NCBI GenBank assembly: GCA_030427585.1
Contig: JAUIBW010000008.1
Location: 5,831-69,830 of the forward strand
From: Bacteroidia bacterium
GTDB taxonomy: Bacteria > Bacteroidota > Bacteroidia > Flavobacteriales > Flavobacteriaceae
Direction of reading: 5' to 3'
DNA: 64,000 bases
In this document: piece by piece, positions 1 through 64,000 of the stretch
How positions within the stretch are numbered: position 1 is the stretch's first letter
How the letters are laid out: the number at the start of each line of letters is the position of its first letter
The notes under the pieces: model-generated
What the model saw: only the letters and a program-made list of their open reading frames with translations
Told to the model about the DNA's origin: nothing
Database searches by the model: none
Program-made: the position numbers and the translations under genes

Positions 1-980
1 ATCGATCCAGTAATATCATTTATTTCTTGCTGTTTTTCTAACCCCGTAAGCAATAATTTTTCAGAATCTTCATTGTTTTTATCTTCTTGCCATTGTACAT
101 ATCCTAAATTGCCCAAGACTCTGGCATATTCTCTTTGATCTCGTTGTACTATAGAATCAGATGCCAATGTTTTTAACATCTTTATTGCTTCAAGATAGTT
201 TCCCTGATTTGCCAATATCAAGGCTTTGGTATTTTTAAAAATCAAAATATTTTTGACTCCTATAGTCTTTATAAACACGCTATCTTTACCAAGTGCTAAA
301 GCTTGAGTATTATACTTAAATGCCTCTTTATAATTTTTTTGTACTCTATTGGCTACAGAAATTATATGATATAGTCCAGCAAGGTTTCTAAGATCTGAGG
401 TCTGTTCCAAATAAGTTACTCCATCTACAGCTGTCGTTTTACTACCGGAATAATCCCCTAAAAATGTCTGAATATTTGCCATTTGGAGTAGACTTCTACC
501 AGCTCTTATGGTATCTTTAACAATTCTTGCTATTTTAAAGGCTTTATTATGATGATTAAAAGCTTTTACTAATTCATTATTTCTTCTATAATAAATTCCT
601 AGTTTAGTATAAGCTTTTACCATATATATAGTATCTCTATTTTGTTTTGCCAATTCATATAGCTGATTAGAATAAAAGATTGCACTATCATATTGCTTAA
701 TCTGACCTAATAATTTTGTTTTCCGCATCAATCCAATATAAATCAAAGAATCTTGCTTGGATAACCAGGCACCATCTAAAAAAGAAGTAACATGTAGTAA
801 TCTTTCGGGGATTGACAAAGAATCTACTTTACTCAAGTTATAATATTGAGTAAGGCTATCCAATTGAGATTGAGATAAAGAAGTTTTTACTTCTACCTGG
901 CTAAAAACAGGTATACTACTGCATAAAAGTAGTAGTATAATCGCTATAATATAGAAGGAATCGACACGCCAAAGTTTCAT
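1..980 (-). CDS. TPR-like repeat protein with N-terminal signal peptide (gene continues beyond window start)
   Basis: Absent from the ORF track because it is open at the window edge. The minus-strand ATG at 980 gives MKLWRVDSFYIIAIILLLLCSSIPVFSQ. The frame then runs uninterrupted to position 1 with helical A/Y/L-rich repeats (KAYTKLGIYYRRNNELVKAF, NLAGLYHIISVANRVQKNYKEAF). Confidence 0.55.
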   Translation of the reverse strand, partial: MKLWRVDSFYIIAIILLLLCSSIPVFSQVEVKTSLSQSQLDSLTQYYNLSKVDSLSIPERLLHVTSFLDGAWLSKQDSLIYIGLMRKTKLLGQIKQYDSAIFYSNQLYELAKQNRDTIYMVKAYTKLGIYYRRNNELVKAFNHHNKAFKIARIVKDTIRAGRSLLQMANIQTFLGDYSGSKTTAVDGVTYLEQTSDLRNLAGLYHIISVANRVQKNYKEAFKYNTQALALGKDSVFIKTIGVKNILIFKNTKALILANQGNYLEAIKMLKTLASDSIVQRDQREYARVLGNLGYVQWQEDKNNEDSEKLLLTGLEKQQEINDITGS

Positions 981-1004
981 CCCTCTAAAATACTAAATAA
1001 AATT

Positions 1005-1038
1005 CGGTGTATATAGTTGGTTTTAACTATATACACCG
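1005..1038 (-). terminator. hairpin downstream of the small lipoprotein gene
   Basis: Perfect 14-bp inverted repeat CGGTGTATATAGTT-GGTTTT-AACTATATACACCG, between the stop at 1072 and the next gene start at 980. Confidence 0.5.
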
Positions 1039-1071
1039 GATTTGATTATTTTTTATTTTTACAGGTAGTTT

Positions 1072-1221
1072 TTAACCTTCATCTTCAGCGTCAACGGTTC
1101 CATCTCCTGTAGCAACTGTTTCAATAGAAATATCTTCTGTATCATTAATATTATCTGCAGTACAAGATGCAAGGTTTGCCGTGATAAAAAGGGTCATAAG
1201 TAGGTATAAAAAAGTTCTCAT
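1072..1221 (-). CDS. 49-aa acidic lipoprotein (below the ORF-track size cutoff)
   Basis: My own translation: MRTFLYLLMTLFITANLASC TADNINDTEDISIETVATGDGTVDAEDEG. It has a signal peptide with an L-A-S-C lipobox and is followed by the hairpin at 1005-1038. Confidence 0.45.
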   Translation of the reverse strand: MRTFLYLLMTLFITANLASCTADNINDTEDISIETVATGDGTVDAEDEG

Positions 1222-1552
1222 AATATTTTATTTTTTTAAAGATTTAACATGGGGATTGCTGCCTGGTTCTACACCAGGGATTTGGGATAGCAATCAAATA
1301 GTGCGGGAATATTCCCTTGTTTTTTTCGGAAAGTCGAAATCCGGGGCGGTAGTGTTTAGCCACTTTCCTTTTGAGCTTTTACCATCGCGCTACGGATTTC
1401 CGTAACATCTAAATCCATACATTTACTATGTTAGCAAAATGAAAACTGGAACTAATTGTTGAAGCGAATGTATAAAGACCCCAAGTCTATATCGGTAAAC
1501 AATTCCAAGGATTCCAAAGATTCCATTGAAATCCTAAAGATTCCAATAACCT

Positions 1553-2107
1553 ATGCCTATGAGAACAAAAACAAGTGTGACGTACAAGAATGAGATTCTT
1601 GAAAAGTACAAAAGGGAAAAAGGAGGAGAAATGAACTGTTATCTCCAGGAACCAACCCGAAAACAAATTAAAGAAGCCTGCTTATGGCTTTTAAACCGTA
1701 GAAAAGAGAAGTATGACGAAAGTATTCTAAATCGCTTTTTTCAATTTGAAGAAGGAGAAAACAAAGCATACGCTATCGAACGTGTTCACGGTGACAAATT
1801 TAAACCTATTATCAATTTTTTGACAGGAGAAACAAAATCAACCACTCCTGCTAATCTAGAGTTAATTGCATGGCTTATCGATTTTAAGCCAAGACCCTTA
1901 TCTATTTACTTAAAATCAAATACTGAGAATGAAATAACATTACCTGAGTCGTTTCAGAAAAAAGAAAATGCCTACTATCTTAAAAATGAAAACCAAGTGG
2001 TAGACATTATTCCTGAAACCAAAGTGATCGAAAAAACAGATAAGAGTATTACCATTATCTCGCAGATCAATCCCACGCTTAGGATTACGACTATCGTATC
2101 TTTATGA
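1553..2107 (+). CDS. hypothetical protein, possibly a truncated gene
   Basis: 184-aa ORF with no motif I recognise. It ends in a double stop and is followed by about 500 nt of non-coding, repeat-containing DNA. Confidence 0.35.
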   Translation: MPMRTKTSVTYKNEILEKYKREKGGEMNCYLQEPTRKQIKEACLWLLNRRKEKYDESILNRFFQFEEGENKAYAIERVHGDKFKPIINFLTGETKSTTPANLELIAWLIDFKPRPLSIYLKSNTENEITLPESFQKKENAYYLKNENQVVDIIPETKVIEKTDKSITIISQINPTLRITTIVSL

Positions 2108-2609
2108 TGAGGGATTCTGTAAAAAAGACCTATTAACTTATATTAAATTAAGTTTAGTATAAGTCGAGCAAGTAACAAGTGTAGTCATAGGGTGTCTGTC
2201 AAAATGTAATTGGAAAAACATGATTTTATAATCATTGACAAGACCCAGACTAGCATTTTTAAACGAGTTTATTCAAGGAATAGGATGAACTCAACCCTAA
2301 GAATTCGATTAATATTTCAAGAGGCATAAAAACCGTCAATTCGAGTGATTTTTCGAAATAAAATGTAGAAAAATTGCACTTCGACAAGCTCTGTAGAACT
2401 ATCGAGAATAGGTTTTTAGCATTGAAATGCTTGTTTTCGATACAAAATTCTTAACAGAATTTCACTCAAACTGACGCATTTCAGATTAATCGAACTCAAC
2501 CCTAAGTGTAAGACCCTATAAGTATACTGAACATGATTCGGTATTCTTGTGGGGTCTTTTTAATGATGCATACTGGTTATCGACCATAGTACATTCATCC
2601 TACTTAATC

Positions 2610-2642
2610 AAACCTCACAGGTCTTAGAGACCTGTGAGGTTT
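2610..2642. repeat. palindromic hairpin repeat, CCTCACAGGT family, copy 1
   Basis: AAACCTCACAGGT-CTTAGAG-ACCTGTGAGGTTT. Nearly identical to the copies at 3939-3971 and 6345-6377. Confidence 0.85.
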
Positions 2643-2732
2643 AAACTCCTATCAGGTGGCCACAAAACTTTTCAGAATAAAGTTTTACGAATCAAATTTC
2701 GCTGTATCTTTGTATACACAACGAAATTACGT

Positions 2733-3908
2733 ATGATAGCTGTAGAAAAAGCCCTTGAACTCATCAATAATAGCATCAAAAAAACAGATGTTATCATTAC
2801 AATACCTATATCAAAAGCATTGGGATATGTACTGGCAAAAAATGTCCTGTCTCCCATTAATATGCCACCTTTCAGGCAATCTGCAATGGATGGATATGCT
2901 TTGGGATCTGTCGAAGAGAAAACATTTGACCTCATCGGCGAAGTAAAAGCCGGGGATAATACCGATCCCAATCTCGAACCAGGTAAAGCGATTAGAATTT
3001 TTACGGGTGCTCCTGTACCATCGGGAGCAAAGGCCGTTATCATGCAAGAAAAGGTAGAAATACAAAATAACCAGGTACTATTACAAGAAACTGTACTACC
3101 TAATGCCAATATTCGCCCTCTGGGAGAACAAATAAAAAAAGACGATGTCGCACTCCCCGAAGGGATTGCAATTACTGCTGCTGGTGTAGGATACCTTGCA
3201 TCTTTGGGAATCACCCATGTACAGGTTTATCAAAAACCTTCTATAGCAATCATCGCTACAGGAAATGAATTAGTACCACCAGGACAAACTCTTAAACATG
3301 GACAAATCTATGAGAGTAATTCGATCATGCTATCGACTGCTTTGACCCAAGTAGGATTTGCCGATATATCTTATTTTAAGGTAGAAGACGAATATGATAT
3401 CACGCTTGCCCTTTTAGAAAACGCAATAACGCATTATGATGCGGTTTTAATTTCTGGAGGAATATCAGTTGGGGATTATGATTTTGTAGGTAAAGCACTA
3501 AGCGCATTAGATGTCGATGAAATTTTTTATAAAGTAAAGCAAAAGCCAGGAAAGCCACTTTATTTTGCAAAAAAACAAGGTACAACCGTATTTGCATTAC
3601 CTGGTAACCCTGCTTCTTCACTAAGTTGTTTTTATATTTATGTACTCCCAGCATTACTCAAAATCTCTGGATATAAAGAATATCATTTAAAACAAACCAC
3701 TGCTAGTTCTAACCTCAAATATGCAAAAAAAGGCCAAAGAGCAGAGTTTTTAAAAGCATATACCGAAGAGGATAAAGTAACGATCCTTGACGGACAAGCA
3801 TCTTCTATGCTACGATCTTTTGCCCAGGCCAATGCCTTGGTTTATCTTCCCGAAGATGTAACCGAAGTTAATATTGGTGATACAGTACAGGTGATCAATT
3901 TGCCTTAA
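2733..3908 (+). CDS. moeA: molybdopterin molybdenumtransferase MoeA
   Basis: MIAVEKALELI..., PPFRQSAMDGYA, IFTGAPVP.GA..V, SGGISVGDYDF, LPGNPASS. Start moved to the ATG at 2733, because the track start at 2634 lies inside the hairpin repeat. A TATCTTTG -7 box lies at 2705-2712. Confidence 0.9.
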   Translation: MIAVEKALELINNSIKKTDVIITIPISKALGYVLAKNVLSPINMPPFRQSAMDGYALGSVEEKTFDLIGEVKAGDNTDPNLEPGKAIRIFTGAPVPSGAKAVIMQEKVEIQNNQVLLQETVLPNANIRPLGEQIKKDDVALPEGIAITAAGVGYLASLGITHVQVYQKPSIAIIATGNELVPPGQTLKHGQIYESNSIMLSTALTQVGFADISYFKVEDEYDITLALLENAITHYDAVLISGGISVGDYDFVGKALSALDVDEIFYKVKQKPGKPLYFAKKQGTTVFALPGNPASSLSCFYIYVLPALLKISGYKEYHLKQTTASSNLKYAKKGQRAEFLKAYTEEDKVTILDGQASSMLRSFAQANALVYLPEDVTEVNIGDTVQVINLP

Positions 3909-3938
3909 AACCCTCGAGTATATAAGGTAATGAGAATT

Positions 3939-3971
3939 AGACCTCACAGGTCTTAGAGACCTGTGAGGTCT
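3939..3971. repeat. palindromic hairpin repeat, CCTCACAGGT family, copy 2 (likely also the moeA terminator)
   Basis: AGACCTCACAGGTCTTAGAGACCTGTGAGGTCT, 31 nt after the moeA stop. Confidence 0.85.
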
Positions 3972-4085
3972 GGTTAGGATTGATCATTTTGTAATATTGA
4001 CTTTATCAGTTGATTAAAAATCTTTTAAAAGAAAAACATCTCTAAAAAAATCGTTGTATCTTTGAAAACCTAACGGTTTTATACT

Positions 4086-4421
4086 ATGGATTACGTAATA
4101 AAAAGTAGAATTTGGATAGAATCTGAACATGGTGTGTTTTTAGGCGAAGGAAGAGTAAAATTATTAAAAGCGATCGCTCAGACAGGTTCTTTAAGCAAGG
4201 CTGCCAGTGATTTAGGTATGTCCTATAAAAAAGCCTGGAACTTATTAGACAGTATGAACAAATCTACCAAAGAACCTTTGGTGATTACTTCTACAGGTGG
4301 TAAAGGCGGTGGCGGGGCTAATCTCACTCCGTATGGTGAGAAAGTCATTGAAACATTCGATACCATTAATCAAAAATGCTGGGAATTTCTGGATAAAGAG
4401 CTAAAGCAAATCTCGCTATAA
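4086..4421 (+). CDS. ModE N-terminal-like winged-helix regulator (no Mop/TOBE domain)
   Basis: GEGRVKLLKAIAQTGSLSKAASDLGMSYKKAWNLLDSMN...GGKGGGGANLTPYG is the typical ModE N-domain pattern. It sits inside the Moco cluster, with a TATCTTTG -7 box at 4057-4064. Confidence 0.75.
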   Translation: MDYVIKSRIWIESEHGVFLGEGRVKLLKAIAQTGSLSKAASDLGMSYKKAWNLLDSMNKSTKEPLVITSTGGKGGGGANLTPYGEKVIETFDTINQKCWEFLDKELKQISL

Positions 4422-4437
4422 CCATTGTAACATTTAT

Positions 4438-5022
4438 ATGATTGACCCCAAAAATATAACAGGAATTATCCTTGCCGGAGGTAAAAGTTCTAGAATGGGA
4501 CGAGAAAAAGGATTGATCTTACTCGATGGTAAACCTTTTATTCAACATAGTATTGATGCATTGCGCCCATTGGTTAATACCATACTCATTGTTAGCAGTA
4601 ATTCTGATTATGATGTTTTTGGAGTTAAAAGAGTTGAAGATATTATAATTGAATCCGGACCGTTAGCAGGATTACACTCTGGATTAATACACAGTAAGAC
4701 AGCACATAATTTAGTTATAAGCTGTGATGTTCCTTTAGTGACGACTAAATTCTTAAAAAAACTACTATCCTATGAAAAAGAAGATTATGATATCATTCAA
4801 TTTGAAGCTGATGGAAAAAGTATTCCGTTAATCGCATTATATAAAAAACAATGTGCAGACCGATGCCAGGAATTACTGGCAAATGGCGAGCGACGTTTAC
4901 GTAAACTTGTTTCGGCAGTAAAAACAAAAACCATTACCGTACTTGAAAAAGAACGTCTTTTAGTAACCAATATGAATACCGTTGAGGATTTAAAAACAAT
5001 TACAAATGCAATTGACCATTAA
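4438..5022 (+). CDS. mobA: molybdenum cofactor guanylyltransferase MobA
   Basis: GIILAGGKSSRMGREKGL N-terminal nucleotide-binding motif; about 194 aa; cluster context. Confidence 0.85.
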   Translation: MIDPKNITGIILAGGKSSRMGREKGLILLDGKPFIQHSIDALRPLVNTILIVSSNSDYDVFGVKRVEDIIIESGPLAGLHSGLIHSKTAHNLVISCDVPLVTTKFLKKLLSYEKEDYDIIQFEADGKSIPLIALYKKQCADRCQELLANGERRLRKLVSAVKTKTITVLEKERLLVTNMNTVEDLKTITNAIDH

Positions 5023-5242
5023 ATATTTTGGTATGCTGGCCGAGGCCACAACAATTAATGAAGAATACTTACAAACCGAGGTTTGTTCGGTTTCTCAATT
5101 AGTAAAAAAACTAAAAAATCAATACCCAAAATTAGATAATGCTGATTTTAAAGTCGCAATTGACCAACAATTAGTTGACCAAAGTCATATTATTAACTCA
5201 GAAGTAGAAGTAGCTTTGTTGCCGCCATTCGCTGGTGGATAA
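5006..5242 (+). CDS. moaD: molybdopterin synthase sulfur-carrier subunit MoaD
   Basis: 78 aa ending in ...LLPPFAGG (C-terminal GG). Overlaps the mobA end by 17 nt. Confidence 0.85.
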   Translation: MQLTIKYFGMLAEATTINEEYLQTEVCSVSQLVKKLKNQYPKLDNADFKVAIDQQLVDQSHIINSEVEVALLPPFAGG

Positions 5243-5265
5243 TTTAATTATTCAAAATATAGATT

Positions 5266-6372
5266 ATGAATTCTATTCATCCCAGATATCATAGACAAAT
5301 CATCTTACCCGAGATTGGTACTGCCGGTCAGGAAAAACTAGATACTGCTAAAGTATTAGTGATCGGGGCAGGCGGATTGGGATGCCCTGTACTACAATAC
5401 CTTACAGCAGCAGGAGTAGGCACAATTGGTATTGTTGATTTTGATACTGTAGATATCTCTAACTTACACCGCCAAATTTTATATGGCACCGATTCTTTGG
5501 GAATAAACAAGGCTGTAGCAGCAAAACAGCGCCTTACAGACCTCAATCCTACAGTAACTATTCATACATATACAGAAAAACTTACTCCAAAAAATACCAT
5601 ATCCCTTTTTTCTGACTATGATATTATTGTTGATGGAACCGATAATTTCTCTACCCGATATCTAGTTAGTGATGCCTGTATTATTACAGATAAACCACTG
5701 GTATATGGAGCTATTTTTAAATATGAAGGGCAAGTCTCTGTATTTAATTATCAAAATGGTCCTTCTTATCGATGTTTATTTCCCGAACCCCCAAAAGCAG
5801 GAAGCGTTCCTTCTTGCTCAGAGATTGGTGTTCTGGGAGTATTACCGGGTATTATTGGTAGTATGCAAGCCAACGAAGTTCTTAAAATTATTTTAGACCT
5901 GGGTGATGTGCTTAATGGAAAACTGCTAATGTACAATTGCTTAACTACGCAATTCTCATCTTTTACTATTAATAGAGTTACGTCAGAAATATCTAAAGTA
6001 CTTGATTCTGCAAATCAATTTGAAACTAATGATTATGACCTTTTTTGTGGGGTGAAGCAAATTTCAGAAATCACTGCCCAAGAAGCTTTTGTAATAAAAA
6101 ACGCTCAATTTATAGATGTTCGTGAAACTCATGAGCAACCAAAAATTGAATGTTTAAACCCTATTTATATTCCATTAGGAAGTCTCGAACAAGAACTAAA
6201 TACTATTTCTAAAGAAAAAGAAACGATAGTTTTTTGTCAATCCGGTATTCGAAGTAAAAAGGCTTTAGACATCTTACTTCAGAATGGATTCGAAAACATA
6301 TCTCATATAAAAGGAGGAGCTATTGCTTTACATGAAATCATACCAGACCTCACAGGTCTTAGAGACCTGTGA
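5266..6372 (+). CDS. moeB: MoaD adenylyltransferase/sulfurtransferase (ThiF/MoeB domain plus rhodanese domain, MoeZ type)
   Basis: RYHRQIILPEIG..GQEKL, VIGAGGLGCP, C-terminal rhodanese with FCQSGIRS. The last 9 codons and the stop (IPDLTGLRDL*) are encoded by palindromic repeat copy 3. Confidence 0.88.
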   Translation: MNSIHPRYHRQIILPEIGTAGQEKLDTAKVLVIGAGGLGCPVLQYLTAAGVGTIGIVDFDTVDISNLHRQILYGTDSLGINKAVAAKQRLTDLNPTVTIHTYTEKLTPKNTISLFSDYDIIVDGTDNFSTRYLVSDACIITDKPLVYGAIFKYEGQVSVFNYQNGPSYRCLFPEPPKAGSVPSCSEIGVLGVLPGIIGSMQANEVLKIILDLGDVLNGKLLMYNCLTTQFSSFTINRVTSEISKVLDSANQFETNDYDLFCGVKQISEITAQEAFVIKNAQFIDVRETHEQPKIECLNPIYIPLGSLEQELNTISKEKETIVFCQSGIRSKKALDILLQNGFENISHIKGGAIALHEIIPDLTGLRDL

Positions 6373-6377
6373 GGTTT
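6345..6377. repeat. palindromic hairpin repeat, CCTCACAGGT family, copy 3
   Basis: AGACCTCACAGGTCTTAGAGACCTGTGAGGTTT. Overlaps the 3' end of moeB/Z. Confidence 0.85.
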
Positions 6378-6380
6378 AAC

Positions 6381-6415
6381 TACACCTTGAAGGTTTTAAA
6401 AACCTTCAAGGTGTA
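6381..6415. repeat. second perfect palindrome immediately after repeat copy 3
   Basis: TACACCTTGAAGGTTTT/AAAACCTTCAAGGTGTA, a 17-bp perfect inverted repeat. Confidence 0.7.
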
Positions 6416-6433
6416 CAATCAAAACTATGAATT

Positions 6434-6871
6434 ATGAAAAAACCAAAAAATGTATTTGTGCAAGGCGCTATTTCGTCAGAATTTATAGGTACATCTATTG
6501 CAAAACATCAAACTAAAACCAGTATAGGAGCCCATAATATATTTTTGGGGCAGGTTCGAGCAGATGAAATTGATGGTAAGATCATTACAGCTATTGACTA
6601 TACTGCTTATGAAGAAATGGCAAATCAAAAGTTTCATGAAATACGAGAAGCCACTTTTGAAAAATTTGACCTTACCTGCATGCATATTTATCATAGCTTA
6701 GGAACAGTAAATGCCGGAGAGATTTGTCTTTTTGTGTTTGTGTCTTCCCCAAGAAGAAAAGTAGTTTTTAAAGCTTTAGAATATGTAGTTGAAGCTATTA
6801 AAGCAGATGTTCCCGTTTTTGGAAAAGAGATTTTTGAAGATCAAACACATCAATGGAAACAGAATACCTGA
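6434..6871 (+). CDS. moaE: molybdopterin synthase catalytic subunit MoaE
   Basis: 145 aa with FLGQVR.D......I..I.Y.AYE.MA and FGKEIFED motifs; cluster context. Confidence 0.85.
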   Translation: MKKPKNVFVQGAISSEFIGTSIAKHQTKTSIGAHNIFLGQVRADEIDGKIITAIDYTAYEEMANQKFHEIREATFEKFDLTCMHIYHSLGTVNAGEICLFVFVSSPRRKVVFKALEYVVEAIKADVPVFGKEIFEDQTHQWKQNT

Positions 6872-6942
6872 AATAACAAAACTTAAATCTCAAAATTCAA
6901 ATCACAAAGGCCAAAGACCAAATCACAAAACTCAAAAAACAA

Positions 6943-7299
6943 GTGACAAAACCAAAATATGATTTAGAAAATCGAGCTTTTATCTTTGCAGCTGATGTAA
7001 GGTTCTTCTGTAAAAAATTAACTAAATCAATAATTAACATTGATGATATTAAGCAAGTAATTCGATCTTCAGGTTCCATAGGAGCTAATTATATTGAAGC
7101 CAATGAGCCGTTAGGGGTAAAAGATTTTAAAATGCGGCTAAAGATTGCCAGAAAAGAAGCTAAAGAAACTAAATACTGGCTAAAATTAATTAAAACATCT
7201 TCAGAAATTGAAGATACAGAAACAATAGATAAACTTATACGAGAAGCAGACGAATTAAATAAAATTCTATCCAGTATTATTAACAAAGCAAAAGGTTAA
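6943..7299 (+). CDS. four-helix-bundle protein (23S rRNA intervening-sequence protein family)
   Basis: YDLENRAFIFAADVRFFCKKL...SSGSIGANYIEANEP...F..RLKIARKEAKETKYWLKLI is the family signature. GTG start. Embedded between moaE and moaC. Confidence 0.75.
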   Translation: MTKPKYDLENRAFIFAADVRFFCKKLTKSIINIDDIKQVIRSSGSIGANYIEANEPLGVKDFKMRLKIARKEAKETKYWLKLIKTSSEIEDTETIDKLIREADELNKILSSIINKAKG

Positions 7300-7358
7300 A
7301 CTTTAATTTCTGTTTTTTGAAATTTGGTATTTGAGATTTTAAATTTATTATAAAAAAT

Positions 7359-8270
7359 ATGGTAGACATCACTCATAAAACATCTACATTAAGAATTGCA
7401 ACAGCTCAAGCAATTGTAAAGGTTAGTAAACCCGAAACTATAGCAGCTATAGAACAAGGAACTGTCCCAAAAGGAGACGTATTTGCTATGAGTAAAGCTG
7501 CAGGGTTACTTGGTGTAAAAAAGACTCCGGATTTACTTCCGGATTGTCATCCATTACCTATTGAGTATACCGGAATTGAATATACCATTGAAGGATTAGA
7601 AATTACAGTTTTGGTTACTATAAAAACAATTTACAAAACTGGTGTAGAGGTAGAAGCTATGCATGGAGCAAGTGTTGTAGCTCTAAATATGTATGATATG
7701 CTAAAACCAATTGATAAAGGTGTCGAGATTCATCATATCAAATTGATCAATAAAAAAGGAGGGAAATCTGATTATAAAGATAAATTTAGAAGAGATCTTA
7801 AAGCTGCTGTTATTGTTTGTTCTGATACTATTTCTGAAGGAAAGAAAGAAGACAAAGCTGGTAAAGCGATCATCGCAAAATTAGAACAATGCGAAGTTGA
7901 CATCTTAGCATATGTAATCATCCCCGATGAAGCTAAAATTATACAGGAAAAAGCAAAAAAATATCAACAACAAGGAGCAGATCTTATTATTTATACCGGG
8001 GGTACAGGTCTCTCTAAACGAGATGTTACCCCAGATGCTTTACGACCGCTTTTAGATCGAACCATTCCCGGTATCGAAGAGGCTGTACGTAAATATGGGC
8101 AAGATCGCATGCCCTACTCTATGTTATCCAGAAGTGTAGCAGGAACGATTAAAAATACTCTGGTATTAGCATTACCAGGCTCTACTAATGGAGCAAGAGA
8201 GTCTATGGATGCTATTTTTCCTGAAGTATTGCATGTGTTTAAAATTTTAAAAGGAGCGAGACATGACTAA
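7359..8270 (+). CDS. moaC: bifunctional MoaC (cyclic pyranopterin monophosphate synthase) / MoaB-Mog-like protein
   Basis: N-terminal MVDITHK..T.R.A.A...V, PDCHPLP, EVEAMHGASVVALNMYDM (MoaC). C-terminal AAVIVCSDTIS.G...DKAG, TGGTGLSKRDVTPDA, LPGS (MoaB/Mog fold). Confidence 0.88.
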   Translation: MVDITHKTSTLRIATAQAIVKVSKPETIAAIEQGTVPKGDVFAMSKAAGLLGVKKTPDLLPDCHPLPIEYTGIEYTIEGLEITVLVTIKTIYKTGVEVEAMHGASVVALNMYDMLKPIDKGVEIHHIKLINKKGGKSDYKDKFRRDLKAAVIVCSDTISEGKKEDKAGKAIIAKLEQCEVDILAYVIIPDEAKIIQEKAKKYQQQGADLIIYTGGTGLSKRDVTPDALRPLLDRTIPGIEEAVRKYGQDRMPYSMLSRSVAGTIKNTLVLALPGSTNGARESMDAIFPEVLHVFKILKGARHD

Positions 8271-9267
8271 GTCAAACATACTTACAGATACCTTTGGCAG
8301 AAAGCACAATTACCTGCGTATTTCGCTTACAGAGCGGTGTAATCTTCGGTGTACCTATTGCATGCCTGCAGATGGGATTCAATTATCCCCAAAAGATCAT
8401 CTTATGACCTATGAGGAAATTTATACCATCGCCAAAGAATTTGTAAGTATGGGAGTTACCAAAATTCGATTAACAGGAGGAGAGCCTTTGATTCGCAAAG
8501 ATGCTGCTCTTATTATGGAAAAACTCTCCTCACTTCCTGTTCAATTAACGCTAACTACCAATGGCGTGATCGTAGATAAATTTATAGATCACTTCAAAAA
8601 ATGTGGTATTAAAACCCTTAATGTTAGCCTGGACTCTCTACATCTTCAAAAAAATAAAGAAATTACCCGTAGATCATATTTCGAAAAAGTATATCAGAAT
8701 ATCATTTTATTGGTTAAAGAAGGTTTTGTGGTAAAAGTGAATTGTGTTTTGATGAAAGGTTTTAATGATGATGAAGTTATTGATTTTATTAACTTGAGTA
8801 AAAACCTACCTGTGCATGTTCGATTTATCGAGTTTATGCCTTTTGATGGAAATCAATGGAATATGGAGAGACTGGTTTCTTTACAAGAGATTCTTTCTAA
8901 AGTACATTCTAATTTTGAAAAGAATGCTATTGTAAAACTTCAAGATGCCCCTAATGACACTACAAAAAGTTATCAAATAAAAGGGTATCAAGGTACTTTT
9001 GCTATTATAAGTTCTGTAACCAATCCATTTTGTGATGGTTGTAACAGAATACGTCTAACTGCAAACGGGCAGATAAAAAATTGTTTATTCTCTTCAAAAG
9101 AATCAGATCTTTTAACTACGCTAAGAGCAGGAAAATCAATAATCCCTATCATCCAAAAGGCAGTGCAAACCAAATTAAAAGTACGCAGTGGGATGAATAC
9201 ATTGGATAAATTTAGCCAATCAGATATACATTCTAATAATCGTAGTATGATTGCTATTGGTGGTTAA
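8263..9267 (+). CDS. moaA: GTP 3',8-cyclase MoaA (radical SAM)
   Basis: YLRISLTERCNLRCTYCMP (CxxxCxxC), TGGEPL, C-terminal CDGCNRIRLTANG; 8-nt overlap with moaC. Confidence 0.92.
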   Translation: MTKSNILTDTFGRKHNYLRISLTERCNLRCTYCMPADGIQLSPKDHLMTYEEIYTIAKEFVSMGVTKIRLTGGEPLIRKDAALIMEKLSSLPVQLTLTTNGVIVDKFIDHFKKCGIKTLNVSLDSLHLQKNKEITRRSYFEKVYQNIILLVKEGFVVKVNCVLMKGFNDDEVIDFINLSKNLPVHVRFIEFMPFDGNQWNMERLVSLQEILSKVHSNFEKNAIVKLQDAPNDTTKSYQIKGYQGTFAIISSVTNPFCDGCNRIRLTANGQIKNCLFSSKESDLLTTLRAGKSIIPIIQKAVQTKLKVRSGMNTLDKFSQSDIHSNNRSMIAIGG

Positions 9268-9300
9268 TCCATTCTGATTAAAGATAATAGACCAACATCA

Positions 9301-9312
9301 TGACGAATGTCA
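9301..9312 (+). promoter_or_regulatory. FixK/FNR-like box TGACGAATGTCA upstream of the usp-cls-patatin unit
   Basis: Palindrome of the TGAY-N4-RTCA class. TATTTTTA (9336-9343) follows exactly 23 nt downstream. Confidence 0.6.
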
Positions 9313-9363
9313 TAGTTCCTCTATGCTTTCTAATCTATTTTTAGAACTATAAACCTTTTACAC

Positions 9364-9506
9364 ATGAAACGAATATTAAGAAAATTAAAAATTTCTTCAC
9401 AAAAGAAGATATTTAAATTTTCTTAATGTGAGAACGGAGTGGTTGCATACGTTCTCAATTTTATAATTAATGTATTATCAAGTAATTACTAAAATTTAAA
9501 CGTATG
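9364..9506 (+). promoter_or_regulatory. conserved structured 5' leader, copy A (shared with trxA leader 54180-54295)
   Basis: About 88 percent identity over the last 87 nt up to and including the start codon. Conserved hairpin GAGAACG-loop-CGTTCTC, with substitutions only in the loop. Confidence 0.6.
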
Positions 9507-10343
9507 AAAAATATCCTTCTTCCTACCGACTTTTCAGACAATGCCAGAAACGCCATACACTATGCTTTAGAGTTTTTTAAAAATGAACTCTGTACTTTTC
9601 ACCTCTTTAATGTACAAAAAGCATCTAAGTATACCACAGATGATCTTATGGCTGCTCCTGCTAATACTACAATCCACCAATCGGTAATTAGCGACGCCAA
9701 AAAGAAACTTAATCAAATGGTCAAAGAATTAACCGACCAATATCCAGACGAAAACTATACATTTAATACCATTACTGATTATGATGTCTTTATAGATGCT
9801 ATACGACAAGCGGTTAAATCTAAAAATATCGATCTTATCATTATGGGAACAAATGGTGCTACAGGAGCATCAGAGGTTGTGTTTGGTAGTAATACACTTA
9901 ATGTTATTCGCAAAATAGATTGTCCTATAATTGCCATTCCCCAAGGATATAAATTTAAAGATCCAAAAATCATTTTGTATGCCATTGATTACTGGGATCA
10001 TTTTAATACAGAAGGTATCGAACCTTTAATGGATACTATCATAAAACATAAATCTTCTTTGCGGATCCTTAAAATCAAAGAAGATGATACTATCACTGTA
10101 GCCGATTTTGATGACAAAAAACATATGAAGGAGTTTTTTAAAGAAATAAATCATACCTTTCATTCTATTATCAATGTACCAACTGCTTTAGCTATAAATA
10201 GTTTTGTACAAATCATGGATATTGATATGACAGCTATGTTTATTAAAAGAGAAACATTTTTAGATCGATTTTTTAAGGGATCTGAAACTTCTAAAATAAG
10301 TTATGAAACAAGAGTGCCTCTTTTGATTATGCATAGCCAATAA
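9504..10343 (+). CDS. universal stress protein, tandem Usp domains
   Basis: ILLPTDFSDNARNAIHYAL, IIMGTNGATGASEVVFGSNT, second Usp half at the C-terminus. Confidence 0.85.
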   Translation: MKNILLPTDFSDNARNAIHYALEFFKNELCTFHLFNVQKASKYTTDDLMAAPANTTIHQSVISDAKKKLNQMVKELTDQYPDENYTFNTITDYDVFIDAIRQAVKSKNIDLIIMGTNGATGASEVVFGSNTLNVIRKIDCPIIAIPQGYKFKDPKIILYAIDYWDHFNTEGIEPLMDTIIKHKSSLRILKIKEDDTITVADFDDKKHMKEFFKEINHTFHSIINVPTALAINSFVQIMDIDMTAMFIKRETFLDRFFKGSETSKISYETRVPLLIMHSQ

Positions 10344-10366
10344 ACCTTAAAAACTGATACAATAAA

Positions 10367-11788
10367 ATGTTATTATATATTGCTACTGCGCTTTATATCC
10401 TACTGGGAATTTTTATTGTTATACGATTGCTCTTAAATGGAATGCGGCCTACAAAAACACTGGCTTGGCTTCTTACTATTTTTACGATTCCTGTTGGCGG
10501 CATCTTTTTGTATTTAATGCTTGGTAGAAATCGTAGAAAAAATAAATTATTCCGATTAAAACATACACCAAAAGTAACCTCATATATTACAAAAGCACTG
10601 GGTCAATATTCTCCAATAACAAAAGAAGAATATGCAGAACATCACAAAATCATTTCTCTAATTACCAAAAACTCCTACTTTGCCCCCTGCACTGGAAATG
10701 ACATAAAATTGCTTAAAAATGGTAAAGCCACTTTTCAAGCTATATTTGACGCTTTAGAGAGTGCAGAGCATTTTATTCATTTAGAATATTACATTTTTGA
10801 AGAAGGTAAATTAACATCTGATCTTTTCGATCTTTTTCAGAAAAAAGTAAAAAACGGAGTAACAGTACGTGTATTATATGATGGCATAGGTAGTATGTCT
10901 TTGAGTAAAAAGTATATCAAAAAACTACAATACATCGGAGTCGAAATCCATAAATTCTTACCTATAAAATTTGGTAAATTTTTATCATCGATAAACTATA
11001 GAAACCATCGTAAGATCATAGTAATAGATGATAAGATTGCATTTACAGGAGGTATCAACGTGTCTGATAAATATGTAAAAGGTGATGCCAACCTAGGAAT
11101 TTGGCATGATATGCATTTACAGCTCAATGGTCCCATTGTTCATAGCCTTCAGGCCATTTTTGCAATGGATTGGTACATGATAAGTGCTAATGATGAAGTC
11201 TTGGATACTTCATATTTTCATACCTATAAAAAAACAGAAGGTTCTACAGCTCAAATCGTACATAGTGGCCCAGATTCTGATTTTTCGGCAACCCAACAGA
11301 TGTATTTTTCTATTATTAATGAAGCCAAAGATTATATCTATATCACAAACCCCTATATTATCCCTGGTGAATCTATTCTCGACGCTTTAAAAGTAGCTTC
11401 AATGAGTGGAATTGATGTAAGAGTACTGCTTTCAGAAAAATCGGATAACGTTATCGTCAAATGGTGTATTCGTTCTTATTTTGAAGATCTGCTACAGGCC
11501 GGAGTAAAAATTTACCTATTCTCTGAAGGTTTTATACACAGTAAAACCATTGTAGCCGATGATACCATATCATCTGTAGGAACAACTAATCTAGATGTTA
11601 GAAGTTTTGAACAAAACTATGAAGTAAATGCAGTAATCTACGACGATAATTTTGCTATAGAATTAAGAGATGATTTTTTGAGAGATATTAAAAATAGTAA
11701 GCAATTAGATTTTAACACTTTTATACAACGCCCTTGGAGTGAAAAATTAAAAGAAGGTTTTGCTAAAATCTTTAGTCCGGTTTTGTAA
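10367..11788 (+). CDS. cls: cardiolipin synthase
   Basis: Two N-terminal TM helices and two HKD motifs (HRKIIVIDD, HSKTIVADD); 473 aa. Confidence 0.88.
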   Translation: MLLYIATALYILLGIFIVIRLLLNGMRPTKTLAWLLTIFTIPVGGIFLYLMLGRNRRKNKLFRLKHTPKVTSYITKALGQYSPITKEEYAEHHKIISLITKNSYFAPCTGNDIKLLKNGKATFQAIFDALESAEHFIHLEYYIFEEGKLTSDLFDLFQKKVKNGVTVRVLYDGIGSMSLSKKYIKKLQYIGVEIHKFLPIKFGKFLSSINYRNHRKIIVIDDKIAFTGGINVSDKYVKGDANLGIWHDMHLQLNGPIVHSLQAIFAMDWYMISANDEVLDTSYFHTYKKTEGSTAQIVHSGPDSDFSATQQMYFSIINEAKDYIYITNPYIIPGESILDALKVASMSGIDVRVLLSEKSDNVIVKWCIRSYFEDLLQAGVKIYLFSEGFIHSKTIVADDTISSVGTTNLDVRSFEQNYEVNAVIYDDNFAIELRDDFLRDIKNSKQLDFNTFIQRPWSEKLKEGFAKIFSPVL

Positions 11789-11793
11789 ATTTA

Positions 11794-12582
11794 TTGATGA
11801 AAATGAAAGCATTTAAAAACATAGGGATAGTACTTTCTGGCGGAGGGTTTAAAGGTGTTGCGCACATAGGAGTTATACACGCCCTTGAGGAAGCTGGAAT
11901 AACTGTTAATTTCATTTCGGGTGCTAGTGCAGGAGCCATAGTAGGGTCACTATATGCAGGTGGTTACTCTACAGAGGAAATAAAAAATTTCTTTGCCAAA
12001 ACCCCTTTGTTCAAATTAAATCGGTTCTCTCGAAAAAAAGCTGGTTTTTTAGATTCTGAAAAATTTTATAACGACCTGCTTACTTATTTTCCCGAAAACT
12101 CCTTTGAATCCTTACATAAACAATTATTTGTTACAGCAACCAATCTTATAGAGGGAACAACAAAAGTATTTAACACAGGAGAATTGATAAAACCTTTGTT
12201 GGCATCTGCTGCATTCCCTGGTGTTTTTACTCCGGTAACTATCAATAATGAATTATATGCAGATGGTGGAATTTTGGATAATTTCCCGGTATCACCGCTC
12301 AAAAAACATTGTGATCTAATTATTGGTGTAGATGTGTCCCCAATTAGGAAACCAAAAATTTCTGATTTTAAGCATTCATACAATGTTATGCAGCGGGCCT
12401 ACTATCTTAGAGCCATGCCAAATGCCGAAGTTAAGTTTAACCTCTGCGATATTATAATTCAACCAAAAAAATTGGTTAATCATGGTCTTTTTAGCAGTAG
12501 TAGCTTAGATAAAATATATAATCTTGGGTATCAGGAAGCAAAATTACAATTAGGATTATTCCTAAAAAATCAAGAAGGATGA
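11794..12582 (+). CDS. patatin-like phospholipase
   Basis: GIVLSGGGFKGVAHIGV (oxyanion hole), GASAGA (GxSxG), ADGG (catalytic Asp). Confidence 0.85.
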   Translation: MMKMKAFKNIGIVLSGGGFKGVAHIGVIHALEEAGITVNFISGASAGAIVGSLYAGGYSTEEIKNFFAKTPLFKLNRFSRKKAGFLDSEKFYNDLLTYFPENSFESLHKQLFVTATNLIEGTTKVFNTGELIKPLLASAAFPGVFTPVTINNELYADGGILDNFPVSPLKKHCDLIIGVDVSPIRKPKISDFKHSYNVMQRAYYLRAMPNAEVKFNLCDIIIQPKKLVNHGLFSSSSLDKIYNLGYQEAKLQLGLFLKNQEG

Positions 12583-13211
12583 TTAAAGAAATAAAAAATA
12601 AATACAGTCACCTTTTTGAAGACGAATTGCTCGAAGAAATTAATCAGGTAGGAACTTTTAAAGAAATCCCCGAAGGCTTTGAGCTTATCAAACCCGGAAG
12701 CTATATTAAGTTTATGCCTTTGATCATTAGCGGTGCTATTAAAGTGCTTAGAGGAGATCATGATGGTGACGAATTATTGCTATATTTTTTAGAACAAGGA
12801 GATACCTGTGCTATGACATTATCTTGTTGCCTGAGACATCATAAAAGTGAAATTAAAGCTATTGCTGAGACTGATACCAAATTAGTAATGATTCCTATCG
12901 AAAAAATGGAAGAATGGACATCAAAATACAAATCCTGGAGAAACTTTGTTTTTAGCAGCTATCATAAACGATTAGTAGAAACCATTGAAACCATCGACAG
13001 TATTGCTTTTCTAAATATGGATGATCGTTTATTAAAGTACCTTAAGGAAAAGACCAAAATCAGTCATACCAAAATTATCAATACTACACATCAGCAAATT
13101 GCATATGATCTTCATACGTCTAGAGTAGTAATCTCGAGATTGCTTAAAAAACTTGAAAAAAAAGGTATTGTTAAACTTAATAGAAACAATATTGAAGTAT
13201 TAGAAATGTAA
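12579..13211 (+). CDS. Crp/Fnr-family transcriptional regulator (no N-terminal Cys cluster)
   Basis: cNMP-binding-like barrel (G..I.F.PLIISGAIKV....DG.E..LYFLEQGD.CA) plus C-terminal HTH THQQIAYDLHTSRVVISRLLKKLEKKGIV. Confidence 0.85.
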   Translation: MIKEIKNKYSHLFEDELLEEINQVGTFKEIPEGFELIKPGSYIKFMPLIISGAIKVLRGDHDGDELLLYFLEQGDTCAMTLSCCLRHHKSEIKAIAETDTKLVMIPIEKMEEWTSKYKSWRNFVFSSYHKRLVETIETIDSIAFLNMDDRLLKYLKEKTKISHTKIINTTHQQIAYDLHTSRVVISRLLKKLEKKGIVKLNRNNIEVLEM

Positions 13212-13253
13212 ACTGTAGGTTTTCTTAGTAAAGAATACCTTTTAAACAAGCTT

Positions 13254-13269
13254 TGTAACAATTGTTACT
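13254..13269 (+). promoter_or_regulatory. palindrome TGTAACAATTGTTACT (GTAAC-N4-GTTAC class) upstream of the persulfide dioxygenase gene
   Basis: Perfect 14-bp inverted repeat. The 12-bp core ends 23 nt before TATTTTTG (13291-13298). Confidence 0.6.
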
Positions 13270-13273
13270 GTAT

Positions 13274-13289
13274 TGCAATAATAATTGCA
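13274..13289 (+). promoter_or_regulatory. second palindrome TGCAAT-AATA-ATTGCA between the activator-type site and the -7 box
   Basis: Perfect 6+4+6 inverted repeat ending directly next to the -7 box that starts at 13291. Confidence 0.4.
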
Positions 13290-13364
13290 TTATTTTTGAA
13301 AAATAAATAATAAATACATAGCTTCTCTTCCTAAAATCAAGAAAAGCTTAAAAAAATAGAATAC

Positions 13365-14777
13365 ATGAAGATAGAACAAATATATACAGGATGCCTCGCT
13401 CAGGGAGCTTATTATATAGAAAGTAAAGGTGAAGTAGCAATTATAGATCCTCTACGAGAAATAAAATCATATACAGAAAAAGCAGATGAAGATAACGCAA
13501 AAATCAAATATATTTTTGAAACTCATTTTCATGCAGATTTTGTAAGTGGTCATGTAACACTGGCTAAAGAAACCGGTGCTGATATCATTTTTGGCCCTAG
13601 TGCTAATCCTTCTTTTGAAGCAACGATTGCCAAAGATGGGCAAGAGTTTCAATTAGGAGAAATTACCATAATTGCACTACATACTCCAGGACATACTATG
13701 GAGAGTACCACTTATCTGCTTAAAGATGCTACAGGTAAAGATCATGCCATTTTTAGTGGTGACACCTTATTTTTGGGTGATGTTGGTCGCCCAGATCTTG
13801 CTCAAAAAGCTGCGCATATGACTCAGGAAGAATTGGCAGCAACGCTTTATGATAGTTTACGTACCAAAATCATGCCTCTGGCAGACGATGTTATCGTATA
13901 TCCCGCACACGGTGCTGGTTCTGCCTGTGGTAAAAACATGATGAAAGAGACAGTAGATACTCTGGGAAATCAAAAGAAAATGAATTATGCACTTAGAGCA
14001 GATATGACTAAGGAAGAATTTGTAAAAGAAGTCACCGATGGGTTACTGCCTCCTCCTTTGTATTTCCCGCTTAATGTAAAAATGAATAAAGAAGGTTATA
14101 CCGATATAGACGAGGTAATTCAAAAAGGAGCAACACCGTTTTCTCCAAACGATTTTGAAGCTCTTGCCAATGAAACTGGAGCTGTAGTTCTAGATGTAAG
14201 ACATCAGACTGAATATGTAAAAGGACATATCCCCCGATCAATATTTATCGGTATCGATGGTGGATTTGCACCCTGGGTTGGAGCTTTAATCGCAGATGTA
14301 CAACAACCTATTTTATTAGTAACACCAGAAGGAAGAGTAGAAGAAACAATTACCCGGTTATCACGAGTAGGGTTTGATAATACCCTGGGATACCTCGAAG
14401 GTGGTTTCGAAGCCTGGAAAAAAGCAAGTAAAGACTATGACACTTTAACTTCAATCTCTGCATTAGAATTTAAAAATACTATGGCAAATGAGGATATTCC
14501 TGTTTTTGATGTACGTAAAGAAAGTGAATTTATAGCAGAACATATCGATGATGCACATAATACACCATTGGATTTTATTAATGATTATTTAGCTGAATTC
14601 CCCGATGACAAAACTTTCTATGTACATTGCGCAGGAGGATATCGCTCGGTAATTGCAGCTTCTATACTAAAAAGTCGTGGTATTCATAACCTAATAGATA
14701 TAGCCGGAGGTTTTAAGGATATAAAAGAAGTAGGGATTAAAACTACAGATTATGTGTGCCCTTCTACAATAAAATAA
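13365..14777 (+). CDS. MBL-fold persulfide dioxygenase fused to rhodanese domains
   Basis: THFHADFVSGH (HxHxDH), HTPGHT, then two rhodanese-like regions, the last with active-site HCAGGYRS. Confidence 0.8.
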   Translation: MKIEQIYTGCLAQGAYYIESKGEVAIIDPLREIKSYTEKADEDNAKIKYIFETHFHADFVSGHVTLAKETGADIIFGPSANPSFEATIAKDGQEFQLGEITIIALHTPGHTMESTTYLLKDATGKDHAIFSGDTLFLGDVGRPDLAQKAAHMTQEELAATLYDSLRTKIMPLADDVIVYPAHGAGSACGKNMMKETVDTLGNQKKMNYALRADMTKEEFVKEVTDGLLPPPLYFPLNVKMNKEGYTDIDEVIQKGATPFSPNDFEALANETGAVVLDVRHQTEYVKGHIPRSIFIGIDGGFAPWVGALIADVQQPILLVTPEGRVEETITRLSRVGFDNTLGYLEGGFEAWKKASKDYDTLTSISALEFKNTMANEDIPVFDVRKESEFIAEHIDDAHNTPLDFINDYLAEFPDDKTFYVHCAGGYRSVIAASILKSRGIHNLIDIAGGFKDIKEVGIKTTDYVCPSTIK

Positions 14778-14790
14778 AATATAACAGTTT

Positions 14791-14806
14791 TGTAACCCAA
14801 GTTACA
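14791..14806 (+). promoter_or_regulatory. palindrome TGTAACCCAAGTTACA upstream of the YeeE/YedE genes
   Basis: Perfect TGTAAC-N4-GTTACA. The core ends 23 nt before TTACTTTG (14828-14835). Confidence 0.6.
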
Positions 14807-14853
14807 GACAACTCGTTTTCAATTTAATTACTTTGCCTAAAAAATTAATATAA

Positions 14854-15411
14854 ATGAATTGGATTTATAATCCCTGGCCGTGGTATGTATCGGGACCACT
14901 AATCGCATTAGTATTATTTTTATTACTAATGGTTGGAAAAAGATTTGGTATGTCATCTAATCTAAGAACAATATGTACTATTTGTGGAGCAGGAAAAACA
15001 TCAGATTTTTTTAGATTCGACTGGAAGGCTCAACAGTGGAACCTTATTGTGGTACTTGGTGTCATTATAGGAGGGTTCATTGCTAATACTTTTTTATCGG
15101 TAGACAATTCTGTATCTATTAATCCAAAGGTTGTTTCTGACCTTCAATCCAAGGGGTTTAATAGTACCGGGATGGAATACATGCCAGATAGATTATTTTC
15201 TAATGAAGCCCTAACAGATCCTAAAACACTCTTTTTACTCATAATCGGTGGACTATTTGTAGGGTTTGGAGCTAGATATGCCGGCGGGTGTACTTCGGGG
15301 CATGCTATCTCTGGATTAAGCAATCTGCAACTACCTTCTTTTATTGCTGTAATTGGATTTTTTATTGGCGGACTGACCATGATACACTTTATTTTTCCTT
15401 TAATTTTTTAA
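14854..15411 (+). CDS. YeeE/YedE family sulfur-compound transporter component
   Basis: Polytopic membrane protein with the GGCTSGH motif typical of YeeE/YedE. Confidence 0.75.
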   Translation: MNWIYNPWPWYVSGPLIALVLFLLLMVGKRFGMSSNLRTICTICGAGKTSDFFRFDWKAQQWNLIVVLGVIIGGFIANTFLSVDNSVSINPKVVSDLQSKGFNSTGMEYMPDRLFSNEALTDPKTLFLLIIGGLFVGFGARYAGGCTSGHAISGLSNLQLPSFIAVIGFFIGGLTMIHFIFPLIF

Positions 15412-15415
15412 ACAT

Positions 15416-15829
15416 ATGCGTTCAATTATATATTTAGGTATTGGTATTTTCTTCGGAATTATTTTATTCAAATCAGAAGCAGCATCGTGGTTTAGAATCT
15501 ATGAAATGTTTCAGTTCGGATCCTTTCATATGTACGGAATCATTGGTTCTGCAGTAGGGCTAGGCATTATTATTACTCAGGTTATAAAAAGATTTAAAAT
15601 AAAGTCGTTTTATGGTGATCCTATAATTTTTGCTCCTAAAGACAGAAGTTTCAAAAGATATATGTTTGGAGGTATCCTTTTTGGATTAGGATGGGCGCTT
15701 GCAGGTGCATGCCCCGGGCCTATGTTTGTTCTTTTGGGAGCTGGTTATGTACCAATTCTAATCGTACTTATCTCTTCTATACTGGGTACTTTATTATACG
15801 GAATAGTTAAAAACAAACTACCCCACTAA
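15416..15829 (+). CDS. YeeE/YedE family (DUF395-like) membrane protein
   Basis: 137-aa four-TM protein with LAGACPG; paired with the preceding gene. Confidence 0.7.
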   Translation: MRSIIYLGIGIFFGIILFKSEAASWFRIYEMFQFGSFHMYGIIGSAVGLGIIITQVIKRFKIKSFYGDPIIFAPKDRSFKRYMFGGILFGLGWALAGACPGPMFVLLGAGYVPILIVLISSILGTLLYGIVKNKLPH

Positions 15830-16837
15830 CTCTGGTGTCAATTCGTTTTTACCAGGCTCATTTTGTTGCCAGCAATTAATATTATAAATGGTTGTTTCTG
15901 CAATAGTTGTAAGTGCTTCTTTGGTAGCAAACGCCTGATGAGGCGTAAGAATTACATTAGGTAAATCAAGAAGTTGTTGTAATGTTTTATCCTTAGGTTT
16001 ATTTTCAGAATGATCATAAAAAAAGATTCCACTTTCATGTTCATATACATCTGTACCATATCCAGCTATACTTTTTGATGTTAAAGCTTGTACAACATCT
16101 TGCGTATGCACTAATGCACCTCTTGCAATATTGATAAGTATTGCTTCTTTTTTCATCTGCTCAATTCGATCCATATCTATAAGATGATGTGTCTGACTAT
16201 TGAGTGGTATACACAAAAAGATAATATCAGATTGTTTACATAAATTGTCGAGAGTCATATATGATATCTGGTACTTTTCTTCTAATTTTTTATCCTCATA
16301 AATATCATGGCCAATAATCTCACAATTAAACCCATGCATAATTCTGGCAATTGTTTTTCCTATTCTGCCGGTTCCAATAATACCAACAGTTCTTTTATTG
16401 ATATCAAAACCAACAAGGTGACTTAATGAAAAATTATATGCGCTCACTTGAGCATTAGAAGGTATGAGTTTACGACTAAGGGTTAACAATAATGCAACAG
16501 CATGTTCTGCTATGGTTTGCGGAGAATATCCAGCTACATTAGCCACTTTGATCCCTAACTTTTTAGCTGTATTAATATTTACATTGTCATATCCCGTAGA
16601 ACGAAGCGCTATATATTTGATTCCAAAATCTTTTAATCTTTCTAAAACCATAGAAGACCCATCATCTGCAGAGAAAATAGATATAGCATCAAAGCCTAAT
16701 GCCAGCCCAGCCGTTTTTGAGGTAAGTCGTTCTGGCACATATTTAATTTGATGCTTTTCGTTATTTGCTTTTTCAAGAAACGGGATTTCAAAGTCCTTGG
16801 CACTATATATCAATATCTTCATTAGTAAGTTCTTCAA
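15818..16837 (-). CDS. ldhA: D-lactate dehydrogenase / D-isomer 2-hydroxyacid dehydrogenase
   Basis: GIIGTGRIGKTIARIM NAD fold, RGALV, TPHQAFAT. The true start may be the MKILIY ATG at 16819. Confidence 0.8.
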   Translation of the reverse strand: MKNLLMKILIYSAKDFEIPFLEKANNEKHQIKYVPERLTSKTAGLALGFDAISIFSADDGSSMVLERLKDFGIKYIALRSTGYDNVNINTAKKLGIKVANVAGYSPQTIAEHAVALLLTLSRKLIPSNAQVSAYNFSLSHLVGFDINKRTVGIIGTGRIGKTIARIMHGFNCEIIGHDIYEDKKLEEKYQISYMTLDNLCKQSDIIFLCIPLNSQTHHLIDMDRIEQMKKEAILINIARGALVHTQDVVQALTSKSIAGYGTDVYEHESGIFFYDHSENKPKDKTLQQLLDLPNVILTPHQAFATKEALTTIAETTIYNINCWQQNEPGKNELTPELVG

Positions 16838-17468
16838 TAATTAATAATTGTTGCCCCTTTAGTGCCCAAACCAGTACTTTAACATAGTCGCTTACTGCTT
16901 TTTTAATATTTTCGGGCTCTGTGATATCTATTGATCCTTTCCATATTAATTCTCTCTCTTTATCTGGGCAAATGCAATAAAGTGAAGATTCTGCGTGAAA
17001 AATTTGATATTCTTCATAATAATCTTCATCATAATATATATCCTGATTTTCATAATAGTCATCTCTAAAACTGTCAAATGTTTTATCCAGATTTCTATAT
17101 GCTTTTACAACGGTTACTTTATCTTCGACTCCTAATACTTTAGAAAGTAAAATCGCGTCAAAGCCGTTTTCTATAAGCTTAGACTCGATAGCCATCATTT
17201 CTTTTTCGGTTTTTGGAGACGTTGTAAAAGAATTTTCAAAATAATCTAAACTCCTTACGGCATTAACACCACTTTTCTTTAGTTCTGTCGCTAATTTCTT
17301 TTCGAATACTTTTCGGGCACTTTCGTCTGGAGTGATTCCAATAACCAGAACTTTTTGAGCTTCAAACGTATCAATATCAGGATTTTTCCAGTTTTCGACT
17401 AATTCGCTAGATGAACAACTGTACAGTAATCCACTAATAACTAAAAGATATATATATAATTTGTTCAT
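16803..17468 (-). CDS. hypothetical lipoprotein
   Basis: MNKLYIYLLVISGLLYSCSS signal and lipobox; no other recognisable motif. Confidence 0.5.
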   Translation of the reverse strand: MNKLYIYLLVISGLLYSCSSSELVENWKNPDIDTFEAQKVLVIGITPDESARKVFEKKLATELKKSGVNAVRSLDYFENSFTTSPKTEKEMMAIESKLIENGFDAILLSKVLGVEDKVTVVKAYRNLDKTFDSFRDDYYENQDIYYDEDYYEEYQIFHAESSLYCICPDKERELIWKGSIDITEPENIKKAVSDYVKVLVWALKGQQLLIIEELTNEDIDI

Positions 17469-17487
17469 ATTTTCTTGGTATAGGTTA

Positions 17488-18009
17488 TTAAAATATATGT
17501 AAGCTTTTTGGCTTTATAATTTTATCTAATCGTTCTACTACTATATTGGTATATTCTGGTGTTTTTTCGATAATAGATTCGCCAGATATTACATCAACAC
17601 CTTCTAAAGCTATATTACTGCTTCCTACGGTTGACAGGATAATGAGCTTGTCTAATTGATTTGGATGGTTTTTAATAAACTTTTTTACATTTTTCGGTGG
17701 GCTCCCATACTCCCACGAATTAATAATAACCAAAGCATCCCACTTATCAATATTTACAGTAAACATCGTATACACATCTATTATCTTAAAATACACTGCA
17801 TCATTTTGATAATGCCTAATGATGCCTTGAACCAAAGAGTCTTTAAATCTGCTTCCTTGTGAGGCTATCAAAACTTTAGTTTTGAGATTAGCATCATTAA
17901 TTTCAAAAGGGATTACAGTATCCATAGAATAGGTATACTCGTACCACACCCATAATCCGGAAAAGAGTATCAAAACAAAAAATACCATGATTTTTAGTAT
18001 ACGTTTCAT
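17488..18009 (-). CDS. hypothetical membrane-anchored protein
   Basis: Single N-terminal TM helix (ILKIMVFFVLILFSGLWVW); the remainder is unrecognised. Confidence 0.45.
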   Translation of the reverse strand: MKRILKIMVFFVLILFSGLWVWYEYTYSMDTVIPFEINDANLKTKVLIASQGSRFKDSLVQGIIRHYQNDAVYFKIIDVYTMFTVNIDKWDALVIINSWEYGSPPKNVKKFIKNHPNQLDKLIILSTVGSSNIALEGVDVISGESIIEKTPEYTNIVVERLDKIIKPKSLHIF

Positions 18010-18013
18010 CTAC

Positions 18014-18457
18014 TTAACTCAATAGACGTTTTTGTTTACTCTCTTTCATTATCGTTTTTATTACATCAAAAATCTTTATTTTTGTTTCTTTATAACGGTT
18101 TAGGTATTTACTTACTGCCATCGTTAACTCCCAATGATCCTCTTTATATTGTTTTTCCTCTACAGGTTGATCAACTCCATCTAACAATATGGTAAGTTCA
18201 TTATGGTGATTAATTATTTTTTTTAGTAGTGGGTCGAGACCTTTCCTGCTAAGAGATAGTTCTTGTAGTATGCTCTTACTCTTTTCAAAAATCTTTTTTG
18301 AAATTAGTTGTATTGTATGGTTTTCTATAAGTTCATCTAAAAAATGCTGTTCATCTTTGATGAATTTAAGTTCTGACACCCAGTTTAGAGAAATCTCATG
18401 TAATTCTTCTGGGCTTCGCCATTCTACATATTTTATATTGGGTTGCTTTGCTTTCAT
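18014..18457 (-). CDS. hypothetical protein, paralog of 19090-19506
   Basis: Shares the W.S.L.FI..E.HF...L, H.(N/S)EL and Y..F...K..IF blocks with the 19090 gene. Confidence 0.5.
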   Translation of the reverse strand: MKAKQPNIKYVEWRSPEELHEISLNWVSELKFIKDEQHFLDELIENHTIQLISKKIFEKSKSILQELSLSRKGLDPLLKKIINHHNELTILLDGVDQPVEEKQYKEDHWELTMAVSKYLNRYKETKIKIFDVIKTIMKESKQKRLLS

Positions 18458-18494
18458 GGTTTCTATTTTAAGGTCATCATTTTAGATAAAAAGA

Positions 18495-18525
18495 CAGAGA
18501 ATAATGTCCCTAAATCTATTCTCTG
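18495..18525 (-). terminator. hsp20 terminator hairpin
   Basis: CAGAGAATA / TATTCTCTG stem, followed on the minus strand by a T-run (gtcttttt). Confidence 0.6.
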
Positions 18526-18540
18526 CCTTTCTTGTATAGA

Positions 18541-18984
18541 TTAATCTATTTCAATTACCTTTTTGGGTTGTTCTTTTGCTTCTTCTTTTTTTAGAAGATT
18601 GAGAGTAAGCACTCCATTTTTGTAGACAGCTTTAATCTTTTCATTCTGGTTTACGCTGGTAGGTAACTGTAATTTTCTATCGAACTCGTTATAACTAAAT
18701 TCTCTACGTGTGTACCCTTTATCCTCTTCTACCTCTTCTTTACTTTTTTGAGCACAAATGTGTAACACATCATCTTCCATAGTTACTTCAATATCTTTTT
18801 TTGAAAAACCAGGAACTGCGAGTTCAATTTCAAAATTATCCTTGTTTTCTTTGACATTCATTGCAGGAAGATTTCTGTCTTTTACAAAAAAATCGTCTGC
18901 AAAAAAATCATCTGTATCTAACCATGTAGAAACACGATCATTGATCCAGGGAAATCTGCTTTTGTTAAATTTAATTAATGACAT
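18541..18984 (-). CDS. Hsp20/alpha-crystallin small heat-shock protein
   Basis: PAMNVKENKDNFEIELAVPGFSKKDIEV......L.I, NGVLTLNL. Confidence 0.9.
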   Translation of the reverse strand: MSLIKFNKSRFPWINDRVSTWLDTDDFFADDFFVKDRNLPAMNVKENKDNFEIELAVPGFSKKDIEVTMEDDVLHICAQKSKEEVEEDKGYTRREFSYNEFDRKLQLPTSVNQNEKIKAVYKNGVLTLNLLKKEEAKEQPKKVIEID

Positions 18985-19047
18985 AACGTTAAGGTTTATT
19001 AGAGTTATTATTATGCTAAAATTAAGCTAGCAATGAGCATATTAAAA

Positions 19048-19059
19048 TGACAATTATCA
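19048..19059 (-). promoter_or_regulatory. FixK/FNR-like box TGACAATTATCA upstream of hsp20
   Basis: On the minus strand it is followed after 24 nt by TAATTTTA; 64 nt upstream of the ATG. Confidence 0.6.
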
Positions 19060-19089
19060 GTTTATTAGCATTTTAACCTCTATTTAACG

Positions 19090-19506
19090 TTACTTCTTGT
19101 TCTTTTTCAAAACTCCACCCGCATACAGAAAAATCTCAGATTTTAACCTGCTGAAATTTTTATAGAAGTCATCAAAAGTACATCTTACCAGAATATGATT
19201 TTTATAGTAAAAATTGTCACAAGAAATAGTATCGCATTCTAGCATACCGCCTAATTCACTTTCGTGTGTTCTTATACCTTGACTTATATTTTGTATTTCT
19301 TTCTCTATGTCTGTGATTTGTTGTTTAAACTCTTGTAACCGCTCAAAAAGATTTGGGGTGGTAGGTTCAAAAACGTAAGAATTTAATAATTGATTGATAA
19401 AATGTATTTCGCCTTCGATAAATCGAAGACTTGATTTCCATTTTAAGATATCAAAATGAATCTCTTTTAATTCTTTATCAGAGGTATTATCTGTTGTTGC
19501 CATCAT
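19090..19506 (-). CDS. hypothetical protein, paralog of 18014-18457
   Basis: The track start at 19533 would precede the predicted transcription start (TACCTTTT -7 box at about 19533-19540). The MMATTDN start at 19506 is preferred. Confidence 0.5.
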   Translation of the reverse strand: MMATTDNTSDKELKEIHFDILKWKSSLRFIEGEIHFINQLLNSYVFEPTTPNLFERLQEFKQQITDIEKEIQNISQGIRTHESELGGMLECDTISCDNFYYKNHILVRCTFDDFYKNFSRLKSEIFLYAGGVLKKNKK

Positions 19507-19563
19507 TTTTTTCAGGTTTTTAAAGCTTACCAAAAAGGTACTTAACCTCTATGAATTAAAAAG

Positions 19564-19575
19564 TGATAATTATCA
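19564..19575 (-). promoter_or_regulatory. FixK/FNR-like box TGATAATTATCA
   Basis: Perfect palindrome. On the minus strand, 23 nt later comes TACCTTTT. Confidence 0.6.
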
Positions 19576-19637
19576 GGTTTCATGGCTTTTAACAAAATAT
19601 TTCCTGCTTCTCTTTTTGTTTTTCCTGAAATAAAAAA

Positions 19638-21008
19638 TCAAACCATAATTTCTATGGTATCATGTAGTTTAGGAATCTGAACTTTCCATTGATATGTATC
19701 TTGTATTTTTACGCGCAATACATCTGCAGGAGTTGCTTCGCCATGAATCAAAAATACTTTTTCGGGAACATTCTTAATTTCACTCATCCAATCTAATAAT
19801 TCTTGCTGATCTGCATGGGCAGATAAACTTTCTATATTGTAAATCTTTGCTTTTACAGGATAATATTTACCAAATAGTTTGATCTCATGAGCTCCTTCTT
19901 GTAATTGTCTTCCACGAGTTCCTTCTGCCTGAAAACCCACAAGCACTACAGAGGTATTAACATTGTCTATAAGCTGTTGCAAATAAGTAAGTACTCTGCC
20001 TCCGGTAACCATTCCGCTACCCGCAATAACAATTTTGGGACGTGGATTATCGACCACTTCCCACGTTTCTTTATAAGACATCACAATATTAGTATGATTG
20101 CAAATAGCATGATATTCGTTCATAGGTAATTTATGCCAGTTAGGAAAGCTTTCAAAAACAGAAAGTACATTGTTTCCCATTGGGCTATCTACATAAACAG
20201 GTAGATTAGGAATGCGATTTTTTTGATACAGTTTCCAAAGTATATACATCAAAGTTTGTAATCGTTCTACTGCAAATGAAGGAATGATTAAAACCCCTTG
20301 GTTATATAATGTATCATTAATCAACGTGATAAGTTTTTCTTCGACATCTTCACCAGGGTGTAACTTATTGCCATAGGTACTTTCTATAAAAAGAAAATCG
20401 GCCCAATCTGGTTTTTCTGGAGCATAAAGTAATACATCATCTGTTCTTCCCAAGTCTCCAGAAAACACCAATATCTTTCCGTAAAGATGTAACTCTATAA
20501 AAGTAGATCCTATAATATGTCCGTTATATCTAAATCTAAATTGTATATCTTGAGATAACGAAACCCATGTATCTTTCTCTTCTCTTTTAAAATATTTAAT
20601 TGTTTTCTCTACATCGGTCTTGGTATAAAAAGGTAATGCGGGATCATGTTTAGAATAACCTTCTTTATTAGCTTTTTCGGCTTCTTCTTCGTGTATCTTT
20701 GCACTATCTCTTAAAATAATTTCAGTAATTGCCAATGTAGGTGCAGTAGCTACAATATCGCCTGTAAATCCTTGTTTAATTAACCTTGGTAAATAACCTG
20801 TATGATCCAAATGCCCATGTGTAAGCAGTACAATATCAATCGCAGAAGCATCGATAGGCAAATCTTGCCAATTTAATTCTCTTAATTCTTTAACTCCTTG
20901 AAACATCCCACAATCAATTAATATATTTTTTTGAGGAGTTTCGAGATAAAACTTAGATCCGGTAACCGTTCCTGCAGCTCCCAAAAAGTGAATTTTAATT
21001 GATGGCAT
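19638..21008 (-). CDS. MBL-fold beta-CASP family hydrolase (RNA-metabolising type)
   Basis: LLTHGHLDHTGYLP (HxHxDH); about 456 aa; C-terminal SAHADQQELLDW and HGE motifs typical of beta-CASP. Confidence 0.75.
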   Translation of the reverse strand: MPSIKIHFLGAAGTVTGSKFYLETPQKNILIDCGMFQGVKELRELNWQDLPIDASAIDIVLLTHGHLDHTGYLPRLIKQGFTGDIVATAPTLAITEIILRDSAKIHEEEAEKANKEGYSKHDPALPFYTKTDVEKTIKYFKREEKDTWVSLSQDIQFRFRYNGHIIGSTFIELHLYGKILVFSGDLGRTDDVLLYAPEKPDWADFLFIESTYGNKLHPGEDVEEKLITLINDTLYNQGVLIIPSFAVERLQTLMYILWKLYQKNRIPNLPVYVDSPMGNNVLSVFESFPNWHKLPMNEYHAICNHTNIVMSYKETWEVVDNPRPKIVIAGSGMVTGGRVLTYLQQLIDNVNTSVVLVGFQAEGTRGRQLQEGAHEIKLFGKYYPVKAKIYNIESLSAHADQQELLDWMSEIKNVPEKVFLIHGEATPADVLRVKIQDTYQWKVQIPKLHDTIEIMV

Positions 21009-21019
21009 AAGACTTTATT

Positions 21020-21856
21020 TTATACTGTACATAGCATTTTTATTTCATTCACAATTTTTTGTTTTCGCTGTTCAGAAATGCCTAAATGATCCAGAAAAAA
21101 AATCTGTTCTATCAATTGTTTTGCTAAAACAATGTTTCGGCTTAATAAAAATTGTTTTTCACGATTTGTTAAAAGCGTAGAAACCGTTATTGGATATAAC
21201 CCTAAACGATCAATTCTATCTTTAAGGTTATTTTCTATAGGATAATCCCAACTTAATAAATACAAACCTACACACTCGCCATATTGAATTGCGTCCTTTG
21301 TAAAACGTGTATTGGTCACAACCCAACCATGATTAGGCACTATTTCTCCATTATTTTTATGGTGCGTTTCAATATCCTTAAATCGAGAATGGATATACAA
21401 AGGGACTTTTACATTACAATTGCGTCCTTCTTCGCTATGAAACTTACATTCTATAACCAGATAGTCCCTATTTTTCCTGGCTACTACATCTACTTCATGA
21501 GAGACACACATACCCTGAATGATTTGCCCAACTTCTACCTGATAACCAGAATACTGTAATATAGATGCAATAAAACGCTCGAAAGGAAAACCTGTTGGTC
21601 CCAATTCATAAATTGCTTTTTTTAGTTTGTATTTTGAAGCAAAAACCGATTTCTTCTTTTTTAGTAATGCAAAAGCTCGATTATAAATTTCTCTGGTAGA
21701 AATTCCTTGATATAATTCATCTCTAACGACTCCCAGAATATGTTCTATTGCTTTATCATCTGCACCACTTCGCTTTAAGGAATTGCGAAGTTTTCGGAGT
21801 GAAAATTTAACTTTTTCTCCAGAAGATTTTATAACATCAAAATTCTGATTTTGCAT
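21020..21856 (-). CDS. ATP-cone domain fused to a Mrr/restriction-endonuclease-like domain
   Basis: N-terminal VIKSSGEKVKFSLRKLRNSLKRSG...REIYNRAF (ATP-cone-like). C-terminal HEVDVVARKNRDYLVIECKFH (D...E.K nuclease core). Confidence 0.6.
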   Translation of the reverse strand: MQNQNFDVIKSSGEKVKFSLRKLRNSLKRSGADDKAIEHILGVVRDELYQGISTREIYNRAFALLKKKKSVFASKYKLKKAIYELGPTGFPFERFIASILQYSGYQVEVGQIIQGMCVSHEVDVVARKNRDYLVIECKFHSEEGRNCNVKVPLYIHSRFKDIETHHKNNGEIVPNHGWVVTNTRFTKDAIQYGECVGLYLLSWDYPIENNLKDRIDRLGLYPITVSTLLTNREKQFLLSRNIVLAKQLIEQIFFLDHLGISEQRKQKIVNEIKMLCTV

Positions 21857-21910
21857 TAAAACTATTTAAATATTAAATACAACTAACTAAATATCTTAAT
21901 GAATACGCTG

Positions 21911-22318
21911 TTAATCTTTTTTGAAATATGATCTTATCAAAGCTTTAGTTTGATTATCGGTCATACTATCTGCTTTAAGCACATCTTTTACCTTTTTACC
22001 GATATCTCTATAGTTTGTTGTTAATTCTTTATTAAATTTTTCTCCCGTCTCTGCAGGCCCATAAATCACAATCCTATCTGCATCTTTTATAAGAGGAATA
22101 ATCTTTTTAAAATAGGCTTTAAATTGATGTTTCTCTCGTTCTAGATATTTACTATCCTGAACCACATCCTGCGGCCCGCCTTTAAGTCGTGTTCCAGAAC
22201 CGCCGTGAATACGAAAGTTTTCAATTTCTGATGGTATGGTAGTCATATCCTCGCTATCTTCTTTAACAGAAATGATATGAGCTTTTTCTTTATCTATCCA
22301 AATTCCTACAGGTTTCAT
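21911..22318 (-). CDS. host-attachment / bacterial eRF1-like (baeRF) family protein, tentative
   Basis: 135 aa with GIWIDKEKAHII... start, a Gly-rich loop HGGSGTRLKGGPQD, then RIVIYGPAETGEKF...KADSMTDNQ, which resembles the eRF1/Pelota C-terminal-like fold families. This comparison is from memory only. Confidence 0.35.
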   Translation of the reverse strand: MKPVGIWIDKEKAHIISVKEDSEDMTTIPSEIENFRIHGGSGTRLKGGPQDVVQDSKYLEREKHQFKAYFKKIIPLIKDADRIVIYGPAETGEKFNKELTTNYRDIGKKVKDVLKADSMTDNQTKALIRSYFKKD

Positions 22319-22391
22319 CTGTTTATTTTTTATGGTTAAAGAGTATTAACAGCAGTTATAAGTGTAGACTGCCTAATTGTAGTATATCTGC

Positions 22392-23246
22392 TTAATTTGC
22401 TAAATCATGTAAGGCCAATACCGGTACTTGAGAATGATGTCCTAAATTTTTTACCATTGGCCTTGAAAATATACTTCCAAAAAAACTGTGTTTTCTATTA
22501 ATAAAAGTAATCATATCACTCCCCCGGCTTTCTACAAAACTGCTAAGCCCTCCTTTTATATCTATATTATGCAGTGTATGAAAAGTGTATTTTATACCAT
22601 CCAAGTATTCTACAAGTAATCCCTTGTTGTTTTCTTGTTCTTCATCCAGATCATCATCATTTGTAACATGAAGAATTCTTATTTCAGCATTTGTGATTCG
22701 TGCTATTTCAATTAGATATTGAAGCTCTCTGCGCTTAATTTGAGTTCTATAATCTGTTGGAAATACAATTTCTTTTGGTTCTTTATAGTTAGTGTTTTCT
22801 GGTATTGCCATAACAGGGCAATTTCTTACTTTTTCCATCACCAAAACTGTATTACTACCGTAAATGAGATCTCCAGCATTAGTCGTTCCTTTGGTTCCCA
22901 TAACGATCATTTCGATATCTTTTTTCTCTACGGTATCTTTGATCGCACTCAATACATTATTGAATTGAGATATCATAAAAAATTTATGATTAGGGTTATC
23001 ATCTCTAAAACTTAACCTTTCTTCGATTTTACTTAAGCCCTTTTCTGATTTCTCTTTGGCCTCTTCATAAAGTCGTTCTCCTGGTTCGGGAATCATCATG
23101 CTTTCTAATGCATAACCTGTTGCATTAAACACATTAAGTACGTAAAAATCACATGTTTCATTTTTATATAACTCTATAGCATATAGTATAGCATTCCACG
23201 CGTTTTTTGAAAAATCCGTGGGCAACAAAATCTTTTTTTTCATCAT
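22392..23246 (-). CDS. universal stress protein, tandem Usp domains
   Basis: ILLPTDFSKNAWNAILYAIELY, VMGTKGTTNAGDLIYGSNT. Confidence 0.85.
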   Translation of the reverse strand: MMKKKILLPTDFSKNAWNAILYAIELYKNETCDFYVLNVFNATGYALESMMIPEPGERLYEEAKEKSEKGLSKIEERLSFRDDNPNHKFFMISQFNNVLSAIKDTVEKKDIEMIVMGTKGTTNAGDLIYGSNTVLVMEKVRNCPVMAIPENTNYKEPKEIVFPTDYRTQIKRRELQYLIEIARITNAEIRILHVTNDDDLDEEQENNKGLLVEYLDGIKYTFHTLHNIDIKGGLSSFVESRGSDMITFINRKHSFFGSIFSRPMVKNLGHHSQVPVLALHDLAN

Positions 23247-23300
23247 TTAGGTCTTTAAGATTAGTCTTATAAATGTATGGATCTAGCCTTGTAAAAACTA

Positions 23301-23312
23301 TGATAATTATCA
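23301..23312 (-). promoter_or_regulatory. FixK/FNR-like box TGATAATTATCA
   Basis: Perfect palindrome overlapping the stop codon of the upstream usp. On the minus strand, 23 nt later comes TACATTTA. Confidence 0.6.
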
Positions 23313-24158
23313 GCTTAACTCAGGAATGACCAAGAAAGGAATGGTTGTGCGAAATCCTATTTTTTTAATAGTAGGTTCATGTGTGATACTTTCTATAAGA
23401 CTATGTTTATATTGTGACATACATAGTATATCAATATCCATATTATCAATAAACTCATTGATAAGTTTAGCTTTTTGAGTAAATCGAGGAATCCAATGGA
23501 TACAGTAATTAAAGTCTTTGAAATTTTCTTTAAGATGCTTAAGATTATGTTCTTGTATTTCGTCTAATTTCTCTTCTTCATGAATATGCATCACCCTAAT
23601 GTTTGAAGAAAATAGAGTAACAATTTCTAGAAGAGGTTTTAAAGACTCTATATTATAAAGACATTTAAAATCTGTTGCAAAAGCAATTTCTGTAGGTTTT
23701 TTAAAATCAAATTCATCTGGTACTGCCAGTATCGTGCAATCCTTAATATTATTAATGACTTTAACCGTATTACTTCCTATAAGAACTTCTTTGGCACCAC
23801 TGGCTCCCTTAGTTCCCATAACAACAAGATCGATATTTTTACTTTTTATGGTTTTGTTAATGGTATCGGTAAGTTTTTTGGAAACAGAAATAGTTTCAAA
23901 CGTATGCTTATAATCCTCTGTATCTCTAACTATAGAATGGAGCGTTTCGGTAAGCTTTTCCTGCGACTCATTACTTAATTCCTGATATAATAAATCTCCT
24001 TTGGCAATATTAATTCTACTTGTTAAAACCGGAGTATCTACATTAAAAGTATTTAGAATATAAAATTGACACTCCTGATCTTGAAATAATCTGGTCGCAT
24101 AAAAAAGTGCGCCATAAGCGTTATTAGAAAAATCTGTGGGAACAAGTATCCTTTTCAT
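23310..24158 (-). CDS. universal stress protein, tandem Usp domains
   Basis: ILVPTDFSNNAYGALFYATRLF, VMGTKGASGAKEVLIGSNT. Confidence 0.85.
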   Translation of the reverse strand: MKRILVPTDFSNNAYGALFYATRLFQDQECQFYILNTFNVDTPVLTSRINIAKGDLLYQELSNESQEKLTETLHSIVRDTEDYKHTFETISVSKKLTDTINKTIKSKNIDLVVMGTKGASGAKEVLIGSNTVKVINNIKDCTILAVPDEFDFKKPTEIAFATDFKCLYNIESLKPLLEIVTLFSSNIRVMHIHEEEKLDEIQEHNLKHLKENFKDFNYCIHWIPRFTQKAKLINEFIDNMDIDILCMSQYKHSLIESITHEPTIKKIGFRTTIPFLVIPELS

Positions 24159-24216
24159 CTCTTTTCAGTTTTACAAATTATATCATAAAATTAGCTTTAT
24201 AATAACAGGAATACTA

Positions 24217-24228
24217 TGACAAATCTCA
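24217..24228 (-). promoter_or_regulatory. FixK/FNR-like box TGACAAATCTCA (one half degenerate)
   Basis: On the minus strand, 23 nt later comes TAATTTTA. Confidence 0.5.
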
Positions 24229-24243
24229 TGTCTACAAAAACTC

Positions 24244-25098
24244 TCAAATACCAATATCGGCAGGGATTATCAAAAAAGGAATTATAGTATTAAATGTCAT
24301 TTTTTTGATGATGGGTTCTTTTATTATTCTTTCTACAAAACTATGCTCATAATTAATCATTACCAGAATATCGATTTCTAGTTCTTCTATAAATTCCTGA
24401 ATAGCATGTTCTACTGTAGAGAAATCAGACATGACATGAAAATCATATTTTACATGTTTAAAATAATATTCTAATGAGCTAGAATTATAATGTTGTAAAG
24501 GATTTAATTTGGGTTTATCATATATATGAATCATCCTAACCGTAGCATTCTGACTTTTAGCCAATTCTAGTATAGGAGCGATCTCTGCCTTATGATACAT
24601 TCGCTCAAAATCTGTTGCAAAAGCTATTGCCGAAATTTCTTTAAAATATGAATCATCAGGAATAATAAGGATAGGACAATGTGATACATTATTGACTACT
24701 TTTTGTGTAGTACTTCCTAAAAAAAGATTTTTACTTCCAGTTGTTCCTTTGGTACCAATGATAATCATATCAAAAGAGTTATGTTCTGAAAGCTTGTCTA
24801 TATTTTGAACCAAGGATCCCTTTTTACTTATTGTTTTAAAGATATGATGCAGTCCTGGTGTAGAATTATGGATATCTTCTAAAATCATTTTCAGTCCTTG
24901 CTCAGATTCCATTTTAATCGCTTCATAAAGATGACCTATACGCTGTGAACTCACCACACTTATAAGTTGTACTGGTTCAAGGTCATACGTGTTTAACAAA
25001 TAAAACTCACAAGGAACATTTCTATATAATTCTATAGCATACAATATAGTATTCCAAGCATTATCAGAAAAATCTGTAGGGATTAGAATTTGTTTCAT
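24244..25098 (-). CDS. universal stress protein, tandem Usp domains
   Basis: ILIPTDFSDNAWNTILYAIELY, IIGTKGTTGSKNLFLGSTT. Confidence 0.85.
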   Translation of the reverse strand: MKQILIPTDFSDNAWNTILYAIELYRNVPCEFYLLNTYDLEPVQLISVVSSQRIGHLYEAIKMESEQGLKMILEDIHNSTPGLHHIFKTISKKGSLVQNIDKLSEHNSFDMIIIGTKGTTGSKNLFLGSTTQKVVNNVSHCPILIIPDDSYFKEISAIAFATDFERMYHKAEIAPILELAKSQNATVRMIHIYDKPKLNPLQHYNSSSLEYYFKHVKYDFHVMSDFSTVEHAIQEFIEELEIDILVMINYEHSFVERIIKEPIIKKMTFNTIIPFLIIPADIGI

Positions 25099-25138
25099 TT
25101 GTCTATATTTATCAGACTAGCGAGGTCTAGGATTAATA

Positions 25139-25990
25139 TCAAGCGATCCTCTCTATAGAAGGGATTACCAAAAAAGGAATATTGGTATGATAGGCTACCT
25201 GGTTAATTACTGGTTTGAATAAAAGATTTTCGAAGAAAGAATGTTTATTGTGAATCATAACCAATAAATCGATTTTGTGCTTTTTCTGAAAATCTTCTAC
25301 AGCCTCTAGTACATCCATTCCTTCGGCAATGTGAAAAATATGAGCATTATTTTTAAAATACTTATCCAATTCCTCCTTAATCTTTTGCTGTTCAGCATCT
25401 AAAGCAACTCCATAATAAGCATTTAAGATATTAAGTCTACAAATATATTTATCACAAATTTCTTTTATTAAAGGTAAATATCTATTATCCATACTAAGGT
25501 TATAATCTGTTGGAAATAAAACATCTTTAGGTTTTTCAAATTCAAAACCAGAAGGAACTGCAATAACAGGACAGTTTACTTTTTTTATCGTATACATCGT
25601 ATGTGTCCCGATAAAGACTTCTTTGGCGCCTGTAGCTCCTTTGGTACCCATTATTATTAAATCAATATTGTATTTTTCGACAACTGACTTAATTTCTCCT
25701 ATTAGAGTATTAAAAACTGATAATCTAACAAAACTATGTTTCGGGTTATTAAACTCTTCTTTGATTTTTTCTTCTGTTCGTTCGACATCACGTTTAGAAT
25801 TTATCATTGCAATATCTTCCATGCCATACGGTGCAGGGTTCTCGATAAGATACCCTGTGTGATATGATACTGGCGTAAATGTATTGAGCAAATAAAAAGT
25901 AGTCTCTTCCTCTCTAAACAAATTTAAAGCATATCTAATCGCATTAAATGCATTATCAGAGAAATCGGTAGGTAATAAAATTCGTTTCAT
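25139..25990 (-). CDS. universal stress protein, tandem Usp domains
   Basis: ILLPTDFSDNAFNAIRYALNLF, IMGTKGATGAKEVFIGTHT. Confidence 0.85.
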   Translation of the reverse strand: MKRILLPTDFSDNAFNAIRYALNLFREEETTFYLLNTFTPVSYHTGYLIENPAPYGMEDIAMINSKRDVERTEEKIKEEFNNPKHSFVRLSVFNTLIGEIKSVVEKYNIDLIIMGTKGATGAKEVFIGTHTMYTIKKVNCPVIAVPSGFEFEKPKDVLFPTDYNLSMDNRYLPLIKEICDKYICRLNILNAYYGVALDAEQQKIKEELDKYFKNNAHIFHIAEGMDVLEAVEDFQKKHKIDLLVMIHNKHSFFENLLFKPVINQVAYHTNIPFLVIPSIERIA

Positions 25991-26002
25991 CTCTATATAA
26001 TT

Positions 26003-26851
26003 TTAATATCGTTGTAAGTTTTGCATCACTAAAAAAGGAATCTTAATATGTAGTCCTATTTTATCAATTGTAGATCGATCTAAAACATTTTCTAAATAAG
26101 AACGCCTCGAATTTACCATTACCAAAAAATCTATTTCATTACGCTCTGTAAACTGGTTTATAGCATAGGTAAGGTCTTCTGCTGTCTCTTGATGAAATAT
26201 TAATTTAGCATTAGGTAATGATTTTTTTAAAAAATGCTTATTATCTTCTTGCCGGATAGAAAGCTTGTCAAAGTTCGAGATATATAAAAAATTAATAGTA
26301 GACCTAAAGCTTTTAGTTAATGTACTAAACAATTTTAGTTCTCTTCGCTTAAATGGTAATTGATAATTTGTAGGAAATAGAATATTTTTTGGCGAATTGT
26401 AACTACAATTACTTGGAATTACTAATACAGGGCATTTTACATACTTAAGAACCTGTAAAGTATTGCTCCCAAAAGTAAGCTTTTGGTCATTAGTTTCTCC
26501 TTTTGTTCCCATAATCAGAATATCTATATTTTCCTTATCTACCAGATCATTAGCCTCATCGGTTAGACTCCCAAACATGGATAGTAATTTATACTCATGT
26601 CGAGGATTAGGTGAAATATTCTTTATTTCTAAAAGTACTTTCTCTAATGCCATATTAGAGTTTTTATATACTCTTTCTTTTAGTGTATCAAAAATTTCGC
26701 GAGAAACTACGGTGCTATGATCGTATACCTCATCGGCATAAGCATGTAATATAAAAAAATCACACCGTTCATATTTAAAAAGTTCAACAGCATATCGTAA
26801 AGCATTCATCGCATTTTCTGAAAAATCTGTGGGAATCAATATTTTTCTCAT
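26003..26851 (-). CDS. universal stress protein, tandem Usp domains
   Basis: ILIPTDFSENAMNALRYAVELF, IMGTKGETNDQKLTFGSNT. Confidence 0.85.
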   Translation of the reverse strand: MRKILIPTDFSENAMNALRYAVELFKYERCDFFILHAYADEVYDHSTVVSREIFDTLKERVYKNSNMALEKVLLEIKNISPNPRHEYKLLSMFGSLTDEANDLVDKENIDILIMGTKGETNDQKLTFGSNTLQVLKYVKCPVLVIPSNCSYNSPKNILFPTNYQLPFKRRELKLFSTLTKSFRSTINFLYISNFDKLSIRQEDNKHFLKKSLPNAKLIFHQETAEDLTYAINQFTERNEIDFLVMVNSRRSYLENVLDRSTIDKIGLHIKIPFLVMQNLQRY

Positions 26852-26910
26852 TCGGTTGCTTTTTTTGATATGTTATACTCAAAAGTAGGTAATCACAGAT
26901 GCAAAAACTA

Positions 26911-26922
26911 TGATTTTTGTCA
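26911..26922 (-). promoter_or_regulatory. FixK/FNR-like box TGATTTTTGTCA serving the usp 26003 operon
   Basis: On the minus strand, 23 nt later comes TACTTTTG, a perfect TAnnTTTG. Confidence 0.65.
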
Positions 26923-26934
26923 GTTGAGGAATCA

Positions 26935-26946
26935 TGACATTTGTCA
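26935..26946 (+). promoter_or_regulatory. FixK/FNR-like box TGACATTTGTCA serving ccoI
   Basis: Perfect palindrome; 23 nt later comes CATATTTG; 47 nt upstream of the ccoI ATG. Confidence 0.6.
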
Positions 26947-26992
26947 TATTATATAAATGCATACTTTTTCATATTTGTAACAAACAAATTCT

Positions 26993-29389
26993 ATGTCAGA
27001 GCATACTTGCTTTCACTGTGGAGATGATTGCGGTAAAACGGTAATCAAATTTGATCAAAAAACATTCTGCTGTAATGGGTGCAAAACTGTATTTGAAATT
27101 TTTTCGACTCATGATTTATCCTGTTATTATGACTTACAGTCTGCTCCTGGTGCCATTCCTGAAGAAATTCAAGGAAAATACGATTATCTCGACACTCCTG
27201 CTATTGCTGAAAAATTAATAGAATTTAAGGACGGTAATACCCAAATCATCACACTATATATTCCACATATGCATTGTAGTTCCTGCATTTGGATATTAGA
27301 AAACCTCCATAAGCTTCAACCAGCGGTTACTGCATCCCAGGTTAATTTCCCTAAAAAAACAGTTCGTATTACTTTTAATAGTGATCGTGTTTCCCTCAAA
27401 GCCTTGGTCATTTTACTTAATTCTATAGGTTATGAACCCTATATTAGTCTGAATGACTATACCACAGGGGAAACACAAATAAATCGAAGTTTGATTTATA
27501 AACTTGGTATTGCCGGTTTTGCTTTCGGAAATGTAATGTTCTTATCTTTTCCAGAGTATTTTGAAGTATCTGAATACTGGTTAGAACAATACAAACACGT
27601 TTTTCGTTGGTTAATGTTTACTTTTTCATTGCCCGTTGTATTTTATGCTGCACAAGATTATTTTATTTCTGCTTATAAAGGATTACGGTCTAAAATATTA
27701 AATATCGATATCCCCATTGCTTTAGGGATTCTCGTCCTTTTCTTAAGAAGTACTACAGAAATAATTTTTGATTGGGGCACTGGTTTCTTTGATAGCCTTA
27801 CCGGACTGGTATTTTTTCTATTACTAGGAAAATTTTTCCAGCAAAAAACCTATTCCTTTTTATCTTTCGAAAGAGATTATAAATCTTATTTCCCTATTGC
27901 AGTAACAAGAATTGCCTTTACAAAACATAAAAAAGAAAGAAAAGAAGAAAATATACAAGTTTATGATATTAAAAAAGGGGATCGACTATTGATCAGAAAT
28001 GGAGAGTTAATTCCTGTAGATGCAATTCTTATCGAAGGTGATGCCCAAATTGACTACAGTTTTGTAACTGGCGAAAGTGAATCGGTCACCAAACAATCGG
28101 GCGATACTCTTTTTGCCGGGGGCAGACAACTTTATGGAGCGATAGAAATCGAAGTTTTAAAATCGGTAGAACAAAGCTATCTTACTCAATTATGGAGCAA
28201 CGATGTATTTAATAAAGATAAAACAGCTTCATTTACCAATCTTACCGATACGATAAGCAAATATTTTACGATTACAATCTTATGTATTGCTGTACTTGCT
28301 ACTTCTTTTTGGTTATTTGTTGATCCTTCAAAAGCCGCACAGGTATTCACCGCTGTACTTATTATCGCCTGTCCATGTGCATTGGCATTGGCAAGACCGT
28401 TTGCCTTGGGCAATATCCTTCGCATCTTCGGAAAAACCAAATTCTATCTCAAAAATGCAGATGTTATAGAACGATTATCCAAGATAGATACCATGATTTT
28501 TGACAAAACAGGTACCATAACCACTACAATTACAAGTGAAGTTACCTATGAAGGAATGAAACTAACCCCCGAAGAAGAATCCTTGCTTAAAAACACCTTA
28601 CGAGCATCAAATCACCCACTTAGCAGAACACTTTATGATATATTGGCAGAACAAGATATCCTAACTCTAGACGAATATCACGAATATATCGGGAAAGGGA
28701 TTGAAGGTAAACTTGAAGAAGACACTATCAAAATAGGATCAGCAAATTTTGTAGGACAGGACATTAATGCTGAAATCACAGACACTACAGTTCATATTAG
28801 TACTAATGAACATTATAAAGGCCATTACGTTTTTCATAATCAATATAGAAAAGGAGTTAAAAAAGTATTTGATCAACTATCTGAAGATTACAAACTCGCT
28901 ATTTTATCAGGCGATAATGAAGGCGAAAAAGAATATTTAAAAAAACTACTCCCCAAAAACACCTCTTTACTTTTTGATCAAAAACCAGACGATAAACTAA
29001 ACTATATCAAATCATTACAACAACATAATCAAAATGTCATCATGGTTGGTGATGGGTTAAATGATGCCGGTGCCTTAGCCCAAAGTGATGTAGGTATAGC
29101 CGTTTCAGAAAATGTAAATGTATTTTCTCCTGCATGTGATGCTATTCTTGATGCTTCAAAATTTGATACCATATCAGTTTATCTTAACCTATCCAAAAAA
29201 GCGATTGCAATTATTAAATCAAGTTTTGTTCTATCGTTTTTATATAATAGTATAGGTCTATACTTTGCTGTTACCGGACAACTCTCTCCTGTGATAGCTG
29301 CAATACTAATGCCATTAAGTTCGATATCTATTGTTGCATATGTCACCGTGCTTACAAACTGGTCCGGAAAAAAATTAATATCAAAATAA
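26993..29389 (+). CDS. ccoI: copper-translocating P-type ATPase, CcoI/FixI type
   Basis: N-terminal Cys-rich CFHCGDDC...CCNGCKTVFE, HMHCSSC metal site, TM CPC (IIACPCALALA), DKTGT, GDGLNDAGAL. Confidence 0.88.
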   Translation: MSEHTCFHCGDDCGKTVIKFDQKTFCCNGCKTVFEIFSTHDLSCYYDLQSAPGAIPEEIQGKYDYLDTPAIAEKLIEFKDGNTQIITLYIPHMHCSSCIWILENLHKLQPAVTASQVNFPKKTVRITFNSDRVSLKALVILLNSIGYEPYISLNDYTTGETQINRSLIYKLGIAGFAFGNVMFLSFPEYFEVSEYWLEQYKHVFRWLMFTFSLPVVFYAAQDYFISAYKGLRSKILNIDIPIALGILVLFLRSTTEIIFDWGTGFFDSLTGLVFFLLLGKFFQQKTYSFLSFERDYKSYFPIAVTRIAFTKHKKERKEENIQVYDIKKGDRLLIRNGELIPVDAILIEGDAQIDYSFVTGESESVTKQSGDTLFAGGRQLYGAIEIEVLKSVEQSYLTQLWSNDVFNKDKTASFTNLTDTISKYFTITILCIAVLATSFWLFVDPSKAAQVFTAVLIIACPCALALARPFALGNILRIFGKTKFYLKNADVIERLSKIDTMIFDKTGTITTTITSEVTYEGMKLTPEEESLLKNTLRASNHPLSRTLYDILAEQDILTLDEYHEYIGKGIEGKLEEDTIKIGSANFVGQDINAEITDTTVHISTNEHYKGHYVFHNQYRKGVKKVFDQLSEDYKLAILSGDNEGEKEYLKKLLPKNTSLLFDQKPDDKLNYIKSLQQHNQNVIMVGDGLNDAGALAQSDVGIAVSENVNVFSPACDAILDASKFDTISVYLNLSKKAIAIIKSSFVLSFLYNSIGLYFAVTGQLSPVIAAILMPLSSISIVAYVTVLTNWSGKKLISK

Positions 29390-29997
29390 TGATCAATACT
29401 TCTAATGACCATAACCCAATTCAACATTTTCAGCAATGGTTTTATGAGGTAGATAAAGCTTATCCCGAGGATGAAACTAATGCAATGTTACTCTCCACCA
29501 TTGGGGTAGATGGCTTTCCCAAAAGTAGAATTGTATTATTAAAACGCTTCACCTGGGAGGGTTTCATCTTTTTTACCAACTATAACAGTGAGAAAGGAAA
29601 GGCTATCGCGCAAAACAATAAAGTTTCTATTGCCTTTAATTGGACCACAGCAAAAAAGAACATCTTAATTGAAGGAGAAGCAGAAAAAATTGCCGGCAAC
29701 TTATCAGAAGGATATTTCGAATCACGACCCGAAGGTAGTAAATTAGGAGCCTGGGCTTCTGATCAAAGTAAAGTAGTTTCTTCACGCAAAGTTCTAGAAG
29801 ACCAACTAAAACACTACGAAACCAAATTCAAAAACCAAGTTATTCCAAGACCAGAGCATTGGGGAGGATACATCATTAGACCTAATAGATTTGAGTTTAC
29901 AGAATACAATCAAATAGAAGGGTTTACACACACCATAACATATAAACTTCTACCAGATTATAGGTGGCTTAAGGATATAGAATATGAACATAAATAG
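29389..29997 (+). CDS. pdxH: pyridoxamine 5'-phosphate oxidase family protein (PdxH-like)
   Basis: MLLSTIG.DGFPKSRIVLLK, FFTNYNSEKGK, SRPEGSKLGAWAS.QS, RPEHWGGY. The canonical C-terminal EFWQ is replaced by EFTEY. TAATG overlap with ccoI. Confidence 0.6.
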   Translation: MINTSNDHNPIQHFQQWFYEVDKAYPEDETNAMLLSTIGVDGFPKSRIVLLKRFTWEGFIFFTNYNSEKGKAIAQNNKVSIAFNWTTAKKNILIEGEAEKIAGNLSEGYFESRPEGSKLGAWASDQSKVVSSRKVLEDQLKHYETKFKNQVIPRPEHWGGYIIRPNRFEFTEYNQIEGFTHTITYKLLPDYRWLKDIEYEHK

Positions 29998-30266
29998 ATA
30001 ATAATATCGGTCTATTATAATATAAACTTCTGAATGTTTTATTCTAGTTTTTAAAATTTCGATGATATAATAACTATTTCGGTAAATACCTAATGCCAAA
30101 ATTGATTTTTTTAACAAAAGATCTGTCGTATATACAACCATACATAATTAAACCTTTTTTTAGCTATAAAATTAGTTATCCGAAAGTTACACCTGCCTTT
30201 AAAAAAGAAAAAGATCTGTTTTTAAAGAATTATTATTATTTAGATTGAATTAATATATCTGCTTTA

Positions 30267-30278
30267 TGACAATTATCA
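30267..30278 (+). promoter_or_regulatory. FixK/FNR-like box TGACAATTATCA (distal, nap region)
   Basis: 23 nt later comes TAGTTTTA (30302-30309); about 260 nt upstream of the porin ATG. Confidence 0.55.
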
Positions 30279-30466
30279 TGCTTTATGACTCTATTTGAGA
30301 ATAGTTTTATCAGTATATTATCGAGGTGAAAAAAGACATCTAACTATTTGTTTATTCTCTAATCTAAGAAAAACAAATAGTATATTCTGAGTATGGTTTA
30401 AGAATGGGAATGATGGTTGATTTGCACCTTGTATTTAGTCAATTTTTATGGTAAAAAAACTAAACC

Positions 30467-30478
30467 TGACTGATATCA
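30467..30478 (+). promoter_or_regulatory. FixK/FNR-like box TGACTGATATCA (proximal, nap region)
   Basis: 61 nt upstream of the porin ATG; a weak AATATTTA lies 23 nt downstream. Confidence 0.5.
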
Positions 30479-30538
30479 TTGTATGCAATAATAAATGAAC
30501 CAATATTTACCGTAGTTAATTTATAATCAAATCTTACT

Positions 30539-31801
30539 ATGAAACTCATTAAACTTAATACCCTCATTTTTTTCATATTACTTATTACAACTACTAATGC
30601 TCAATTAAAAATCGACGCCGAAGTACGACCGCGATTCGAATACAGGCATGGATTTAAAACACTTTTCCCAGATGATGCAGATCCCGCAGCATTTGTATCT
30701 CAGCGCACACGATTAAATGCTGGATATAAAACGGAGAAATTAAATTTTTACGTAAGTCTGCAAGATGTAAGGGTATGGGGAGACGTACCTCAACTTAATA
30801 CAGCAGATAAAAATGGTTTTAGTGTTCAACAGGCCTGGGGAGAAATTCTTTTTAACCCAAATATCTCATTAAAATTAGGTCGCCAGGAAATTTCATACGA
30901 CGATCAGCGTATTTTTGGAAACGTAGGTTGGGCACAGCAAGCAAGAAGCCACGATGCTGCTCTTATAAGATACGACAAAAATAGTTTTAAGTTTGATCTG
31001 GGTTTTGCATTTAACCAAGGAGAAGAATCCTTAACAGAAACTACACTTACGACACCAAATACATATAAAAGTATCCAATACGCTTGGCTACACAAAGATT
31101 GGGAAAGTTTTTCAGGAAGTTTCCTTTTTCTTAATAATGGATTACAGTATACAGATGCTACCAATTCTGAAAATAATGAAACCAGATATAGCCAAACTGT
31201 AGGGACCCATTTAAAATATAAAACAGGAAAACTTGGTTTTACATCTAATCTTTATTATCAATTTGGAAATGATTTAGCCGATAATGACCTAAGTGCATAT
31301 TTATTAGGCCTAGAGGCAGGTTATAAAGTATCAGAACAATGGAAAATAGTACTTGGTGGAGAATTACAAAGTGGTAATGATAACGGAGCACCTGCTAATG
31401 GAGATAACGAAGCTTTTACTCCTTTTTATGGCACCAATCACAAGTTTAATGGATTAATGGATTATTTCTATGTAGGAAACCATATCGGAAATGTAGGGCT
31501 AATCGACTTGTATCTAAAAGCTAATGCGAAAATTACTCCAAAATCTACATTAAATGTAGCCGCTCACAATTTTATGGCTGCCGCAGATTTACCAGGAGAT
31601 GAATCTAAACAACTGGGTACAGAAATAGATTTGGTCTATTCTTATAATTTACAAAAGAATGTAAATATCAAAGCTGGATATTCTCACCTCTTTGCTTCAG
31701 ATGGAATGGAAGTGCTGAAAAATAATTTTGATGGGAATACCAATAATTGGGGATGGATCATGGTGACAATTAAACCAACGCTATTTACAACCAACAAATA
31801 A
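30539..31801 (+). CDS. outer-membrane porin (alginate-export-like beta-barrel)
   Basis: Signal peptide, alternating beta-strand pattern, and C-terminal aromatic-rich region. First gene of the nap cluster. Confidence 0.5.
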   Translation: MKLIKLNTLIFFILLITTTNAQLKIDAEVRPRFEYRHGFKTLFPDDADPAAFVSQRTRLNAGYKTEKLNFYVSLQDVRVWGDVPQLNTADKNGFSVQQAWGEILFNPNISLKLGRQEISYDDQRIFGNVGWAQQARSHDAALIRYDKNSFKFDLGFAFNQGEESLTETTLTTPNTYKSIQYAWLHKDWESFSGSFLFLNNGLQYTDATNSENNETRYSQTVGTHLKYKTGKLGFTSNLYYQFGNDLADNDLSAYLLGLEAGYKVSEQWKIVLGGELQSGNDNGAPANGDNEAFTPFYGTNHKFNGLMDYFYVGNHIGNVGLIDLYLKANAKITPKSTLNVAAHNFMAAADLPGDESKQLGTEIDLVYSYNLQKNVNIKAGYSHLFASDGMEVLKNNFDGNTNNWGWIMVTIKPTLFTTNK

Positions 31802-31808
31802 TAAAACT

Positions 31809-32048
31809 ATGCCAATTAAGAGTTATTTAGCCCATCCACAAAAAGGAGAAAAAAATGAGCTTATCAATGCGCTATCTTCAATAGAGCAATGTGAAGTCAT
31901 GCCAGCCAATAATAAGGATGTACTCATCTTAATTACAGAGACTGAAAATGAAACTGAAGAAGCAATTCTAAAAGAAAAACTGGATACTATAGAAAGTCTA
32001 AAATTATTAGCTATGGTCTCTGGATTTAATACACCACAAAACAATTAG
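31809..32048 (+). CDS. napD: NapD-like chaperone
   Basis: 79 aa starting [10 protein letters not shown], located directly upstream of napA. Confidence 0.6.
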
Positions 32049-32052
32049 TATT

Positions 32053-34377
32053 ATGTATACCTCTCTCACAAATAGAAGAAAGTTCATAAAAAAGATGGCT
32101 ATGTTGTCTGCTATGACCGCTGCAGCAACTATGTTTCCGGGAATCTTATTTGCAGACGAACAGGAAAAAGGATTGCCAAGCGGTGATATCGATTGGACAA
32201 AAGCTCCATGTAGATTTTGTGGTGTAGGATGCGGAGTGCTTATAGGAACCCAAAACGGAAAAGCTGTTGCCGTAAAAGGAGATCCTAAGAGTAGTGTTAA
32301 TAAAGGGTTACTTTGTGTAAAGGGATACCATCAAATCATGTGTATTCAATCAAAAGATAGATTAACCCATGCATTGGTAAAGAAAAATGGTCAATATGTT
32401 AAAACTCCAATCAATGAAGCTTTAGACATTGTTGCCAACAAAATGAAGGAGACTATTCAAAAACATGGCAAAGATAGTGTAGCGATGTATACTTCCGGTC
32501 AATCTACCATTCCCGAAGGATATGTTGCTTCAAAATTAATGAAAGGTGCGATTGGCACAAATAATCTAGATTGTAATGCCCGTTTATGTATGGCGAGTGC
32601 AGTAGCTGGTTTTTTAACCACTTTTGGTGCTGATGAACCTATGGGTTGTTATGATGATATCGACCATGCCGACTATTTTATTACATGGGGTAATAATATG
32701 GCAGAAATGCATCCGGTGTTATTCTCCCGAATGCTCGAACAAAAAAATAGAAGAGGTGCTAAGATTATTGATTTTGCAACACGTACAACACGTTCTAGTA
32801 CTGCATCTGATAAATCTATATTATTTGAACCTCAAACAGATTTGGCCGTTGCCAATGCAATTTGTTATGAAATTATCAAAAATGGATGGGTAAATAGGTC
32901 TTTTGTAGAAAAACATTGCAATTTTAGCAAAGGACTAACCAATATGGGATATGGCCTCGAAGACAAATACAAATTTAAAGACAAGCCACAAAAAATAGAT
33001 TTTGAAGCTTATAAAAAATTCTTAAACGATTATACTCCAGAAAAAGTAGCCAAGTACTCAAAAGTATCTGCAAAAGATATTAAGTATTTAGCCTCTATAT
33101 ACGGAGATCCAAATAAAAAAGTGGTTTCTTATTGGTGTATGGGAATGAACCAACACACCAGAGGAACGTGGATGAACAACTTAGTCTATAACATCCATTT
33201 ACTTACCGGAAAAATTTCACAACCGGGAAATGGACCATTTTCACTAACCGGGCAACCATCTGCTTGTGGTACGGCAAGAGAAGTAGGTACTTTTACGCAC
33301 AAGTTACCTAAAGGAGTCGTGACTAATGAAAAACATAGACGTCTGGCTGCAAAAATATGGAAAGTACCTTATGAACGTATCCCTGCTAAACCAACGTATC
33401 ATGCCACAGAAATGTTTAGAGCAATTGATCGTGGAGATATTAAATTTATTTGGACACAAGTAACTAACCCGTTGGTTTCGATGCCAAAAACAAGCAGGTA
33501 TAGACCGGGTATGGAGCAAGACTCCTGTTTTGTTGTAGTTTCTGATGTTTTTCCTACCCCAACATCTGATGTTGCAGATGTCATTTTACCAGCATCATGG
33601 CATATAGAAAAAAGCGGATTGTACGGAAACTCTGAACGAAGAACACAACATTGGGATAAAATGGTAGATGGCCCAGGAGAAACCACTCCTGATGCATGGA
33701 TGACCATTGAAGTTGCAAAACGAATGGGGTATGAAGATTTATTTCCATATAGTGAAGAAAACCATGTTGAAGAAATTTATAATGAATACCGACAGTTTCA
33801 TGAAGGAGCAAAACATGGGATGGCTCCTTTAGAAGTTCTGAAAAAAGAATCTGGTGTAATATGGCCATATGTAAACGGAAAATCTACACAATGGCGTTTC
33901 AATGCAAAATATGATCCGGCTTGTTCTAATGGTGAAGATTTTCATTTTTATGGAAAACCAGACGGAAAAGCAGTCATATGGCAACGTCCTTATGAACCAG
34001 CTCCAGAAATACCTGATAATGAATATCCGTTTTGGTTAAACACCGGAAGAGTTGTTGAGCATTGGCACACAGGCTCTATGACCCGTAGAATCCCTGTTTT
34101 ACATAAAGCGATGCCAAATGCCTATGTAGAATTTCATCCAGAAGATGCAAAAGCATTAGGAATTAGAGATGGTGAAAATATAAAAGTAACATCACGTAGA
34201 GGTTCGTGTATATTACCTGCATCGATAAACAAAAGAGGATTGCCTACCAAAGGCCAGGTCTTTGTTCCCTTCTTCGACGAAAACATGCTAATTAACGACG
34301 TTACTTTAGATGCTTTTTGCCCAATTTCTAAAGAACCTGACTATAAAAAATGTGCTGTTAAAGTTGAAAAAGTATAG
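32053..34377 (+). CDS. napA: periplasmic nitrate reductase catalytic subunit NapA
   Basis: Tat signal [19 protein letters not shown], FeS motif [10 protein letters not shown]....G, molybdopterin oxidoreductase length (774 aa), C-terminal CAVKVEK. Confidence 0.9.
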
Positions 34378-34380
34378 GTT

Positions 34381-35079
34381 ATGAAAAAAAGACTCGGAAT
34401 CATATCACTTTTTTTAGTATTGTTCATAGCCTTTATCACTATTTGGAATTATAGTTACCAGGAAGGTTTGGAAGAAAGTTATATTCCTATTCAGGAAAAC
34501 TCAACCGAAACATTTATTCCGTTAGAAAGTGGTGTATTCAAACGTTCTGGGTTGGCATTAGAGTATGCAAATATGCCTGTTGATGAAGAACATCAAAGAT
34601 CACTAGATACTTACTATGATAACAGGGCATATCCTGGAGCACCACCCAGTATCCCACATCCTGTTAAGGAAGAAATGAGCTTAGGAGCAAATACCTGTTT
34701 GCAATGTCATGAAAACGGAGGTTTTGTTACCAAATTTAATGCATATGCACCAGTTACACCTCATCCAGAAATGGTTAATTGCCGGCAATGCCATGTAGTA
34801 CAAAACACCCAAACTCTCTTTACCGAAAATGGTTTTGCAAAGGCTCATGCTCCAAAAGTAGGAGTAAATAATGCTTTACCCGGGAGTCCACCAATGATCC
34901 CACATCAAATACAAATGAGAGAAAATTGTTTGTCTTGCCATGCCGGACCCGCAGCTCCAAAAGAGATTAAAGTATCTCATCCAGAGCGTACAAATTGTAG
35001 GCAATGTCATGTTCCTAAAGACAAAACAGTAACTGATATTGAAGTTTTCACAAGAGCTAATAGTATTGAAAATGAATAG
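34381..35079 (+). CDS. napB: tetraheme NapB-like cytochrome c (internally duplicated NapB)
   Basis: Two copies of the NapB pattern PP.IPH...C..CH...C.QCHV: PPSIPHP...CLQCH...CRQCHV and PPMIPHQ...CLSCH...CRQCHV. Confidence 0.75.
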   Translation: MKKRLGIISLFLVLFIAFITIWNYSYQEGLEESYIPIQENSTETFIPLESGVFKRSGLALEYANMPVDEEHQRSLDTYYDNRAYPGAPPSIPHPVKEEMSLGANTCLQCHENGGFVTKFNAYAPVTPHPEMVNCRQCHVVQNTQTLFTENGFAKAHAPKVGVNNALPGSPPMIPHQIQMRENCLSCHAGPAAPKEIKVSHPERTNCRQCHVPKDKTVTDIEVFTRANSIENE

Positions 35080-35698
35080 ATATAATAACATACATATTCT
35101 AATGTATACTTTCCTTACCGTTATATTATTTTCTTGTAAACACGGAGAAGATGAATATCATAATATTACGGATAAAATAGAAGCCAAAAGTAAAAATTAT
35201 CATGGCACCTCTATTTCTTCAGAACAGTATTTAGAAGGTATAAAAACAATAGAAATTACAGAAGGAGAACACACATTCTTGATTCCTGAACGTAAAAGTG
35301 AAATCAAATCATACGCCTGTACCGAATGTCATACCAAACCATTAGAAGAATTAAAAAGTGAAAATCCTTCAAAAAAAGCACACTGGGATATTAAGCTGGC
35401 TCATGCAAACCTGAATACTATGAATTGTATTACTTGTCATAATGGTAATGATATGGATAACTTAACCAGTTTAACAGGTACAGACATTGATTTTAATAGA
35501 AGCTATACACTATGTAGTCAATGCCATAACAAACAGTTTAAAGATTGGAAAGGCGGTGCACATGGCAAAAAACTAGGAGGATGGGCTCCTCCCAGAGCAT
35601 CAATGACCTGTGTAAATTGCCATAACCCACACAAGCCAGGTTTTGAAACCAGATGGCCTGCCGGGTATAATACTCAAAAAGTAAAAGAACGAGAATAG
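35072..35698 (+). CDS. tetraheme cytochrome c lipoprotein
   Basis: Four CxxCH motifs (CTECH, CITCH, CSQCH, CVNCH). Start set at MNRYNNIHILMYTFLTVILFSC (lipobox), overlapping the napB end by 8 nt. Confidence 0.75.
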   Translation: MNRYNNIHILMYTFLTVILFSCKHGEDEYHNITDKIEAKSKNYHGTSISSEQYLEGIKTIEITEGEHTFLIPERKSEIKSYACTECHTKPLEELKSENPSKKAHWDIKLAHANLNTMNCITCHNGNDMDNLTSLTGTDIDFNRSYTLCSQCHNKQFKDWKGGAHGKKLGGWAPPRASMTCVNCHNPHKPGFETRWPAGYNTQKVKERE

Positions 35699-35742
35699 TT
35701 TAGCTATTACACTTTCATGTAATATCTCTTAATAATTTAACA

Positions 35743-36864
35743 ATGAGCGACAATACTAAAAAATGGTTTTCTCTAAACCTAAATAGCAAAAAGAAACAAA
35801 ATACAGGTTCTTGCGGTTGTGGAAAAACATCTGGTGGATGCGGCTCTCATACTAAAGATCAAATTAGTGATAAAGAATTTGATGCTGCGGTAGATGCAGC
35901 TATTGGCGACGAACGCAAAAAAGATGGTTTTGACCAAGTTTTTGATGTACAAATGGATCGCCGAACTGCTTTTAGGAAATTAACCGCTAGTCTGGTTATC
36001 GGAGCCGGAGCAATAAGCACATCTTGTAATCTGACTTCTGGAGAAGAAACCAAAGAAAAAGCACAAATCGATTGGGAAGAACAATTTAAAGGCAACTACA
36101 AATTAATGACCGATGAGGAGAAAAAAGCCACTGTAGATCGATTAGTACGTTCCTACCAGTTACGAAAAGGGAAAAATATAAATATGTCTTCTAAAAATGC
36201 CGAAAAAGATGTGCTTTTTGGATATGCATTTAATATCTCTAAGTGTCAAGGGTATATGGATTGTGTAAGTGCTTGCGTTGAAGAAAATAATCAGGATCGA
36301 AATTCGCAGATGGAGTATATTCGAATTCATGAAATGAAAGATGGGAAAGGCCTTAAGTTTGATGAAGCCGATGACAATTATTACCATGAAGTCCCGGCAG
36401 AAGGTCATTTTTATATGGGAACACAATGTTTTCATTGCGACAATCCTCCATGTGTAGAAGTTTGCCCTGTGCAAGCTACATGGCGTGAAGAAGATGGATT
36501 AGTAGTTGTAGATTATGACTGGTGCGTTGGCTGTAGGTATTGTATGGCTGCTTGCCCATATGACGGCCGACGATTTAATTGGAGTACTCCAGAAGTTCCT
36601 GAAAATGAAATTAACAAAAACCAACATTACTTAGGCAATCGTATGCGTAAAAAAGGAGTAATGGAAAAATGTACTTTCTGTGTACAGCGTTCACGAGCTG
36701 GTAAAAATCCTGCTTGTGTAGAAGCTTGCCCAACAGGAGCACGAATTTTTGGAAATTTATTAGACCCCGACAGCACAATACGATGGGTTCTCAATAATAA
36801 AAAAGTATTTAGACTAAAAGAAGATCTTGGAACAGAACCTAAGTTCTGGTATTTTATGGATTAA
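35743..36864 (+). CDS. 4Fe-4S ferredoxin-type subunit (NrfC/PsrB/ActB-like) with an internal Tat motif
   Basis: CxxCxxCxxxCP clusters (CFHCDNPPCVEVCP, CVGCRYCMAACP, CTFCVQR...CVEACP). A DRRTAFRKL Tat-like motif follows a 70-aa Cys/Gly-rich N-terminal extension. Confidence 0.8.
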   Translation: MSDNTKKWFSLNLNSKKKQNTGSCGCGKTSGGCGSHTKDQISDKEFDAAVDAAIGDERKKDGFDQVFDVQMDRRTAFRKLTASLVIGAGAISTSCNLTSGEETKEKAQIDWEEQFKGNYKLMTDEEKKATVDRLVRSYQLRKGKNINMSSKNAEKDVLFGYAFNISKCQGYMDCVSACVEENNQDRNSQMEYIRIHEMKDGKGLKFDEADDNYYHEVPAEGHFYMGTQCFHCDNPPCVEVCPVQATWREEDGLVVVDYDWCVGCRYCMAACPYDGRRFNWSTPEVPENEINKNQHYLGNRMRKKGVMEKCTFCVQRSRAGKNPACVEACPTGARIFGNLLDPDSTIRWVLNNKKVFRLKEDLGTEPKFWYFMD

Positions 36865-36894
36865 TAAAATTGCGTGAGGGATTGAAACGGCATC

Positions 36895-36942
36895 CTTTTC
36901 TGTTACTCTGATTTTGTCGAAGAATAAGAAGTAACAGAAAAG
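36895..36942 (+). other. 12-bp stem hairpin inside the FeS-nrfD intergenic spacer
   Basis: CTTTTCTGTTAC-24 nt-GTAACAGAAAAG. Confidence 0.5.
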
Positions 36943-36988
36943 ATATAGTGGAAAGCCCGACCCCGTGGGCACGCCAAAAAAACAACAC

Positions 36989-38206
36989 ATGAAACGACTT
37001 AAAGTTTTTGGAAGCTTAGTTAAAGATAGCTTAGATACTACCACTCAAGGCTCAAAAAAATACCACATCTGGATGGCATTTTTGACCTTTATTATGCTCA
37101 TTGGCATGTATTGTTATTCTTTACAAATTGAGCATGGTCTAAGTGTTACAGGAATGACCGACAGAGTAAGCTGGGGACTGTATATTTCTAATTTTACATT
37201 TCTGGTTGGTGTTGCTGCAGCTGCAGTAATGCTCGTTATGCCAACGTATGTACTAAAAGATATTGATTTTAAACAAGCTGTACTTATTGGTGAAGGACTG
37301 GCCGTTGCAGCATTGATTATGTGCTTAGCCTTTGTTGTAGCCGATATGGGTGGGCCATCTGTATTGTGGCATATGATACCGGGAATCGGAGTCTTTAATT
37401 TTCCGGCTTCAATGTTAACCTGGGATGTTATTGTACTTAACGGATATTTATTTTTAAATATCTCTATTCCGTTTTATATTTTATTCAGACGCTATCAGGG
37501 AAAAGTACCAAATCCAAAAATTTATGTCCCGGGAGCGATATTATCTGTATTTTGGGCAGTAGGTATTCATTTGGTAACTGCTTTTTTATATCAGGGATTA
37601 CAAGCTCGTCCTTTTTGGAATAATGCATTATTAGGTCCTCGATTTCTGGCATCTGCCTTTGCTGCCGGACCTGCCTTGATTATCCTTGTTTTGGCAATCA
37701 TTAGAACATTTACAGAATTTAAAATAGAAGATAAAACCATCAAAAAAATTGGTATGATCGTTACTGTTGCAGCCCAAATCAACCTGATCATGTTAGTATC
37801 TGAGTTGTTTAAAGAATTTTATGCCCCAACACATCATAGTGAAAGTGCATACTATCTATTTTTTGGGTTGCATGGTAAAACTGCATTATTACCTTGGATA
37901 TGGACAGCCATTCCTCTAAATGTTTTAGCAACTGTGCTGCTAACTTTTGGTAAGCTGCGTAACAATTTAAAGGTGTTATATTTCTGCTGTTTTATTCTTT
38001 TTATAGCCATCTGGATAGAAAAAGGATTCGGCTTGATCGTTCCCGGTTTTATTCCCGGGCCTTATGGAAAAATTTCGGAATATACGCCTACGGGAATAGA
38101 AATTGGAGTAACTCTTGGTATTTGGGCCTTAGGAGCTTTCATTTTTACTATACTTGCGAAAACTGCTATCAAGATAGAAACAGGGAAATTACAATTTAGA
38201 AAATAA
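36989..38206 (+). CDS. NrfD/PsrC-family polytopic membrane quinol-interacting subunit
   Basis: About 10 predicted TM helices. It follows the FeS subunit. ATG at 36989 is preferred over the GTG at 36965. Confidence 0.75.
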   Translation: MKRLKVFGSLVKDSLDTTTQGSKKYHIWMAFLTFIMLIGMYCYSLQIEHGLSVTGMTDRVSWGLYISNFTFLVGVAAAAVMLVMPTYVLKDIDFKQAVLIGEGLAVAALIMCLAFVVADMGGPSVLWHMIPGIGVFNFPASMLTWDVIVLNGYLFLNISIPFYILFRRYQGKVPNPKIYVPGAILSVFWAVGIHLVTAFLYQGLQARPFWNNALLGPRFLASAFAAGPALIILVLAIIRTFTEFKIEDKTIKKIGMIVTVAAQINLIMLVSELFKEFYAPTHHSESAYYLFFGLHGKTALLPWIWTAIPLNVLATVLLTFGKLRNNLKVLYFCCFILFIAIWIEKGFGLIVPGFIPGPYGKISEYTPTGIEIGVTLGIWALGAFIFTILAKTAIKIETGKLQFRK

Positions 38207-38211
38207 TAAAT

Positions 38212-38243
38212 AAGGCCGAATTTTTAATAAAATTCGGCCTTTT
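38212..38243. terminator. bidirectional terminator hairpin
   Basis: AAGGCCGAATT-TTTAATAA-AATTCGGCCTT flanked by A/T runs. It lies between the nap operon end and the end of the convergent mini-ORF array. Confidence 0.75.
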
Positions 38244-38263
38244 AGCATCTAATAACTCGTAGT

Positions 38264-38398
38264 TTAATGCGCGTATCGCCTAACTCTGGTGAACAAAGTA
38301 TCTTCATAATTATAAAGCTTTGGTACACAATCCAAAAACATATTTTGTTTTTGCGTTGCTGTTCTTAGTTGTTTTCTAATATTTCGTAAAGTTCTCAT
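38264..38398 (-). CDS. mini-ORF D, 44 aa, basic (divergent member of the tandem family)
   Basis: My own translation: MRTLRNIRKQLRTATQKQNMFLDCVPKLYNYEDTLFTRVRRYAH. Shares the MRTL start, the ATGAGAAC start context and the C-terminal RRY with ORFs A-C. Confidence 0.4.
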   Translation of the reverse strand: MRTLRNIRKQLRTATQKQNMFLDCVPKLYNYEDTLFTRVRRYAH

Positions 38399-38451
38399 GA
38401 TGGTTAGTTTTTAATCCCAAGTATTATTTGGGATAGATTGATAAATATTTG

Positions 38452-38538
38452 TTATCTATATCGCCTTTTCGAATTCCAGGTATACCCGATAGGTGCGTTT
38501 AATTTTCTTGTAATTCTATTGCTGTCTATAGTTCTCAT
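38452..38538 (-). CDS. mini-ORF C, 28 aa basic peptide
   Basis: MRTIDSNRITRKLNAPIGYTWNSKRRYR. Identical peptide to ORF B despite 10 nucleotide differences, all at synonymous third positions. Confidence 0.65.
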   Translation of the reverse strand: MRTIDSNRITRKLNAPIGYTWNSKRRYR

Positions 38539-38595
38539 AATTTCCGGTTTTTTGATTGATTTATGAATTATTATATTTTCTAATAAATATTAAAA

Positions 38596-38682
38596 TTATC
38601 TGTATCGTCTTTTCGAATTCCAGGTGTATCCAATTGGTGCATTTAATTTTCTTGTGATTCTGTTACTGTCTATAGTTCTCAT
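38596..38682 (-). CDS. mini-ORF B, 28 aa basic peptide
   Basis: MRTIDSNRITRKLNAPIGYTWNSKRRYR. See ORF C. Confidence 0.65.
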   Translation of the reverse strand: MRTIDSNRITRKLNAPIGYTWNSKRRYR

Positions 38683-38741
38683 AATTTCCGTTTTTTGATT
38701 GATGTATAAATTGTTGATTTTTTTAATAGTTGTACTTAAAA

Positions 38742-38828
38742 CTATCTATAACGTCTTTTTGAATTCCAAACATAACCTTTGGTTGCCATTAATTTTTTAG
38801 TGATTTGATTGTTGTCTAAAGTTCTCAT
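38742..38828 (-). CDS. mini-ORF A, 28 aa basic peptide
   Basis: MRTLDNNQITKKLMATKGYVWNSKRRYR. Same length and frame, with conserved MRT.D.N.IT.KL.A..GY.WNSKRRYR. Confidence 0.55.
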   Translation of the reverse strand: MRTLDNNQITKKLMATKGYVWNSKRRYR

Positions 38829-38996
38829 AATTTCTGTTTTTATAATTGATATATACCTACTAGACGTCGATAAATCATTTTTGTTACAGTACTATGTATA
38901 AAAAGGTACTATTTTAACAATTATTAACACTTCACATGTAAAAAAGGTATATAAAACAGGATATCCTTATTAAGAACAGTCTTAAATAATAAAACC

Positions 38997-39008
38997 TGAT
39001 AAATGTCA
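38997..39008 (+). promoter_or_regulatory. FixK/FNR-like box TGATAAATGTCA upstream of the cco operon
   Basis: 23 nt later comes TACTTTTG (39032-39039), a perfect TAnnTTTG; 52 nt upstream of the ccoS ATG. Confidence 0.7.
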
Positions 39009-39059
39009 TTTTTTTAGAAAATGTTCGCACATACTTTTGACTCATAATCAAAAGTAAGT

Positions 39060-39254
39060 ATGGGTGTAATCTATATACTCTTAACGATTAGTATTATCGT
39101 TGCTATCGTCTTTTTTATTAGCTTCATTATATCAGTCAGAAATGGTCAGTATGATGATGTCTATACTCCTTCTGTTAGGATGCTTTTTGATGATGAACTT
39201 ATAAAGGAAAGTAAAGAAAAATCTTCGGAATCCACTAAAACTAAACAATCTTAA
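39060..39254 (+). CDS. ccoS: cbb3 oxidase maturation protein CcoS
   Basis: 64 aa, single TM, then GQYDD......R.L.DDE. Confidence 0.8.
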   Translation: MGVIYILLTISIIVAIVFFISFIISVRNGQYDDVYTPSVRMLFDDELIKESKEKSSESTKTKQS

Positions 39255-39255
39255 T

Positions 39256-41457
39256 ATGGAAATGGAACAATTCTATTACGATAATAAAATCGTAAAAAAA
39301 TTCTTATATGCCACTCTATTCTGGGGTATTGTTGGGATGTCTGTAGGCTTACTACTGGCGTTTCTATTTTTATTCCCTAATCTCACAGACGGAATCTCAT
39401 GGTTAAGCTTTGGAAGATTAAGACCATTGCATACCAATGCTGTTATTTTTGCATTTGTTGGTAATGCTATTTTTGCAGGAGTATACTACTCTACTCAACG
39501 TTTGCTAAAGACACGTATGTTTAATGATACGCTTAGTAATGTTAACTTCTGGGCATGGCAATTGATTATTGTTGGTGCGGCTATTACACTTCCGTTAGGG
39601 TATACCACTTCAAAAGAATATGCCGAGTTAGAATGGCCTTTTGATATTGCCATAGCTATTGTTTGGGTAGCCTTTGGATGGAATCTTATTGGAACCATTT
39701 TAAAAAGAAGACAACGCCATATGTATGTTGCTATATGGTTTTACCTGGCCACTTTTGTTACGGTTGCTGTGCTTCATATTTTTAATAGTCTTGAGTTACC
39801 TGTTAGTGCTTTAAAAAGTTATTCGGTATATGCAGGTGTTCAGGATGCTCTGGTACAATGGTGGTATGGCCATAATGCAGTTGCATTCTTTCTTACTACT
39901 CCTTTCTTAGGTTTGATGTATTATTTTATTCCAAAAGCAGCTAATAGACCAGTATATTCCTATCGATTATCTATTGTTCACTTTTGGTCTTTAATATTTA
40001 TCTATATCTGGGCGGGACCTCATCACCTTTTATATTCGTCTTTACCCGATTGGGCACAGAATCTTGGTGTAGCATTTTCTGTCATGCTAATTGCTCCGTC
40101 GTGGGGAGGTATGATTAATGGATTACTAACATTAAGAGGTGCCTGGGATAAGGTGCGTACCGATCCTGTATTAAAATTTATGGTAGTTGCCATTACTGGT
40201 TATGGTATGGCTACTTTTGAAGGACCAATGTTATCTCTAAAAAACGTAAACGCCATTGCGCATTTTAGTGATTGGATTATTGCACACGTGCATGTTGGTG
40301 CTTTAGCCTGGAATGGATTTTTAACCTTTGGGATGGCGTATTGGTTAATCCCAAGATTATTCAAAACCAAATTATGGTCAACAGGGTTGGCTAATGCACA
40401 TTTCTGGATTGGTACTCTGGGGATCATCATGTATGCATTACCAATGTATGTTGCCGGATTTGTACAAGCTTCTATGTGGAAACAATTTAATCCAGACGGA
40501 ACGCTTACTTATGGTAATTTCCTAGAAACTGTAAATGAAATTATCCCAATGTATTGGATGCGTGCCATAGGTGGAAGTTTATTTATCTTCGGAATGTTTA
40601 TCATGTTATACAACGTTATTAAAACTATAAAAAGTGGTAGTACTGTGACAGATGAGCTTGCAGAAGCCGCTCCACTTACCAAAGTAACTAAGCACAGAAC
40701 CGCTAAAGAAGGATATCACACCTGGCTAGAGAGAAGACCTGTAAAACTAACCATTTTTGCTACTATAGCCATCTTAATTGGAGGTATCGTACAAATAGTT
40801 CCTACTTTAATGGTAGAATCTAATATCCCTACGATTACTAGTGTAAAACCATACACCCCTCTTGAGTTAGAAGGAAGAGATATTTACATTAGAGAAAGTT
40901 GTGTATCCTGTCATTCACAGATGATCAGACCTTTCCGTAGTGAAGTAGAACGATATGGTGAATACTCTAAAGCTGGTGAATATGTCTATGACCATCCTTT
41001 CTTATGGGGAAGTAAACGTACTGGACCTGATTTAATGAGGGTTGGAGGGAAATATTCTGATAACTGGCACTTAAATCATTTTTATGATCCACAAACAACC
41101 TCATCGGGATCTATTATGCCAAGCTATAAATGGCTGATCAAAAACAAACTTGATCGTTCTCAAACCGAAGATAAAATGAATGCTATGGTCACTTTGGGTG
41201 TTCCTTATACTCCAGAAGAAATAGCCAGAGCACAACAATGGATGGACGAACAAGCAACTACAATAGAGAAAAATTTGTATACCGATCCTGATTTTGTAAA
41301 AACCTATGAAGCTGATAAAAAATATGCACAGGAAAATGGGTTAGATTTTATCGAAATGCGAGATAGAGAAGTTGTAGCCTTAATTGCCTATATCCAAAGG
41401 TTAGGAACCGATATAAAAGTTAAAAATAAAGAAACCGTAGTTCAAACTAAAGAATAA
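39256..41457 (+). CDS. ccoN: cbb3-type cytochrome c oxidase, fused subunits I and II (CcoN-CcoO)
   Basis: 12-TM heme-copper oxidase core (HFWSLIFIYIWAGPHH, AHVHVGALAWNG). C-terminal CcoO part with CVSCHSQMIRP and GPDL.RVG.KY...WH..H. Confidence 0.9.
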   Translation: MEMEQFYYDNKIVKKFLYATLFWGIVGMSVGLLLAFLFLFPNLTDGISWLSFGRLRPLHTNAVIFAFVGNAIFAGVYYSTQRLLKTRMFNDTLSNVNFWAWQLIIVGAAITLPLGYTTSKEYAELEWPFDIAIAIVWVAFGWNLIGTILKRRQRHMYVAIWFYLATFVTVAVLHIFNSLELPVSALKSYSVYAGVQDALVQWWYGHNAVAFFLTTPFLGLMYYFIPKAANRPVYSYRLSIVHFWSLIFIYIWAGPHHLLYSSLPDWAQNLGVAFSVMLIAPSWGGMINGLLTLRGAWDKVRTDPVLKFMVVAITGYGMATFEGPMLSLKNVNAIAHFSDWIIAHVHVGALAWNGFLTFGMAYWLIPRLFKTKLWSTGLANAHFWIGTLGIIMYALPMYVAGFVQASMWKQFNPDGTLTYGNFLETVNEIIPMYWMRAIGGSLFIFGMFIMLYNVIKTIKSGSTVTDELAEAAPLTKVTKHRTAKEGYHTWLERRPVKLTIFATIAILIGGIVQIVPTLMVESNIPTITSVKPYTPLELEGRDIYIRESCVSCHSQMIRPFRSEVERYGEYSKAGEYVYDHPFLWGSKRTGPDLMRVGGKYSDNWHLNHFYDPQTTSSGSIMPSYKWLIKNKLDRSQTEDKMNAMVTLGVPYTPEEIARAQQWMDEQATTIEKNLYTDPDFVKTYEADKKYAQENGLDFIEMRDREVVALIAYIQRLGTDIKVKNKETVVQTKE

Positions 41458-41462
41458 ACGCC

Positions 41463-41648
41463 ATGCTAAAATTTATAAAAGGCCACATGGAAAGTATTGA
41501 AGGTATTGAAATCTACCCAATGATTTCGCTGCTTATCTTTTTCATCTTCTTTGCCGCATTATTCTGGTGGGTTTTCACCGCAAAAAAAGAACATATAAAA
41601 GAAGTAAGCCAAATTCCATTAGAAACTGAAAACGAAAACGTGTTATGA
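41463..41648 (+). CDS. ccoQ: CcoQ/FixQ-like small membrane subunit
   Basis: 61 aa with a single TM, located between ccoNO and ccoP. Confidence 0.6.
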   Translation: MLKFIKGHMESIEGIEIYPMISLLIFFIFFAALFWWVFTAKKEHIKEVSQIPLETENENVL

Positions 41649-42535
41649 GAAGTACTGCATCCTATATAAGAATTATTGCTTTTCTATTCTTAGCATACCT
41701 ATTAATAGAAATAACAGTAGAATCAGGAGAACAATCTGCATTTATAGCACAACCTCTCACCTGGTTAGTATTAGGTATGGTTTTATTGTTTATTATAGCA
41801 ATAGAAATTAGTTTAGAAGCATTAAGAAGTATCCTCTTTCATTCTTTAAAACCTGATGCGCAAGAACGCTATATTCTTGCCGAAAAAGCTAAAAAAGAAA
41901 AACAATTTAAATGGATTAAAAGTATCTATTTAAAACTCCTGGATAGTAAACCTGTAGAAAGTGAAGAAGAAATCATTTTGGATCACAACTATGATGGGAT
42001 TAAAGAACTCGATAATAATTTACCACCATGGTGGGTCTATATGTTTTATGCTACAATTATATTTGGTATAGTCTATTTGGTACGCTTTCATGTATATAAT
42101 GATTATACTCAGGCAGAAGAATATGAAACCGAAGTAGCCGAAGCTAAAATTGCTATTGAAAAATACAAAAAAACGGCTAAAGATTTGGTAGACGTAAATA
42201 CGGTTACATTACTAACAGATGCTTCTGATATTAGTGCAGGAAAAGCAGTGTATACTACGAATTGTGTTGCTTGTCATAAGGCAGATGGTGGCGGAGGTAT
42301 CGGACCTAATCTTACCGATGAGTATTGGATTCTGGGAGGTGGAATTAAAAATGTATTCAGAACAATTTCTGAAGGAGGAAGAGATGGAAAAGGAATGGTT
42401 GCCTGGAAACAAACTCTAAAACCTGTTGAAATGGCGCAAGTAGCGAGTTATATCATTACATTAGAAGGTACAACTCCTGCCGAACCAAAAGAACCTCAGG
42501 GAGAAATTTGGACTGATCCCGATGCCCAGAAATAA
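41645..42535 (+). CDS. ccoP: cbb3-type oxidase subunit III (CcoP), monoheme form
   Basis: N-terminal TM region, DGIKELDNNLPPWW, single CVACH heme c motif, MVAW. Confidence 0.8.
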   Translation: MRSTASYIRIIAFLFLAYLLIEITVESGEQSAFIAQPLTWLVLGMVLLFIIAIEISLEALRSILFHSLKPDAQERYILAEKAKKEKQFKWIKSIYLKLLDSKPVESEEEIILDHNYDGIKELDNNLPPWWVYMFYATIIFGIVYLVRFHVYNDYTQAEEYETEVAEAKIAIEKYKKTAKDLVDVNTVTLLTDASDISAGKAVYTTNCVACHKADGGGGIGPNLTDEYWILGGGIKNVFRTISEGGRDGKGMVAWKQTLKPVEMAQVASYIITLEGTTPAEPKEPQGEIWTDPDAQK

Positions 42536-42610
42536 AAAATAGAAGGAGAAATTCCTGAAACCGTTTTGGATGCTATAAACATAGCGATCAATACATAAAA
42601 TTAAAACCCA

Positions 42611-44032
42611 TTGGAAACACCCGAAAACGAAAAATTTAGAGATTCTATCGGTACCATAAACGAAGAAGGTAAACGTGCGTGGGTGTATCCTAAAAAGCCC
42701 AGTGGAAAGTATTACAATTATCGTAAGTGGGTAAGTTATGGCTTATTAATATTTCTATTTGCCGCTCCTTTTATAAAAATTAACGGTAATCAGTTTTTAT
42801 TATTTAATGTCCTAGAGCGTCGTTTTAATATTTTTGGAGCCCCATTTTGGCCACAGGATTTTCATTTATTTGTTATCTCTATGCTAATAGGAGTCATATT
42901 TATTACCCTATTTACAGTAGCTTTTGGTAGATTATTTTGCGGTTGGGTTTGCCCGCAAACTATCTTTATGGAAATGGTTTTTCGTAGGATAGAATACTGG
43001 ATCGAAGGTGATCGCGGAAAACAAATTCGCTTGAACAAACAACCCTGGAATGCAGAAAAGATTCGAAAACGTACTCTTAAATGGATTATATTTTTTATCA
43101 TTTCGTTCTTAATTGCTAATATATTTTTAGCCTATTTGATCGGAAGCGATGTATTATTACGATATATCATTGATGGACCATTACAACACATAAGTACCTT
43201 AATCTCCTTACTTATATTTACTGCCGTTTTCTATTTTGTATTCGCATGGTTTAGAGAACAGGTTTGTATTATCGCATGTCCCTATGGGCGATTACAGGGA
43301 GTACTACTTGATTCTAAATCAATTGTAGTTGCCTACGACTATAAACGTGGAGAAAAAGAAGCAGGGAGAGCCAAGTTTAAGAAAAATGAAGATCGTATTT
43401 CTACCGGAAAAGGAGATTGTATTGATTGTTTTCAGTGTGTACATGTTTGTCCAACAGGAATCGATATTCGTAACGGTACACAACTGGAATGTGTAAACTG
43501 TACTGCTTGTATTGATGCCTGTGATCATATGATGGAAAGTGTAAACCTTCCGAAAGGATTAATACGATATGCCAGTGAAGATAACATTGCTAAAAAAGCA
43601 AAATTTAAATTCACCCCAAGATTAAAAGGATATAGTGCCGTTCTAATAATTCTAACTGGTGTTTTACTAGGAATGTCATTTCTAAGAAACGATGTAGAAG
43701 CAAACATCTTACGACTACCAGGACAATTATACGAGAGAAAAGAGAATAATATCATTAGTAACGTATACACCTATAAATTGGTTAACAAAACTACAGCAGA
43801 AATTGAAGATGTTCGTTTTGAATTGATGTCTCATAAAGGAAAAATAGAACTGGTTACTCATAAAAATTTTAATGTTCCTAAGCAAGGAATTGCTGAAGGC
43901 ACTCTATTTATTGAAATCAATATTGCAGCACTAAAAGGTGATAGTGATCGATTAAAAATCGGAATATATAGTAACGACAAACTAATTGAAACTACAACTA
44001 CAGCATTTTTAGGACCTAGAAGTTATAGATAA
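42611..44032 (+). CDS. ccoG: cbb3 oxidase accessory protein CcoG (polyferredoxin)
   Basis: FCGWVCPQ, CIDCFQCVHVCPTGIDIR, CVNCTACIDAC. Apparent TTG start. Confidence 0.85.
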   Translation: METPENEKFRDSIGTINEEGKRAWVYPKKPSGKYYNYRKWVSYGLLIFLFAAPFIKINGNQFLLFNVLERRFNIFGAPFWPQDFHLFVISMLIGVIFITLFTVAFGRLFCGWVCPQTIFMEMVFRRIEYWIEGDRGKQIRLNKQPWNAEKIRKRTLKWIIFFIISFLIANIFLAYLIGSDVLLRYIIDGPLQHISTLISLLIFTAVFYFVFAWFREQVCIIACPYGRLQGVLLDSKSIVVAYDYKRGEKEAGRAKFKKNEDRISTGKGDCIDCFQCVHVCPTGIDIRNGTQLECVNCTACIDACDHMMESVNLPKGLIRYASEDNIAKKAKFKFTPRLKGYSAVLIILTGVLLGMSFLRNDVEANILRLPGQLYERKENNIISNVYTYKLVNKTTAEIEDVRFELMSHKGKIELVTHKNFNVPKQGIAEGTLFIEINIAALKGDSDRLKIGIYSNDKLIETTTTAFLGPRSYR

Positions 44033-44154
44033 TAAAAAGTATAAATTACACTGGATTGTAGCCTTTGCCAGAATGACAAGTATATTTTGATGTTTTGTTC
44101 CTTTTCATCATTCTGGCATAGGCCCAACCCATAACCGAACTAAAGAAAAATAGT

Positions 44155-44601
44155 ATGAAAATAAACTGGGGAACCGCCATTGTATTAGTATTTATAGGGT
44201 TTATCTCTTTTATCCTATATTTTGTTGTGAAAATGAATACCAACAAAAATTATGAACATGATTTGGTAACAGAAGATTATTACAAACAAGAACTTGCTTT
44301 TCAGAATGAAATCAATGCCGAAAAAAACTCAAAAGCCCTACTAAAAGACATTATAGTAAAAAAAACAGCCAAAGGTCTGGTAATTTCATTTCCCGAAGAC
44401 AAAAACTATAGTGATATTTCTGGAACCATATCCTTATACAGACCATCGAATAAGAAGCTGGATTTCGAAATTCCTATTTCGCTTTCTGCTTCAGAATTTA
44501 TAATTGAAGATAAGAATCTATTAGAAGGACGTTGGAATATCACCATCGATTGGAAATACGAAAACATTTCATATTTGTTTAAAAAATCACTTACATATTA
44601 A
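44155..44601 (+). CDS. FixH family protein
   Basis: 148 aa starting MKINWGTAIVLVFIGFISFILYFV (TM). Its position after ccoG matches fixGH order. Confidence 0.6.
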   Translation: MKINWGTAIVLVFIGFISFILYFVVKMNTNKNYEHDLVTEDYYKQELAFQNEINAEKNSKALLKDIIVKKTAKGLVISFPEDKNYSDISGTISLYRPSNKKLDFEIPISLSASEFIIEDKNLLEGRWNITIDWKYENISYLFKKSLTY

Positions 44602-44603
44602 AA

Positions 44604-45305
44604 ATGCTTATCTCTGCATTCATACTAGGTCTATTGGGTAGTTTTCACTGTGTGGGAATGTGTGGCCCTATTGCCTTTATGTTGCCGGTAAATAAGTCTA
44701 ATACTACTCAAAAATTCTTTCAGGTATTTCTATATCATTTTGGGCGATTATTGTCATATAGTATCATTGGATTATTCTTCGGAATCATAGGAAAGAGTTT
44801 AAATATTTTTGGGTTACAGCAAAAATTATCTATTGCAGTTGGAGTTTTGATGATCATAATTGTAATGATCCCTTATCAAACTTTTTCTAAATACAATTTC
44901 TCGAAACCGATCTATAAAATTATCTCTAAAGTCAAAAAAGCTCTTGGCTTAGCCTTAAAAAAGAAAACACCAGACACTTTTCTTTCTATCGGCTTTTTAA
45001 ATGGTTTCTTGCCTTGCGGCTTAGTTTATATGGCTGTTTTTGGAGCTATTGCTTCTGGTCATATCCTTAAAGGTAGTTTATATATGACTTTTTTTGGATT
45101 AGGAACCTTACCTTTAATGACAATGGCTGTATATGCTGGGAATTTTTTAAGCCGAAAAGCCCGACAACATGTTCAAAAAGTTATTCCGGTGTTTGTAGTC
45201 ATAATTGGATTATTATTTGTCATACGAGGCCTTGGGTTAGGGATTCCATACCTTTCTCCCAAGCCTGTAACAGAAATAGTTTCTGCAAATTTTGAGTGCC
45301 ATTAA
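44604..45305 (+). CDS. TauE/SafE-like (DsbD_2-like) membrane protein of cco clusters
   Basis: GSFHCVGMCGPIAF motif; 6-7 TM helices. Confidence 0.6.
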   Translation: MLISAFILGLLGSFHCVGMCGPIAFMLPVNKSNTTQKFFQVFLYHFGRLLSYSIIGLFFGIIGKSLNIFGLQQKLSIAVGVLMIIIVMIPYQTFSKYNFSKPIYKIISKVKKALGLALKKKTPDTFLSIGFLNGFLPCGLVYMAVFGAIASGHILKGSLYMTFFGLGTLPLMTMAVYAGNFLSRKARQHVQKVIPVFVVIIGLLFVIRGLGLGIPYLSPKPVTEIVSANFECH

Positions 45306-45414
45306 CCACCTATTTTTATAGGTTATTTTTTAATTATAATAGAACATTAAAATTTATGTTTTATAGTACAATGACCTTAATAAAATACTCTTTTCTATTT
45401 ACCCCGGTATATAT

Positions 45415-45430
45415 TGTAACCTTTGTTACC
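45415..45430 (+). promoter_or_regulatory. palindrome TGTAACCTTTGTTACC (GTAAC-N4-GTTAC class)
   Basis: The core ends 23 nt before TAATTTTA (45452-45459); about 240 nt upstream of the 45669 gene. Confidence 0.45.
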
Positions 45431-45599
45431 AAAACAAAGAATGAAAAACGTTAATTTTATACCTTAAAATAACACGTATTTACCTAATGAAAAGATGAAA
45501 TTTCATTAAAAAGGTGGTATTAAATTTATGATAACAATTAGTAGGAATACGACATTGCTTTTGATGCTTAAATACACCGGTATTAAAACTATTGTATCA

Positions 45600-45611
45600 T
45601 GATCTGTGTCA
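45600..45611 (+). promoter_or_regulatory. FixK/FNR-like box TGATCTGTGTCA
   Basis: 58 nt upstream of the 45669 ATG. TACTTTTT follows 19 nt downstream, so the spacing is off by 4 relative to the others. Confidence 0.45.
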
Positions 45612-45668
45612 TCAAGTTATTGTAATGGCTTACTTTTTTGAACTAGATGAGAGATAAAAAAAACAATT

Positions 45669-46568
45669 ATGGAAAAACATATAAATGCATTCATCGATTC
45701 ATTTGTAGGTAATGTACAATGGACCTGGAGATCAATACTATTTGAGGTTCCTTGGTACACGAATTATTTCTGGGGTCTTATTATAATATCATTAGTAGTA
45801 TGGGGATTAGAAATTGTTTTTCCGTGGAGAAAAAATCAATCCATTTTTAGAAAAGACTTTTGGCTGGATGGTTTTTATATGTTTTTTAATTTTTTCTTTT
45901 TTGCCATTGCCATAAGTGGTTTTTATAAGCTACTTGAAGTGATTTTTGCAGACATTGGGATTTCTACAAAAACATTAACTTTAATTGATATTTCCGGCCT
46001 TTCTACAGGCATTCAACTTTTATTATTTTTTATTGTACTCGACTTTGTACAATGGTTTACTCATATTTTACTTCATAAGTATCCTTTTCTATGGAAATTT
46101 CATAAAATACATCACTCTGTTAAAGAAATGGGGTTTGCAGCCCATCTAAGATATCACTGGATGGAAAACATCTTTTATAAACCTCTTAAAACTATTGGTG
46201 TAATGATTTTAGGCGGCTTTGAACCAGAGCAGGCCTACATCGTACATTTTCTAGCCATTACAATCGGTCATTTTAATCATTCGAATATAAAAATCACCTG
46301 GGGACCGTTTAAATACATTCTCAATAATCCGGTCATGCATTTATATCATCATTCTTATATATTACCTAAAGACTCTTATGGGGTTAATTTTGGGATTAGT
46401 CTAAGTCTTTGGGATTACATCTTTAAGACCAATTATATACCTGAAGATAATGGGACAATAACATTAGGGTTTCCTGGGGATGAAAAAATCCCAAAAAGTT
46501 TCATTGGTCAAATCATTTATGGCTTTAGAGTATCAAAACAGAAAAAAAATGGTTTATCACGTTTTTAA
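45669..46568 (+). CDS. fatty acid hydroxylase / sterol desaturase family membrane di-iron protein
   Basis: His boxes HILLHK, HKIHHS, HLYHHS. Confidence 0.75.
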   Translation: MEKHINAFIDSFVGNVQWTWRSILFEVPWYTNYFWGLIIISLVVWGLEIVFPWRKNQSIFRKDFWLDGFYMFFNFFFFAIAISGFYKLLEVIFADIGISTKTLTLIDISGLSTGIQLLLFFIVLDFVQWFTHILLHKYPFLWKFHKIHHSVKEMGFAAHLRYHWMENIFYKPLKTIGVMILGGFEPEQAYIVHFLAITIGHFNHSNIKITWGPFKYILNNPVMHLYHHSYILPKDSYGVNFGISLSLWDYIFKTNYIPEDNGTITLGFPGDEKIPKSFIGQIIYGFRVSKQKKNGLSRF

Positions 46569-46627
46569 GATAGATCCGCTACCTCAAGGCAAGGCATTCC
46601 TTGTAAAATTAAACTCTACAATGTGGA

Positions 46628-47992
46628 TTAAACGGTCATCGAGAACAACATAGTCTCTGGTATTTTACGTTGTAATCTAAGGTCAAAAGCCATACAAATA
46701 TTACGAACAAAAGGTCTGCCTTTTTCTGTAACACTTATATGTGAATCATTAATTGTCAATAATTGATCTGCTTCTAATTCTTTTAAGTTCTGTAAGACCT
46801 CTGGTAGTTCTTTAAAATACATATGATCATCTTCCCATTTGGTATAAAAATGACACATCAAATTAAGAATATGTTTGCGTATAATTTGATCTTCTATGGT
46901 TAAAATATGTCCTCGATAAACGGGAATAATACTTTCTCTTACCAAATGTTGATATTCTTCTACTCCTTTTACATTTTGGGCAAAACCATACCAACTATCA
47001 CTAATTGCAGATACTCCCAAACCAATCATTGCATGTGTTTTGGAGGCTGTATATCCCATAAAATTGCGATGCAAGGTTTGATTTTCCATAGATTGGTATA
47101 ACGAATCATTTTTTAATGCAAAATGATCCATTCCAATTTCTACATAACCTACTTCTGAGAGTAACTTTTTTCCTACTTCATATTGTTTTCGTTTTTGCTC
47201 TCCTGATGGGAGATCTGATTCGTTAAAACCACGTTGCCCGTTACCTTTCTGCCATGGTACATGTGCATAACTGTAAAATGCCAGCCGATCGGGTAGTAAT
47301 TCTTTTGTTTTTAGGATTGTATGAACAACTGCTTCCTGAGTTTGAAAAGGTAACCCAAAAATGATATCATGTCCTACCGAAGTAAAGCCAATTTCTCTGG
47401 CAGTCTCTGTCACATATTTTACATTCTCAAAAGGTTGAATTCTATGAATTGCTCTCTGTACCGTTTCATTATAATCCTGAACTCCAAAACTTACTCTTCT
47501 AAAACCAACATCATACAATGCCTGCAAATGTTCTCGAGTAGTATTATTAGGGTGTCCTTCAAAACTTAATTCACAATCTTTTGCTCGTTCTACTCCCGAG
47601 AAGATACCATTAATTAAGTACTGCAAATTATCTGGTGAAAAAAACGTAGGTGTACCTCCTCCCAAATGTAACTCTTTGATTTTGGGTTTAGTCTCAAAAA
47701 TATTAAGGTACAATTGCCATTCTTTTAAGACCGTATTTATATAGGGTTCTTCTACATCATGTCGTTTTGTAATACGTTTATTACAACCACAAAAAGTACA
47801 CATACTTTCACAAAATGGCAGGTGAATATATAAACTTATCCCTTCTTCTTCATTACTTTCTACAAATGACCGTTGTATAGATGTTGTCCATTTTTTTAAT
47901 GAAAAAGTATTGATATCCCAATAAGGAACAGTAGGGTAACTTGTGTATCGAGGTCCCGGAATATTATATTTATGAATTAAATTTGTGCACAT
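46628..47992 (-). CDS. hemN: oxygen-independent coproporphyrinogen III oxidase (radical SAM)
   Basis: YIHLPFCESMCTFCGC, HLGGGTP, GF.R.S.GVQD; 454 aa. Confidence 0.9.
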   Translation of the reverse strand: MCTNLIHKYNIPGPRYTSYPTVPYWDINTFSLKKWTTSIQRSFVESNEEEGISLYIHLPFCESMCTFCGCNKRITKRHDVEEPYINTVLKEWQLYLNIFETKPKIKELHLGGGTPTFFSPDNLQYLINGIFSGVERAKDCELSFEGHPNNTTREHLQALYDVGFRRVSFGVQDYNETVQRAIHRIQPFENVKYVTETAREIGFTSVGHDIIFGLPFQTQEAVVHTILKTKELLPDRLAFYSYAHVPWQKGNGQRGFNESDLPSGEQKRKQYEVGKKLLSEVGYVEIGMDHFALKNDSLYQSMENQTLHRNFMGYTASKTHAMIGLGVSAISDSWYGFAQNVKGVEEYQHLVRESIIPVYRGHILTIEDQIIRKHILNLMCHFYTKWEDDHMYFKELPEVLQNLKELEADQLLTINDSHISVTEKGRPFVRNICMAFDLRLQRKIPETMLFSMTV

Positions 47993-48092
47993 TTTTCTGT
48001 TTTTTTAAACTATTCTTCTTAGCTGTCAACGTGTTTATTTTCAACCTAATTGATTATATAACCCGACTATTTCTTCTCTCATTATTTATAAA

Positions 48093-48929
48093 TCACTCAT
48101 GCAACACCAAAAAGGGAATAGTAATGTGATAACTTATTTTTTCGACTGTAGGATGAAATAAAATACGCTGGAAGAAATTAAGGTTTTTGGCAACCATAGT
48201 AATCATATCAATATCCCTGCTTTCAACAAAACATTGTATAGCTTCTTCGATATTGGGATTAGAAAGGAAGTGAAAACTATGCTCTATTGTGTCAATAGAA
48301 TCATCTAAAAAATCTTTATTTTTTCTTTGTCTATCGCTTAATTCTTGTTCTTTTTTAGCAACATGCAAAACCCGTAAAGCAGCTTCATTTAAAGTAAGAG
48401 TATCCATGATTGTATTCAATACTCTGCTTTTATATAACATATTATAATCTGTGGGAAATGCAATTTCTTTAGGTTTGGTATAGATGGCTTTTTCGGGTAT
48501 TACCAAAACAGGGCACTTAACTTTTGTGATCACATCTCCTGTATTGCTACCTATGGTTTTTTCCTTAATCCCCGAAGCTCCTTTGGTTCCCATAACAATA
48601 AAATCAATATTCTTTTCCTTAACCTGTTTTCTAATCGCATCTACAAAAAAGATATATTCATTAATTTTGAAGAAGCTATGTTTTGTATTTAAAGGTAGCT
48701 TCTCTATTCTTTTAAGCAATAATTGCATTTGCTCTGTATCGCTTTGGGTACTTTTTTCTAAGACTGTTTCTTTTGAACCATAAAATGAATCTCTTCCTAT
48801 CATTTCTTCAAAGGGAGAGACATGTAACAAATAAAAGTTACATTTCACCCTTTTAAAAAATGACAATGCATATGCAACAGCATTCCACGAATTTTCAGAA
48901 AAATCTGTAGGGATCAGGATGTTTTTCAT
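48093..48929 (-). CDS. universal stress protein, tandem Usp domains
   Basis: ILIPTDFSENSWNAVAYALSFF, VMGTKGASGIKEKTIGSNT. Confidence 0.85.
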   Translation of the reverse strand: MKNILIPTDFSENSWNAVAYALSFFKRVKCNFYLLHVSPFEEMIGRDSFYGSKETVLEKSTQSDTEQMQLLLKRIEKLPLNTKHSFFKINEYIFFVDAIRKQVKEKNIDFIVMGTKGASGIKEKTIGSNTGDVITKVKCPVLVIPEKAIYTKPKEIAFPTDYNMLYKSRVLNTIMDTLTLNEAALRVLHVAKKEQELSDRQRKNKDFLDDSIDTIEHSFHFLSNPNIEEAIQCFVESRDIDMITMVAKNLNFFQRILFHPTVEKISYHITIPFLVLHE

Positions 48930-48981
48930 TTTAAATACTTTCTAATACAACAAATGTATTAGGATGTACTCATGAAAAATA

Positions 48982-48993
48982 TGACAAAAATCA
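48982..48993 (-). promoter_or_regulatory. FixK/FNR-like box TGACAAAAATCA
   Basis: On the minus strand, 23 nt later comes TACATTTG, a perfect TAnnTTTG. Confidence 0.65.
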
Positions 48994-49013
48994 GTTTGGG
49001 TCTTTTTGTATTT

Positions 49014-50078
49014 TTATTCTACCAACTGAAGACCAGGCAAATCCAAAATTTTTATATTACGGCCTTCGATTTCAATCAGTCCATCTTTTTTAAAACTAGA
49101 TAGTGTACGTATCAGGCTTTCTGTTGCGATCCCAGCGACACTTGCCAAATCATTTCTGGATATTTTTATGCTATCCATAGGTTTTTTGTCTAATATGTTA
49201 GCAAATTGAAGTATGGTTTGAGCTGTTTTTTTACGTACCGAACTATAGGCCATTTGTAATAATTGCTCTTTAATTTCAGAAAGGTTACCAGCAAGCAGTT
49301 CCATTAATTCGAGGGAAATATTCTTACTTTTTTCTAGAATCTCTTTCAAATTATTTTTTGATATTCCTGCTAATTCTAAGTCTTCAACTGCTGTTGCCGA
49401 TTCTAGATATGGTGTATTATCTATAAACGAAGTAAACCCCAGGAAATCATCGGTTTTGTATAAATTGGTAATCAGTTCTTTACCATTCTCATCCATTTTA
49501 TGACTTTTCACAACTCCTTTTAGGATAAGATATATGTTATTAGAATGCTCTCCTTCTTCATAGATTACTTCTCCCTTTTTAAATTTGGAAATCACACCAT
49601 GATCATCAAAAAAATTCTTAAGCTCATGTAAATTCCTAAGTCCACTATCTTCAGAAGTGTTTATTGCTGAAGCAGAAAATTCTTGATCTTTAACAACTTT
49701 AGAGAGTAAGGCTGCTTTTGCAAGACGACTTTCGATTGCACTCAATAATTCATCTTCTTCAAAAGGTTTGGTTAGATAATCATCAGCTCCCAAGTCCATT
49801 CCTTTTCGAATCTCTTTATGTTCCGTTTTTGCAGATAAAAATATAAAAGGGATATGGTTGGTCGCCGTATCGCAGGATAGTGCTTCCAGTACTCCATATC
49901 CATCAACCTCGGGCATCATAATATCACAAACAATAATATCTGGTTTTTCTTCTTTGGCTTTAACGATGCCTACTTTTCCGTTTGGAGATGTGATTACTTT
50001 ATAATCTGAAAGCTCTAATAGTTCTGCAGTATTTTCTCTAAGTGCTGTGTCATCTTCAATTAAAAGAATAGTTTTCAT
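49014..50078 (-). CDS. hybrid response regulator: REC domain fused to Crp/Fnr-type cNMP-binding-like and HTH domains
   Basis: REC: ILLIEDD, IIVCDIMMPEVDG, FLSAKT. C-terminal: effector barrel (GEVIYEEGEHSNNIYLILKGVVK) and HTH ISRNDLASVAGIATESLIRTLSSFKKDGLI. Confidence 0.85.
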   Translation of the reverse strand: MKTILLIEDDTALRENTAELLELSDYKVITSPNGKVGIVKAKEEKPDIIVCDIMMPEVDGYGVLEALSCDTATNHIPFIFLSAKTEHKEIRKGMDLGADDYLTKPFEEDELLSAIESRLAKAALLSKVVKDQEFSASAINTSEDSGLRNLHELKNFFDDHGVISKFKKGEVIYEEGEHSNNIYLILKGVVKSHKMDENGKELITNLYKTDDFLGFTSFIDNTPYLESATAVEDLELAGISKNNLKEILEKSKNISLELMELLAGNLSEIKEQLLQMAYSSVRKKTAQTILQFANILDKKPMDSIKISRNDLASVAGIATESLIRTLSSFKKDGLIEIEGRNIKILDLPGLQLVE

Positions 50079-51310
50079 GATTCGTGGGTATTGGTTGTAG
50101 GTATAGTAACTGTAAATGTAGATCCTTGATTTTCCTTACTTGTAAAAGTAATACTCCCACCTAGGTTTTCCAAATGGGTTTTCACAATATTCAACCCAAT
50201 ACCTGTTCCTTGATCTAATAAGGCATTTTCTGCCCTAAAATATCGTTTAAAAATAAAATCTTGTTCTTTTTTAGGAATACCAATACCTTGATCAATAATC
50301 TTAAATGTAAGGATATTATCTTCGAAACATACCTGCAAATCAATTACTGTATGTTCTCCAGAATATTTGATGGCATTATTAATTAAATTTGTAAGTACGA
50401 GTTCTAAAATCTTTTCATCAAATTCTATAACATAATCATCGATATCTTTGGGGTAATTTATTCTTTGCCCGTCTTTTAGTAACATATTAGCATCATACAC
50501 CACTTCATTAACAACCTTACTAAGTGGAAACTGGCTATATTTATAAGTTACTTTTCCTGTTTCGAGACGTTCGATAGATAAAAAATCATTTAAGATATTA
50601 TCCAGATATTTCACTTTGTTTTTTATAGTATCGAGATGTTTTTCTCTTTTTCCTTGTTGTTCTGTTTTGGTATATTTTCCTGCAAGAGTGGCTGAAGTAA
50701 GAATACCACTTAATGGTGTTTTAAACTCATGAGAGACAAGTGAAAGGAATTTTGTTTTTAGCTCACTTAAATCTCTTTCTTTTTTTAAAGATTCTTTAGT
50801 TTGAGCTTCGGCTTCCATACGAAGTTTTACTTCTTCTTTTAATTCTTGTATGGTATGATGCAGTTCTTCTGTACGTTCTTCTATTTTTTGCTCTAGTTTA
50901 GCATTTAAATCTTGTATTTGCTGTTCTTGTTGTTTTCGAAGTGTAATATCGATAATAAGGGCCATTACATAATTACTACCATAAATTGTAAATGGGTTTA
51001 AGCCTGCTTCTACCGGAAACACAGAGCCGTCTTTTCGTATCCCAAAAAGATCTCGTCCTGCTCCCATATGTCGTTTTTCACTATACGCTACAAAACCATC
51101 AAAATGCTTTTTGTGACCATGATGGTATTTTTTTGGTATCAACGTATTAAGATGTTTTCCTACTAACTCATTTGTATCATAGCCAAAAATAGTATTAGCA
51201 GATCCATTAGTTGCTACTATTGTTTGTTTTTCGTTCACTACAATGATACCTTCTGAAATGGCCTCAGAAAGTAATTTGAAAATGTTATTGTCTTTTTCGA
51301 AAACTTTCAT
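50075..51310 (-). CDS. PAS-domain sensor histidine kinase (FixL-like PAS, tentative)
   Basis: PAS, coiled coil, HisKA (LVSHEFKTPLS) and HATPase (NLINNAIKY, DQGIGI, GTGIGL). ATGA overlap with the regulator gene. Confidence 0.85.
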   Translation of the reverse strand: MKVFEKDNNIFKLLSEAISEGIIVVNEKQTIVATNGSANTIFGYDTNELVGKHLNTLIPKKYHHGHKKHFDGFVAYSEKRHMGAGRDLFGIRKDGSVFPVEAGLNPFTIYGSNYVMALIIDITLRKQQEQQIQDLNAKLEQKIEERTEELHHTIQELKEEVKLRMEAEAQTKESLKKERDLSELKTKFLSLVSHEFKTPLSGILTSATLAGKYTKTEQQGKREKHLDTIKNKVKYLDNILNDFLSIERLETGKVTYKYSQFPLSKVVNEVVYDANMLLKDGQRINYPKDIDDYVIEFDEKILELVLTNLINNAIKYSGEHTVIDLQVCFEDNILTFKIIDQGIGIPKKEQDFIFKRYFRAENALLDQGTGIGLNIVKTHLENLGGSITFTSKENQGSTFTVTIPTTNTHES

Positions 51311-51346
51311 GTTTCAAAAGTAATCATTTTGATTTGTTACCAGAAC

Positions 51347-51358
51347 TGATTTATATCA
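51347..51358. promoter_or_regulatory. FixK/FNR-like box TGATTTATATCA in the divergent region between the kinase operon and the TerB-like/cbpA operon
   Basis: On the minus strand, TACTTTTG (51315-51322) follows after 24 nt. On the plus strand, TAAATTTA follows after 23 nt. Confidence 0.55.
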
Positions 51359-51417
51359 TAAAAAATATGAGTCAATCTAATTAAATTTATATTCATTAAC
51401 CGATAATTTTTTATGAT

Positions 51418-51825
51418 ATGAATACGACTCAAAACATAGGGATTATATTTTATCAAAATCTAGGCAAGCTATTCTATGCAATTGCTGCGTCGGATAAGAT
51501 AGTTCGTAAATCAGAATATGATTCATTACGAAAAATCGTGAAAAAAGAATGGGCAAAAGTAGATGAAATTGAAGATGAGTTTGGAGCCGATGCTTCTTTT
51601 CAAATTGAGATTGTTTTTGACTGGCTTGATTATGAAGAGTTGAGCGCAGAAGAATGTTTTATTCAATTCGAAACCTTTTATAAAGAACATAAATCTCATT
51701 TTACAGAACGATTAAAGCAGTTGATCTGGATCACAGCCAATACTATTGCAGGTGCATTTTCTGGTAAAAACAAATCCGAATTAATGATGCTCGGGCGATT
51801 GAAATTAATTTTTAAAAAACAGTAA
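51418..51825 (+). CDS. TerB/DjlA-N-like domain protein (tentative)
   Basis: 135 aa helical protein with LFYAIAASDK.V...E; precedes cbpA. Confidence 0.35.
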   Translation: MNTTQNIGIIFYQNLGKLFYAIAASDKIVRKSEYDSLRKIVKKEWAKVDEIEDEFGADASFQIEIVFDWLDYEELSAEECFIQFETFYKEHKSHFTERLKQLIWITANTIAGAFSGKNKSELMMLGRLKLIFKKQ

Positions 51826-51842
51826 CTAATTTTGGTTAGCAT

Positions 51843-52727
51843 ATGGAGTTTATTGATTACTATAAAATATTAGGGGTTTCAAAAACTGCTTCAGATAGTG
51901 ATATAAAAAAGTCATATAGAAAATTGGCTAGAAAATATCATCCCGATTTAAATCCTAATGATAAAGAGGCAGAAAGAAAATTCAAAGAAATTAATGAGGC
52001 CAATGAAGTACTAAGTAATCCCGAAAACCGAAAAAAATACGATCAATATGGTAAAGACTGGAAACATGCTGAAGAGTTTGAAAAAGCTAAACAATCACAA
52101 CATCAATACAAAAATACAGGGCAACAGCATTACAGAAATTATTCTGAAAGTGATTTCTCAGATTTTTTTGAATCAATGTTTGGAGGTTCCGGAAGAAGTA
52201 CAGCATATGGTAGAACCCGATACAGAGGGGAAGACTACAATGCCGAACTACATCTTAATTTAATGGATGTCTATAAAGCCCACAAAAGAACACTAACAAT
52301 TAATAAAAAAAATATTCGGATCACAATCCCTGCTGGGGTTGAGAACGGACAAACCATAAAAATCAAAAACCATGGAGGCTCAGGAACTCAAGGTGGACCT
52401 AATGGCGACTTATATATCACTTTTGTTATCGAAAACAAAACCCCTTTTAGACGTAATAAAAGTGACCTTTATCTACATGTTGATATTGATCTATATACAG
52501 CAGTGTTAGGAGGTGAAATTATGATTGAAACTTTAGACGGAAAGGTAAAAATAAATGTAAAACCTGAAACTCAGAATGGTACCAAAATAAAACTAAAAGG
52601 GAAAGGGTTTCCTGTATATAAAAAAGAAGGTCAATTTGGAGATCTTTTTGTTACATATACTATCAAGATTCCAAAAAACCTGTCTGAACAACAAAAAGAA
52701 CTATTTAGAACATTATCCAAGCTTTAA
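51843..52727 (+). CDS. cbpA: J-domain co-chaperone, CbpA type (no zinc-finger region)
   Basis: [34 protein letters not shown]. The C-terminal DnaJ_C repeats are present and the CxxCxGxG region is absent. Confidence 0.85.
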
Positions 52728-52737
52728 ATGTATTATA

Positions 52738-53031
52738 ATGACTAAAGGACATCTTATACCAGTATTAGAATTTTGTAAACGCCATGAGATAGAATTCTCT
52801 TTCATAAACTCATTACATGAGTTTGGATTAATTGAAATTATTACGATCCGGAAAACTGCATTTTTAAACTCTGATGAATTGCCCAGGCTCGAACAAATTA
52901 TAGTATTCAATAAAGAATTAGAAATTAATCTTGAAGGTGTTGAAGTCATCATGCGTTTGCTAGAACGAGTTCATCAAATTCAAAATGAAATGAATATGCT
53001 TAAAAATAAATTAGGGCTATACGAAAATTAG
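52738..53031 (+). CDS. CbpM-like chaperone modulator (MerR-like fold)
   Basis: 97 aa immediately after cbpA. Start moved from the track start 52636 (which overlaps cbpA) to the ATG at 52738. Confidence 0.55.
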   Translation: MTKGHLIPVLEFCKRHEIEFSFINSLHEFGLIEIITIRKTAFLNSDELPRLEQIIVFNKELEINLEGVEVIMRLLERVHQIQNEMNMLKNKLGLYEN

Positions 53032-53122
53032 TTTTCATCATAGTTCAAAAACTTAATCTGTATAGATCAACTTTTTTAAAAGGTAGCTTAATTACAGGTT
53101 TTTTAATTACACTACATAACAA

Positions 53123-53154
53123 AAGGTGAGTTTCATTCGAGACTCGCCTTTTTA
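53123..53154 (+). terminator. rho-independent terminator after the cbpA/cbpM operon
   Basis: AAGGTGAGT-TTCATTCGAG-ACTCGCCTT followed by TTTT. Confidence 0.7.
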
Positions 53155-53168
53155 TTCGTCGACCAAAC

Positions 53169-53180
53169 TGATCAATATCA
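53169..53180 (+). promoter_or_regulatory. FixK/FNR-like box TGATCAATATCA
   Basis: 23 nt later comes TATTTTTA; 52 nt upstream of the 53232 ATG. Confidence 0.6.
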
Positions 53181-53231
53181 TATTTTTTGATGGTTTGCTA
53201 TTTTATTTTTATATGAATTAAAAACTTTCGT

Positions 53232-54119
53232 ATGAAAACTCTTATCACTTGTATCGTTTTTTTAAGTTTCATCGCTTGTAAAAAACAAAAGCCTATTCAA
53301 AAATCATCAGAGCAAAAAGAAACCGAACAACAACATATAGAACAAAAAGCAGAAGATACTGTATCTGTTTTCTCTGAAGAAGGCCTAGAGCTAAATCAGG
53401 AAAAAACAAAAGCCATAAAAAGAGAACGATTAATCACTGCCAAAGATGATAAAACCCAATTACAAGAGCTGGTAGTTTCTAAAAGCTTCTTAAAAGAAGA
53501 AGATCTTTATGTTTTAGATTATCAATACCCGTACTTAAATGAGAAAATTGATCCTTTATACTCGGTATTTAATGATTTTATTTCAGAAAACTATCTGAAC
53601 ATTGAAAAAACCGAAAATCAAATTCTTGAAGACAAAGAGTTACTTTGTGATACCTTAAAAATTAATAGGTTTAGAGATAAAAGAATTATTGATTATAAAA
53701 TCTATAGTGTGAAAAGTGATCGTATAAGTGTTGTACTTTACAAAGAGAATTATTATTCTGGAATGCTATATTCTACATATCTCTTTGATTGTATAAACTT
53801 TGATCTTAAGAAACATAATTTCATTTATTTTGATGATTTCTTTGAAACTGGAACAGAAGAAGAAGTGTTTACTACTATAAATACAATTATAAAAAATGGT
53901 ATTAGTTCTGGAGAATTGTATCATGACTGTTGGGAGCTTTCAAAAGGAGATTTTAAAGCTTACAAAAATAATTTTGTGGTAAATGATGATACAGTAGAAT
54001 TTTATTTTGATGATTGTGTTATTTGTCCTTCGTATACAGGAACATATTCTATAGAAATCCCCATTAGAGACATAATGCATCTTATCAAAAAATATAATGA
54101 CCGCCCGATAGTAAGTTAA
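53232..54119 (+). CDS. hypothetical lipoprotein (possibly DUF3298/DUF4163-like)
   Basis: FLSFIAC lipobox. The domain guess rests only on the YQYPYL... pattern. Confidence 0.4.
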   Translation: MKTLITCIVFLSFIACKKQKPIQKSSEQKETEQQHIEQKAEDTVSVFSEEGLELNQEKTKAIKRERLITAKDDKTQLQELVVSKSFLKEEDLYVLDYQYPYLNEKIDPLYSVFNDFISENYLNIEKTENQILEDKELLCDTLKINRFRDKRIIDYKIYSVKSDRISVVLYKENYYSGMLYSTYLFDCINFDLKKHNFIYFDDFFETGTEEEVFTTINTIIKNGISSGELYHDCWELSKGDFKAYKNNFVVNDDTVEFYFDDCVICPSYTGTYSIEIPIRDIMHLIKKYNDRPIVS

Positions 54120-54179
54120 TTTCTTTAATTAAAAAATTTCTCGGCTCATTATTATAACTTAGCAATTAAAAGATAATAG

Positions 54180-54295
54180 ATGAAACGAACATTAAGAAAT
54201 GTAAATATTTCTTAATGTGAGAACGGAGTGGTTACACACGTTCTCAATTTTATAATTAATTTATTTTTAGATAATTACTAAAATTTAAACGTGTG
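54180..54295 (+). promoter_or_regulatory. conserved structured 5' leader, copy B (shared with usp leader 9364-9506)
   Basis: Two hairpins (ATTAAGAAAT-GTAAAT-ATTTCTTAAT and GAGAACG-13 nt-CGTTCTC), then AT-rich sequence identical to copy A up to the start codon. Confidence 0.6.
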
Positions 54296-54592
54296 AAAAG
54301 TAGTTTTAACAATATCATAGAATCAAAAACACCTGTATTAGTAGATTTTTTTGCAGATTGGTGTGGCCCTTGTAAAATGCTTGCTCTTATTCTTAAAGAG
54401 GTTAAAAATGAGCTAGGAGATACGATCAAGATTGTAAAGATAGATGTAGATAAAAATCAACCTTTGGCATCAAAATACCAGGTTCGTGGTGTTCCTACAA
54501 TGATTTTATTTAAAGATGGCAAACAACTTTGGAGACAATCTGGAGTATTGCAAAAAAATGATTTGCTTGGCGTAATAAAATCACACCAATAA
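54293..54592 (+). CDS. trxA: thioredoxin
   Basis: VLVDFFADWCGPCKML, VRGVPT; GTG start. Confidence 0.9.
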   Translation: MKSSFNNIIESKTPVLVDFFADWCGPCKMLALILKEVKNELGDTIKIVKIDVDKNQPLASKYQVRGVPTMILFKDGKQLWRQSGVLQKNDLLGVIKSHQ

Positions 54593-54594
54593 CC

Positions 54595-55239
54595 ATGGCA
54601 CTCAATACATATATAGATCATACACTATTAAAGGCAAACACCACTGTCGATGATATTAAAAAACTCTGTGCAGAAGCAAAAGAGCACCATTTTTATGCGG
54701 TTTGTGTAAACAGTTATTATGTTGCTTTAGCAGAGAGTGAATTAATGCATACAGACGTTAATATAGCCGCTGTAATAGGTTTTCCTTTGGGAGCTACAAT
54801 CACTAAAGTAAAAGTGTATGAAGCCCAACAATGTATTGATGATGGAGCAAATGAAATTGATATGGTACTTAATATTGGACTATTAAAATCTGGATATTAT
54901 AAAATCATAGAAGAAGAGATAAAAGCAATTAAAAAAGCAATTGGAAAGCATGTGTTGAAGGTAATTTTTGAAAACTGCTATCTCACAGACGAAGAAAAGA
55001 AAATCGCCTGCCAATTATCCCTCAATGCCGGGGCAGATTTTATAAAAACATCAACAGGTTTTGGTACTGGTGGTGCCACTATAAAGGATGTACAACTTAT
55101 GAAAAATGAAGTAAAAAATGCAATTCAAATAAAAGCCTCTGGAGGAATCAGGGATGCAAAAACAGCAAAACAATATATTGATTTAGGTGTATCCAGAATA
55201 GGCACCTCATCTGGGATCACTATAGTAACTTCAAAATAA
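54595..55239 (+). CDS. deoC: deoxyribose-phosphate aldolase
   Basis: IDHTLLK, VCVN, KTSTGF (Schiff-base Lys). Confidence 0.88.
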   Translation: MALNTYIDHTLLKANTTVDDIKKLCAEAKEHHFYAVCVNSYYVALAESELMHTDVNIAAVIGFPLGATITKVKVYEAQQCIDDGANEIDMVLNIGLLKSGYYKIIEEEIKAIKKAIGKHVLKVIFENCYLTDEEKKIACQLSLNAGADFIKTSTGFGTGGATIKDVQLMKNEVKNAIQIKASGGIRDAKTAKQYIDLGVSRIGTSSGITIVTSK

Positions 55240-55245
55240 AATAAG

Positions 55246-55944
55246 ATGAGTTTACATATCGAAGCGCAACCTGGAAAGATAGCAGAAACCGTCTTATTAC
55301 CGGGAGATCCTATACGTGCAAAATGGATTGCACAAACCTTTCTCGACAATCCGATCTGTTATAATGAAGTTAGAGGAATGCTAGGGTATACCGGAAGTTA
55401 CAAAGGTAAACCTGTCTCTGTACAAGGAACCGGAATGGGAATTCCTTCTGCCCTAATCTATAGCCATGAGCTTATTAATGACTATGGGGTCAAGAATTTA
55501 ATTCGGGTAGGCTCGGCTGGTTCTTATCAAAAAGATATTAAGCTTAAAGATATTGTTATCGCCATGGCTGCTTCCTCTACTTCGAATATCAATACTGCCA
55601 GATTTACAAATTCTGACTATTCTCCTACTGCTGATTTTGAATTGTTTATAAAAGCAATACAATATGCAAAAGATAATAACATCCCTATTAAAGCCGGAAA
55701 TGTATTATCCTCTGATGAATTCTACGAAGATGATCCTGATTCATATAAGCGCTGGGCAGAATTTGGAGTGCTTTGTGTTGAAATGGAAACAGCCGGATTA
55801 TATACTATTGCGGCAAAACATAATGTTAAAGCCTTAGCCATTTTAACAATATCTGATTCATTAGTCACAGGAGAAAAAACTTCTTCAGAAGAAAGAGCAA
55901 CTACTTTTAATAAAATGGTAGAAATTGCTCTAGGAACTCTTTAA
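55246..55944 (+). CDS. deoD: purine nucleoside phosphorylase, DeoD type
   Basis: HI.A..G.IA..VLLPGDP.RA, VQGTGMGIPS, VEMETAGLY. Confidence 0.9.
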   Translation: MSLHIEAQPGKIAETVLLPGDPIRAKWIAQTFLDNPICYNEVRGMLGYTGSYKGKPVSVQGTGMGIPSALIYSHELINDYGVKNLIRVGSAGSYQKDIKLKDIVIAMAASSTSNINTARFTNSDYSPTADFELFIKAIQYAKDNNIPIKAGNVLSSDEFYEDDPDSYKRWAEFGVLCVEMETAGLYTIAAKHNVKALAILTISDSLVTGEKTSSEERATTFNKMVEIALGTL

Positions 55945-55962
55945 AATAATTTATGACATAGA

Positions 55963-56004
55963 AACAATAACCTCACAGGTTTTGAAACCTGTGAGGTTAT
56001 TGTT
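55963..56004. terminator. bidirectional terminator hairpin with a CCTCACAGGT core (repeat family copy 4)
   Basis: AACAATAACCTCACAGGTTT / AAACCTGTGAGGTTATTGTT, between the convergent deoD and usp genes. Confidence 0.75.
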
Positions 56005-56844
56005 TTAAATTTTAAATGTAATCACAGGCTTGTTTGCATGATTTGCAATATCCTCGCCTATACTTCCATTAAAGAAATGTGCCAAACCACGACGACCATG
56101 GGTCGGAATCGCAATGATATCTGCATTAATCTTTTTACTATAATTAAAAACCCCACTTTCTACACTATAGTCATTAAAGTAAGTTACCTTATCATACGTA
56201 TCTAGATTGCCAGAGTCTGCTTTAAAAAGAAATTCTCTTACTCGTTCTTCTATTTGATCCGAACTTCTAAATTGTTCTCCTGGTAAATTAACATATAACA
56301 AATGTATATTTGCATCTAGATCGTTAAATAATTTCATTGCATTATGATATGCTTTAATATTTTCTATCTTAAAATCACAAGCAAATACAACTTCTTTTAA
56401 AGCAAAGTTATCTACAGGGTTCTTTATAACCAACACGGGGATATCTGATGTGCGTACTACTTTTTCTGTGTTTGACCCTATAAATACTTCTTCTCGCAAA
56501 CCACTAATACCATGGGATCCCATAACGATAAGGTCTGCATCATTTTCGTGAGCAACTTCATTAATTTCACTAAAAATCTTATAGTTTTGTACCGTCTCTG
56601 TAATTTTAATACCTTTTAGGTATTCTTTATCAAGAAAAGTACTAAACCTTTTTTCGGCAAGTTTCATATAATACATTGCTTCATTCGCCTCCTGAGTTTC
56701 ATTTTTAATTAATACGGCTTCAGACAATCCCAGCATATGCAATACTATGATTTCAGCATTTTGTTGTTTAGCTAATAGTGCTGCAACCTGTAATGCGTAT
56801 TCTGAATATTCTGAAAAGTCTACGGGTACAAGAATTTTTTTCAT
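56005..56844 (-). CDS. universal stress protein, tandem Usp domains
   Basis: ILVPVDFSEYSEYALQVAALLA, VMGSHGISGLREEVFIGSNT, second half PTHGRRGLAHFFNGSI. Confidence 0.85.
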   Translation of the reverse strand: MKKILVPVDFSEYSEYALQVAALLAKQQNAEIIVLHMLGLSEAVLIKNETQEANEAMYYMKLAEKRFSTFLDKEYLKGIKITETVQNYKIFSEINEVAHENDADLIVMGSHGISGLREEVFIGSNTEKVVRTSDIPVLVIKNPVDNFALKEVVFACDFKIENIKAYHNAMKLFNDLDANIHLLYVNLPGEQFRSSDQIEERVREFLFKADSGNLDTYDKVTYFNDYSVESGVFNYSKKINADIIAIPTHGRRGLAHFFNGSIGEDIANHANKPVITFKI

Positions 56845-56896
56845 GATTATCTGTTTTTATAATATCAAAATTAGAAGATGTTATTACCAATTAATA

Positions 56897-56908
56897 TGAT
56901 AATTATCA
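56897..56908 (-). promoter_or_regulatory. FixK/FNR-like box TGATAATTATCA
   Basis: On the minus strand, 23 nt later comes TAATTTTG, a perfect TAnnTTTG. Confidence 0.65.
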
Positions 56909-56978
56909 TATCAATATAATACATAGTATGTGTAAAAAATAATTTTTTTTATAGTATATTTCTATACTACTAAAAACA

Positions 56979-57251
56979 ATGCAAAAACATTATAACATCA
57001 CAGTAAAAGGAAAAGTCCAAGGAGTATGGTATAGAAAAAATACCCAGGAAAAAGCTATAGTGCTTCAAATTACAGGAAACGTAAGAAACCTACCTAACGG
57101 AGATGTTTATATAGAAGCCGAAGGAGATAAAAACCAATTAAACCTCTTATTAGAATGGTGTGCTATAGGCCCGGAATTTGCAAAAGTAGATACTGTTTCT
57201 TTTGAAGAAGGTGACTTGCAACTTTTTAAAAGCTTTGATGTTTTGCATTAG
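56979..57251 (+). CDS. acylphosphatase
   Basis: V.GKVQGVWYRKNT; 90 aa. Confidence 0.8.
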   Translation: MQKHYNITVKGKVQGVWYRKNTQEKAIVLQITGNVRNLPNGDVYIEAEGDKNQLNLLLEWCAIGPEFAKVDTVSFEEGDLQLFKSFDVLH

Positions 57252-57311
57252 CCCCTTTTTTAAACCTTATTGCTAATTAAATCACAAATTAATTTAACTT
57301 CTTGTTAAGTA

Positions 57312-57323
57312 TGACATTTCTCA
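57312..57323 (+). promoter_or_regulatory. FixK/FNR-like box TGACATTTCTCA upstream of the peroxiredoxin gene
   Basis: 23 nt later comes TATTTTTA. It is 152 nt upstream of the ATG, which implies a long leader. Confidence 0.45.
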
Positions 57324-57474
57324 TTTTAACCTGCTTAAAAAGATAGTATTTTTAAGCTATAACTTTAAATGAGTTAGTAGTAAAAAATACACTTATTTAT
57401 ATATTTAATAGTCTTTCTTTTGTGAAGATTATATCATAAGTCTTTCTCTTAATTCAATTAACAACATTAAAATT

Positions 57475-58140
57475 ATGGAATCAACAGAAATAAAAACAAA
57501 TAGCATGCCGAGAATAGGCGATGATGCACCAGATTTTGAAGCATTAACCACCCACGGTAATTTAAAATTTTCTGAGTTTGCAGATGGAAAATGGGTAGTT
57601 TTGTTTTCGCACCCAGCTGATTTTACACCAGTCTGCACAACAGAATTAAGTGGTTTCGCAGAAAGAAAACAAGAGTTTGAAGCTCTAAACACTAAACTTA
57701 TGGGTCTAAGCATTGATAGTATTCATTCTCATCTGGCTTGGGTGAATAATGTAAAAGAAAAAACTGGAGTATATCTTGACTTTCCTATAATTGCAGATCT
57801 GGATATGAAAGTTGCCAAACTATATGGTATGTTACAGCCTAATGAAAGTATAACAGCAGCTGTGCGAGCCGTATTTTTTATAGACCCGTATCAAAAAATA
57901 AGACTTATTATGTATTATCCTCTTAATATAGGGCGTAATATGGATGAGATCCTTAGAGTATTACAAGGCCTACAAGTATCTGATGAACATAAAGTAGCTT
58001 TACCGCTAAATTGGAAAAAAGGAGATAAAGTAATTGTTCCTCCTCCTAAAACCCTAGAACAAATGGAAGAAAGAATACAAGATGCTTCTTATGAAAAAGT
58101 AGATTTTTATCTAGCTAAAAAAGAATTACATCTTAACTAA
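57475..58140 (+). CDS. peroxiredoxin (1-Cys/Prx6-like)
   Basis: IGDDAPDFEA.T..G, VLFSHPADFTPVCTTE, W. Confidence 0.88.
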   Translation: MESTEIKTNSMPRIGDDAPDFEALTTHGNLKFSEFADGKWVVLFSHPADFTPVCTTELSGFAERKQEFEALNTKLMGLSIDSIHSHLAWVNNVKEKTGVYLDFPIIADLDMKVAKLYGMLQPNESITAAVRAVFFIDPYQKIRLIMYYPLNIGRNMDEILRVLQGLQVSDEHKVALPLNWKKGDKVIVPPPKTLEQMEERIQDASYEKVDFYLAKKELHLN

Positions 58141-58166
58141 AATAATAAATATTGAGAATACAACCC

Positions 58167-58204
58167 AAGCCTCTCATGTTTCGATAATCCGGGGAGGCTT
58201 TTTA
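58167..58204 (+). terminator. terminator after the peroxiredoxin gene
   Basis: AAGCCTC...GAGGCTT followed by TTTT. Confidence 0.6.
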
Positions 58205-58333
58205 CTATCAATAATAGATTATCTATTTTACAAAAACAGCAAAGCCTACCAGGTCTCCTCCTAGCAGGCTTTGTCTACTAACCAATCAATTATTGAAAAA
58301 ACTTAGCATTACATGCAGCTCAATAGGACTGCA

Positions 58334-58783
58334 TTACTTTTTTATTTTAATTTTTTGCCAATTCGTATCTGCTTTCTTTTGCAACTTTAGAGCATCTTCT
58401 TTTATCCATTTATCTAATGTGTTAATTCCCCATGCATTATAAAATAGATACAACTTACCATCTCTTACTTCAAAAGTTTTGGGGTTTATATCCACTTTTT
58501 CGCTATTCACTGCCACCGCATAGGCACAATACCCTCCATATTGCGGAACATATTTATTAGGATTATTTTTAAACTTCTCTAAGTTTTCCTGATTTACAAA
58601 TTTGTAGTTTACTTTATCATGAGTTGCTATAAATTTACTGTTCCCTTTAACTGCTTTGTTATTAAAGTATTCTGTTACATCGTATCCCTCTGCTACAAAA
58701 TCTTTATTCGTATTATAATCTATTTGTTGAGCACTTGCAGTTGCTATCAAAACAAAGAGTAGTATGGTTATATATGGTTTCAT
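58334..58783 (-). CDS. YHS-domain-like secreted protein
   Basis: Signal peptide. The GYDVTEYF...AVKG...Y.F....L.KF..NP..Y.PQYGGYCA pattern is typical of YHS-type proteins. Confidence 0.5.
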   Translation of the reverse strand: MKPYITILLFVLIATASAQQIDYNTNKDFVAEGYDVTEYFNNKAVKGNSKFIATHDKVNYKFVNQENLEKFKNNPNKYVPQYGGYCAYAVAVNSEKVDINPKTFEVRDGKLYLFYNAWGINTLDKWIKEDALKLQKKADTNWQKIKIKK

Positions 58784-58871
58784 GTATTTGTTTTTATTAC
58801 GATCTCACACGTTAAGTCGTAAAAAAACTCAATCATTACACTTTTAACATAATTATAAGATAATTAAGCTA

Positions 58872-59390
58872 TTACATCAGAAAATTAGTAGTTTCTGGAT
58901 ACGGTATAAGAGCACTAATCAATAGACTAATGCTATCTTTTGCAATTAAGGTAATAGATAACAATGTAGCAGTGACTACTACAGCAGAAGCTACATTATT
59001 TTGTTGAATATCTTTAAACTCATTTACACCCTTGGTAAAAGCAGAAAAAAGTAAAAAAACCGAAGTATTAATAAGCAAGGCAAATATAAATCCAATACCT
59101 AGATATAAGCCAGAATATTGAATAATTTCTCCAAGCATAATTTCATTCTCTCCAGACATCGATAGTCGTATCATATTGGTTATCGACGGGATAATCTCTC
59201 CTAGAATCATACCAATCGATAAAATAATTCCGGCTGCAAAAACAGAAAAAGCCATGTTATCTTCTCTAAAGGAAATATTCTTAAAAAATACGCTTTGCAG
59301 AATTTTAAAAGAAATAAACAATATAAGTACAGAAACGACAATAGCAAGTACTATTTCTATAAAAGCAAGGGTTAATAGTTTCGTTTGCAT
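58872..59390 (-). CDS. DUF350-like membrane protein
   Basis: Four TM helices with NMAFSVFAAGIILSIGMIL and NVASAVVVTATLLSITLI repeats. Confidence 0.45.
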   Translation of the reverse strand: MQTKLLTLAFIEIVLAIVVSVLILFISFKILQSVFFKNISFREDNMAFSVFAAGIILSIGMILGEIIPSITNMIRLSMSGENEIMLGEIIQYSGLYLGIGFIFALLINTSVFLLFSAFTKGVNEFKDIQQNNVASAVVVTATLLSITLIAKDSISLLISALIPYPETTNFLM

Positions 59391-59395
59391 GAGTT

Positions 59396-60415
59396 TTAGG
59401 TGTTAGTTAGTACGATATACCAATGATTTATGTTATCAAAATTTTTGGGTAATGTGCCAATGGTAAAATGTTTATTTGTGGTCTCCCATAAGTAATATCG
59501 TTTTCCATTCTGCACTTTATATATTCCTTTTGCCGGGATATGTACCCCAAGAACAGAGTGCTTATAATAATCGCTATTAAGAATAGCTACATCATATCCA
59601 AAATGACTAAGAATAGCATAAATAATAACAGTTCTGGTATCACAATCTCCTTTTAAATTTCCCATAAAACCTACTGGGTTTTGAATTCCAAAAGGAATAT
59701 TACCAATACAACAATCAGAGCATTCTTCTAATATCATTCGAATAGATTCTTCATATTTTTCTGGAGATTCACAATCATTTTCGAAAACAAAAGAATACGG
59801 AATATCTTGTATAAAAGTCACTACCATTTCTGTAAACTCAAATTGATTTAGTTTGTTCGAGTTTTTAATCGCAGTAAGTTCATTAAGAATTAAATCTAGT
59901 CTCGGTGTATCAGAAGTTGCAAGATATTGATACAACTTACCCCAGGACTGCTGTTTATGTTTTTGTACAGTATTAAAATATTCTTTTCTAGAAGAAAAAT
60001 AGTCCTTTTCACGAATCGAAAATTTTCCTTTAAAAGTGTTACCATAATTATCTGTCCATTGTCGATTCTGCCGTAATAGTACTATAGAGTCTCCTTCTTT
60101 CAGAATTTTCTCTCTATAAATATATTCTGAAATATCAGATTTTTGGCTTTCTATAGTTATCGGAATAGTACCCAGCATATGCCGTAGTCCTAGTATAGAC
60201 CCCAAAACAAAAGTACTATACAATACATAACGCCATTGAAATCTTTTTTGATTACTATCTAATTTCTCTAATAACCAAGAAAGTAATAATAGTACTAATG
60301 CAAAGGCCCAGAATAAAGAAATAGAGAAAAAAGCTTGTACAACACTACTACTTACCAAAGAGATTAATATAATCGCCGGAAACGAAAAACAACCTAATTT
60401 CTTTTTAATTGCCAT
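59396..60415 (-). CDS. membrane protein with a possible transglutaminase-like cysteine peptidase core
   Basis: N-terminal TM helices. KGDCDTRTVIIYAILSHFGYDVAIL...HSVLGV...YLWETT resembles a Cys-His-Asp/Glu transglutaminase-like core. Confidence 0.35.
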   Translation of the reverse strand: MAIKKKLGCFSFPAIILISLVSSSVVQAFFSISLFWAFALVLLLLSWLLEKLDSNQKRFQWRYVLYSTFVLGSILGLRHMLGTIPITIESQKSDISEYIYREKILKEGDSIVLLRQNRQWTDNYGNTFKGKFSIREKDYFSSRKEYFNTVQKHKQQSWGKLYQYLATSDTPRLDLILNELTAIKNSNKLNQFEFTEMVVTFIQDIPYSFVFENDCESPEKYEESIRMILEECSDCCIGNIPFGIQNPVGFMGNLKGDCDTRTVIIYAILSHFGYDVAILNSDYYKHSVLGVHIPAKGIYKVQNGKRYYLWETTNKHFTIGTLPKNFDNINHWYIVLTNT

Positions 60416-60417
60416 AT

Positions 60418-61398
60418 TTATAGCACCATTAAATTACAGCCTCTGATATCACTATGATCAAATCTACCAATAATTTCGAAACCCCCATCGCTATACGTTT
60501 TACCCAAATCCTGAGTAGCGATAAAAGAACATGAATTTATATTTGCCAGATCTATAACATTTATACCTCCTGTTTTATTAACTTCTAATTGAGTTAAAGC
60601 ATCTTCGGGATTTCTGATCGAAACTTTCATCCAGGGAGGACAGTAAAAAAGTCCATCTTTTTTAGAATAGGCTTGCGATAACAATTCTGTCATCCCATAT
60701 TCGCTATGAATTTGAGAAACTCCAAAACCATTTTTAAGAATCTTATGTAATTCTTCACGAATCATTTCTTTTCTACGGCCTTTCATACCCCCAGTTTCCA
60801 TAATTACCGATCTCTCATTTAATCGTACATCATAATTTTCAACAAGATCTAATAAAGCAAACGAAACTCCCAGAAGTAGTATTTTTTTATCTTCTGAAAT
60901 AAGTTGCCGAAGGGTTGCTATCAATTTTTTAGTATCGTGTAAATAAAATCCACTTTGGGGATGATTACTATCATTAATTAATTTTTCGGTCATATATACC
61001 AAAGAAGAGCCATCTCTTTCTAAATAAGAAGGTAGTAATGCCAAAACTATATAATCTGTTATGTCACCATAGAAATGTTGAAATCCTTTTCTAAAACTTC
61101 TTTCATACACTGTAAGGTCACTAACATGATGTTGACTAGTCACATTACCCGTCGTACCGCTGCTGGTAAAAACTTTATGTATTGAAGCTCTAGTGCTTAC
61201 AATTTTTTCTTGTTTAAAGAATTGGATTGGCAAATATGGAATCTCATCAATACATTTTACCGAAGTTTTTGCTATTCCTAAAAGATTACAAAACCTCTGG
61301 TATGTTAAATTGTTGCTGTATTGATGTTTAAAAACATGTAGGGCCGATCTCTCAAAATCTGTGTTGTTTTGAATAGAAAAAATAGTATCAGCCTGCAT
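60418..61398 (-). CDS. LuxE/PaaK-like acyl-protein synthetase family protein
   Basis: N-terminal FE..AL.VF..QY..N..Y..F pattern, SSGTTG adenylate-forming motif, METGGMKGRR. Confidence 0.55.
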   Translation of the reverse strand: MQADTIFSIQNNTDFERSALHVFKHQYSNNLTYQRFCNLLGIAKTSVKCIDEIPYLPIQFFKQEKIVSTRASIHKVFTSSGTTGNVTSQHHVSDLTVYERSFRKGFQHFYGDITDYIVLALLPSYLERDGSSLVYMTEKLINDSNHPQSGFYLHDTKKLIATLRQLISEDKKILLLGVSFALLDLVENYDVRLNERSVIMETGGMKGRRKEMIREELHKILKNGFGVSQIHSEYGMTELLSQAYSKKDGLFYCPPWMKVSIRNPEDALTQLEVNKTGGINVIDLANINSCSFIATQDLGKTYSDGGFEIIGRFDHSDIRGCNLMVL

Positions 61399-61511
61399 AA
61401 GATTTGTTCAACAGATTTTGTAGAACAAAGGTATAAAAAAGGGTGTCTTTTTAGTCCTGTTTTTTTAGATTATAAAAAACAGGGGCAAAAGAAAGTATTT
61501 TAAATCAAAAA

Positions 61512-61859
61512 TTATTTAATAATAAGTTTCTTGGTAGCTTTTAAATCACCTTCGGTAACTTTAATTACATACACGCCGGGATTTAAATGAGTAATATCTA
61601 ATTCTCTACCAATTAAAACTTTAAAAAGCACTTTCTCTCCTAAAACTGTAAAAATTGAAACTGTTTTAGTAAGGTTTTTAGTAGAGGTAATATATAATAC
61701 ACTTCCAGCAGGTGCTGGGTTAGGGAACAAACGCAATCCTTCGATTTTTATACTATTCGAATCTTGTGTTTCGGCTATATCAGACTGTGCTTGGATTCCT
61801 GGAGCAAAGGAAAAGCAGATAAAACTAATACATGTAAGCAGTAAGTAGATTTTTTTCAT
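61512..61859 (-). CDS. small secreted protein with a T9SS C-terminal sorting domain
   Basis: Signal peptide MKKIYLLLTCISFICFSFAPGIQAQ (start moved to 61859). C-terminal LFPNPA...V.IF...G..V.......LNPGVYVIKV....KKLIIK. Confidence 0.75.
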   Translation of the reverse strand: MKKIYLLLTCISFICFSFAPGIQAQSDIAETQDSNSIKIEGLRLFPNPAPAGSVLYITSTKNLTKTVSIFTVLGEKVLFKVLIGRELDITHLNPGVYVIKVTEGDLKATKKLIIK

Positions 61860-62299
61860 ACAAAAATTTATTTTGGGGCAATAAATATACAACATAAAAA
61901 TTAAAAACATTACAAATTATTAGCATACTTATGTATAAAACCCAGACTTAATGGTAGTTCTGTAAACAAATTACGGTTTTCACTTATTAAATATTCTGAT
62001 TTTATTCTCGCCTGCAAATTTATCATTTTCGCCCTTAATTTTATCTTTTTTATAGTATCCTTTTCTAATAAAGATATCATCACAGATTTAAGAATTCAAA
62101 ATTCTTACTAACAAAAAAATCAAAATGAATTCAAATTTAAATTTTGTAAATCAAAAATAATGCCTGATATTTGTTTCATTATGAAGTTATAAAAGAATTA
62201 TATACATAATTGTGCGCATAGAGACCTCTCGATTTAGAAGCTAAGAATTCCTTCTTTAGTGTTTCTCATTTATATTTTCAATTCGTAATTCTTATTATA

Positions 62300-63706
62300 A
62301 TGACTCAAAAAAAACTTACACTTACCCGTATATTTTCATATTTCAAAATTGCACTAACTGGTAAAGAACAAGAATTCACTTCAGGGAGTATTCGCAGAGC
62401 AGTTTTCATGCTTTCTGTACCTATGGTTCTAGAAATGATGATGGAATCTATCTTTTTTCTTGTAGATGCTTACTATGTTTCTAGTCTTGGGGCCAATGCT
62501 ATAGCCACAGTAGGGTTAACAGAATCTGTACTTACTCTGGTATATGCTATTGCTATTGGACTTAGTATGGGAGTTACTGCAATTGTTGCTCGCAGAGTGG
62601 GTGAAAAAGATATTAGTGGTGCCTCTCAAACAGCAATACAATCTATTCTTTTAGGAATAGTAATTGCTGCAATAATTAGCTGTATCGGTATTCTTTTTCC
62701 GAAAGAAATACTTGGACTCATGGGAGCCGAACCCGATCTCATCGCAGATGGATATGGTTACACTCAAGTATTATTAGGTGGAAACGTGACCATCATGCTT
62801 CTGTTTTTAATCAATGCTGTATTTAGAGGAGCAGGTGATGCTTCTGTAGCGATGCGAGTATTAATCTTTTCTAATCTATTAAATATCATTCTGGATCCGA
62901 TTTTTATTTTCGGGTTTGGCCCTGTTCCTGCTTTTGGTGTACAAGGAGCTGCAATCGCTACAACTATAGGTAGAGGTAGTGCTGTACTATTTCAGTTACT
63001 CATTCTTTTTTATGGCTGGAGTAAGATCAAGGTTACTTTTAAAGATATTGTTTTTAGAGCAGGAATTATGCTTAATCTAGTTAAAGTCTCTTTGGGAGGG
63101 ATCGGACAATTTATTATCGGAACATCTAGCTGGGTATTCTTGATGCGAATTATGGCCGAATTTGGTAGTGAAGTACTGGCAGGGTATACAATTGCTATTA
63201 GAGTATTAATGTTTACGCTAATGCCTTCCTGGGGAATGAGTAATGCTGCAGCTACATTAGTAGGTCAAAACTTAGGTGCTGCCAAGCCAGAACGTGCCGA
63301 GCAATCGGTTTGGAAAACAGGAAAATACAATGCCTATTTTATGGCTATTGTATCTATATTTTATCTTGTATTTGCAGAAGTAATTATAAGAATCTTTAGT
63401 GATGAAGCATTAATCATAGAATATGGAGCCTTAAGTTTACGTGTAATTGCTGCAGGTTACGTATTCTATGCCTATGGTATGGTGATCATACAATCTTTTA
63501 ACGGGGCAGGTGATACCAAGACCCCTACGGTCATTAATTTCTTTTGCTTCTGGGTATTTCAGCTTCCATTTGCATACCTGGCAGCTTTAATCCTCAATTG
63601 GGGCGCAATGGGTGTATTTCTTGCGATTACCTTTGCCGAAGTTTTAATCGCAGTGATTGGGATTATCTGGTTTAAAAAAGGAAAATGGAAAGAAGTAAAG
63701 GTATAG
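62300..63706 (+). CDS. MATE family efflux transporter
   Basis: 12 TM helices, with P.VLE....S.F.LVDAYYVS and GAGDTKTP motifs. Confidence 0.85.
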   Translation: MTQKKLTLTRIFSYFKIALTGKEQEFTSGSIRRAVFMLSVPMVLEMMMESIFFLVDAYYVSSLGANAIATVGLTESVLTLVYAIAIGLSMGVTAIVARRVGEKDISGASQTAIQSILLGIVIAAIISCIGILFPKEILGLMGAEPDLIADGYGYTQVLLGGNVTIMLLFLINAVFRGAGDASVAMRVLIFSNLLNIILDPIFIFGFGPVPAFGVQGAAIATTIGRGSAVLFQLLILFYGWSKIKVTFKDIVFRAGIMLNLVKVSLGGIGQFIIGTSSWVFLMRIMAEFGSEVLAGYTIAIRVLMFTLMPSWGMSNAAATLVGQNLGAAKPERAEQSVWKTGKYNAYFMAIVSIFYLVFAEVIIRIFSDEALIIEYGALSLRVIAAGYVFYAYGMVIIQSFNGAGDTKTPTVINFFCFWVFQLPFAYLAALILNWGAMGVFLAITFAEVLIAVIGIIWFKKGKWKEVKV

Positions 63707-63737
63707 TATCATTTCTGATGTATGATGAAATTGAAAA

Positions 63738-63777
63738 TTAGTTCTCACAGGTTGTCATGAAGATTTGTGAGAACTAA
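63738..63777. terminator. bidirectional terminator hairpin
   Basis: TTAGTTCTCACA-16 nt-TGTGAGAACTAA between convergent genes. Confidence 0.7.
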
Positions 63778-63779
63778 TG

Positions 63780-64000
63780 TTATTTTACCTTAATCGTATT
63801 CATTCGTTTTCTGTACAGAAATACTCCCAAAACTAGAATCACACAACATGTTAATATCCCAAAAATCCAATATAATGTATTATTTGTACTCAAAGTAATA
63901 GGGTCAGAATTACCAACAAGATAAAACCCGCTCCAATAAAACGGATGCATATAATTTATATGAGCAGTATTTAGATATTTTAATTTAGCCTGTTGTAAAG
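63780..64000 (-). CDS. C-terminal end of a CHAT-domain-like protein with a C-terminal TM anchor (5' part beyond the window)
   Basis: My own translation of the open frame: ...LQQAKLKYLNTAHINYMHPFYWSGFYLVGNSDPITLSTNNTLYWIFGILTCCVILVLGVFLYRKRMNTIKVK*. HPFYWSGF.LVGN is the typical CHAT C-terminal signature. Confidence 0.5.
   Translation of the reverse strand, partial: LQQAKLKYLNTAHINYMHPFYWSGFYLVGNSDPITLSTNNTLYWIFGILTCCVILVLGVFLYRKRMNTIKVK

Follow-up and report, generated by a model that had tools for sequence, protein, structure and literature searches.

A 64,000-nt stretch of an Aquimarina genome (the window analysed here) carries, ahead of about 16 genes linked to low oxygen and stress, a 12-bp palindrome, TGAY-N4-RTCA, that in most cases stands exactly 23 nt from a -7 promoter element; the arrangement recurs in related marine Flavobacteria. 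We consider it probable that these boxes are sites for a dimeric Crp/Fnr-type activator, read most likely by a hybrid response regulator that is encoded in the window together with a FixL-like kinase.

The first-pass annotation had listed 16 such palindromes, an observation that proved real and better supported than first claimed. All 16 coordinates proved correct, and the pattern TGAYNNNNRTCA was matched by 14 of the boxes, those at 24217 and 57312 having C at the R position (Table 1). Strict matches numbered 18 in the window, compared to 4.9 ± 2.3 expected, and none of 100 shuffles reached 18. Thirteen strict boxes were found entirely within intergenic DNA, which makes up 13.2% of the window, and a fourteenth overlapped a stop codon only (23310-23312). 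Resampling of the intergenic DNA (2,000 trials) gave a mean of 0.5 intergenic boxes and a maximum of 4, and the four strict matches in coding DNA (5176, 8844, 51722, 60962) are about the number expected by chance. Site 5176, which was outside the earlier list, is alone among the four coding-region boxes in having a -7 element at 23 nt; it lies within moaD, 78 nt ahead of the moeB (ThiF) ATG, and is a candidate 17th site. The named targets were borne out by Pfam: six usp promoters, hsp20, ccoI-PNPOx, porin-napDAB, ccoS-NO-Q-P-G-H, an FA hydroxylase, a lipoprotein, a peroxiredoxin and the kinase-regulator operon. A further target, the unknown helical protein downstream of box 19564, is paralogous to 18014-18457 and probably begins at the ATG at 19506.

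Table 1. Boxes, promoters and regulatory genes in the window.
Feature	Coordinates	Strand	Elements
moeB (candidate site)	5176..5218	+	box TGACCAAAGTCA + 23 nt + TAGCTTTG
usp (9504)-cardiolipin synthase-patatin-Crp210 promoter	9301..9343	+	box TGACGAATGTCA + 23 nt + TATTTTTA
Stand-alone Crp/Fnr gene	12579-13211		final gene of box-driven usp operon
hsp20 (18541-18984) promoter	19017..19059	-	box + 23 nt + TAATTTTA
Unknown helical protein promoter	19533..19575	-	box + 23 nt + TACCTTTT
usp 22392-23246 promoter	23270..23312	-	box + 23 nt + TACATTTA
usp 23310-24158 promoter	24186..24228	-	near-consensus box TGAGATTTGTCA + 23 nt + TAATTTTA
usp triplet (26003-26851, 25139-25990, 24244-25098) promoter	26880..26922	-	box + 23 nt + TACTTTTG
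ccoI (P-type ATPase) + PNPOx-like promoter	26935..26977	+	box TGACATTTGTCA + 23 nt + CATATTTG, imperfect -7
Promoter upstream of porin	30267..30309	+	box + 23 nt + TAGTTTTA, 260 nt ahead of porin ATG
porin-napD-napA-napB-napC-like-Fer4-NrfD promoter	30467..30509	+	box TGACTGATATCA + 23 nt + AATATTTA, imperfect -7
ccoS-ccoNO-ccoQ-ccoP-ccoG-ccoH-DsbD-like promoter	38997..39039	+	box + 23 nt + TACTTTTG
FA-hydroxylase gene box	45600..45611	+	box TGATCTGTGTCA; -7-like element at 19 nt, not 23
usp 48093-48929 promoter, hemN downstream	48951..48993	-	box + 23 nt + TACATTTG
Hybrid response regulator	49014..50078	-	Pfam Response_reg, cNMP_binding, HTH_Crp_2
Sensor histidine kinase	50075..51310	-	Pfam PAS (N-terminal), HisKA, HATPase_c
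Shared box of divergent promoters	51315..51389 (box 51347-51358)	.	+ strand, 23 nt + TAAATTTA (TerB/DjlA-N-like gene 51418-51825 plus cbpA); - strand, 24 nt + TACTTTTG (kinase ATG 4 nt beyond)
DUF3298-like lipoprotein 53232-54119 promoter	53169..53211	+	box + 23 nt + TATTTTTA
usp 56005-56844 promoter	56866..56908	-	box + 23 nt + TAATTTTG
1-Cys peroxiredoxin 57475-58140 promoter	57312..57354	+	near-consensus box TGACATTTCTCA + 23 nt + TATTTTTA

Read in the direction of the downstream gene, TAnnTTTN begins exactly 23 nt past the box in 13 of the 16 cases (binomial P = 1.3e-25, background 0.0075 per intergenic position). The earlier claim of a fixed spacing in at least 12 boxes is thus upheld, and the preferred distance to the -7 box was seen in relatives as well as in the window. 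The exceptions are boxes 26935 and 30467, with CATATTTG and AATATTTA at 23 nt, and box 45600, with TACTTTTT at 19 nt; box 51347 has a further -7 element at 24 nt towards the kinase. From the position of that element the kinase-regulator mRNA is predicted to be leaderless. The peroxiredoxin leader is about 110 nt, and the site at 30267..30309 would produce either a long leader or an RNA that is not annotated. The Flavobacterium -7 box spans -12 to -5 in the TSS atlas of F. psychrophilum (PMC9723704). With 29.5 bp between the box centre and the T further downstream, which maps to -12, the centre falls at -41.5, in agreement with the class II Crp/Fnr geometry (centre near -41) that had been proposed. 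Overall, the sequence supports that the boxes are cis-regulatory sites for a Crp/Fnr-type activator in class II geometry.

Binding is likely to activate rather than repress. The site, at -47 to -36, does overlap the place of the -33 element, and the boxes could be repressor operators occluding that region; however, we regard this as very unlikely. This is because the box-bearing promoters themselves lack a TTG-type -33 motif, A replaces G at -5 in half of them, a feature expected where promoters depend on an activator, and a second Crp-type box (GTAAC type) shows the same -7 geometry. In addition, the phase is constant to the base pair, a typical trait of class II activation that occlusion would not require.

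For comparison, we analysed 80 loci from 80 species in at least 17 genera of Flavobacteriaceae, all picked via, and thus all carrying, the hybrid regulator. In these loci, 421 boxes (420 distinct sites) have a -7 element at exactly 23 nt, with about 4 at each other offset, and an unbiased scan over all 4-N4-4 palindromes at that position returned only TGAT (173), TGAC (69) and TAAC (21). Composite sites were present in 63/63 full loci (2 to 11 in each) and peaked directly 3' of the regulator gene; in the window, site 48951..48993 lies 21 nt past the regulator's stop codon. The box was kept in orthologous promoters, as the check proposed earlier had asked: ahead of ccoS (18/18), hsp20 (12/12) and the kinase's divergently transcribed neighbour (68/71), at -48/-49 from the kinase ATG in many genera, and at 173 usp genes of relatives. 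It was also found at 4/4 ccoI orthologues, where the -7 elements are irregular, and as a composite at 16/50 orthologues of the DUF3298-like lipoprotein. Internal cco genes in the orthologue comparison, and operon-internal and unrelated genes in the compared loci, had no box. Only 1/14 FA-hydroxylase orthologues had one, relatives having a GTAAC-type box there instead; box 45600, off spacing and not conserved, is the weakest member and is poorly supported.

The regulon, described earlier as dense and local, is not merely local, as the module spans the family. Around distant relatives of the hybrid (~40% identity; loci L083-L087), intergenic TGA-N6-TCA occurs near usp and HMA genes, and the 23-nt rule is absent. 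Since paralogous usp genes follow 6/16 boxes, the pattern might be attributed to promoter duplication, or to chance in AT-rich DNA. That explanation is refuted: unrelated genes follow the other ten boxes, the spacers between box and -7 element vary and show no conservation, and besides the low number of intergenic boxes expected, only 0.02 composites are expected per locus.

The kinase-regulator operon had been correctly named as a target, but its haem-PAS kinase and REC-Crp/Fnr fusion had been missed. Haem-PAS O2 sensors account for all of the top PDB matches of the kinase PAS domain (FixL 1d06, E 5.6e-15; DosP). A His aligned with the proximal His of FixL (query 'hhgH', FixL 'rheH') and the signature R.MG.GRDL.G.RKDG..FPVE.GLNP are both kept in 71/71 adjacent kinase orthologues. 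The kinase likely binds haem, with O2 as the signal. The hybrid regulator consists of REC, a cNMP-binding-like domain and a Crp-type HTH, with receiver residues D9/D10, D52, S82 and K104 present; it has E in place of CRP Arg82 and no cAMP pocket. Its sequence has no Cys cluster or Fe-S cysteines and thus, unlike FNR, it would not sense O2 through [4Fe-4S]. No NCBIfam model matched it at its cut-off, and its AlphaFold model (pTM 0.41) is of low confidence and uninformative on REC control of the Crp module. The REC-Crp/Fnr hybrid family comprises 1,449 clusters, for which we found no name or literature.

The core of the boxes had been equated with the inner 12 bp of the FNR/FixK consensus. This 12-bp core is indeed shared, but the outer flank (C/A distally, T proximally) differs from the canonical box, making the half-site ATGAY, not TTGAT. 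In CRP and FNR, Glu and Arg of the recognition helix read TGA, and in FNR a Ser reads the outer T. The hybrid's helix, E-x-x-I-R (T319-E320-S-L-I323-R324), aligns to R-E-T-V-x-K/R of a CRP-type protein, with Glu in 138/139 and Arg in 139/139 diverse family members. Ile at the FNR Ser position (Ser212) fits a box lacking the outer T.

The hybrid is also the sole Crp-family gene consistently adjoining boxes in the 80 loci, and its own promoter has a conserved box; we infer that it is most likely the box-binding protein. Alternatively, the boxes could be read by a separate regulator of the FNR or FixK type whose gene lies outside the window, the hybrid being merely a target that binds something else. 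The core, TGA-N6-TCA, could be recognised by such a protein, the regulon content is classical for FNR/FixK/Anr regulators, and the loci, chosen through the hybrid, are hybrid-containing only. We nevertheless consider this unlikely, as no such gene was found in the 10 kb on either side of the hybrid in the 80 species, the flank lacks the T that FNR and FixK need, and both the hybrid's helix and the box in its promoter point to the hybrid itself. The stand-alone Crp/Fnr protein 12579-13211 lies inside the island, downstream of box 9301, yet is an extremely improbable reader: its helix (S-R-V-V-I-S-R) lacks Glu, the residue that recognises the G:C of TGA, and orthologues occur in only 2/80 loci, there adjoining GTAAC-N4-GTTAC boxes ahead of sulfide-oxidation genes. 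The same box type co-occurs with it in the window, at 13256.

The closest parallel is FixL-FixJ-FixK (rhizobia, Caulobacter; hFixL-FxkR-FixK variant), which shares the haem-PAS kinase and its proximal His, a cofactor-free Crp/Fnr-type activator of TGA-N6-TCA palindromes (FixK), and as targets cbb3 oxidase (fixNOQP/ccoNOQP), fixGHIS/ccoGHIS, hemN, usp and small heat-shock genes. The FixJ (LuxR-type) or FxkR (OmpR-type) intermediate has no counterpart here, the half-site is ATGAY rather than TTGAY, the promoters are of the Bacteroidota -33/-7 type and the operon would be autoregulated. The kinase and hybrid look like FixL-FixJ-FixK collapsed into two proteins, since fusion of the receiver to the Crp module removes one transcriptional step. 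FNR/Anr class II promoters of Proteobacteria are likewise centred at -41.5, 29.5 bp ahead of the -12 T, with the site standing in for the upstream promoter element, a conserved helix Glu and Arg, and a microoxic respiration and usp regulon; the signal here would instead enter via a phosphorylated fused receiver. DosS/DosT-DosR, which controls the dormancy regulon of Mycobacterium tuberculosis, also pairs a haem-based kinase with a response regulator under positive autoregulation, and its regulon has many usp genes, alpha-crystallin/hsp20 and a ribosome hibernation-type factor. That likeness is functional only, as its haem is in GAF rather than PAS domains, the output domain of DosR is of the NarL/LuxR type, and the DosR box differs. 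Among the studied Bacteroidota Crp-family regulators (see also PMC8510549), HcpR (Porphyromonas) and Cur/MalR (Bacteroides) share the fold and palindromic sites, but are stand-alone, sense ligand or haem, have no receiver and control other regulons.

We propose that, as O2 falls, the deoxy-haem kinase would autophosphorylate and pass its phosphate to Asp52 of the hybrid regulator, which would then bind (C/A)TGAY-N4-RTCAT as a dimer at -41.5 of Bacteroidota sigma-A promoters, in place of the -33 element, and recruit RNA polymerase. This would turn on the cbb3 oxidase and its assembly genes, periplasmic nitrate reductase, eight tandem-domain usp genes, hsp20, the peroxiredoxin, the lipoprotein and the TerB-like/CbpA pair, to which relatives would add a ribosome hibernation factor; with the kinase-regulator operon in its own regulon, positive feedback would result. 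In F. psychrophilum, the measured hypoxia stimulon includes cbb3, hemN, cytochrome c, peroxiredoxin, thioredoxins and uspA (PMC9723704 supplement), and the gene content of the regulon proposed here matches it.

All 16 twelve-mers of the first-pass annotation were found where it had placed them. The pattern by which it had described them, TGAYNNNNRTCA, holds for 14 and fails for the boxes at 24217 and 57312, which have C at the R position; the inverted-repeat core TGA-N6-TCA is present in all 16, and in the 538 boxes counted in 80 loci of relatives. The strict pattern matches the window 18 times vs 4.9 expected, a count that none of 100 shuffles reached. Intergenic DNA makes up 13.2% of the window, yet contains 14 of the 18 matches; first-order resampling of the intergenic segments (2,000 trials) gave on average 0.5 matches there and never more than 4, and the 4 matches in coding DNA are the chance number. 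The fixed spacing that had been proposed between box and promoter was also borne out, as TAnnTTTN lies exactly 23 nt past the box on the strand of the downstream gene in 13/16 cases (P = 1.3e-25, on a TAnnTTTN background of 0.0075 per intergenic position). Box 51347 has this element at 23 nt on one strand and at 24 nt on the opposite one. Most of the boxes are separated from the ATG by 46-63 nt. Unusually long leaders (~110-225 nt) follow boxes 9301, 30267, and 57312, and in them we found no realistic-looking ORF of at least 20 aa and no Rfam match. A further box was observed inside moaD with a correctly spaced -7 element, 78 nt ahead of moeB, and may act as an internal promoter for hypoxia, tying molybdenum-cofactor synthesis to nitrate reductase.

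Coordinates of features in the window and in loci of relatives (L numbers denote loci fetched around orthologues or distant relatives of the hybrid regulator)
Feature	Position (strand)	Remark
Molybdenum-cofactor synthesis genes	2634-9267	
Box inside moaD	5176-5218	-7 element TAGCTTTG
23S rRNA intervening-sequence protein gene	6943-7299	four-helix-bundle family
usp paralogues	9504-10343, 22392-26851, 48093-48929, 56005-56844	
Long leaders	9344-9503, 30310-30538, 57355-57474	
Imperfect -7 element	box 26935	CATATTTG
Imperfect -7 element	box 30467	AATATTTA
Spacing exception	box 45600	-7-like element at 19 nt
Stand-alone Crp gene	12579-13211	
GTAAC-N4-GTTAC, window	13256-13267, 45417-45428	
GTAAC-N4-GTTAC, relatives	L029:1491, L048:20141, L011, L013-L015, others	
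Flavo-1 RNA motif	36867-36966 (+)	Rfam RF01705, 57.8 bits
Hybrid regulator gene	49014-50078 (-)	
Histidine kinase gene	50075-51310 (-)	
Kinase promoter	51311-51346 (-)	-7 box TACTTTTG
Gene divergent from kinase	51418-51825	135 aa
CbpA-like DnaJ gene	51843-52727	
Boxes near distant REC-Crp genes	L086:2773, L086:3803, L087:914	

The same arrangement was observed in relatives. We analyzed 10 kb on either side of hybrid-regulator orthologues in 80 species-level genomes, which represent no fewer than 17 genera of Flavobacteriaceae (1.52 Mb in all), a sample that covers only genomes with the hybrid regulator. Past the boxes of these loci TAnnTTTN occurs 421 times at 23 nt, 22 times at 24 nt, 20 times at 25 nt, and about 4 times at each other offset. 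Composite sites (box, 23 nt, and -7 element) number 2 to 11 in each of the 63 full-length loci vs 0.02 expected, and they concentrate directly upstream of the kinase and directly downstream of the regulator. A scan of all 256 perfect 4-N4-4 palindromes found the half-sites TGAT (173), TGAC (69), and TAAC (21) 23 nt before TAnnTTT, with 4 or fewer for any other. The consensus of 420 distinct composites is aAa(C>A)TGA(T>C)awwT(A/G)TCA-T. These 420 sites are not copies of one promoter, since they show no conservation in the spacer (-29 to -13).

The comparative check suggested in the first-pass annotation was whether orthologous promoters keep the box. The box is retained in 18/18 ccoS and 12/12 hsp20 orthologues, in 68/71 orthologues of the gene divergent from the kinase, in 2/2 porin orthologues, and in 173 of 298 usp genes, of which relatives have up to several box-driven copies per 21 kb. 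None was found at the operon-internal genes ccoNO (0/14), ccoP (0/19), and ccoG (0/19), nor at the unrelated neighbours PNP (0/37), Mrr-like (0/28), and beta-CASP (0/26). A ribosome hibernation factor of the S30AE family, absent from the window, is under a box promoter in 29 of the 80 loci (e.g., L079:6778), and other genes with such promoters in relatives encode a 94-aa membrane protein (15), a thioredoxin (7), and an HMA copper chaperone (7). Intergenic TGA-N6-TCA boxes also adjoin usp and HMA genes near distant members of the regulator family (loci L083-L087; ~40% identity, 43-45% G+C). A -7 element at 23 nt was not found for the boxes of those loci, and the promoter rule may be different outside the Flavobacteriaceae.

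The transcription-start atlas of Flavobacterium psychrophilum places its sigma-A box, TAnnTTTG, at -12 to -5 (PMC9723704). With start-site positions taken from this relative, the 23-nt gap would put our box at -47 to -36, with its centre at -41.5. Class II CRP/FNR promoters of E. coli have the same 29.5 bp from site centre to the T at -12. No TTG-type -33 motif was found in the composite promoters, and -5 is A rather than G in half of the 420 distinct sites, as expected for activator-dependent promoters. These data support the class II Crp/Fnr geometry that had been read from the sequence, with the spacing fixed at 23 nt in the window and its relatives. The equation of the box with the FNR/FixK consensus stood only in part. 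The box is related to that consensus and is not of its type, because the outer flank differs: the outer base on the distal side is C in 64% and A in 28% of composite sites, and on the proximal side it is T in 98%, followed by a T-rich stretch. It is therefore not the TTGAT-N4-ATCAA box of FNR, with an outer T read by Ser212. The sole usp promoter among the rows listed in the F. psychrophilum start-site table lacks the box.

In the hybrid regulator, a receiver is joined to a cNMP-binding-like domain and an HTH of the Crp type. The catalytic residues of a response-regulator receiver are all present (D9/D10, D52, S82, K104), with D52 kept in 134, T/S82 in 137, and K104 in 134 of 139 family members. 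In CRP and FNR, the Glu and Arg/Lys of the recognition helix read the TGA core, and Ser212 of FNR reads the outer T of TTGAT. The predicted recognition helix of the hybrid, T-E-S-L-I-R, has Glu320 and Arg324 aligned with the TGA-reading Glu and Arg/Lys of a CRP-type structure, and these residues are kept in 138/139 and 139/139 members. Ile323, at the position of Ser212 and Ile in 102/139 members, fits the outer base of the box, which is C or A and only very rarely T. The four cluster cysteines of FNR proper (three N-terminal and Cys122) are missing; the only cysteines are Cys51 and Cys69, both in the receiver, and Cys69 is not conserved. Nor does the protein resemble cAMP-binding CRP, as E/D occupies the Arg82 position in 95/139 members and Y/F/H the Glu72 position. 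With no cysteine cluster and an acidic residue at the CRP Arg82 position, the protein is expected to bind neither an Fe-S cluster nor cAMP. FixK stands alone, and its amount is controlled by a separate response regulator; here the receiver is fused in cis to the Crp module, which places the protein outside both FNR and FixK, and no FixJ-type gene was found in the operon. RgzAB of F. johnsoniae, a GAF kinase with a single-domain regulator, is unrelated.

A full HMMER scan placed 1,449 clusters (50% identity) in this REC-Crp family at E <= 1e-30. Of the 1,449, the best 150 are with few exceptions full-length REC-Crp proteins (37-66% identity); the exceptions are shorter fragments. Databases name them only "response regulator" or "CheY-like/CRP-like", NCBIfam has no model that reaches its cut-off for the regulator, and no sequence-matched PDB chain spans both the REC and Crp parts. 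The AlphaFold2 model (pLDDT 69, pTM 0.41) resolves the linker and Crp module poorly. Full-text searches of the literature, response-regulator censuses excepted, turned up no paper on a REC-Crp regulator or on the box in Flavobacteriia; such censuses might list the domain combination, and it may have been mentioned earlier.

Two points count against the hybrid regulator as the reader of the boxes: a distant FNR/FixK-type protein may recognize the same core, and all 80 loci were picked via the hybrid. We infer that the hybrid is the reader because it is the only Crp-family gene consistently close to boxes in the 80 loci, the box in its own promoter is conserved, its helix matches the box, and the second Crp gene of the window pairs with a different palindrome. 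That second protein has the helix S-R-V-V-I-S-R, without Glu. Its palindrome, (T)GTAAC-N4-GTTAC, is likewise spaced 23 nt from TAnnTTT and adjoins the stand-alone Crp gene or its orthologues (L029, L048). It precedes genes for persulfide dioxygenase-rhodanese, SQR-like, rhodanese, SulP, and fatty-acid-hydroxylase proteins, and probably marks a separate sulfide-responsive Crp-type regulon.

All the best solved relatives of the N-terminal PAS domain of the adjacent kinase belong to the haem-PAS oxygen sensors (FixL, DosP). The proximal His of FixL is in register in alignments to 1d06 and 1dp6, and this His with its surrounding signature is kept in 71/71 adjacent kinase orthologues. A FixL-type architecture is predicted, in which a PAS domain with the His and FG-loop Arg signature precedes HisKA and HATPase domains. 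Box 51347 is common to the kinase operon and the divergent TerB/DjlA-N-like gene. The kinase ATG is 4 nt past the -7 box, and Altibacter, Aequorivita, Halomarinibacterium, and other genera have a like arrangement (TTTTG, 4-5 nt, ATG); this distance predicts a leaderless, autoregulated kinase-regulator mRNA. The divergent gene is the most conserved regulon member after usp and is followed in Aquimarina by the CbpA-like DnaJ gene. Its protein has no Pfam match, and some UniRef entries name it TerB family or DjlA N-terminal domain, the only lead for the uncharacterized regulon proteins, for which Pfam and NCBIfam searches with relaxed thresholds brought no useful match.

The window (33% G+C) belongs to an Aquimarina species of the Flavobacteriaceae. 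It encodes proteins whose closest relatives are those of Aquimarina, and Aquimarina genomes also have the most similar of the fetched loci. Pfam and NCBIfam annotation revealed a respiration and stress gene island spanning 2.6-58 kb. Besides the molybdenum-cofactor genes, which enclose one encoding a 23S rRNA intervening-sequence protein, it contains an operon of usp, cardiolipin synthase, patatin, and Crp genes; sulfide-oxidation genes; hsp20 between two paralogous unknowns; ccoI after a row of five usp genes; a porin gene and then the periplasmic nitrate reductase operon; ccoS-NO-Q-P-G-H; a fatty-acid hydroxylase gene and hemN; and further usp genes, the histidine kinase and response regulator, and a peroxiredoxin gene. 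In the nitrate reductase operon, the Fer4 and NrfD genes flank a Flavo-1 RNA motif. The tandem-domain usp paralogues (~280 aa) number 8 in 64 kb, five of them consecutive.

The regulon seen in the window and relatives has the content of FixK2, Anr, and DosR regulons, with a high-affinity oxidase, nitrate reductase, usp, hsp20, a hibernation factor, and hemN close by. The FixL kinase is switched on by low O2, and by analogy low O2 would activate the kinase described here. The regulon of the window and relatives also matches the hypoxia stimulon of F. psychrophilum, for which the genes listed include cbb3, hemN, cytochrome c, peroxiredoxin, thioredoxins, and uspA, and whose regulator is not named (PMC9723704). 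The system would work like FixLJ-FixK, but with the receiver fused to the Crp module. Overall, we give an even chance to the proposal that Flavobacteriaceae, and probably the wider Bacteroidota, sense O2 with two proteins, a FixL-like haem kinase and a REC-Crp/Fnr regulator that directly activates a hypoxia and dormancy regulon from a position fixed to one bp at -33/-7 promoters, a pathway undescribed so far.

If this is true, REC-Crp, with its 1,449 clusters at 50% identity, is a new response-regulator class, and the geometry is the first defined for a global activator at Bacteroidota promoters. Class II-type activation geometry appears to carry over to the unusual Bacteroidota sigma-A promoter, and (C/A)TGAY-N4-RTCAT, 23 nt, and then TAnnTTTG is a precise, testable cis-element. 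The conserved target list is ready for annotating hundreds of genomes and designing reporters. Marine Flavobacteriia rank among the major degraders of algal matter, and oxygen drops steeply in the particles and biofilms that they inhabit; to our knowledge, neither a regulator nor a regulon that responds to oxygen has been defined in them. Our analysis provides a candidate sensor and regulator. On this reading, FixLJ-FixK logic can be compressed through domain fusion, and oxygen regulation in marine Flavobacteriia becomes directly testable.

Follow-up and report, generated by a model that had tools for sequence, protein, structure and literature searches.

A Predicted Low-Oxygen Operon in Aquimarina Links a Universal Stress Protein to a Stand-Alone eRF1-Like Domain and a Nuclease Pair

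Results and Discussion

A four-gene unit beginning with usp

The window, which is the whole 64,000-nt stretch of DNA that was analyzed, carries four closely spaced genes (Table 1) whose products are a universal stress protein (Usp), a small protein hereafter called mini-eRF1, a nuclease bearing an ATP-cone, and a beta-CASP nuclease. The initial annotation had described four same-strand genes separated by 73, 54, and 11 nt in gene order from usp, and the ORF coordinates, all on the minus strand, confirm these gaps. It had also placed a perfect regulatory box ahead of usp with no box or terminator inside the block. The upstream box is indeed an exact match, a scan of the window for TGAYN4RTCA revealed no box anywhere inside the four genes or their gaps, and no terminator-like site was found on the minus strand within the block. 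A second perfect box, absent from that annotation, is located just 3′ of the beta-CASP gene. This box drives the next gene, which encodes a 147-aa protein, and marks where the operon ends.

Table 1. Genes and promoter elements of the four-gene unit, with candidate regulators (window coordinates)
Feature	Position	Strand	Basis and remarks
usp, gene 1 of operon	22392-23246	minus	ORF, 284 aa; Pfam Usp PF00582
mini-eRF1	21911-22318	minus	ORF, 135 aa; AlphaFold2 and Foldseek
ATP-cone nuclease, AF1548 family	21020-21856	minus	ORF, 278 aa; Pfam
beta-CASP nuclease	19638-21008	minus	ORF, 456 aa; Pfam
Palindromic operator TGATAATTATCA	23301-23312	minus	Exact match; FNR/CRP-type half-sites TGAT-N4-ATCA; putative activator site
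Bacteroidetes-type -7 element TACATTTA	23270-23277	minus	Consensus TAnnTTTG; exactly 23 nt 3′ of box
Second perfect box	19564-19575	minus	Exact match; promoter of next gene (147-aa protein)
PAS histidine kinase	50075-51310	minus	Pfam; pair member 1
Response regulator with fused cNMP-binding and Crp-type HTH domains	49014-50078	minus	Pfam; pair member 2
Second Crp-like protein, 210 aa	12579-13211		Alternative candidate regulator

Linkage and promoter footprints were assessed in a sample of 80 related loci, from which subsets of 77, 78, and 51 were used depending on the question. A box precedes usp in 59 of 77 loci, but is found at the usp/mini-eRF1 junction in one of 77 and at each of the two further junctions in none of 51. 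A box also occurs 3′ of the beta-CASP gene in 27 of 51 loci. This distribution supports the earlier proposal that a single promoter 5′ of usp would serve all four genes as one transcription unit.

The first gene encodes a tandem-type universal stress protein (PF00582, E 1.4e-23) with the ATP-binding motif G117-x2-G-x9-G-S. The usp and mini-eRF1 genes adjoin in 77 of 80 loci, with the usp ortholog directly upstream; these orthologs exhibit 50-99% identity, compared to ~30-38% for paralogues.

A composite promoter shared with respiratory and stress genes

The first three minus-strand bases of the box upstream of the operon also serve as the stop codon of a preceding usp gene. The window contains 18 matches to TGAYN4RTCA, compared to 4.9 ± 2.3 expected. 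A composite promoter, defined as the box followed after 22-24 nt by TAnnTTT, is present at 14 sites, compared to 0.12 expected from Markov simulations whose maximum was 2. The spacing is 23 nt at 12 of these 14 sites and in 51 of 52 orthologous promoters, and the center of the box is predicted to fall near -41.5. Both the inverted half-sites and this fixed position are reminiscent of FNR/CRP class II promoters.

The genes located behind the composite promoter include ccoNO (cbb3 oxidase), ccoI, hemN-usp, hsp20, Usp genes, a kinase operon, and a dnaJ-like gene. With cbb3 oxidase, hemN, and a nap-like reductase among them, the targets are those typical of an FNR regulon, and in Flavobacterium psychrophilum the genes for cbb3 oxidase and haem synthesis are induced by oxygen limitation (PMC9723704). 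The low-oxygen context that had been suggested for the box is reinforced by its fixed distance to the -7 element ahead of these genes. By extension, oxygen would also control the four-gene unit, which is probably switched on when oxygen is low.

The window lacks a gene for a classical FNR carrying an N-terminal Cys cluster, and the two Crp-type proteins that it does encode are both candidate regulators of the box. Of these, the PAS-kinase/response-regulator-Crp hybrid is the more likely activator. This kinase/response-regulator pair (49014-51310) itself lies behind a box at 51347, and in Ulvibacter the same pair adjoins a Usp array.

Mini-eRF1 resembles the middle domain of release factors

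Neither Pfam nor NCBIfam contains a family that matches the 135-aa protein at threshold, and there is no match to Host_attach. Of the two affinities initially assigned to it, the host-attachment label finds no support in Pfam, while the eRF1-like fold is upheld by the structural comparison that had been recommended. An AlphaFold2 model (pLDDT 72.8, with loop 34-54 disordered) was used for Foldseek searches, in which the top 32 matches are all middle domains of eRF1, aRF1, Pelota, or Balon (probability 1.0, E 2e-6 to 1e-3, TM 0.6-0.68). Lower-ranked matches include the RNase H-like folds of YqgF and Ppx/GppA. Weak sequence matches were also obtained to eRF1_2, four baeRF families, and three Pelota chains, with the best Pfam baeRF match (E ~0.002-0.05) below threshold. 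By its modeled fold, the protein is a stand-alone eRF1 middle (RNase H-fold) domain.

The loop HGGSGTRLKGGPQD directly precedes a long helix, such that GGPQ (residues 47-50) abuts helix 51-77 where GGQ sits in release factors. The pI of the protein is 9.1. GGPQ is invariant only within the flavobacterial subfamily; across 131 diverse family members, Met, His, or Thr often replaces the loop Gln, and conservation is strongest outside the loop (W7, D9, S30, G87, P88, D117, and Q123). The family comprises 1858 representatives, mostly ~125-146 aa among the 150 listed. One metagenomic member, known from a single 941-bp contig, is fused or adjacent to an HPF/RaiA domain.

Similar reduction has been described for the baeRF-1 clade, in which three families consist of a lone RNase H-fold domain and which is linked to HPF genes (Burroughs and Aravind 2019, PMC6514570). 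Like mini-eRF1, these are bacterial members of the eRF1 superfamily cut to the core domain, with a loop followed by positively charged residues, and the HPF association of the metagenomic member matches the baeRF-1 linkage. However, the reduced baeRF families usually lack the Gln (PMC6514570) that is invariant in the flavobacterial subfamily, and the main text of that report makes no mention of linkage to Usp, an ATP-cone nuclease, or a beta-CASP enzyme.

The eRF1 middle-domain fold is also common to Balon, Rv2629, and Msmeg1130 (Foldseek 8rd8_B, 8v9j_z, and 8v9k_z). Balon homologues are ribosome hibernation factors that bind the A site, inhibit translation, and are induced by hypoxia, as is Rv2629 (PMC10901736). 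The Balon/Rv2629 system belongs to a stress/hypoxia regulon with Hsp20 and Usp-type neighbors, as is predicted for mini-eRF1. Thus, the initial statement that the gene set has no characterized function still holds for the set, but a characterized relative exists (PMC10901736). Balon from P. urativorans is a three-domain protein of ~360 aa that relies on an N domain with an HP motif and on a C domain that binds EF-Tu, both of which are missing from mini-eRF1. In addition, Balon has a lasso loop without GGQ, whereas mini-eRF1 keeps a GGQ-like loop. We note that the missing N and C domains are those by which Balon and eRF1 dock on the ribosome and EF-Tu, an observation that weighs against the reading favored below.

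An AF1548-type nuclease paired with a beta-CASP enzyme

The ATP-cone nuclease contains an ATP-cone (residues 8-67), Mrr_cat (89-194), and a helical AF1548-like_C domain (221-273), with E121, D123, E136, and K138 forming a PD-(D/E)xK core. Invariant residues in bacteria and archaea are K10/G13/K22 and E121/D123/E136/C137/K138/H140. With a model of pLDDT 91.5, Foldseek ranks 1Y88 first, followed by CARF-nucleases and then by NrdR/RNR ATP-cones. 1Y88 is AF1548 from Archaeoglobus fulgidus, a member of the same family (E 1e-25 over 94-274; Foldseek E 1.5e-14), and the D-ExK triad common to both proteins was predicted to be catalytic in the GOS paper (PMC1821046). Full-length archaeal AF1548 members also carry an ATP-cone. 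Hence, the domains named initially are correct, but they combine in the way usual for AF1548-family proteins throughout Archaea and do not form a new fusion. The protein is the bacterial counterpart of archaeal AF1548. The archaeal genes examined lack a beta-CASP neighbor; here the gene is locked to one and sits under the predicted low-oxygen promoter.

The nuclease shares with Can2/Card1/Cdn1 and NrdR the logic of joining a nucleotide-binding sensor to an effector, and its fold matches to Can2/Card1/Cdn1 and NrdR/RNR span both halves of the protein. However, Can2/Card1/Cdn1 sense through CARF rather than an ATP-cone, indicating analogy and not family membership, and there is no cyclic-oligoadenylate system near the operon. 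PD-(D/E)xK enzymes and Mrr/Hjc-like folds are mostly DNases, and ATP-cones are best known from control of dNTP supply by NrdR and RNR. Because PD-(D/E)xK enzymes usually cut DNA, RNA is only a putative substrate for this protein.

The identity of the last protein as a beta-CASP MBL hydrolase was confirmed by matches to Lactamase_B, Beta-Casp (E 8e-32), and the “RNA specificity” domain RMMBL (E 1.6e-17). All catalytic motifs are intact (D32, H64xH66xD68H69, H164, D185, E209, H398, and H422). The closest solved structures are Cas14 of type VII CRISPR and TTHA0252 of Thermus thermophilus (E ~1e-70), which exhibit the same MBL, beta-CASP, RMMBL layout, and the enzyme is of this type. TTHA0252 is a 5′-3′ exo-RNase that affects global mRNA levels, with no partner nuclease reported (PMC4229858), whereas the enzyme described here is paired. 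Assignment as Cas14 itself was rejected (NCBIfam 394 bits versus a cut-off of 800); Cas14 has an extra C-terminal region that is missing here, and no CRISPR genes are present among the window genes examined.

The nuclease pair is an accessory module

Beside mini-eRF1, the nuclease pair is all-or-none, being present in 50 of 78 loci, missing from 28, and split in none. The two genes are always adjacent, with 10-36 nt between their alignments (51 loci). The pair occupies the same syntenic position in Aquimarina, Tenacibaculum, Polaribacter, Winogradskyella, Psychroserpens, and other genera, with protein identities of ~65-72%. In A. megaterium, which has a mini-eRF1 of 94% identity, the pair is cleanly deleted, and in Mesonia and Ulvibacter the pair lies directly 3′ of usp without mini-eRF1. 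Thus, neighborhood analysis bears out the usp/mini-eRF1 linkage and the integrity of the pair, but does not show the “triad” of the initial annotation to be obligate: the nuclease pair is an accessory to usp/mini-eRF1 rather than a fixed partner.

A second gene order occurs in a distant clade (L089 and L093), comprising cone, beta-CASP, nucleoside/AMP phosphorylase-like, dehydrogenase, Prs-like, and mini-eRF1 genes. This arrangement was counted for a link between mini-eRF1 and the nuclease pair, and their frequent uncoupling speaks against one.

Possible functions of the operon

With moderate confidence, we favor the view that the genes form distinct modules under common control that shut down translation when oxygen runs low, by analogy with Balon/Rv2629 of mycobacteria. 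The four-gene unit would be part of a large low-oxygen regulon in the genome of this Aquimarina, a marine flavobacterium, wherein a Crp/Fnr-type activator binds TGAT-N4-ATCA 23 nt 5′ of the -7 element. The same signal would then induce usp, mini-eRF1, and both nucleases together with cbb3 oxidase, hemN, hsp20, and a further seven Usp genes. The genes behind usp would fall into two separable modules. The first, mini-eRF1, would resemble a Balon/Rv2629 stripped of the domains for decoding and for binding EF-Tu. With its flexible Gly-rich loop (GGPQ), the protein most likely reaches into the peptidyl-transferase center or the A site, where it would silence, protect, or clear ribosomes while translation stops. 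The second would combine an AF1548-type PD-(D/E)xK endonuclease with a TTHA0252-type 5′-3′ exo/endo-RNase. Its ATP-cone is predicted to read ATP/dATP levels, and the pair most likely degrades RNA as the energy charge falls, thereby feeding nucleotide salvage.

One alternative, along the lines of the initial annotation, is that the three proteins are obligate partners in a single machine, in which the nucleases would cleave mRNA or rRNA on the ribosome and mini-eRF1 would free the stalled ribosome or its peptidyl-tRNA in the manner of Pelota/Dom34 or Vms1. The flavobacterial loci that carry all three genes, their recurrence in another order in the distant clade, the Gly-Gly-Pro-Gln that is invariant at the GGQ position in the flavobacterial subfamily, and the Pelota structures among the fold and profile matches would all fit such a machine. 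We nonetheless regard it as doubtful, given the loci that retain mini-eRF1 without either nuclease (including the A. megaterium deletion), the genera with nucleases and no mini-eRF1, and the variable loop Gln across the wider family. Mini-eRF1 might instead act on a target other than the ribosome, as an enzyme or a binding protein with the RNase H fold, its eRF1 match reflecting shared fold only. The conserved residues outside the loop, the YqgF and Ppx/GppA matches, and the lack of a Pfam eRF1/baeRF match at threshold agree with this idea, but the uniform top 32 structural matches, the independent weak sequence matches, and the one HPF fusion or adjacency render it quite improbable.

It is unlikely that the genes are merely co-regulated stress genes whose nuclease pair repairs or processes DNA during anoxia and is unrelated to translation. 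The prevalence of DNases among PD-(D/E)xK and Mrr/Hjc-like folds, the role of ATP-cones in dNTP supply, and the independence of the pair from mini-eRF1 in many genomes are compatible with DNA as the substrate. However, the beta-CASP enzyme bears RMMBL, its closest characterized relatives (TTHA0252, aCPSF1, and Cas14) act on RNA, and the second gene order ties the pair to nucleoside/PRPP metabolism and mini-eRF1. A very improbable reading is that the pair is a mobile defense cassette, a nucleotide-sensing abortive-infection system inserted by chance. Its presence or absence as a unit even between close species, the Can2/Card1-like union of sensor and nuclease, and the relationship to Cas14 are suggestive of defense, but PADLOC gives no significant match for the pair, which has neither its own box or promoter nor mobile-element genes nearby. 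Furthermore, a simple deletion accounts for the difference in A. megaterium, the syntenic position is shared by many genera, and the protein identity among them is unusually high for defense genes.

A box-driven four-gene unit in a putative low-oxygen regulon

The initial annotation described four same-strand genes behind one perfect box, and we verified this layout: the four open reading frames are present on the minus strand, with gaps of 73, 54 and 11 nt, and the palindrome TGATAATTATCA (TGAT-N4-ATCA) precedes them. In minus-strand reading, the usp gene before the box ends in it, its stop codon being the first three bases of the palindrome, and the ATG of the unit's own usp gene (at 23246) lies 54 nt downstream of the box end. 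The G+C content of the window is 33%, and its best protein matches come from Aquimarina, near A. atlantica and A. megaterium.

The degenerate form of the box, TGAYN4RTCA, occurs 18 times in the window compared to an expectation of 4.9, and 15 of these copies are intergenic. After exactly 23 nt, most intergenic boxes are followed by TAnnTTT(G), the Bacteroidetes -7 promoter element. The composite of box, spacer and -7 motif is found 14 times against 0.12 expected from Markov simulations (maximum 2), and its spacer is exactly 23 nt in 12 cases. Assuming a transcription start a few bases beyond the -7 element, the centre of the box would lie near -41.5, which is the position of a class II activator. 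As in FNR/CRP-type class II regulons, the spacing between palindrome and core promoter is fixed, and the arrangement is repeated before functionally related genes (see table). Oxygen limitation in Flavobacterium psychrophilum strongly induces the genes for cbb3 oxidase and haem synthesis (PMC9723704), and for this reason the name “low-oxygen box” appears fair; we infer the oxygen dependence itself from just two sources, gene content and that study.

Two candidate regulators are encoded in the window. One is a hybrid carrying response-regulator, cNMP and HTH_Crp domains, whose operon has its own box in front and which also adjoins the Usp array in Ulvibacter. Its recognition helix has an E...R pattern, as in FNR. 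A 210-aa Crp-like protein is the alternative candidate.

Relatives of the 135-aa protein were recovered from 410 species in a comparative scan that used one genome per species, and the best 80 loci, nearly all from Flavobacteriaceae, were compared. A box lies upstream of the usp gene adjoining the 135-aa gene in 59 of 77 loci; 52 have the full composite, and 51 of these 52 orthologous promoters keep the spacer of exactly 23 nt. In agreement with the earlier claim that the unit lacks an internal box, one was seen at the first internal junction (after usp) in 1 of 77 loci and at the next two in none of 51. A box follows the beta-CASP gene in 27 of 51 loci. A single unit driven by one box and closing behind the beta-CASP gene would be expected to give this distribution. 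Scans for sigma-70 promoters and terminators returned counts equal to the shuffled expectation and gave no usable signal, and the AT-rich spacers of the unit may hold internal constitutive promoters.

Features of the window. Two of the genes listed as preceded by “composite or box” have the box alone; the remainder have the full composite.
Feature	Coordinates (strand)	Remark
usp	22392-23246 (-)	284-aa protein with a Usp domain (Pfam)
mini-eRF1 gene	21911-22318 (-)	135-aa protein
ATP-cone nuclease gene	21020-21856 (-)	278-aa protein
beta-CASP gene	19638-21008 (-)	456-aa protein
Perfect box	23301-23312	before usp
Second perfect box	19564-19575	directly beyond the beta-CASP stop codon
Composite or box before ccoNO	39256	
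Composite or box before ccoI	26993	
Composite or box before usp-hemN unit	48929	
Composite or box before hsp20	18984	
Composite or box before operon of PAS histidine kinase and response-regulator/cNMP/HTH_Crp hybrid	51310-49014	candidate regulator
Composite or box before five further Usp genes		
Composite or box before fatty-acid hydroxylase gene		
Composite or box before 135-aa gene of unknown family		followed by dnaJ-like/MerR_2 pair
Composite or box before moeB		
Composite or box before outer-membrane (alginate-export-like) gene		gene lies upstream of nap-like reductase cluster
Crp-like protein gene	12579-13211	alternative candidate regulator
Eight tandem-type Usp genes	9504-10343, 22392-26851, 48093-48929, 56005-56844	paralogues
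Two 147-aa protein genes	19090-19533, 18014-18457	flank hsp20
Flavo-1 RNA (Rfam RF01705)	36867-36966 (+)	57.8 bits; between Fe-S subunit and NrfD-like genes
Unit with DnaJ-like and MerR_2 genes	51418-53031	box-driven
Unit with DeoC aldolase gene	53232-55944	box in front
PF05635 gene	6943-7299	

A stand-alone eRF1 middle domain

For the 135-aa protein, here called mini-eRF1, neither Pfam nor NCBIfam gave a family match at threshold. When 39 homologues (62-85% identity) are aligned, an invariant stretch emerges, H-G-G-S-G-T-x-x-K-G-G-P-Q-D-V-V, together with invariant G87-P88-A89, D117 and N122-Q123. In the AlphaFold2 model (pLDDT 72.8) the whole length forms one domain: three beta strands lead into a loop, disordered at 34-54, and a long helix (51-77), after which beta and alpha elements alternate twice. 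The earlier proposal of an eRF1-like protein is borne out by Foldseek against the PDB, where the top 32 matches are all eRF1, aRF1, Pelota or Balon structures (E 2e-6 to 1e-3; query TM-score up to 0.68), including the Balon-type proteins Rv2629 and Msmeg1130, and other RNase H-like folds rank below them. Weak sequence signals point the same way: sub-threshold Pfam matches to eRF1_2 (best E 9.5e-5, in 3 of 39 members) and to baeRF families 5, 10, 2 and 12 (E 0.002-0.05), and weak matches to three Pelota chains and one aRF1 chain, beyond which sequence-only searches of the PDB returned noise (Cas9, bS21m). Given the fold matches and these concordant signals, we consider the protein to be a stand-alone eRF1 middle domain. 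The “host-attachment” label of the initial annotation was not upheld, since no match to PF10116 was seen in the 39 members (among families listed at E up to 10), nor in 10 distant members (E up to 0.01); it occurs only as a name in some sources. Arb2, LmuC and LmuA were sub-threshold as identities and were dismissed.

Directly before the long helix lies GGPQ (G47-G48-P49-Q50), invariant in the 39 flavobacterial sequences, which compared to the GGQ of class I release factors has an inserted proline. We take its position to be that of GGQ, judging by the topology of eRF1 (PDB 1DT9) rather than by a residue-by-residue alignment, and we infer positional equivalence on this basis.

The wider family comprises 1858 representatives (50% clusters, E up to 1e-3), and among the best 150 listed nearly all are stand-alone proteins, mostly of about 125-146 aa. 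Across 131 diverse members, W7, G5, D9, A13, S30, G87, P88, D117 and Q123 are near-invariant, whereas the loop glutamine is just a majority residue and is replaced in many. In a 246-aa protein (P0388, at locus L083), the mini-eRF1 domain (residues 3-131) is followed by a Ribosomal_S30AE (HPF/RaiA) domain (154-242). It comes from a single metagenomic JGI contig of 941 bp and may be a gene-calling merge of two neighbours; its joining to HPF fits the baeRF-1/HPF gene linkage noted by Burroughs and Aravind, who also described three baeRF-1 families cut down to this one domain and put forward non-catalytic A-site blockers (PMC6514570). A metagenome scan with a single mini-eRF1 protein gave 7 loci, and two distant members lie on contigs of <2 kb with uninformative neighbourhoods. 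In one clade (L094 and L095, 6850-8420), a small lipoprotein-like gene separates mini-eRF1 from a second translation-related neighbour about 650 nt upstream of it, a gene for a YbaK-like (PF04073) aminoacyl-tRNA editing protein.

Balon has three domains, of which the N-terminal one serves the decoding centre and the C-terminal one binds EF-Tu, in contrast to the one domain of mini-eRF1. Balon itself is without GGQ, binds the A site with EF-Tu and inhibits translation; hypoxia induces its homologues in mycobacteria, and genes for Hsp20, RaiA and RtcB are often found nearby (PMC10901736).

The ATP-cone nuclease and its beta-CASP partner

In the third gene product Pfam recovered the ATP-cone and Mrr-type core claimed earlier and also a C-terminal domain, in the order ATP-cone, Mrr_cat, AF1548-like_C. 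The protein is clearly homologous to AF1548 (PDB 1Y88, E 1e-25), which Foldseek also found (E 1.5e-14, TMt 0.80) with a model of pLDDT 91.5. Next after 1Y88 in structure come Cdn1, Can2 and Card1, which join sensor domains to PD-(D/E)xK nucleases, along with NrdR and RNR (through their ATP-cones) and restriction enzymes of the modification-dependent type. E121, D123, E136 and K138 are invariant in 32 bacterial and archaeal sequences of the AF1548 family, whose catalytic triad has been predicted as D-ExK (PMC1821046). K10, G13 and K22 of the ATP-cone are invariant or nearly so in bacteria and archaea; the domain, whose fold is present, may bind ATP or dATP and change the effector's activity or oligomeric state. 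The idea of a novel domain fusion was dropped: an ATP-cone is likewise present in full-length AF1548 relatives from Archaeoglobi, Aenigmarchaeota, Nanoarchaeota and Hadesarchaea, so the architecture is old rather than a local fusion. A full-text literature search found no paper combining ATP-cone, CASP and nuclease. Adjoining the ExK motif is a near-invariant Cys/His set (C117, C137, H140, C195), likewise shared by bacteria and archaea and possibly a site for metal binding or redox chemistry.

For the fourth product, the assignment as a beta-CASP MBL hydrolase is well founded, with Pfam matches to Lactamase_B, Beta-Casp (E 8e-32) and RMMBL (E 1.6e-17). Its motif set is complete (D32, H64xH66xD68H69, H164, D185, E209, H398, H422), covering MBL motifs 1-4 and beta-CASP motifs A, B and C. 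The enzyme is closest to Cas14 and TTHA0252 (E ~1e-70).

Linkage of the genes

An orthologous usp gene lies directly upstream of mini-eRF1 in 77 of 80 loci, with an identity of 50-99% versus about 30-38% for paralogues. The two nuclease genes are both present in 50 of the 78 assessable loci and both missing in 28, and are never split. Presence and absence are mixed inside Aquimarina, Psychroserpens, Winogradskyella and Tenacibaculum, which indicates repeated losses or gains of the pair. A. megaterium (L002:8360-8520) has a clean deletion that starts at the stop codon of mini-eRF1 and reaches into the promoter of the gene beyond. The two nuclease genes are gone, as is the box after them, and the end of mini-eRF1, four codons longer, is joined to the -7 region of that next gene. 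Conversely, Mesonia and Ulvibacter have the box, usp, ATP-cone nuclease and beta-CASP genes without mini-eRF1.

A second arrangement, independent of the flavobacterial one, occurs on two marine contigs (L089 and L093) with a distant mini-eRF1 clade of about 42% identity whose loop lacks GGPQ. There, closely packed genes on the same strand, no two more than about 20 nt apart, encode the ATP-cone nuclease, beta-CASP enzyme, and thymidine/AMP-phosphorylase-like, saccharopine-dehydrogenase-like and PRPP-synthase-like proteins, followed by mini-eRF1. Together, the linkage data indicate that the three families are associated above chance and that none depends on the others. Of the triad named earlier, co-occurrence stands and an obligate set does not. 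An ancient ATP-cone/beta-CASP pairing was also considered and set aside, as three archaeal AF1548-family loci have no beta-CASP neighbour.

Possible mechanism and alternatives

What we observe directly, namely the unit's structure, the folds, the intact active sites, the promoter architecture and the linkage, suggests the following mechanism. A Crp-type activator would turn the unit on when oxygen is limiting. The basic mini-eRF1 would enter the A site or the peptidyl-transferase centre, so that ribosomes are silenced, protected or cleared, while the ATP-cone nuclease and the beta-CASP RNase would pair up for RNA decay gated by energy charge, with the products feeding nucleotide salvage. The ATP-binding Usp could modulate either module. 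As a whole, we regard this mechanism as evenly poised between right and wrong.

A tighter version, in which all parts form a single obligate cleave-and-rescue machine, draws on the co-occurrence of the three families and sits poorly with the loci that lack either the pair or mini-eRF1; we consider it unlikely. We are just as doubtful of a bacterial, energy-sensing “cleave, release and recycle” pathway, in which a free-standing GGQ-like domain that enters the peptidyl-transferase centre works with an ATP-cone-gated endonuclease and the beta-CASP exonuclease. If it were true, mini-eRF1 would be a new trans-acting ribosome factor without decoding or GTPase-binding domains, and as anoxia sets in ribosomes engaged on mRNA would be taken apart and their nucleotides passed to salvage.

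The nuclease pair might instead be DNA-directed, which we judge to be distinctly improbable. A defence cassette is the least probable reading of all: PADLOC returned no significant defence match for the four proteins (marginal E 1e-4 to 4e-3, <=20 bits), and a defence island was dropped on the grounds of synteny, conservation and the PADLOC result. Identity of the beta-CASP enzyme with Cas14 was likewise rejected (NCBIfam 394 bits versus a cut-off of 800, covering only profile positions 1-426 of 612), and the window's open reading frames scanned against Pfam include no cas genes. A non-ribosomal role for mini-eRF1 is very improbable, its closest folds being those of release and ribosome-bound factors. 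The mechanism with an inducible ribosome factor and an RNA decay pair is the reading that we prefer.

The components fall into superfamilies already described, and an eRF1-like ribosome factor induced by hypoxia has been published as a concept. We found no description of this one-domain family in a defined low-oxygen regulon, of the near-constant pairing of mini-eRF1 with Usp, of its recurrent occurrence with the locked pair of AF1548-type ATP-cone nuclease and beta-CASP RNase, or of the box/-7 promoter architecture. Bacterial eRF1 relatives were first shown to be ribosome hibernation factors only recently (Balon, 2024), and Bacteroidetes and similar phyla may hold unappreciated hibernation strategies (2025 preprint, 10.1101/2025.11.04.686544). 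The widespread one-domain family, here within a putative low-oxygen regulon, is an obvious candidate for such a strategy and could reveal whether the middle domain alone engages the ribosome. The nuclease pair offers a way into the role of AF1548, whose structure was solved in 2004, and may be the first example of nuclease control by an ATP-cone. Finally, the promoter architecture provides a ready map of a putative oxygen-limitation regulon in marine Flavobacteriaceae.

Other features of the window

The eight paralogous Usp genes are 22-39% identical; five are in a single head-to-tail array. A separate box precedes each of them except two, the copies at 25139 and 24244, so that six are box-headed. 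The mycobacterial DosR regulon, to which this set may be likened, also includes many Usp genes. The two paralogous 147-aa proteins beside hsp20 have no Pfam family and are kept in most loci; because the listed TTG start at 19533 overlaps the -7 element, an ATG at about 19506 is probably the true start.

The Flavo-1 RNA resides in the nap-like reductase cluster. The unit with the DnaJ-like and MerR_2 proteins, a CbpA/CbpM-like pair, also encodes a 135-aa protein of unknown family that is unrelated to mini-eRF1. In the DeoC unit, the box is followed by genes for a 295-aa protein without a Pfam family, the aldolase and a purine/uridine phosphorylase, and this nucleoside catabolism fits the salvage genes beside the nuclease pair on the two marine contigs. 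A member of the “23S rRNA intervening sequence protein” family (PF05635) is encoded within a molybdenum-cofactor biosynthesis operon.

What the first reader, a model, noticed from the sequence alone, without database searches (positions are those of the whole stretch)
38264..38828. Tandem array of four unannotated mini-ORFs (28, 28, 28 and 44 aa) encoding basic MRT...RRYR peptides between nap and cco
- **Setting.** The 850-nt gap between the nap and cco operons is not empty.
- **ORFs.** On the minus strand are four consecutive small ORFs, each starting with ATGAGAAC in a similar upstream context (AAAAAC(C)GGAAATT-ATG for B and C, AAAAACAGAAATT-ATG for A, not conserved for D).
  - A, 38742-38828: MRTLDNNQITKKLMATKGYVWNSKRRYR
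  - B, 38596-38682: MRTIDSNRITRKLNAPIGYTWNSKRRYR
  - C, 38452-38538: MRTIDSNRITRKLNAPIGYTWNSKRRYR
  - D, 38264-38398: MRTLRNIRKQLRTATQKQNMFLDCVPKLYNYEDTLFTRVRRYAH
- **Evidence for translation.** B and C encode the same peptide but differ at 10 nucleotide positions. All 10 are synonymous third-codon positions (agc/agt, aat/aac, att/atc, aac/aat, cct/cca, atc/att, ggg/gga, tat/tac, agg/aga, tat/tac). That pattern is a signature of purifying selection on translation, not of a non-coding repeat.
- **Frame conservation.** A keeps the same length and frame, with 8 substitutions and an invariant WNSKRRYR tail.
- **Properties.** The peptides have no signal peptide, no TM segment and no Gly-Gly leader, and I recognise no family.
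- **Possible functions (speculative).** Nucleic-acid- or ribosome-binding small proteins, a toxin-like family, or precursors for an unlinked modification system.
Basis: seen in the sequence. Interest (0 to 1): 0.8.

Follow-up and report, generated by a model that had tools for sequence, protein, structure and literature searches.

The report
Tandem mini-protein operon with dedicated promoter
Four tiny genes (three of 28 codons, one of 44) in the gap between the nitrate-reductase and cbb3-oxidase operons are real, conserved, almost certainly translated genes of two undescribed peptide families. In marine Flavobacteriaceae they occur as tandem arrays behind one very highly conserved stress-type promoter, and what the peptides do is still unknown.

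Summary
The four minus-strand mini-ORFs form a self-contained operon.
- **Anatomy:** an ECF-sigma-type promoter (GTACTGTAAC-N16-CGTCTA) with a hyper-conserved upstream block, three 28-codon genes, one 44-codon gene of a second family, and an intrinsic terminator.
- **Conservation:** about 224 DNA-level copies of the 28-mer occur in 80 Flavobacteriaceae genome loci.
  - All intact copies are exactly 28 codons. Only about 3 copies are disrupted.
  - Variation is concentrated at third codon positions, with pN/pS of about 0.2.
  - Indels are confined to the spacers.
  - Each copy carries the A-rich, Shine-Dalgarno-less initiation signature of highly translated Bacteroidetes genes.
  - Antisense frames are closed.
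- **Context:** nap/cco adjacency is incidental (19 of 81 loci). No enzyme, transporter or regulator is consistently linked.
- **Wider family:** the same promoter heads arrays of other mini-peptide classes (33, 37 and 43-45 aa). They share an aromatic-x3-basic-basic-aromatic C-terminal tail.
- **Known families:** there is no Pfam, NCBIfam, PADLOC, Rfam, PDB or literature match. Protein databases hold almost none of these peptides.
- **Best guess (about 0.4):** stress-induced, bulk-expressed cytoplasmic basic micro-proteins that bind a conserved polyanionic partner.
- **Main rival (0.2):** precursors for unlinked modification enzymes.

The parts
38893..38930 (-). Upstream conserved operator-like block. 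It holds two TGTTAA repeats (38924-38929 and 38914-38919) and a TAGTAC repeat (38906-38911; a second copy at 38889-38894 overlaps the -35 element).
   Evidence: The block is near-invariant across genera in 178 unique instances. RNAalifold finds no consensus RNA structure on either strand. It is the most conserved segment of the module, at 0.89 identity against five distant Aquimarina.
38883..38892 (-). Extended -35 element GTACTGTAAC (core TGTAAC) of an ECF-sigma-type promoter.
   Evidence: It occurs once in the 64-kb window. It occurs once per locus, 61-73 nt before the first ATG, in 64 of 81 loci.
38867..38882 (-). 16-nt promoter spacer, variable in sequence and invariant in length.
   Evidence: The spacer is exactly 16 nt in 63 of 64 instances while its sequence varies freely.
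38861..38866 (-). -10 element CGTCTA. Conservation continues to about 38852, and the inferred transcription start is near 38853 +/- 3.
   Evidence: The start-site position is inferred from ECF promoter geometry (established knowledge), not measured.
38829..38860 (-). Short 5' leader and translation-initiation region of ORF A (AAAAACAGAAATT-ATG).
   Evidence: Across 205 copies A is found at -3 in 89% and at -11 to -14 in 78-98%, and no Shine-Dalgarno sequence is present. These match the positive determinants measured in F. johnsoniae (PMC6847099).
38742..38828 (-). ORF A, 28 aa, MRTLDNNQITKKLMATKGYVWNSKRRYR. This is the first-position subtype (Q8, V20).
   Evidence: The same first-copy subtype is conserved in L001-L006, L008 and L011.
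38596..38682 (-). ORF B, 28 aa, MRTIDSNRITRKLNAPIGYTWNSKRRYR. This is the internal subtype (R8, R11, T20).
38452..38538 (-). ORF C, 28 aa, with the same peptide as B.
   Evidence: It has 10 synonymous and 0 non-synonymous differences from B.
38414..38434 (-). Hairpin ATCCCAA-ataatac-TTGGGAT in the C-D spacer. It has no T-run and its role is unknown.
   Evidence: Read from the sequence. Its conservation was not tested.
38264..38398 (-). ORF D, 44 aa, MRTLRNIRKQLRTATQKQNMFLDCVPKLYNYEDTLFTRVRRYAH. It is the terminal gene and belongs to a second family ending ...[WF]xxx[KR]RYA[HY].
   Evidence: It follows the array in at least 61 of 81 loci. Its pN/pS is 0.35, and the sense frame is the only one open in all 34 of the 34 unique 44-codon genes.
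38212..38241 (-). Intrinsic terminator: a 13-bp stem followed by a T-run. It is shared head-to-head with the convergent napH.
   Evidence: A hairpin plus T-run follows the last ORF in 55 of 75 arrays, at a median of 22 nt after the stop codon.

Best explanation
**What it is.** The locus is an autonomous, polycistronic small-protein operon.

**Shown by comparative sequence evidence:**
- Three 28-codon genes and one 44-codon gene are under purifying selection at the protein level.
- Each has its own optimised Shine-Dalgarno-less initiation region.
- A promoter block precedes them. It has the geometry of an extracytoplasmic-function (ECF) sigma promoter: -35 TGTAAC, an invariant 16-nt spacer, and -10 CGTCTA.
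- An intrinsic terminator follows them.
- The module travels as a unit through different genomic neighbourhoods.
- The same promoter heads operons of several related mini-peptide classes that share an aromatic-x3-[KR]-[RN]-[YF] C-terminal tail.

**Inferred:**
- The peptides themselves are the products. They are not leader peptides and not RNA.
- They stay in the cytoplasm, because they have no signal peptide or membrane-spanning segment and no linked exporter.
- They are made in bulk when an unidentified ECF-type sigma is activated. Multiple identical copies kept by selection point to dosage.
- They act by binding a conserved polyanionic partner stoichiometrically through the invariant Trp/Arg/Tyr tail. 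The partner is most likely RNA or the ribosome, or else DNA or anionic membrane.
- The conserved N-terminal half (MRTLDxNQIT) and the single terminal 44-mer give specificity or modulation.

**Confidence by layer:**
- real translated genes: about 0.9;
- dedicated ECF-type promoter: about 0.75;
- peptides are unmodified intracellular end products that bind a polyanion: about 0.35-0.4.
For: **Coding**
- There are 224 DNA-level copies. 210 are intact, all exactly 28 codons, and about 3 are disrupted.
- Codon-position entropy is 0.55/0.52/0.98.
- pN/pS is 0.20 within arrays. B versus C shows 10 synonymous and 0 non-synonymous differences.
- For D, pN/pS is 0.35.
- Other frames are open in at most 8% of copies.
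- ORFs are gap-free while spacers carry the indels.
- The initiation regions have A at -3 and at -11 to -14, matching the measured determinants in F. johnsoniae.

**Promoter**
- GTACTGTAAC-N16-CGTC occurs once per locus, 61-73 nt before the first ATG. Spacer length is fixed and spacer sequence is free.
- There is no RNA consensus structure.
- TGTAAC-N16-CGTC occurs 190 times in 1.69 Mb of loci. I estimate about 2 by chance from base composition. 185 of the 190 sit in front of arrays.
- AAC in the -35 element and CGT in the -10 element, 16-17 bp apart, is the established ECF signature.

**Autonomy**
- cco is adjacent in only 19 of 81 loci, and no neighbour is universal.
- A terminator follows the last ORF in 55 of 75 arrays.

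**Dosage**
- Arrays hold 1-5 copies.
- Copies are often identical as peptides despite saturated synonymous divergence.

**Binding motif rather than chemistry**
- The tail tolerates W/F and Y/F exchange across classes, while the basic residues and the spacing are kept.
Against: - There is no expression, ribosome-footprint or peptide evidence.
- The sigma factor is unidentified. No ECF gene lies in the 64-kb window. The ECF gene sometimes found nearby has a different putative promoter of its own.
- The partner is unknown. No sequence similarity to any chain in the PDB, including small ribosomal proteins, was found.
- Strict conservation of the N-terminal half is not explained by generic polyanion binding.
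- The same promoter also drives signal-peptide-bearing acidic repeat proteins and a small membrane protein in other genomes. That hints at an envelope or extracellular theme.
- The AlphaFold models are low-confidence and uninformative.
Confidence: 0.4

Rival explanations
1. The peptides are precursors, as RiPPs or for a peptide-derived cofactor. The conserved N-terminal half would be a leader recognised by a maturase encoded elsewhere in the genome. The invariant W-N-x-K-R-R-Y tail would be cross-linked or excised. Multiple copies would supply substrate that is consumed stoichiometrically.
For: - The peptide is bipartite: conserved N-terminus, variable linker, invariant C-terminal aromatic/basic motif.
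- Tandem multi-copy precursors are typical of RiPP and PqqA-type systems (my knowledge).
- The tail WNSKRRYR superficially resembles the radical-SAM-modified cores of darobactin (WNWSKSF) and dynobactin (WNSNVHSYRF). Both strings are confirmed in PMC10125368 and PMC13067283.
- Identical peptides are maintained in several copies.
Against: - No radical-SAM, YcaO, lanthionine, ATP-grasp or P450 gene, no peptidase and no ABC exporter recurs within +/-6 kb in 200 loci.
- The only radical-SAM gene in the window is HemN, scoring 426 bits against a cutoff of 325.
- The metagenome promoter scan found no enzyme genes behind the same promoter.
- W/F and Y/F exchanges in the tail argue against one fixed chemistry.
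- There is no match to any NCBIfam precursor model.
Confidence: 0.2
2. The peptides are exported, leaderless products. They would be cationic Arg/Trp antimicrobials or signals, analogous in gene layout to multi-peptide leaderless bacteriocins or the PSM-alpha operon, and released by an unlinked transporter, by vesicles or by lysis.
For: - The layout is tandem related 28-44-aa cationic peptide genes in one operon under a dedicated inducible promoter.
- The tails are rich in Arg and Trp/Tyr.
- Secreted acidic repeat proteins are co-regulated in other genomes.
Against: - The peptides are strongly hydrophilic with no amphipathic-hydrophobic face (sequence).
- No transporter or immunity gene is linked.
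- Copies are identical in sequence rather than diversified.
- There are no plasmid, phage or defence-system matches.
Confidence: 0.12
3. The ORFs are cis-acting regulatory elements. The nascent W...KRRYR peptide would stall the ribosome at termination, perhaps sensing a metabolite. That would control transcript stability or expression of the terminal 44-mer, so the peptide would have no function in trans.
For: - The size (28 aa) and the invariant residues clustered in the last 8 positions, with a conserved Trp, recall arrest peptides such as TnaC, SecM and SpeFL (my knowledge).
- A single distinct gene always closes the array.
Against: - No structural gene lies downstream. A terminator follows D, and the next gene is convergent.
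- Up to five reiterated sensors in series has no precedent.
- Natural variants with 1-4 extra C-terminal residues exist.
- Single-copy arrays without a D-type gene exist.
Confidence: 0.08
4. The locus is a two-component antagonistic pair. The reiterated basic 28-mers would be a toxin or effector, and the single 44-mer, which has a basic helix and an acidic YNYED segment, would neutralise or regulate them, or the reverse.
For: - The n x 28-mer + 1 x 44-mer architecture is conserved in at least 61 of 81 loci.
- Arrays of the 37-mer class also end in one divergent gene.
- The N-termini are similar (MRTL..N) and could mediate pairing.
Against: - About a quarter of arrays lack a recognisable D-type gene.
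- There is no PADLOC or toxin-antitoxin family match.
- There is no hydrophobic toxin and no antisense gene.
- Co-transcription from one promoter gives no differential control.
Confidence: 0.05
5. The locus is not protein-coding on this strand. It would be a tandem non-coding RNA or DNA repeat, or the antisense hydrophobic ORFs would be the real genes (a type-I-toxin-like arrangement).
For: - The antisense frame that shares third codon positions gives hydrophobic peptides that are also identical between B and C. For that reason the synonymous pattern of the window alone is ambiguous.
Against: - That antisense frame is open in only 16 of 200 copies, against 200 of 200 for the sense frame.
- A DNA-level search not conditioned on ORFs finds only about 3 disrupted copies among 224.
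- There is no Rfam hit.
- Start codon, stop codon and the 28-codon length are invariant while the spacers vary in length.
Confidence: 0.02

Closest known systems
PSM-alpha operon of Staphylococcus aureus (four tandem peptide genes of about 21 aa, long unannotated, driven directly by one dedicated regulator). From my own knowledge, not checked here.
   Same: It is a tandem array of very short, related, historically unannotated ORFs in one transcript under a dedicated inducible promoter. The peptides are the products and are made in bulk.
   Different: PSMs are hydrophobic amphipathic helices exported by a dedicated ABC transporter. The present peptides are hydrophilic and strongly basic, have no linked exporter, and sit behind an ECF-type promoter rather than an AgrA site. 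There is no sequence similarity.
Multi-peptide leaderless bacteriocins (aureocin A70 aurABCD, garvicin KS, enterocin L50). From my own knowledge.
   Same: There are two to four tandem genes for related cationic 30-44-aa peptides that contain Trp and lack a leader.
   Different: Those peptides are hydrophobic membrane-permeabilising helices, encoded next to transporter and immunity genes and often on plasmids. None of these features is present here.
Small acid-soluble spore proteins, and stationary-phase ribosome or nucleoid binders (RMF, Sra, bTHX). From my own knowledge.
   Same: They are small paralogous proteins under an alternative sigma factor, made in stoichiometric amounts to coat a nucleic-acid target. 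This is the closest analogue for how I think the peptides work.
   Different: There is no sequence similarity (PDB sequence search). Those proteins are single genes or dispersed genes, not tandem arrays. They are 26-70 aa with different motifs. Bacteroidetes do not sporulate.
Darobactin and dynobactin precursors, and other radical-SAM cross-linked RiPPs (triceptides, ryptides).
   Same: There is a short aromatic/basic core with a W-N-(x)-S-K or W-N-S start. Core strings are confirmed. Multi-copy precursors occur in some RiPP families.
   Different: Those precursors are defined by an adjacent radical-SAM/SPASM maturase and usually an exporter, and they have a longer leader. No such gene is linked in 200 loci.
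PqqA-type cofactor precursor peptides. From my own knowledge.
   Same: They are peptides of about 23-30 aa, sometimes in several tandem copies, with invariant residues that are consumed stoichiometrically. Here about a quarter of the arrays lie next to respiratory genes.
   Different: pqqA lies with pqqBCDE. No biosynthetic genes are linked here, the tail tolerates aromatic exchanges, and several length classes exist.

Membership tests
Any curated protein, defence or RNA family (Pfam-A, NCBIfam, PADLOC, Rfam) | A significant profile match | tested here: not met
   There are no hits at E <= 10 for A, B or D in Pfam, NCBIfam or PADLOC. The other peptide classes found behind the same promoter gave no hits at E <= 1 in Pfam or NCBIfam. 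Rfam gives only sub-threshold chance hits.
RiPP precursor (darobactin/daropeptide, triceptide, ryptide and similar) | A cognate maturase (radical-SAM/SPASM or other) encoded with the precursor | tested here: not met
   No such gene recurs within +/-6 kb of 200 loci. The window's radical-SAM gene is HemN. Enzymes encoded elsewhere in the genome could not be tested.
RiPP precursor | A linked peptidase or exporter for leader removal and secretion | tested here: not met
   None appears among the recurrent neighbours.
RiPP precursor | Post-translational modification of the core | not testable with these tools
   This needs intact-mass spectrometry.
Leader peptide or transcription attenuator | A regulated structural gene downstream on the same transcript, with alternative terminator and antiterminator structures | tested here: not met
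   An intrinsic terminator directly follows the last mini-ORF, in the window and in 55 of 75 arrays. The next gene in the window is convergent.
Type I toxin-antitoxin | A small hydrophobic membrane toxin plus an overlapping antisense RNA | tested here: not met
   The sense peptides are hydrophilic. The hydrophobic antisense frame is interrupted in 184 of 200 copies.
ECF (group 4) sigma-dependent promoter | A -35 element with an AAC core and a -10 element with a CGT core, separated by a fixed 16-17 bp | tested here: met
   The motif is TGTAAC-N16-CGTCTA. The spacer is 16 nt in 63 of 64 genome instances and varies in sequence.
ECF sigma-dependent promoter | A transcription start 5-8 nt after the -10 element, and dependence on a specific ECF sigma factor | not testable with these tools
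   No transcriptome data are available. No cognate sigma was identified.
ECF sigma regulon | The same motif upstream of the sigma/anti-sigma operon (autoregulation) | tested here: inconclusive
   No second motif copy lies in the 64-kb window. The ECF genes near some arrays carry a different upstream motif. Whole genomes were not available.
Known small ribosomal or ribosome-associated proteins (bTHX, bS22, bL36, RMF, Sra) | Sequence similarity to a chain in solved ribosome structures | tested here: not met
   phmmer against all PDB chains gives no hit at E <= 10.
Leaderless multi-peptide bacteriocin or PSM | An amphipathic hydrophobic helix, with a linked ABC exporter and immunity genes | tested here: not met
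   The composition is hydrophilic and basic. There is no linked transporter. There are no plasmid copies.
Target of RNA-guided transcription (dCas12f-sigmaE; PMC13472631) | A guide-matching target with no promoter motifs required, and rpoE-dcas12f in the genome | tested here: inconclusive
   I considered this because the upstream block is so conserved. However, the element has a canonical bipartite -35/-10 with fixed spacing, unlike the promoter-independent targets described in that paper. No dcas12f search was possible.

The most novel reading that the evidence does not exclude
Marine Flavobacteriaceae carry a previously unrecognised regulon. A hyper-conserved promoter/operator module of about 80 bp, of ECF type, drives operons of reiterated 28-45-aa hydrophilic basic peptides. 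There are at least four length classes, which share an aromatic-x3-basic-basic-aromatic C-terminal tail, and each array is usually closed by one distinct terminal peptide. These peptides would be a new functional class. One possibility is bulk stress micro-proteins that coat a conserved cellular polyanion such as the ribosome, RNA or the nucleoid. The other is substrates for a still unknown, unlinked peptide-modifying pathway. Either would be invisible to current annotation.
Probability: 0.55. Interest if true: 0.8.

Novelty: new variant of a known kind. Interest (0 to 1): 0.72.

Why it matters
- **A gap in annotation.** The 28-mer genes are 87 nt long. As I recall, that is below the 90-nt floor of the usual gene callers. 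A search of 5.8 billion proteins found only four accidental N-terminally extended calls, all either unnamed or 'hypothetical'. A search with the 44-mer against 1.84 billion representatives found six matches.
- **A testable regulon.** The promoter block is more conserved than the genes it drives. It offers a ready handle to find the sigma factor or regulator and the inducing condition, using a reporter, a pull-down or an ECF overexpression panel.
- **Wider relevance.** If the peptides bind ribosomes or nucleic acids, this would be a new stress or hibernation strategy in a phylum whose translation apparatus is already unusual. If they are modified, it would be a RiPP-like pathway with fully unlinked precursors. 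In either case it adds a well-supported case to the still short list of conserved bacterial micro-protein families with defined regulation.

Tried and rejected
1. **Profile and structure libraries.** Pfam, NCBIfam, PADLOC, Rfam and PDB-sequence searches of all peptide classes gave nothing.
2. **Antisense hydrophobic ORFs as the real genes.** Rejected, because the frame is closed in 92% of copies.
3. **Promoter block as a structured RNA or riboswitch.** Rejected, because RNAalifold energy is 0 on both strands and there is no Rfam hit.
4. **Housekeeping Bacteroidetes promoter (TTTG / TAnnTTTG, from memory).** I saw no convincing match by eye. The E. coli-type sigma-70 scan is irrelevant here.
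5. **Functional coupling to nap/cco.** Rejected as a general feature. The association is syntenic in only about a quarter of loci.
6. **A linked ECF sigma as the cognate factor.** An orthologous ECF gene with a 200-aa partner lies within 0.3-4 kb in about 11 of 200 loci. It has a different conserved upstream motif (TGTGAT-N15-ATACTAAT), and the frequency is about what chance would give.
7. **The window's radical-SAM gene as a maturase.** Rejected. It is HemN.
8. **Target of dCas12f-sigmaE RNA-guided transcription.** Unlikely, given the canonical bipartite motif.
9. **Phage or plasmid origin.** There are no matches.
10. **Literature.** Searches for the peptide strings, for Flavobacteriaceae small ORFs and for Aquimarina RiPPs found nothing relevant.
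11. **Exact-match lookup of D.** It is not on record.
12. **AlphaFold.**
    - D gives a single helix at pLDDT 75.
    - The 28-mer gives an N-terminal helix plus a disordered tail at pLDDT 63.
    - Both are too weak to use, so no fold search was run.
13. **Homologues of the co-regulated acidic repeat protein.** There are 175 hits, all unnamed or 'hypothetical' and none with a meaningful Pfam assignment.
Full report
**1. The observation**

| ORF | Coordinates | Peptide |
|---|---|---|
| A | 38742-38828 | MRTLDNNQITKKLMATKGYVWNSKRRYR |
| B | 38596-38682 | MRTIDSNRITRKLNAPIGYTWNSKRRYR |
| C | 38452-38538 | MRTIDSNRITRKLNAPIGYTWNSKRRYR |
| D | 38264-38398 | 44 aa |

- They lie in the 853-nt gap between a convergent napH/NrfD-type gene (ends at 38206) and the divergent ccoS-ccoNO (starts at 39060).
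- B and C differ at 10 sites, all synonymous: 10.0 over 17.3 synonymous sites and 0 over 63.7 non-synonymous sites.

**2. Is the locus coding, and on which strand?**

The window alone is ambiguous.
- The antisense frame that shares third codon positions encodes hydrophobic peptides that are also identical between B and C.
- Comparative data settle the question.

*How many copies there are.*
- A back-translated pattern scan of one genome per species returned 80 loci with relatives, mostly Aquimarina. Other named genera are Formosa, Marixanthomonas, Bizionia, Xanthomarina, Mangrovimonas, Ulvibacter, Winogradskyella, Lacinutrix, Snuella, Sungkyunkwania, Luteirhabdus, Microcosmobacter and Thermobacterium, plus one MAG labelled Zunongwangia.
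- These loci hold 210 intact copies: 200 distinct nucleotide sequences and 156 distinct peptides. Every one is exactly 28 codons.

*Conserved residues.*
- The consensus is MRTLD[SN]NQI[TS]xKxxxxxGYxWNxKRR[YF]R.
- M1, W21, N22, R25 and R26 are invariant.

*Evidence for selection on the protein.*
- Mean column entropy by codon position is 0.55/0.52/0.98. Textbook cases are T3 (0.05/0.05/1.17) and N22 (0/0/1.0).
- Pooled pN/pS is 0.20 among paralogues within arrays, and the median dN/dS is 0.25 over 10,360 pairs.
- All other frames are interrupted in at least 92% of copies. The critical antisense frame is open in 16 of 200.
- An nhmmer search not conditioned on open frames finds 224 copies, of which only about 3 are disrupted: one W-to-stop, one poly-A frameshift and one internal stop.
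- Against five distant Aquimarina species, the ORFs are 0.72-0.82 identical with almost no gaps. The spacers are 0.64 identical and carry nearly all indels.

*Evidence for translation signals.*
- Across 205 copies the bases upstream of the ATG show A at -3 (89%), A at -11 to -14 (78-98%) and A or G at -6. There is no Shine-Dalgarno core.
- These are the positions shown by ribosome profiling and reporters to promote initiation in Flavobacterium johnsoniae (PMC6847099).

I regard translation as established as far as sequence evidence can go.

**3. ORF D is a second family**

- tblastn finds D-like ORFs of 43-49 aa directly after the last 28-mer in at least 61 of 81 loci, across genera. The usual gap is 30-90 nt.
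- The consensus is MktlrNirKrLk.a.QKQnmFld.t.n.ynyEd.lf...kRYAy. pN/pS is 0.35, and the sense frame is the only one open in all 34 unique 44-codon genes.
- The module is therefore n x 28-mer (n = 1-5) followed by one terminal 44-mer.
- In the clade containing the window, the first 28-mer (Q8, V20) and the later ones (R8, R11, T20) are distinct subtypes kept across at least 8 species.
- Copy number varies between close relatives: 3 in the window and 3-5 in L001-L004.

**4. Promoter and terminator**

*The element.* The most conserved element is non-coding. In the window it reads, on the minus strand:

GTGTTAATAATTGTTAAAATAGTACCTTTTTATACATAGTACTGTAAC (38883-38930) - N16 - CGTCTAGTAGGTATA (38852-38866).

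The ATG of A lies 32 nt after CGTCTA.

*Occurrence.*
- GTACTGTAAC-N16-CGTC occurs once per locus, 61-73 nt before the first ATG, in 64 of 81 loci. The spacer is 16 nt in 63 of 64 and varies freely in sequence.
- It occurs once in the 64-kb window.
- Across 178 unique instances there is no consensus RNA structure on either strand.

*Interpretation.*
- A bipartite motif with a fixed-length, free-sequence spacer indicates a promoter.
- TGTAAC (AAC core) and CGTC (CGT core) 16 bp apart is the established signature of group-4 (ECF) sigma factors.
- The additional roughly 40 bp upstream carry TGTTAA twice, 10 bp apart, and TAGTAC twice, 17 bp apart. They are conserved far beyond what a sigma factor needs, which suggests an accessory regulator.
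- The block is 0.89 identical between distant species, more than the genes.

*Terminator.* A 13-bp-stem terminator follows D in the window. A hairpin plus T-run follows the last ORF in 55 of 75 arrays, at a median of 22 nt after the stop.

**5. Genomic context**

- The window is a low-oxygen island: five Usp genes, ccoI, napABC-GH, ccoS-NO-P-G-H, hemN, a receiver-Crp/Fnr fusion and a PAS histidine kinase.
- cco is adjacent to the array in only 19 of 81 loci.
- Over 200 loci the commonest neighbours are:
  - an unknown secreted 220-aa protein (37 loci);
  - a DEAD/ResIII helicase (30 loci);
  - a fatty-acid hydroxylase (24 loci);
  - a methyltransferase (17 loci).
- No enzyme, transporter or regulator is consistently linked.
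- The window's only radical-SAM gene is HemN.
- ECF genes lie nearby in about 7% of loci, about what chance predicts in this ECF-rich phylum. The recurrent one has a different upstream motif of its own.

**6. A wider superfamily or regulon**

Behind the motif lie:
- 28-mer arrays at 47 of 121 sites;
- tandem arrays of 37-mers (Mkas...T.TEsr...yFS.f..sKR.qWa.yRn.nr), of 43-44-mers (...RDxW[NY]xRRR[FY]G[LY]) and of 33-mers (...NRRRFA);
- at about 12 sites, a signal-peptide protein of about 135-190 aa with acidic EEEVELGFDTxxYLPENFN repeats, and at 3 sites a 71-aa membrane protein.

Over the 193 promoter instances in all fetched loci, ORF lengths peak at 28 (276 ORFs), 37 (51) and 44 (61) aa.

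All peptide classes, including D, share a C-terminal aromatic-x3-[KR]-[RN]-[YF]-x(1-3) motif. None matches any family.

A weaker TGTAAC-N16-CGTC without the upstream block precedes a second acidic repeat gene, which supports a genuine promoter.

**7. Mechanism**

*Shown:* a conserved, autonomous operon of protein-coding mini-genes with a promoter, initiation regions and a terminator.

*Inferred:* the peptides are end products.
- No gene lies downstream, so they are not leader peptides.
- They are hydrophilic with a net charge of about +7. They have no signal peptide or membrane-spanning segment and no linked exporter.
- Identical peptides are maintained in several copies despite saturated synonymous divergence (pS 0.58 between B and C). 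This points to selection for dosage, and so to a stoichiometric role.
- W/F and Y/F exchanges in a tail with otherwise fixed spacing and basic residues fit a non-covalent recognition motif better than a fixed chemistry.

*Best reading (about 0.4):* conditionally induced micro-proteins that bind a conserved polyanionic partner, with RNA or the ribosome most likely.

*Rivals:*

| Rival | Confidence |
|---|---|
| Precursors for unlinked maturases | 0.2 |
| Exported leaderless peptides | 0.12 |
| Ribosome-arrest regulatory ORFs | 0.08 |
| Antagonistic pair (28-mers versus 44-mer) | 0.05 |
| Non-coding or antisense gene | 0.02 |

For the first rival, the tail superficially resembles the darobactin (WNWSKSF) and dynobactin (WNSNVHSYRF) cores.

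The AlphaFold models are low-confidence and add nothing: a helix for D, and an N-terminal helix plus disordered tail for the 28-mer.

**8. Novelty**

- There is no family, structure or paper.
- There are no phage or plasmid copies.
- Protein databases contain almost none of these genes.
- The layout resembles known tandem peptide operons (PSM-alpha, multi-peptide leaderless bacteriocins), and the presumed logic resembles alternative-sigma-controlled stoichiometric binders (SASPs, RMF). Every membership test fails.
- I file it as a new variant of the general kind 'dedicated small-peptide operon', comprising two new families and a new promoter module. Its function is open.

Noticed in passing
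Metagenome loci L085, L089, L121, L129, L149 (two genes: promoters at about 5777 and about 6892, + strand), L151, L177, L178, L200: The same ECF-type promoter drives signal-peptide proteins of about 135-250 aa with 2-4 strongly acidic repeats (EEEVELGFDTxxYLPENFNALKGKHDLDW). A homologue search found 175 relatives, all unnamed or 'hypothetical' and essentially without Pfam domains. They may be co-regulated counterparts of the basic peptides.
   Followed up: partly
Metagenome loci such as L084, L091, L122, L131, L138, L166 (37-mers); L095, L134, L144, L150, L164 (43-44-mers); L083, L170 (33-mers): Other tandem mini-ORF classes lie behind the same promoter. The 37-mers also show a third-position bias (entropy 0.85/1.02/1.25), and the sense frame is the only one open in all 47 unique genes. 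Their arrays likewise end in one divergent gene.
   Followed up: partly
L117, L176, L187: A 71-aa hydrophobic protein (MFHLSILIITKAIK...WLEAMEDFS) is the first gene behind the same promoter. It matches no family.
   Followed up: no
L092 5590-6072, L168 8643-9125, L131 3401-3886, L032 8691-9176, L038 10295-10780 (all minus strand in locus coordinates): An orthologous ECF sigma gene of 161-162 aa, followed by a gene of about 200 aa, lies 0.3-4 kb from arrays of different classes in about 11 loci. It has its own conserved upstream motif, TGTGAT-N15-ATACTAAT. It is probably not the cognate sigma, but this is unresolved.
   Followed up: partly
window 39034-39054: A perfect 7-bp inverted repeat, CTTTTGA-N7-TCAAAAG (read on the minus strand), ends 5 nt before the ccoS start codon at 39060. 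It could be an operator or a 5'-UTR hairpin for ccoS-ccoNO.
   Followed up: no
window 23310-26851 (-) and 48093-48929 (-): There are four head-to-tail paralogous ORFs of about 282 aa and a fifth nearby. The three that were scanned (23310-24158, 26003-26851 and 48093-48929) match the Pfam universal-stress-protein family. They flank the ccoI/nap/cco/hemN low-oxygen island.
   Followed up: partly
window 49014-50078 (-) and 50075-51310 (-): An unusual fusion regulator (receiver domain + cNMP-binding domain + Crp-type HTH) overlaps by 4 nt a PAS histidine kinase gene. It is a candidate oxygen or redox regulator of the island. Homologues occur in 15 of the fetched loci.
   Followed up: no
window 38242-38328 (-): A 28-aa GTG-start ORF overlaps the 3' end of D in another frame. 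ATG-start counterparts of about 21 aa appear in L001-L004. It is most likely a by-product of D's conservation.
   Followed up: no
L043 (contig CAZOSF010000022.1): A contig binned as 'uncultured Alteromonas' carries a typical Flavobacteriaceae array and promoter. This is probably a binning error rather than horizontal transfer.
   Followed up: no
L067 and L071 (Winogradskyella), L053, L059, L079: Single 28-mer genes (two tandem copies in L053) lack the canonical promoter. L067 and L071 instead share an upstream repeat, CTAGGTTAATGCTAGGTTAACC. In some lineages the peptide gene may be under different control.
   Followed up: no
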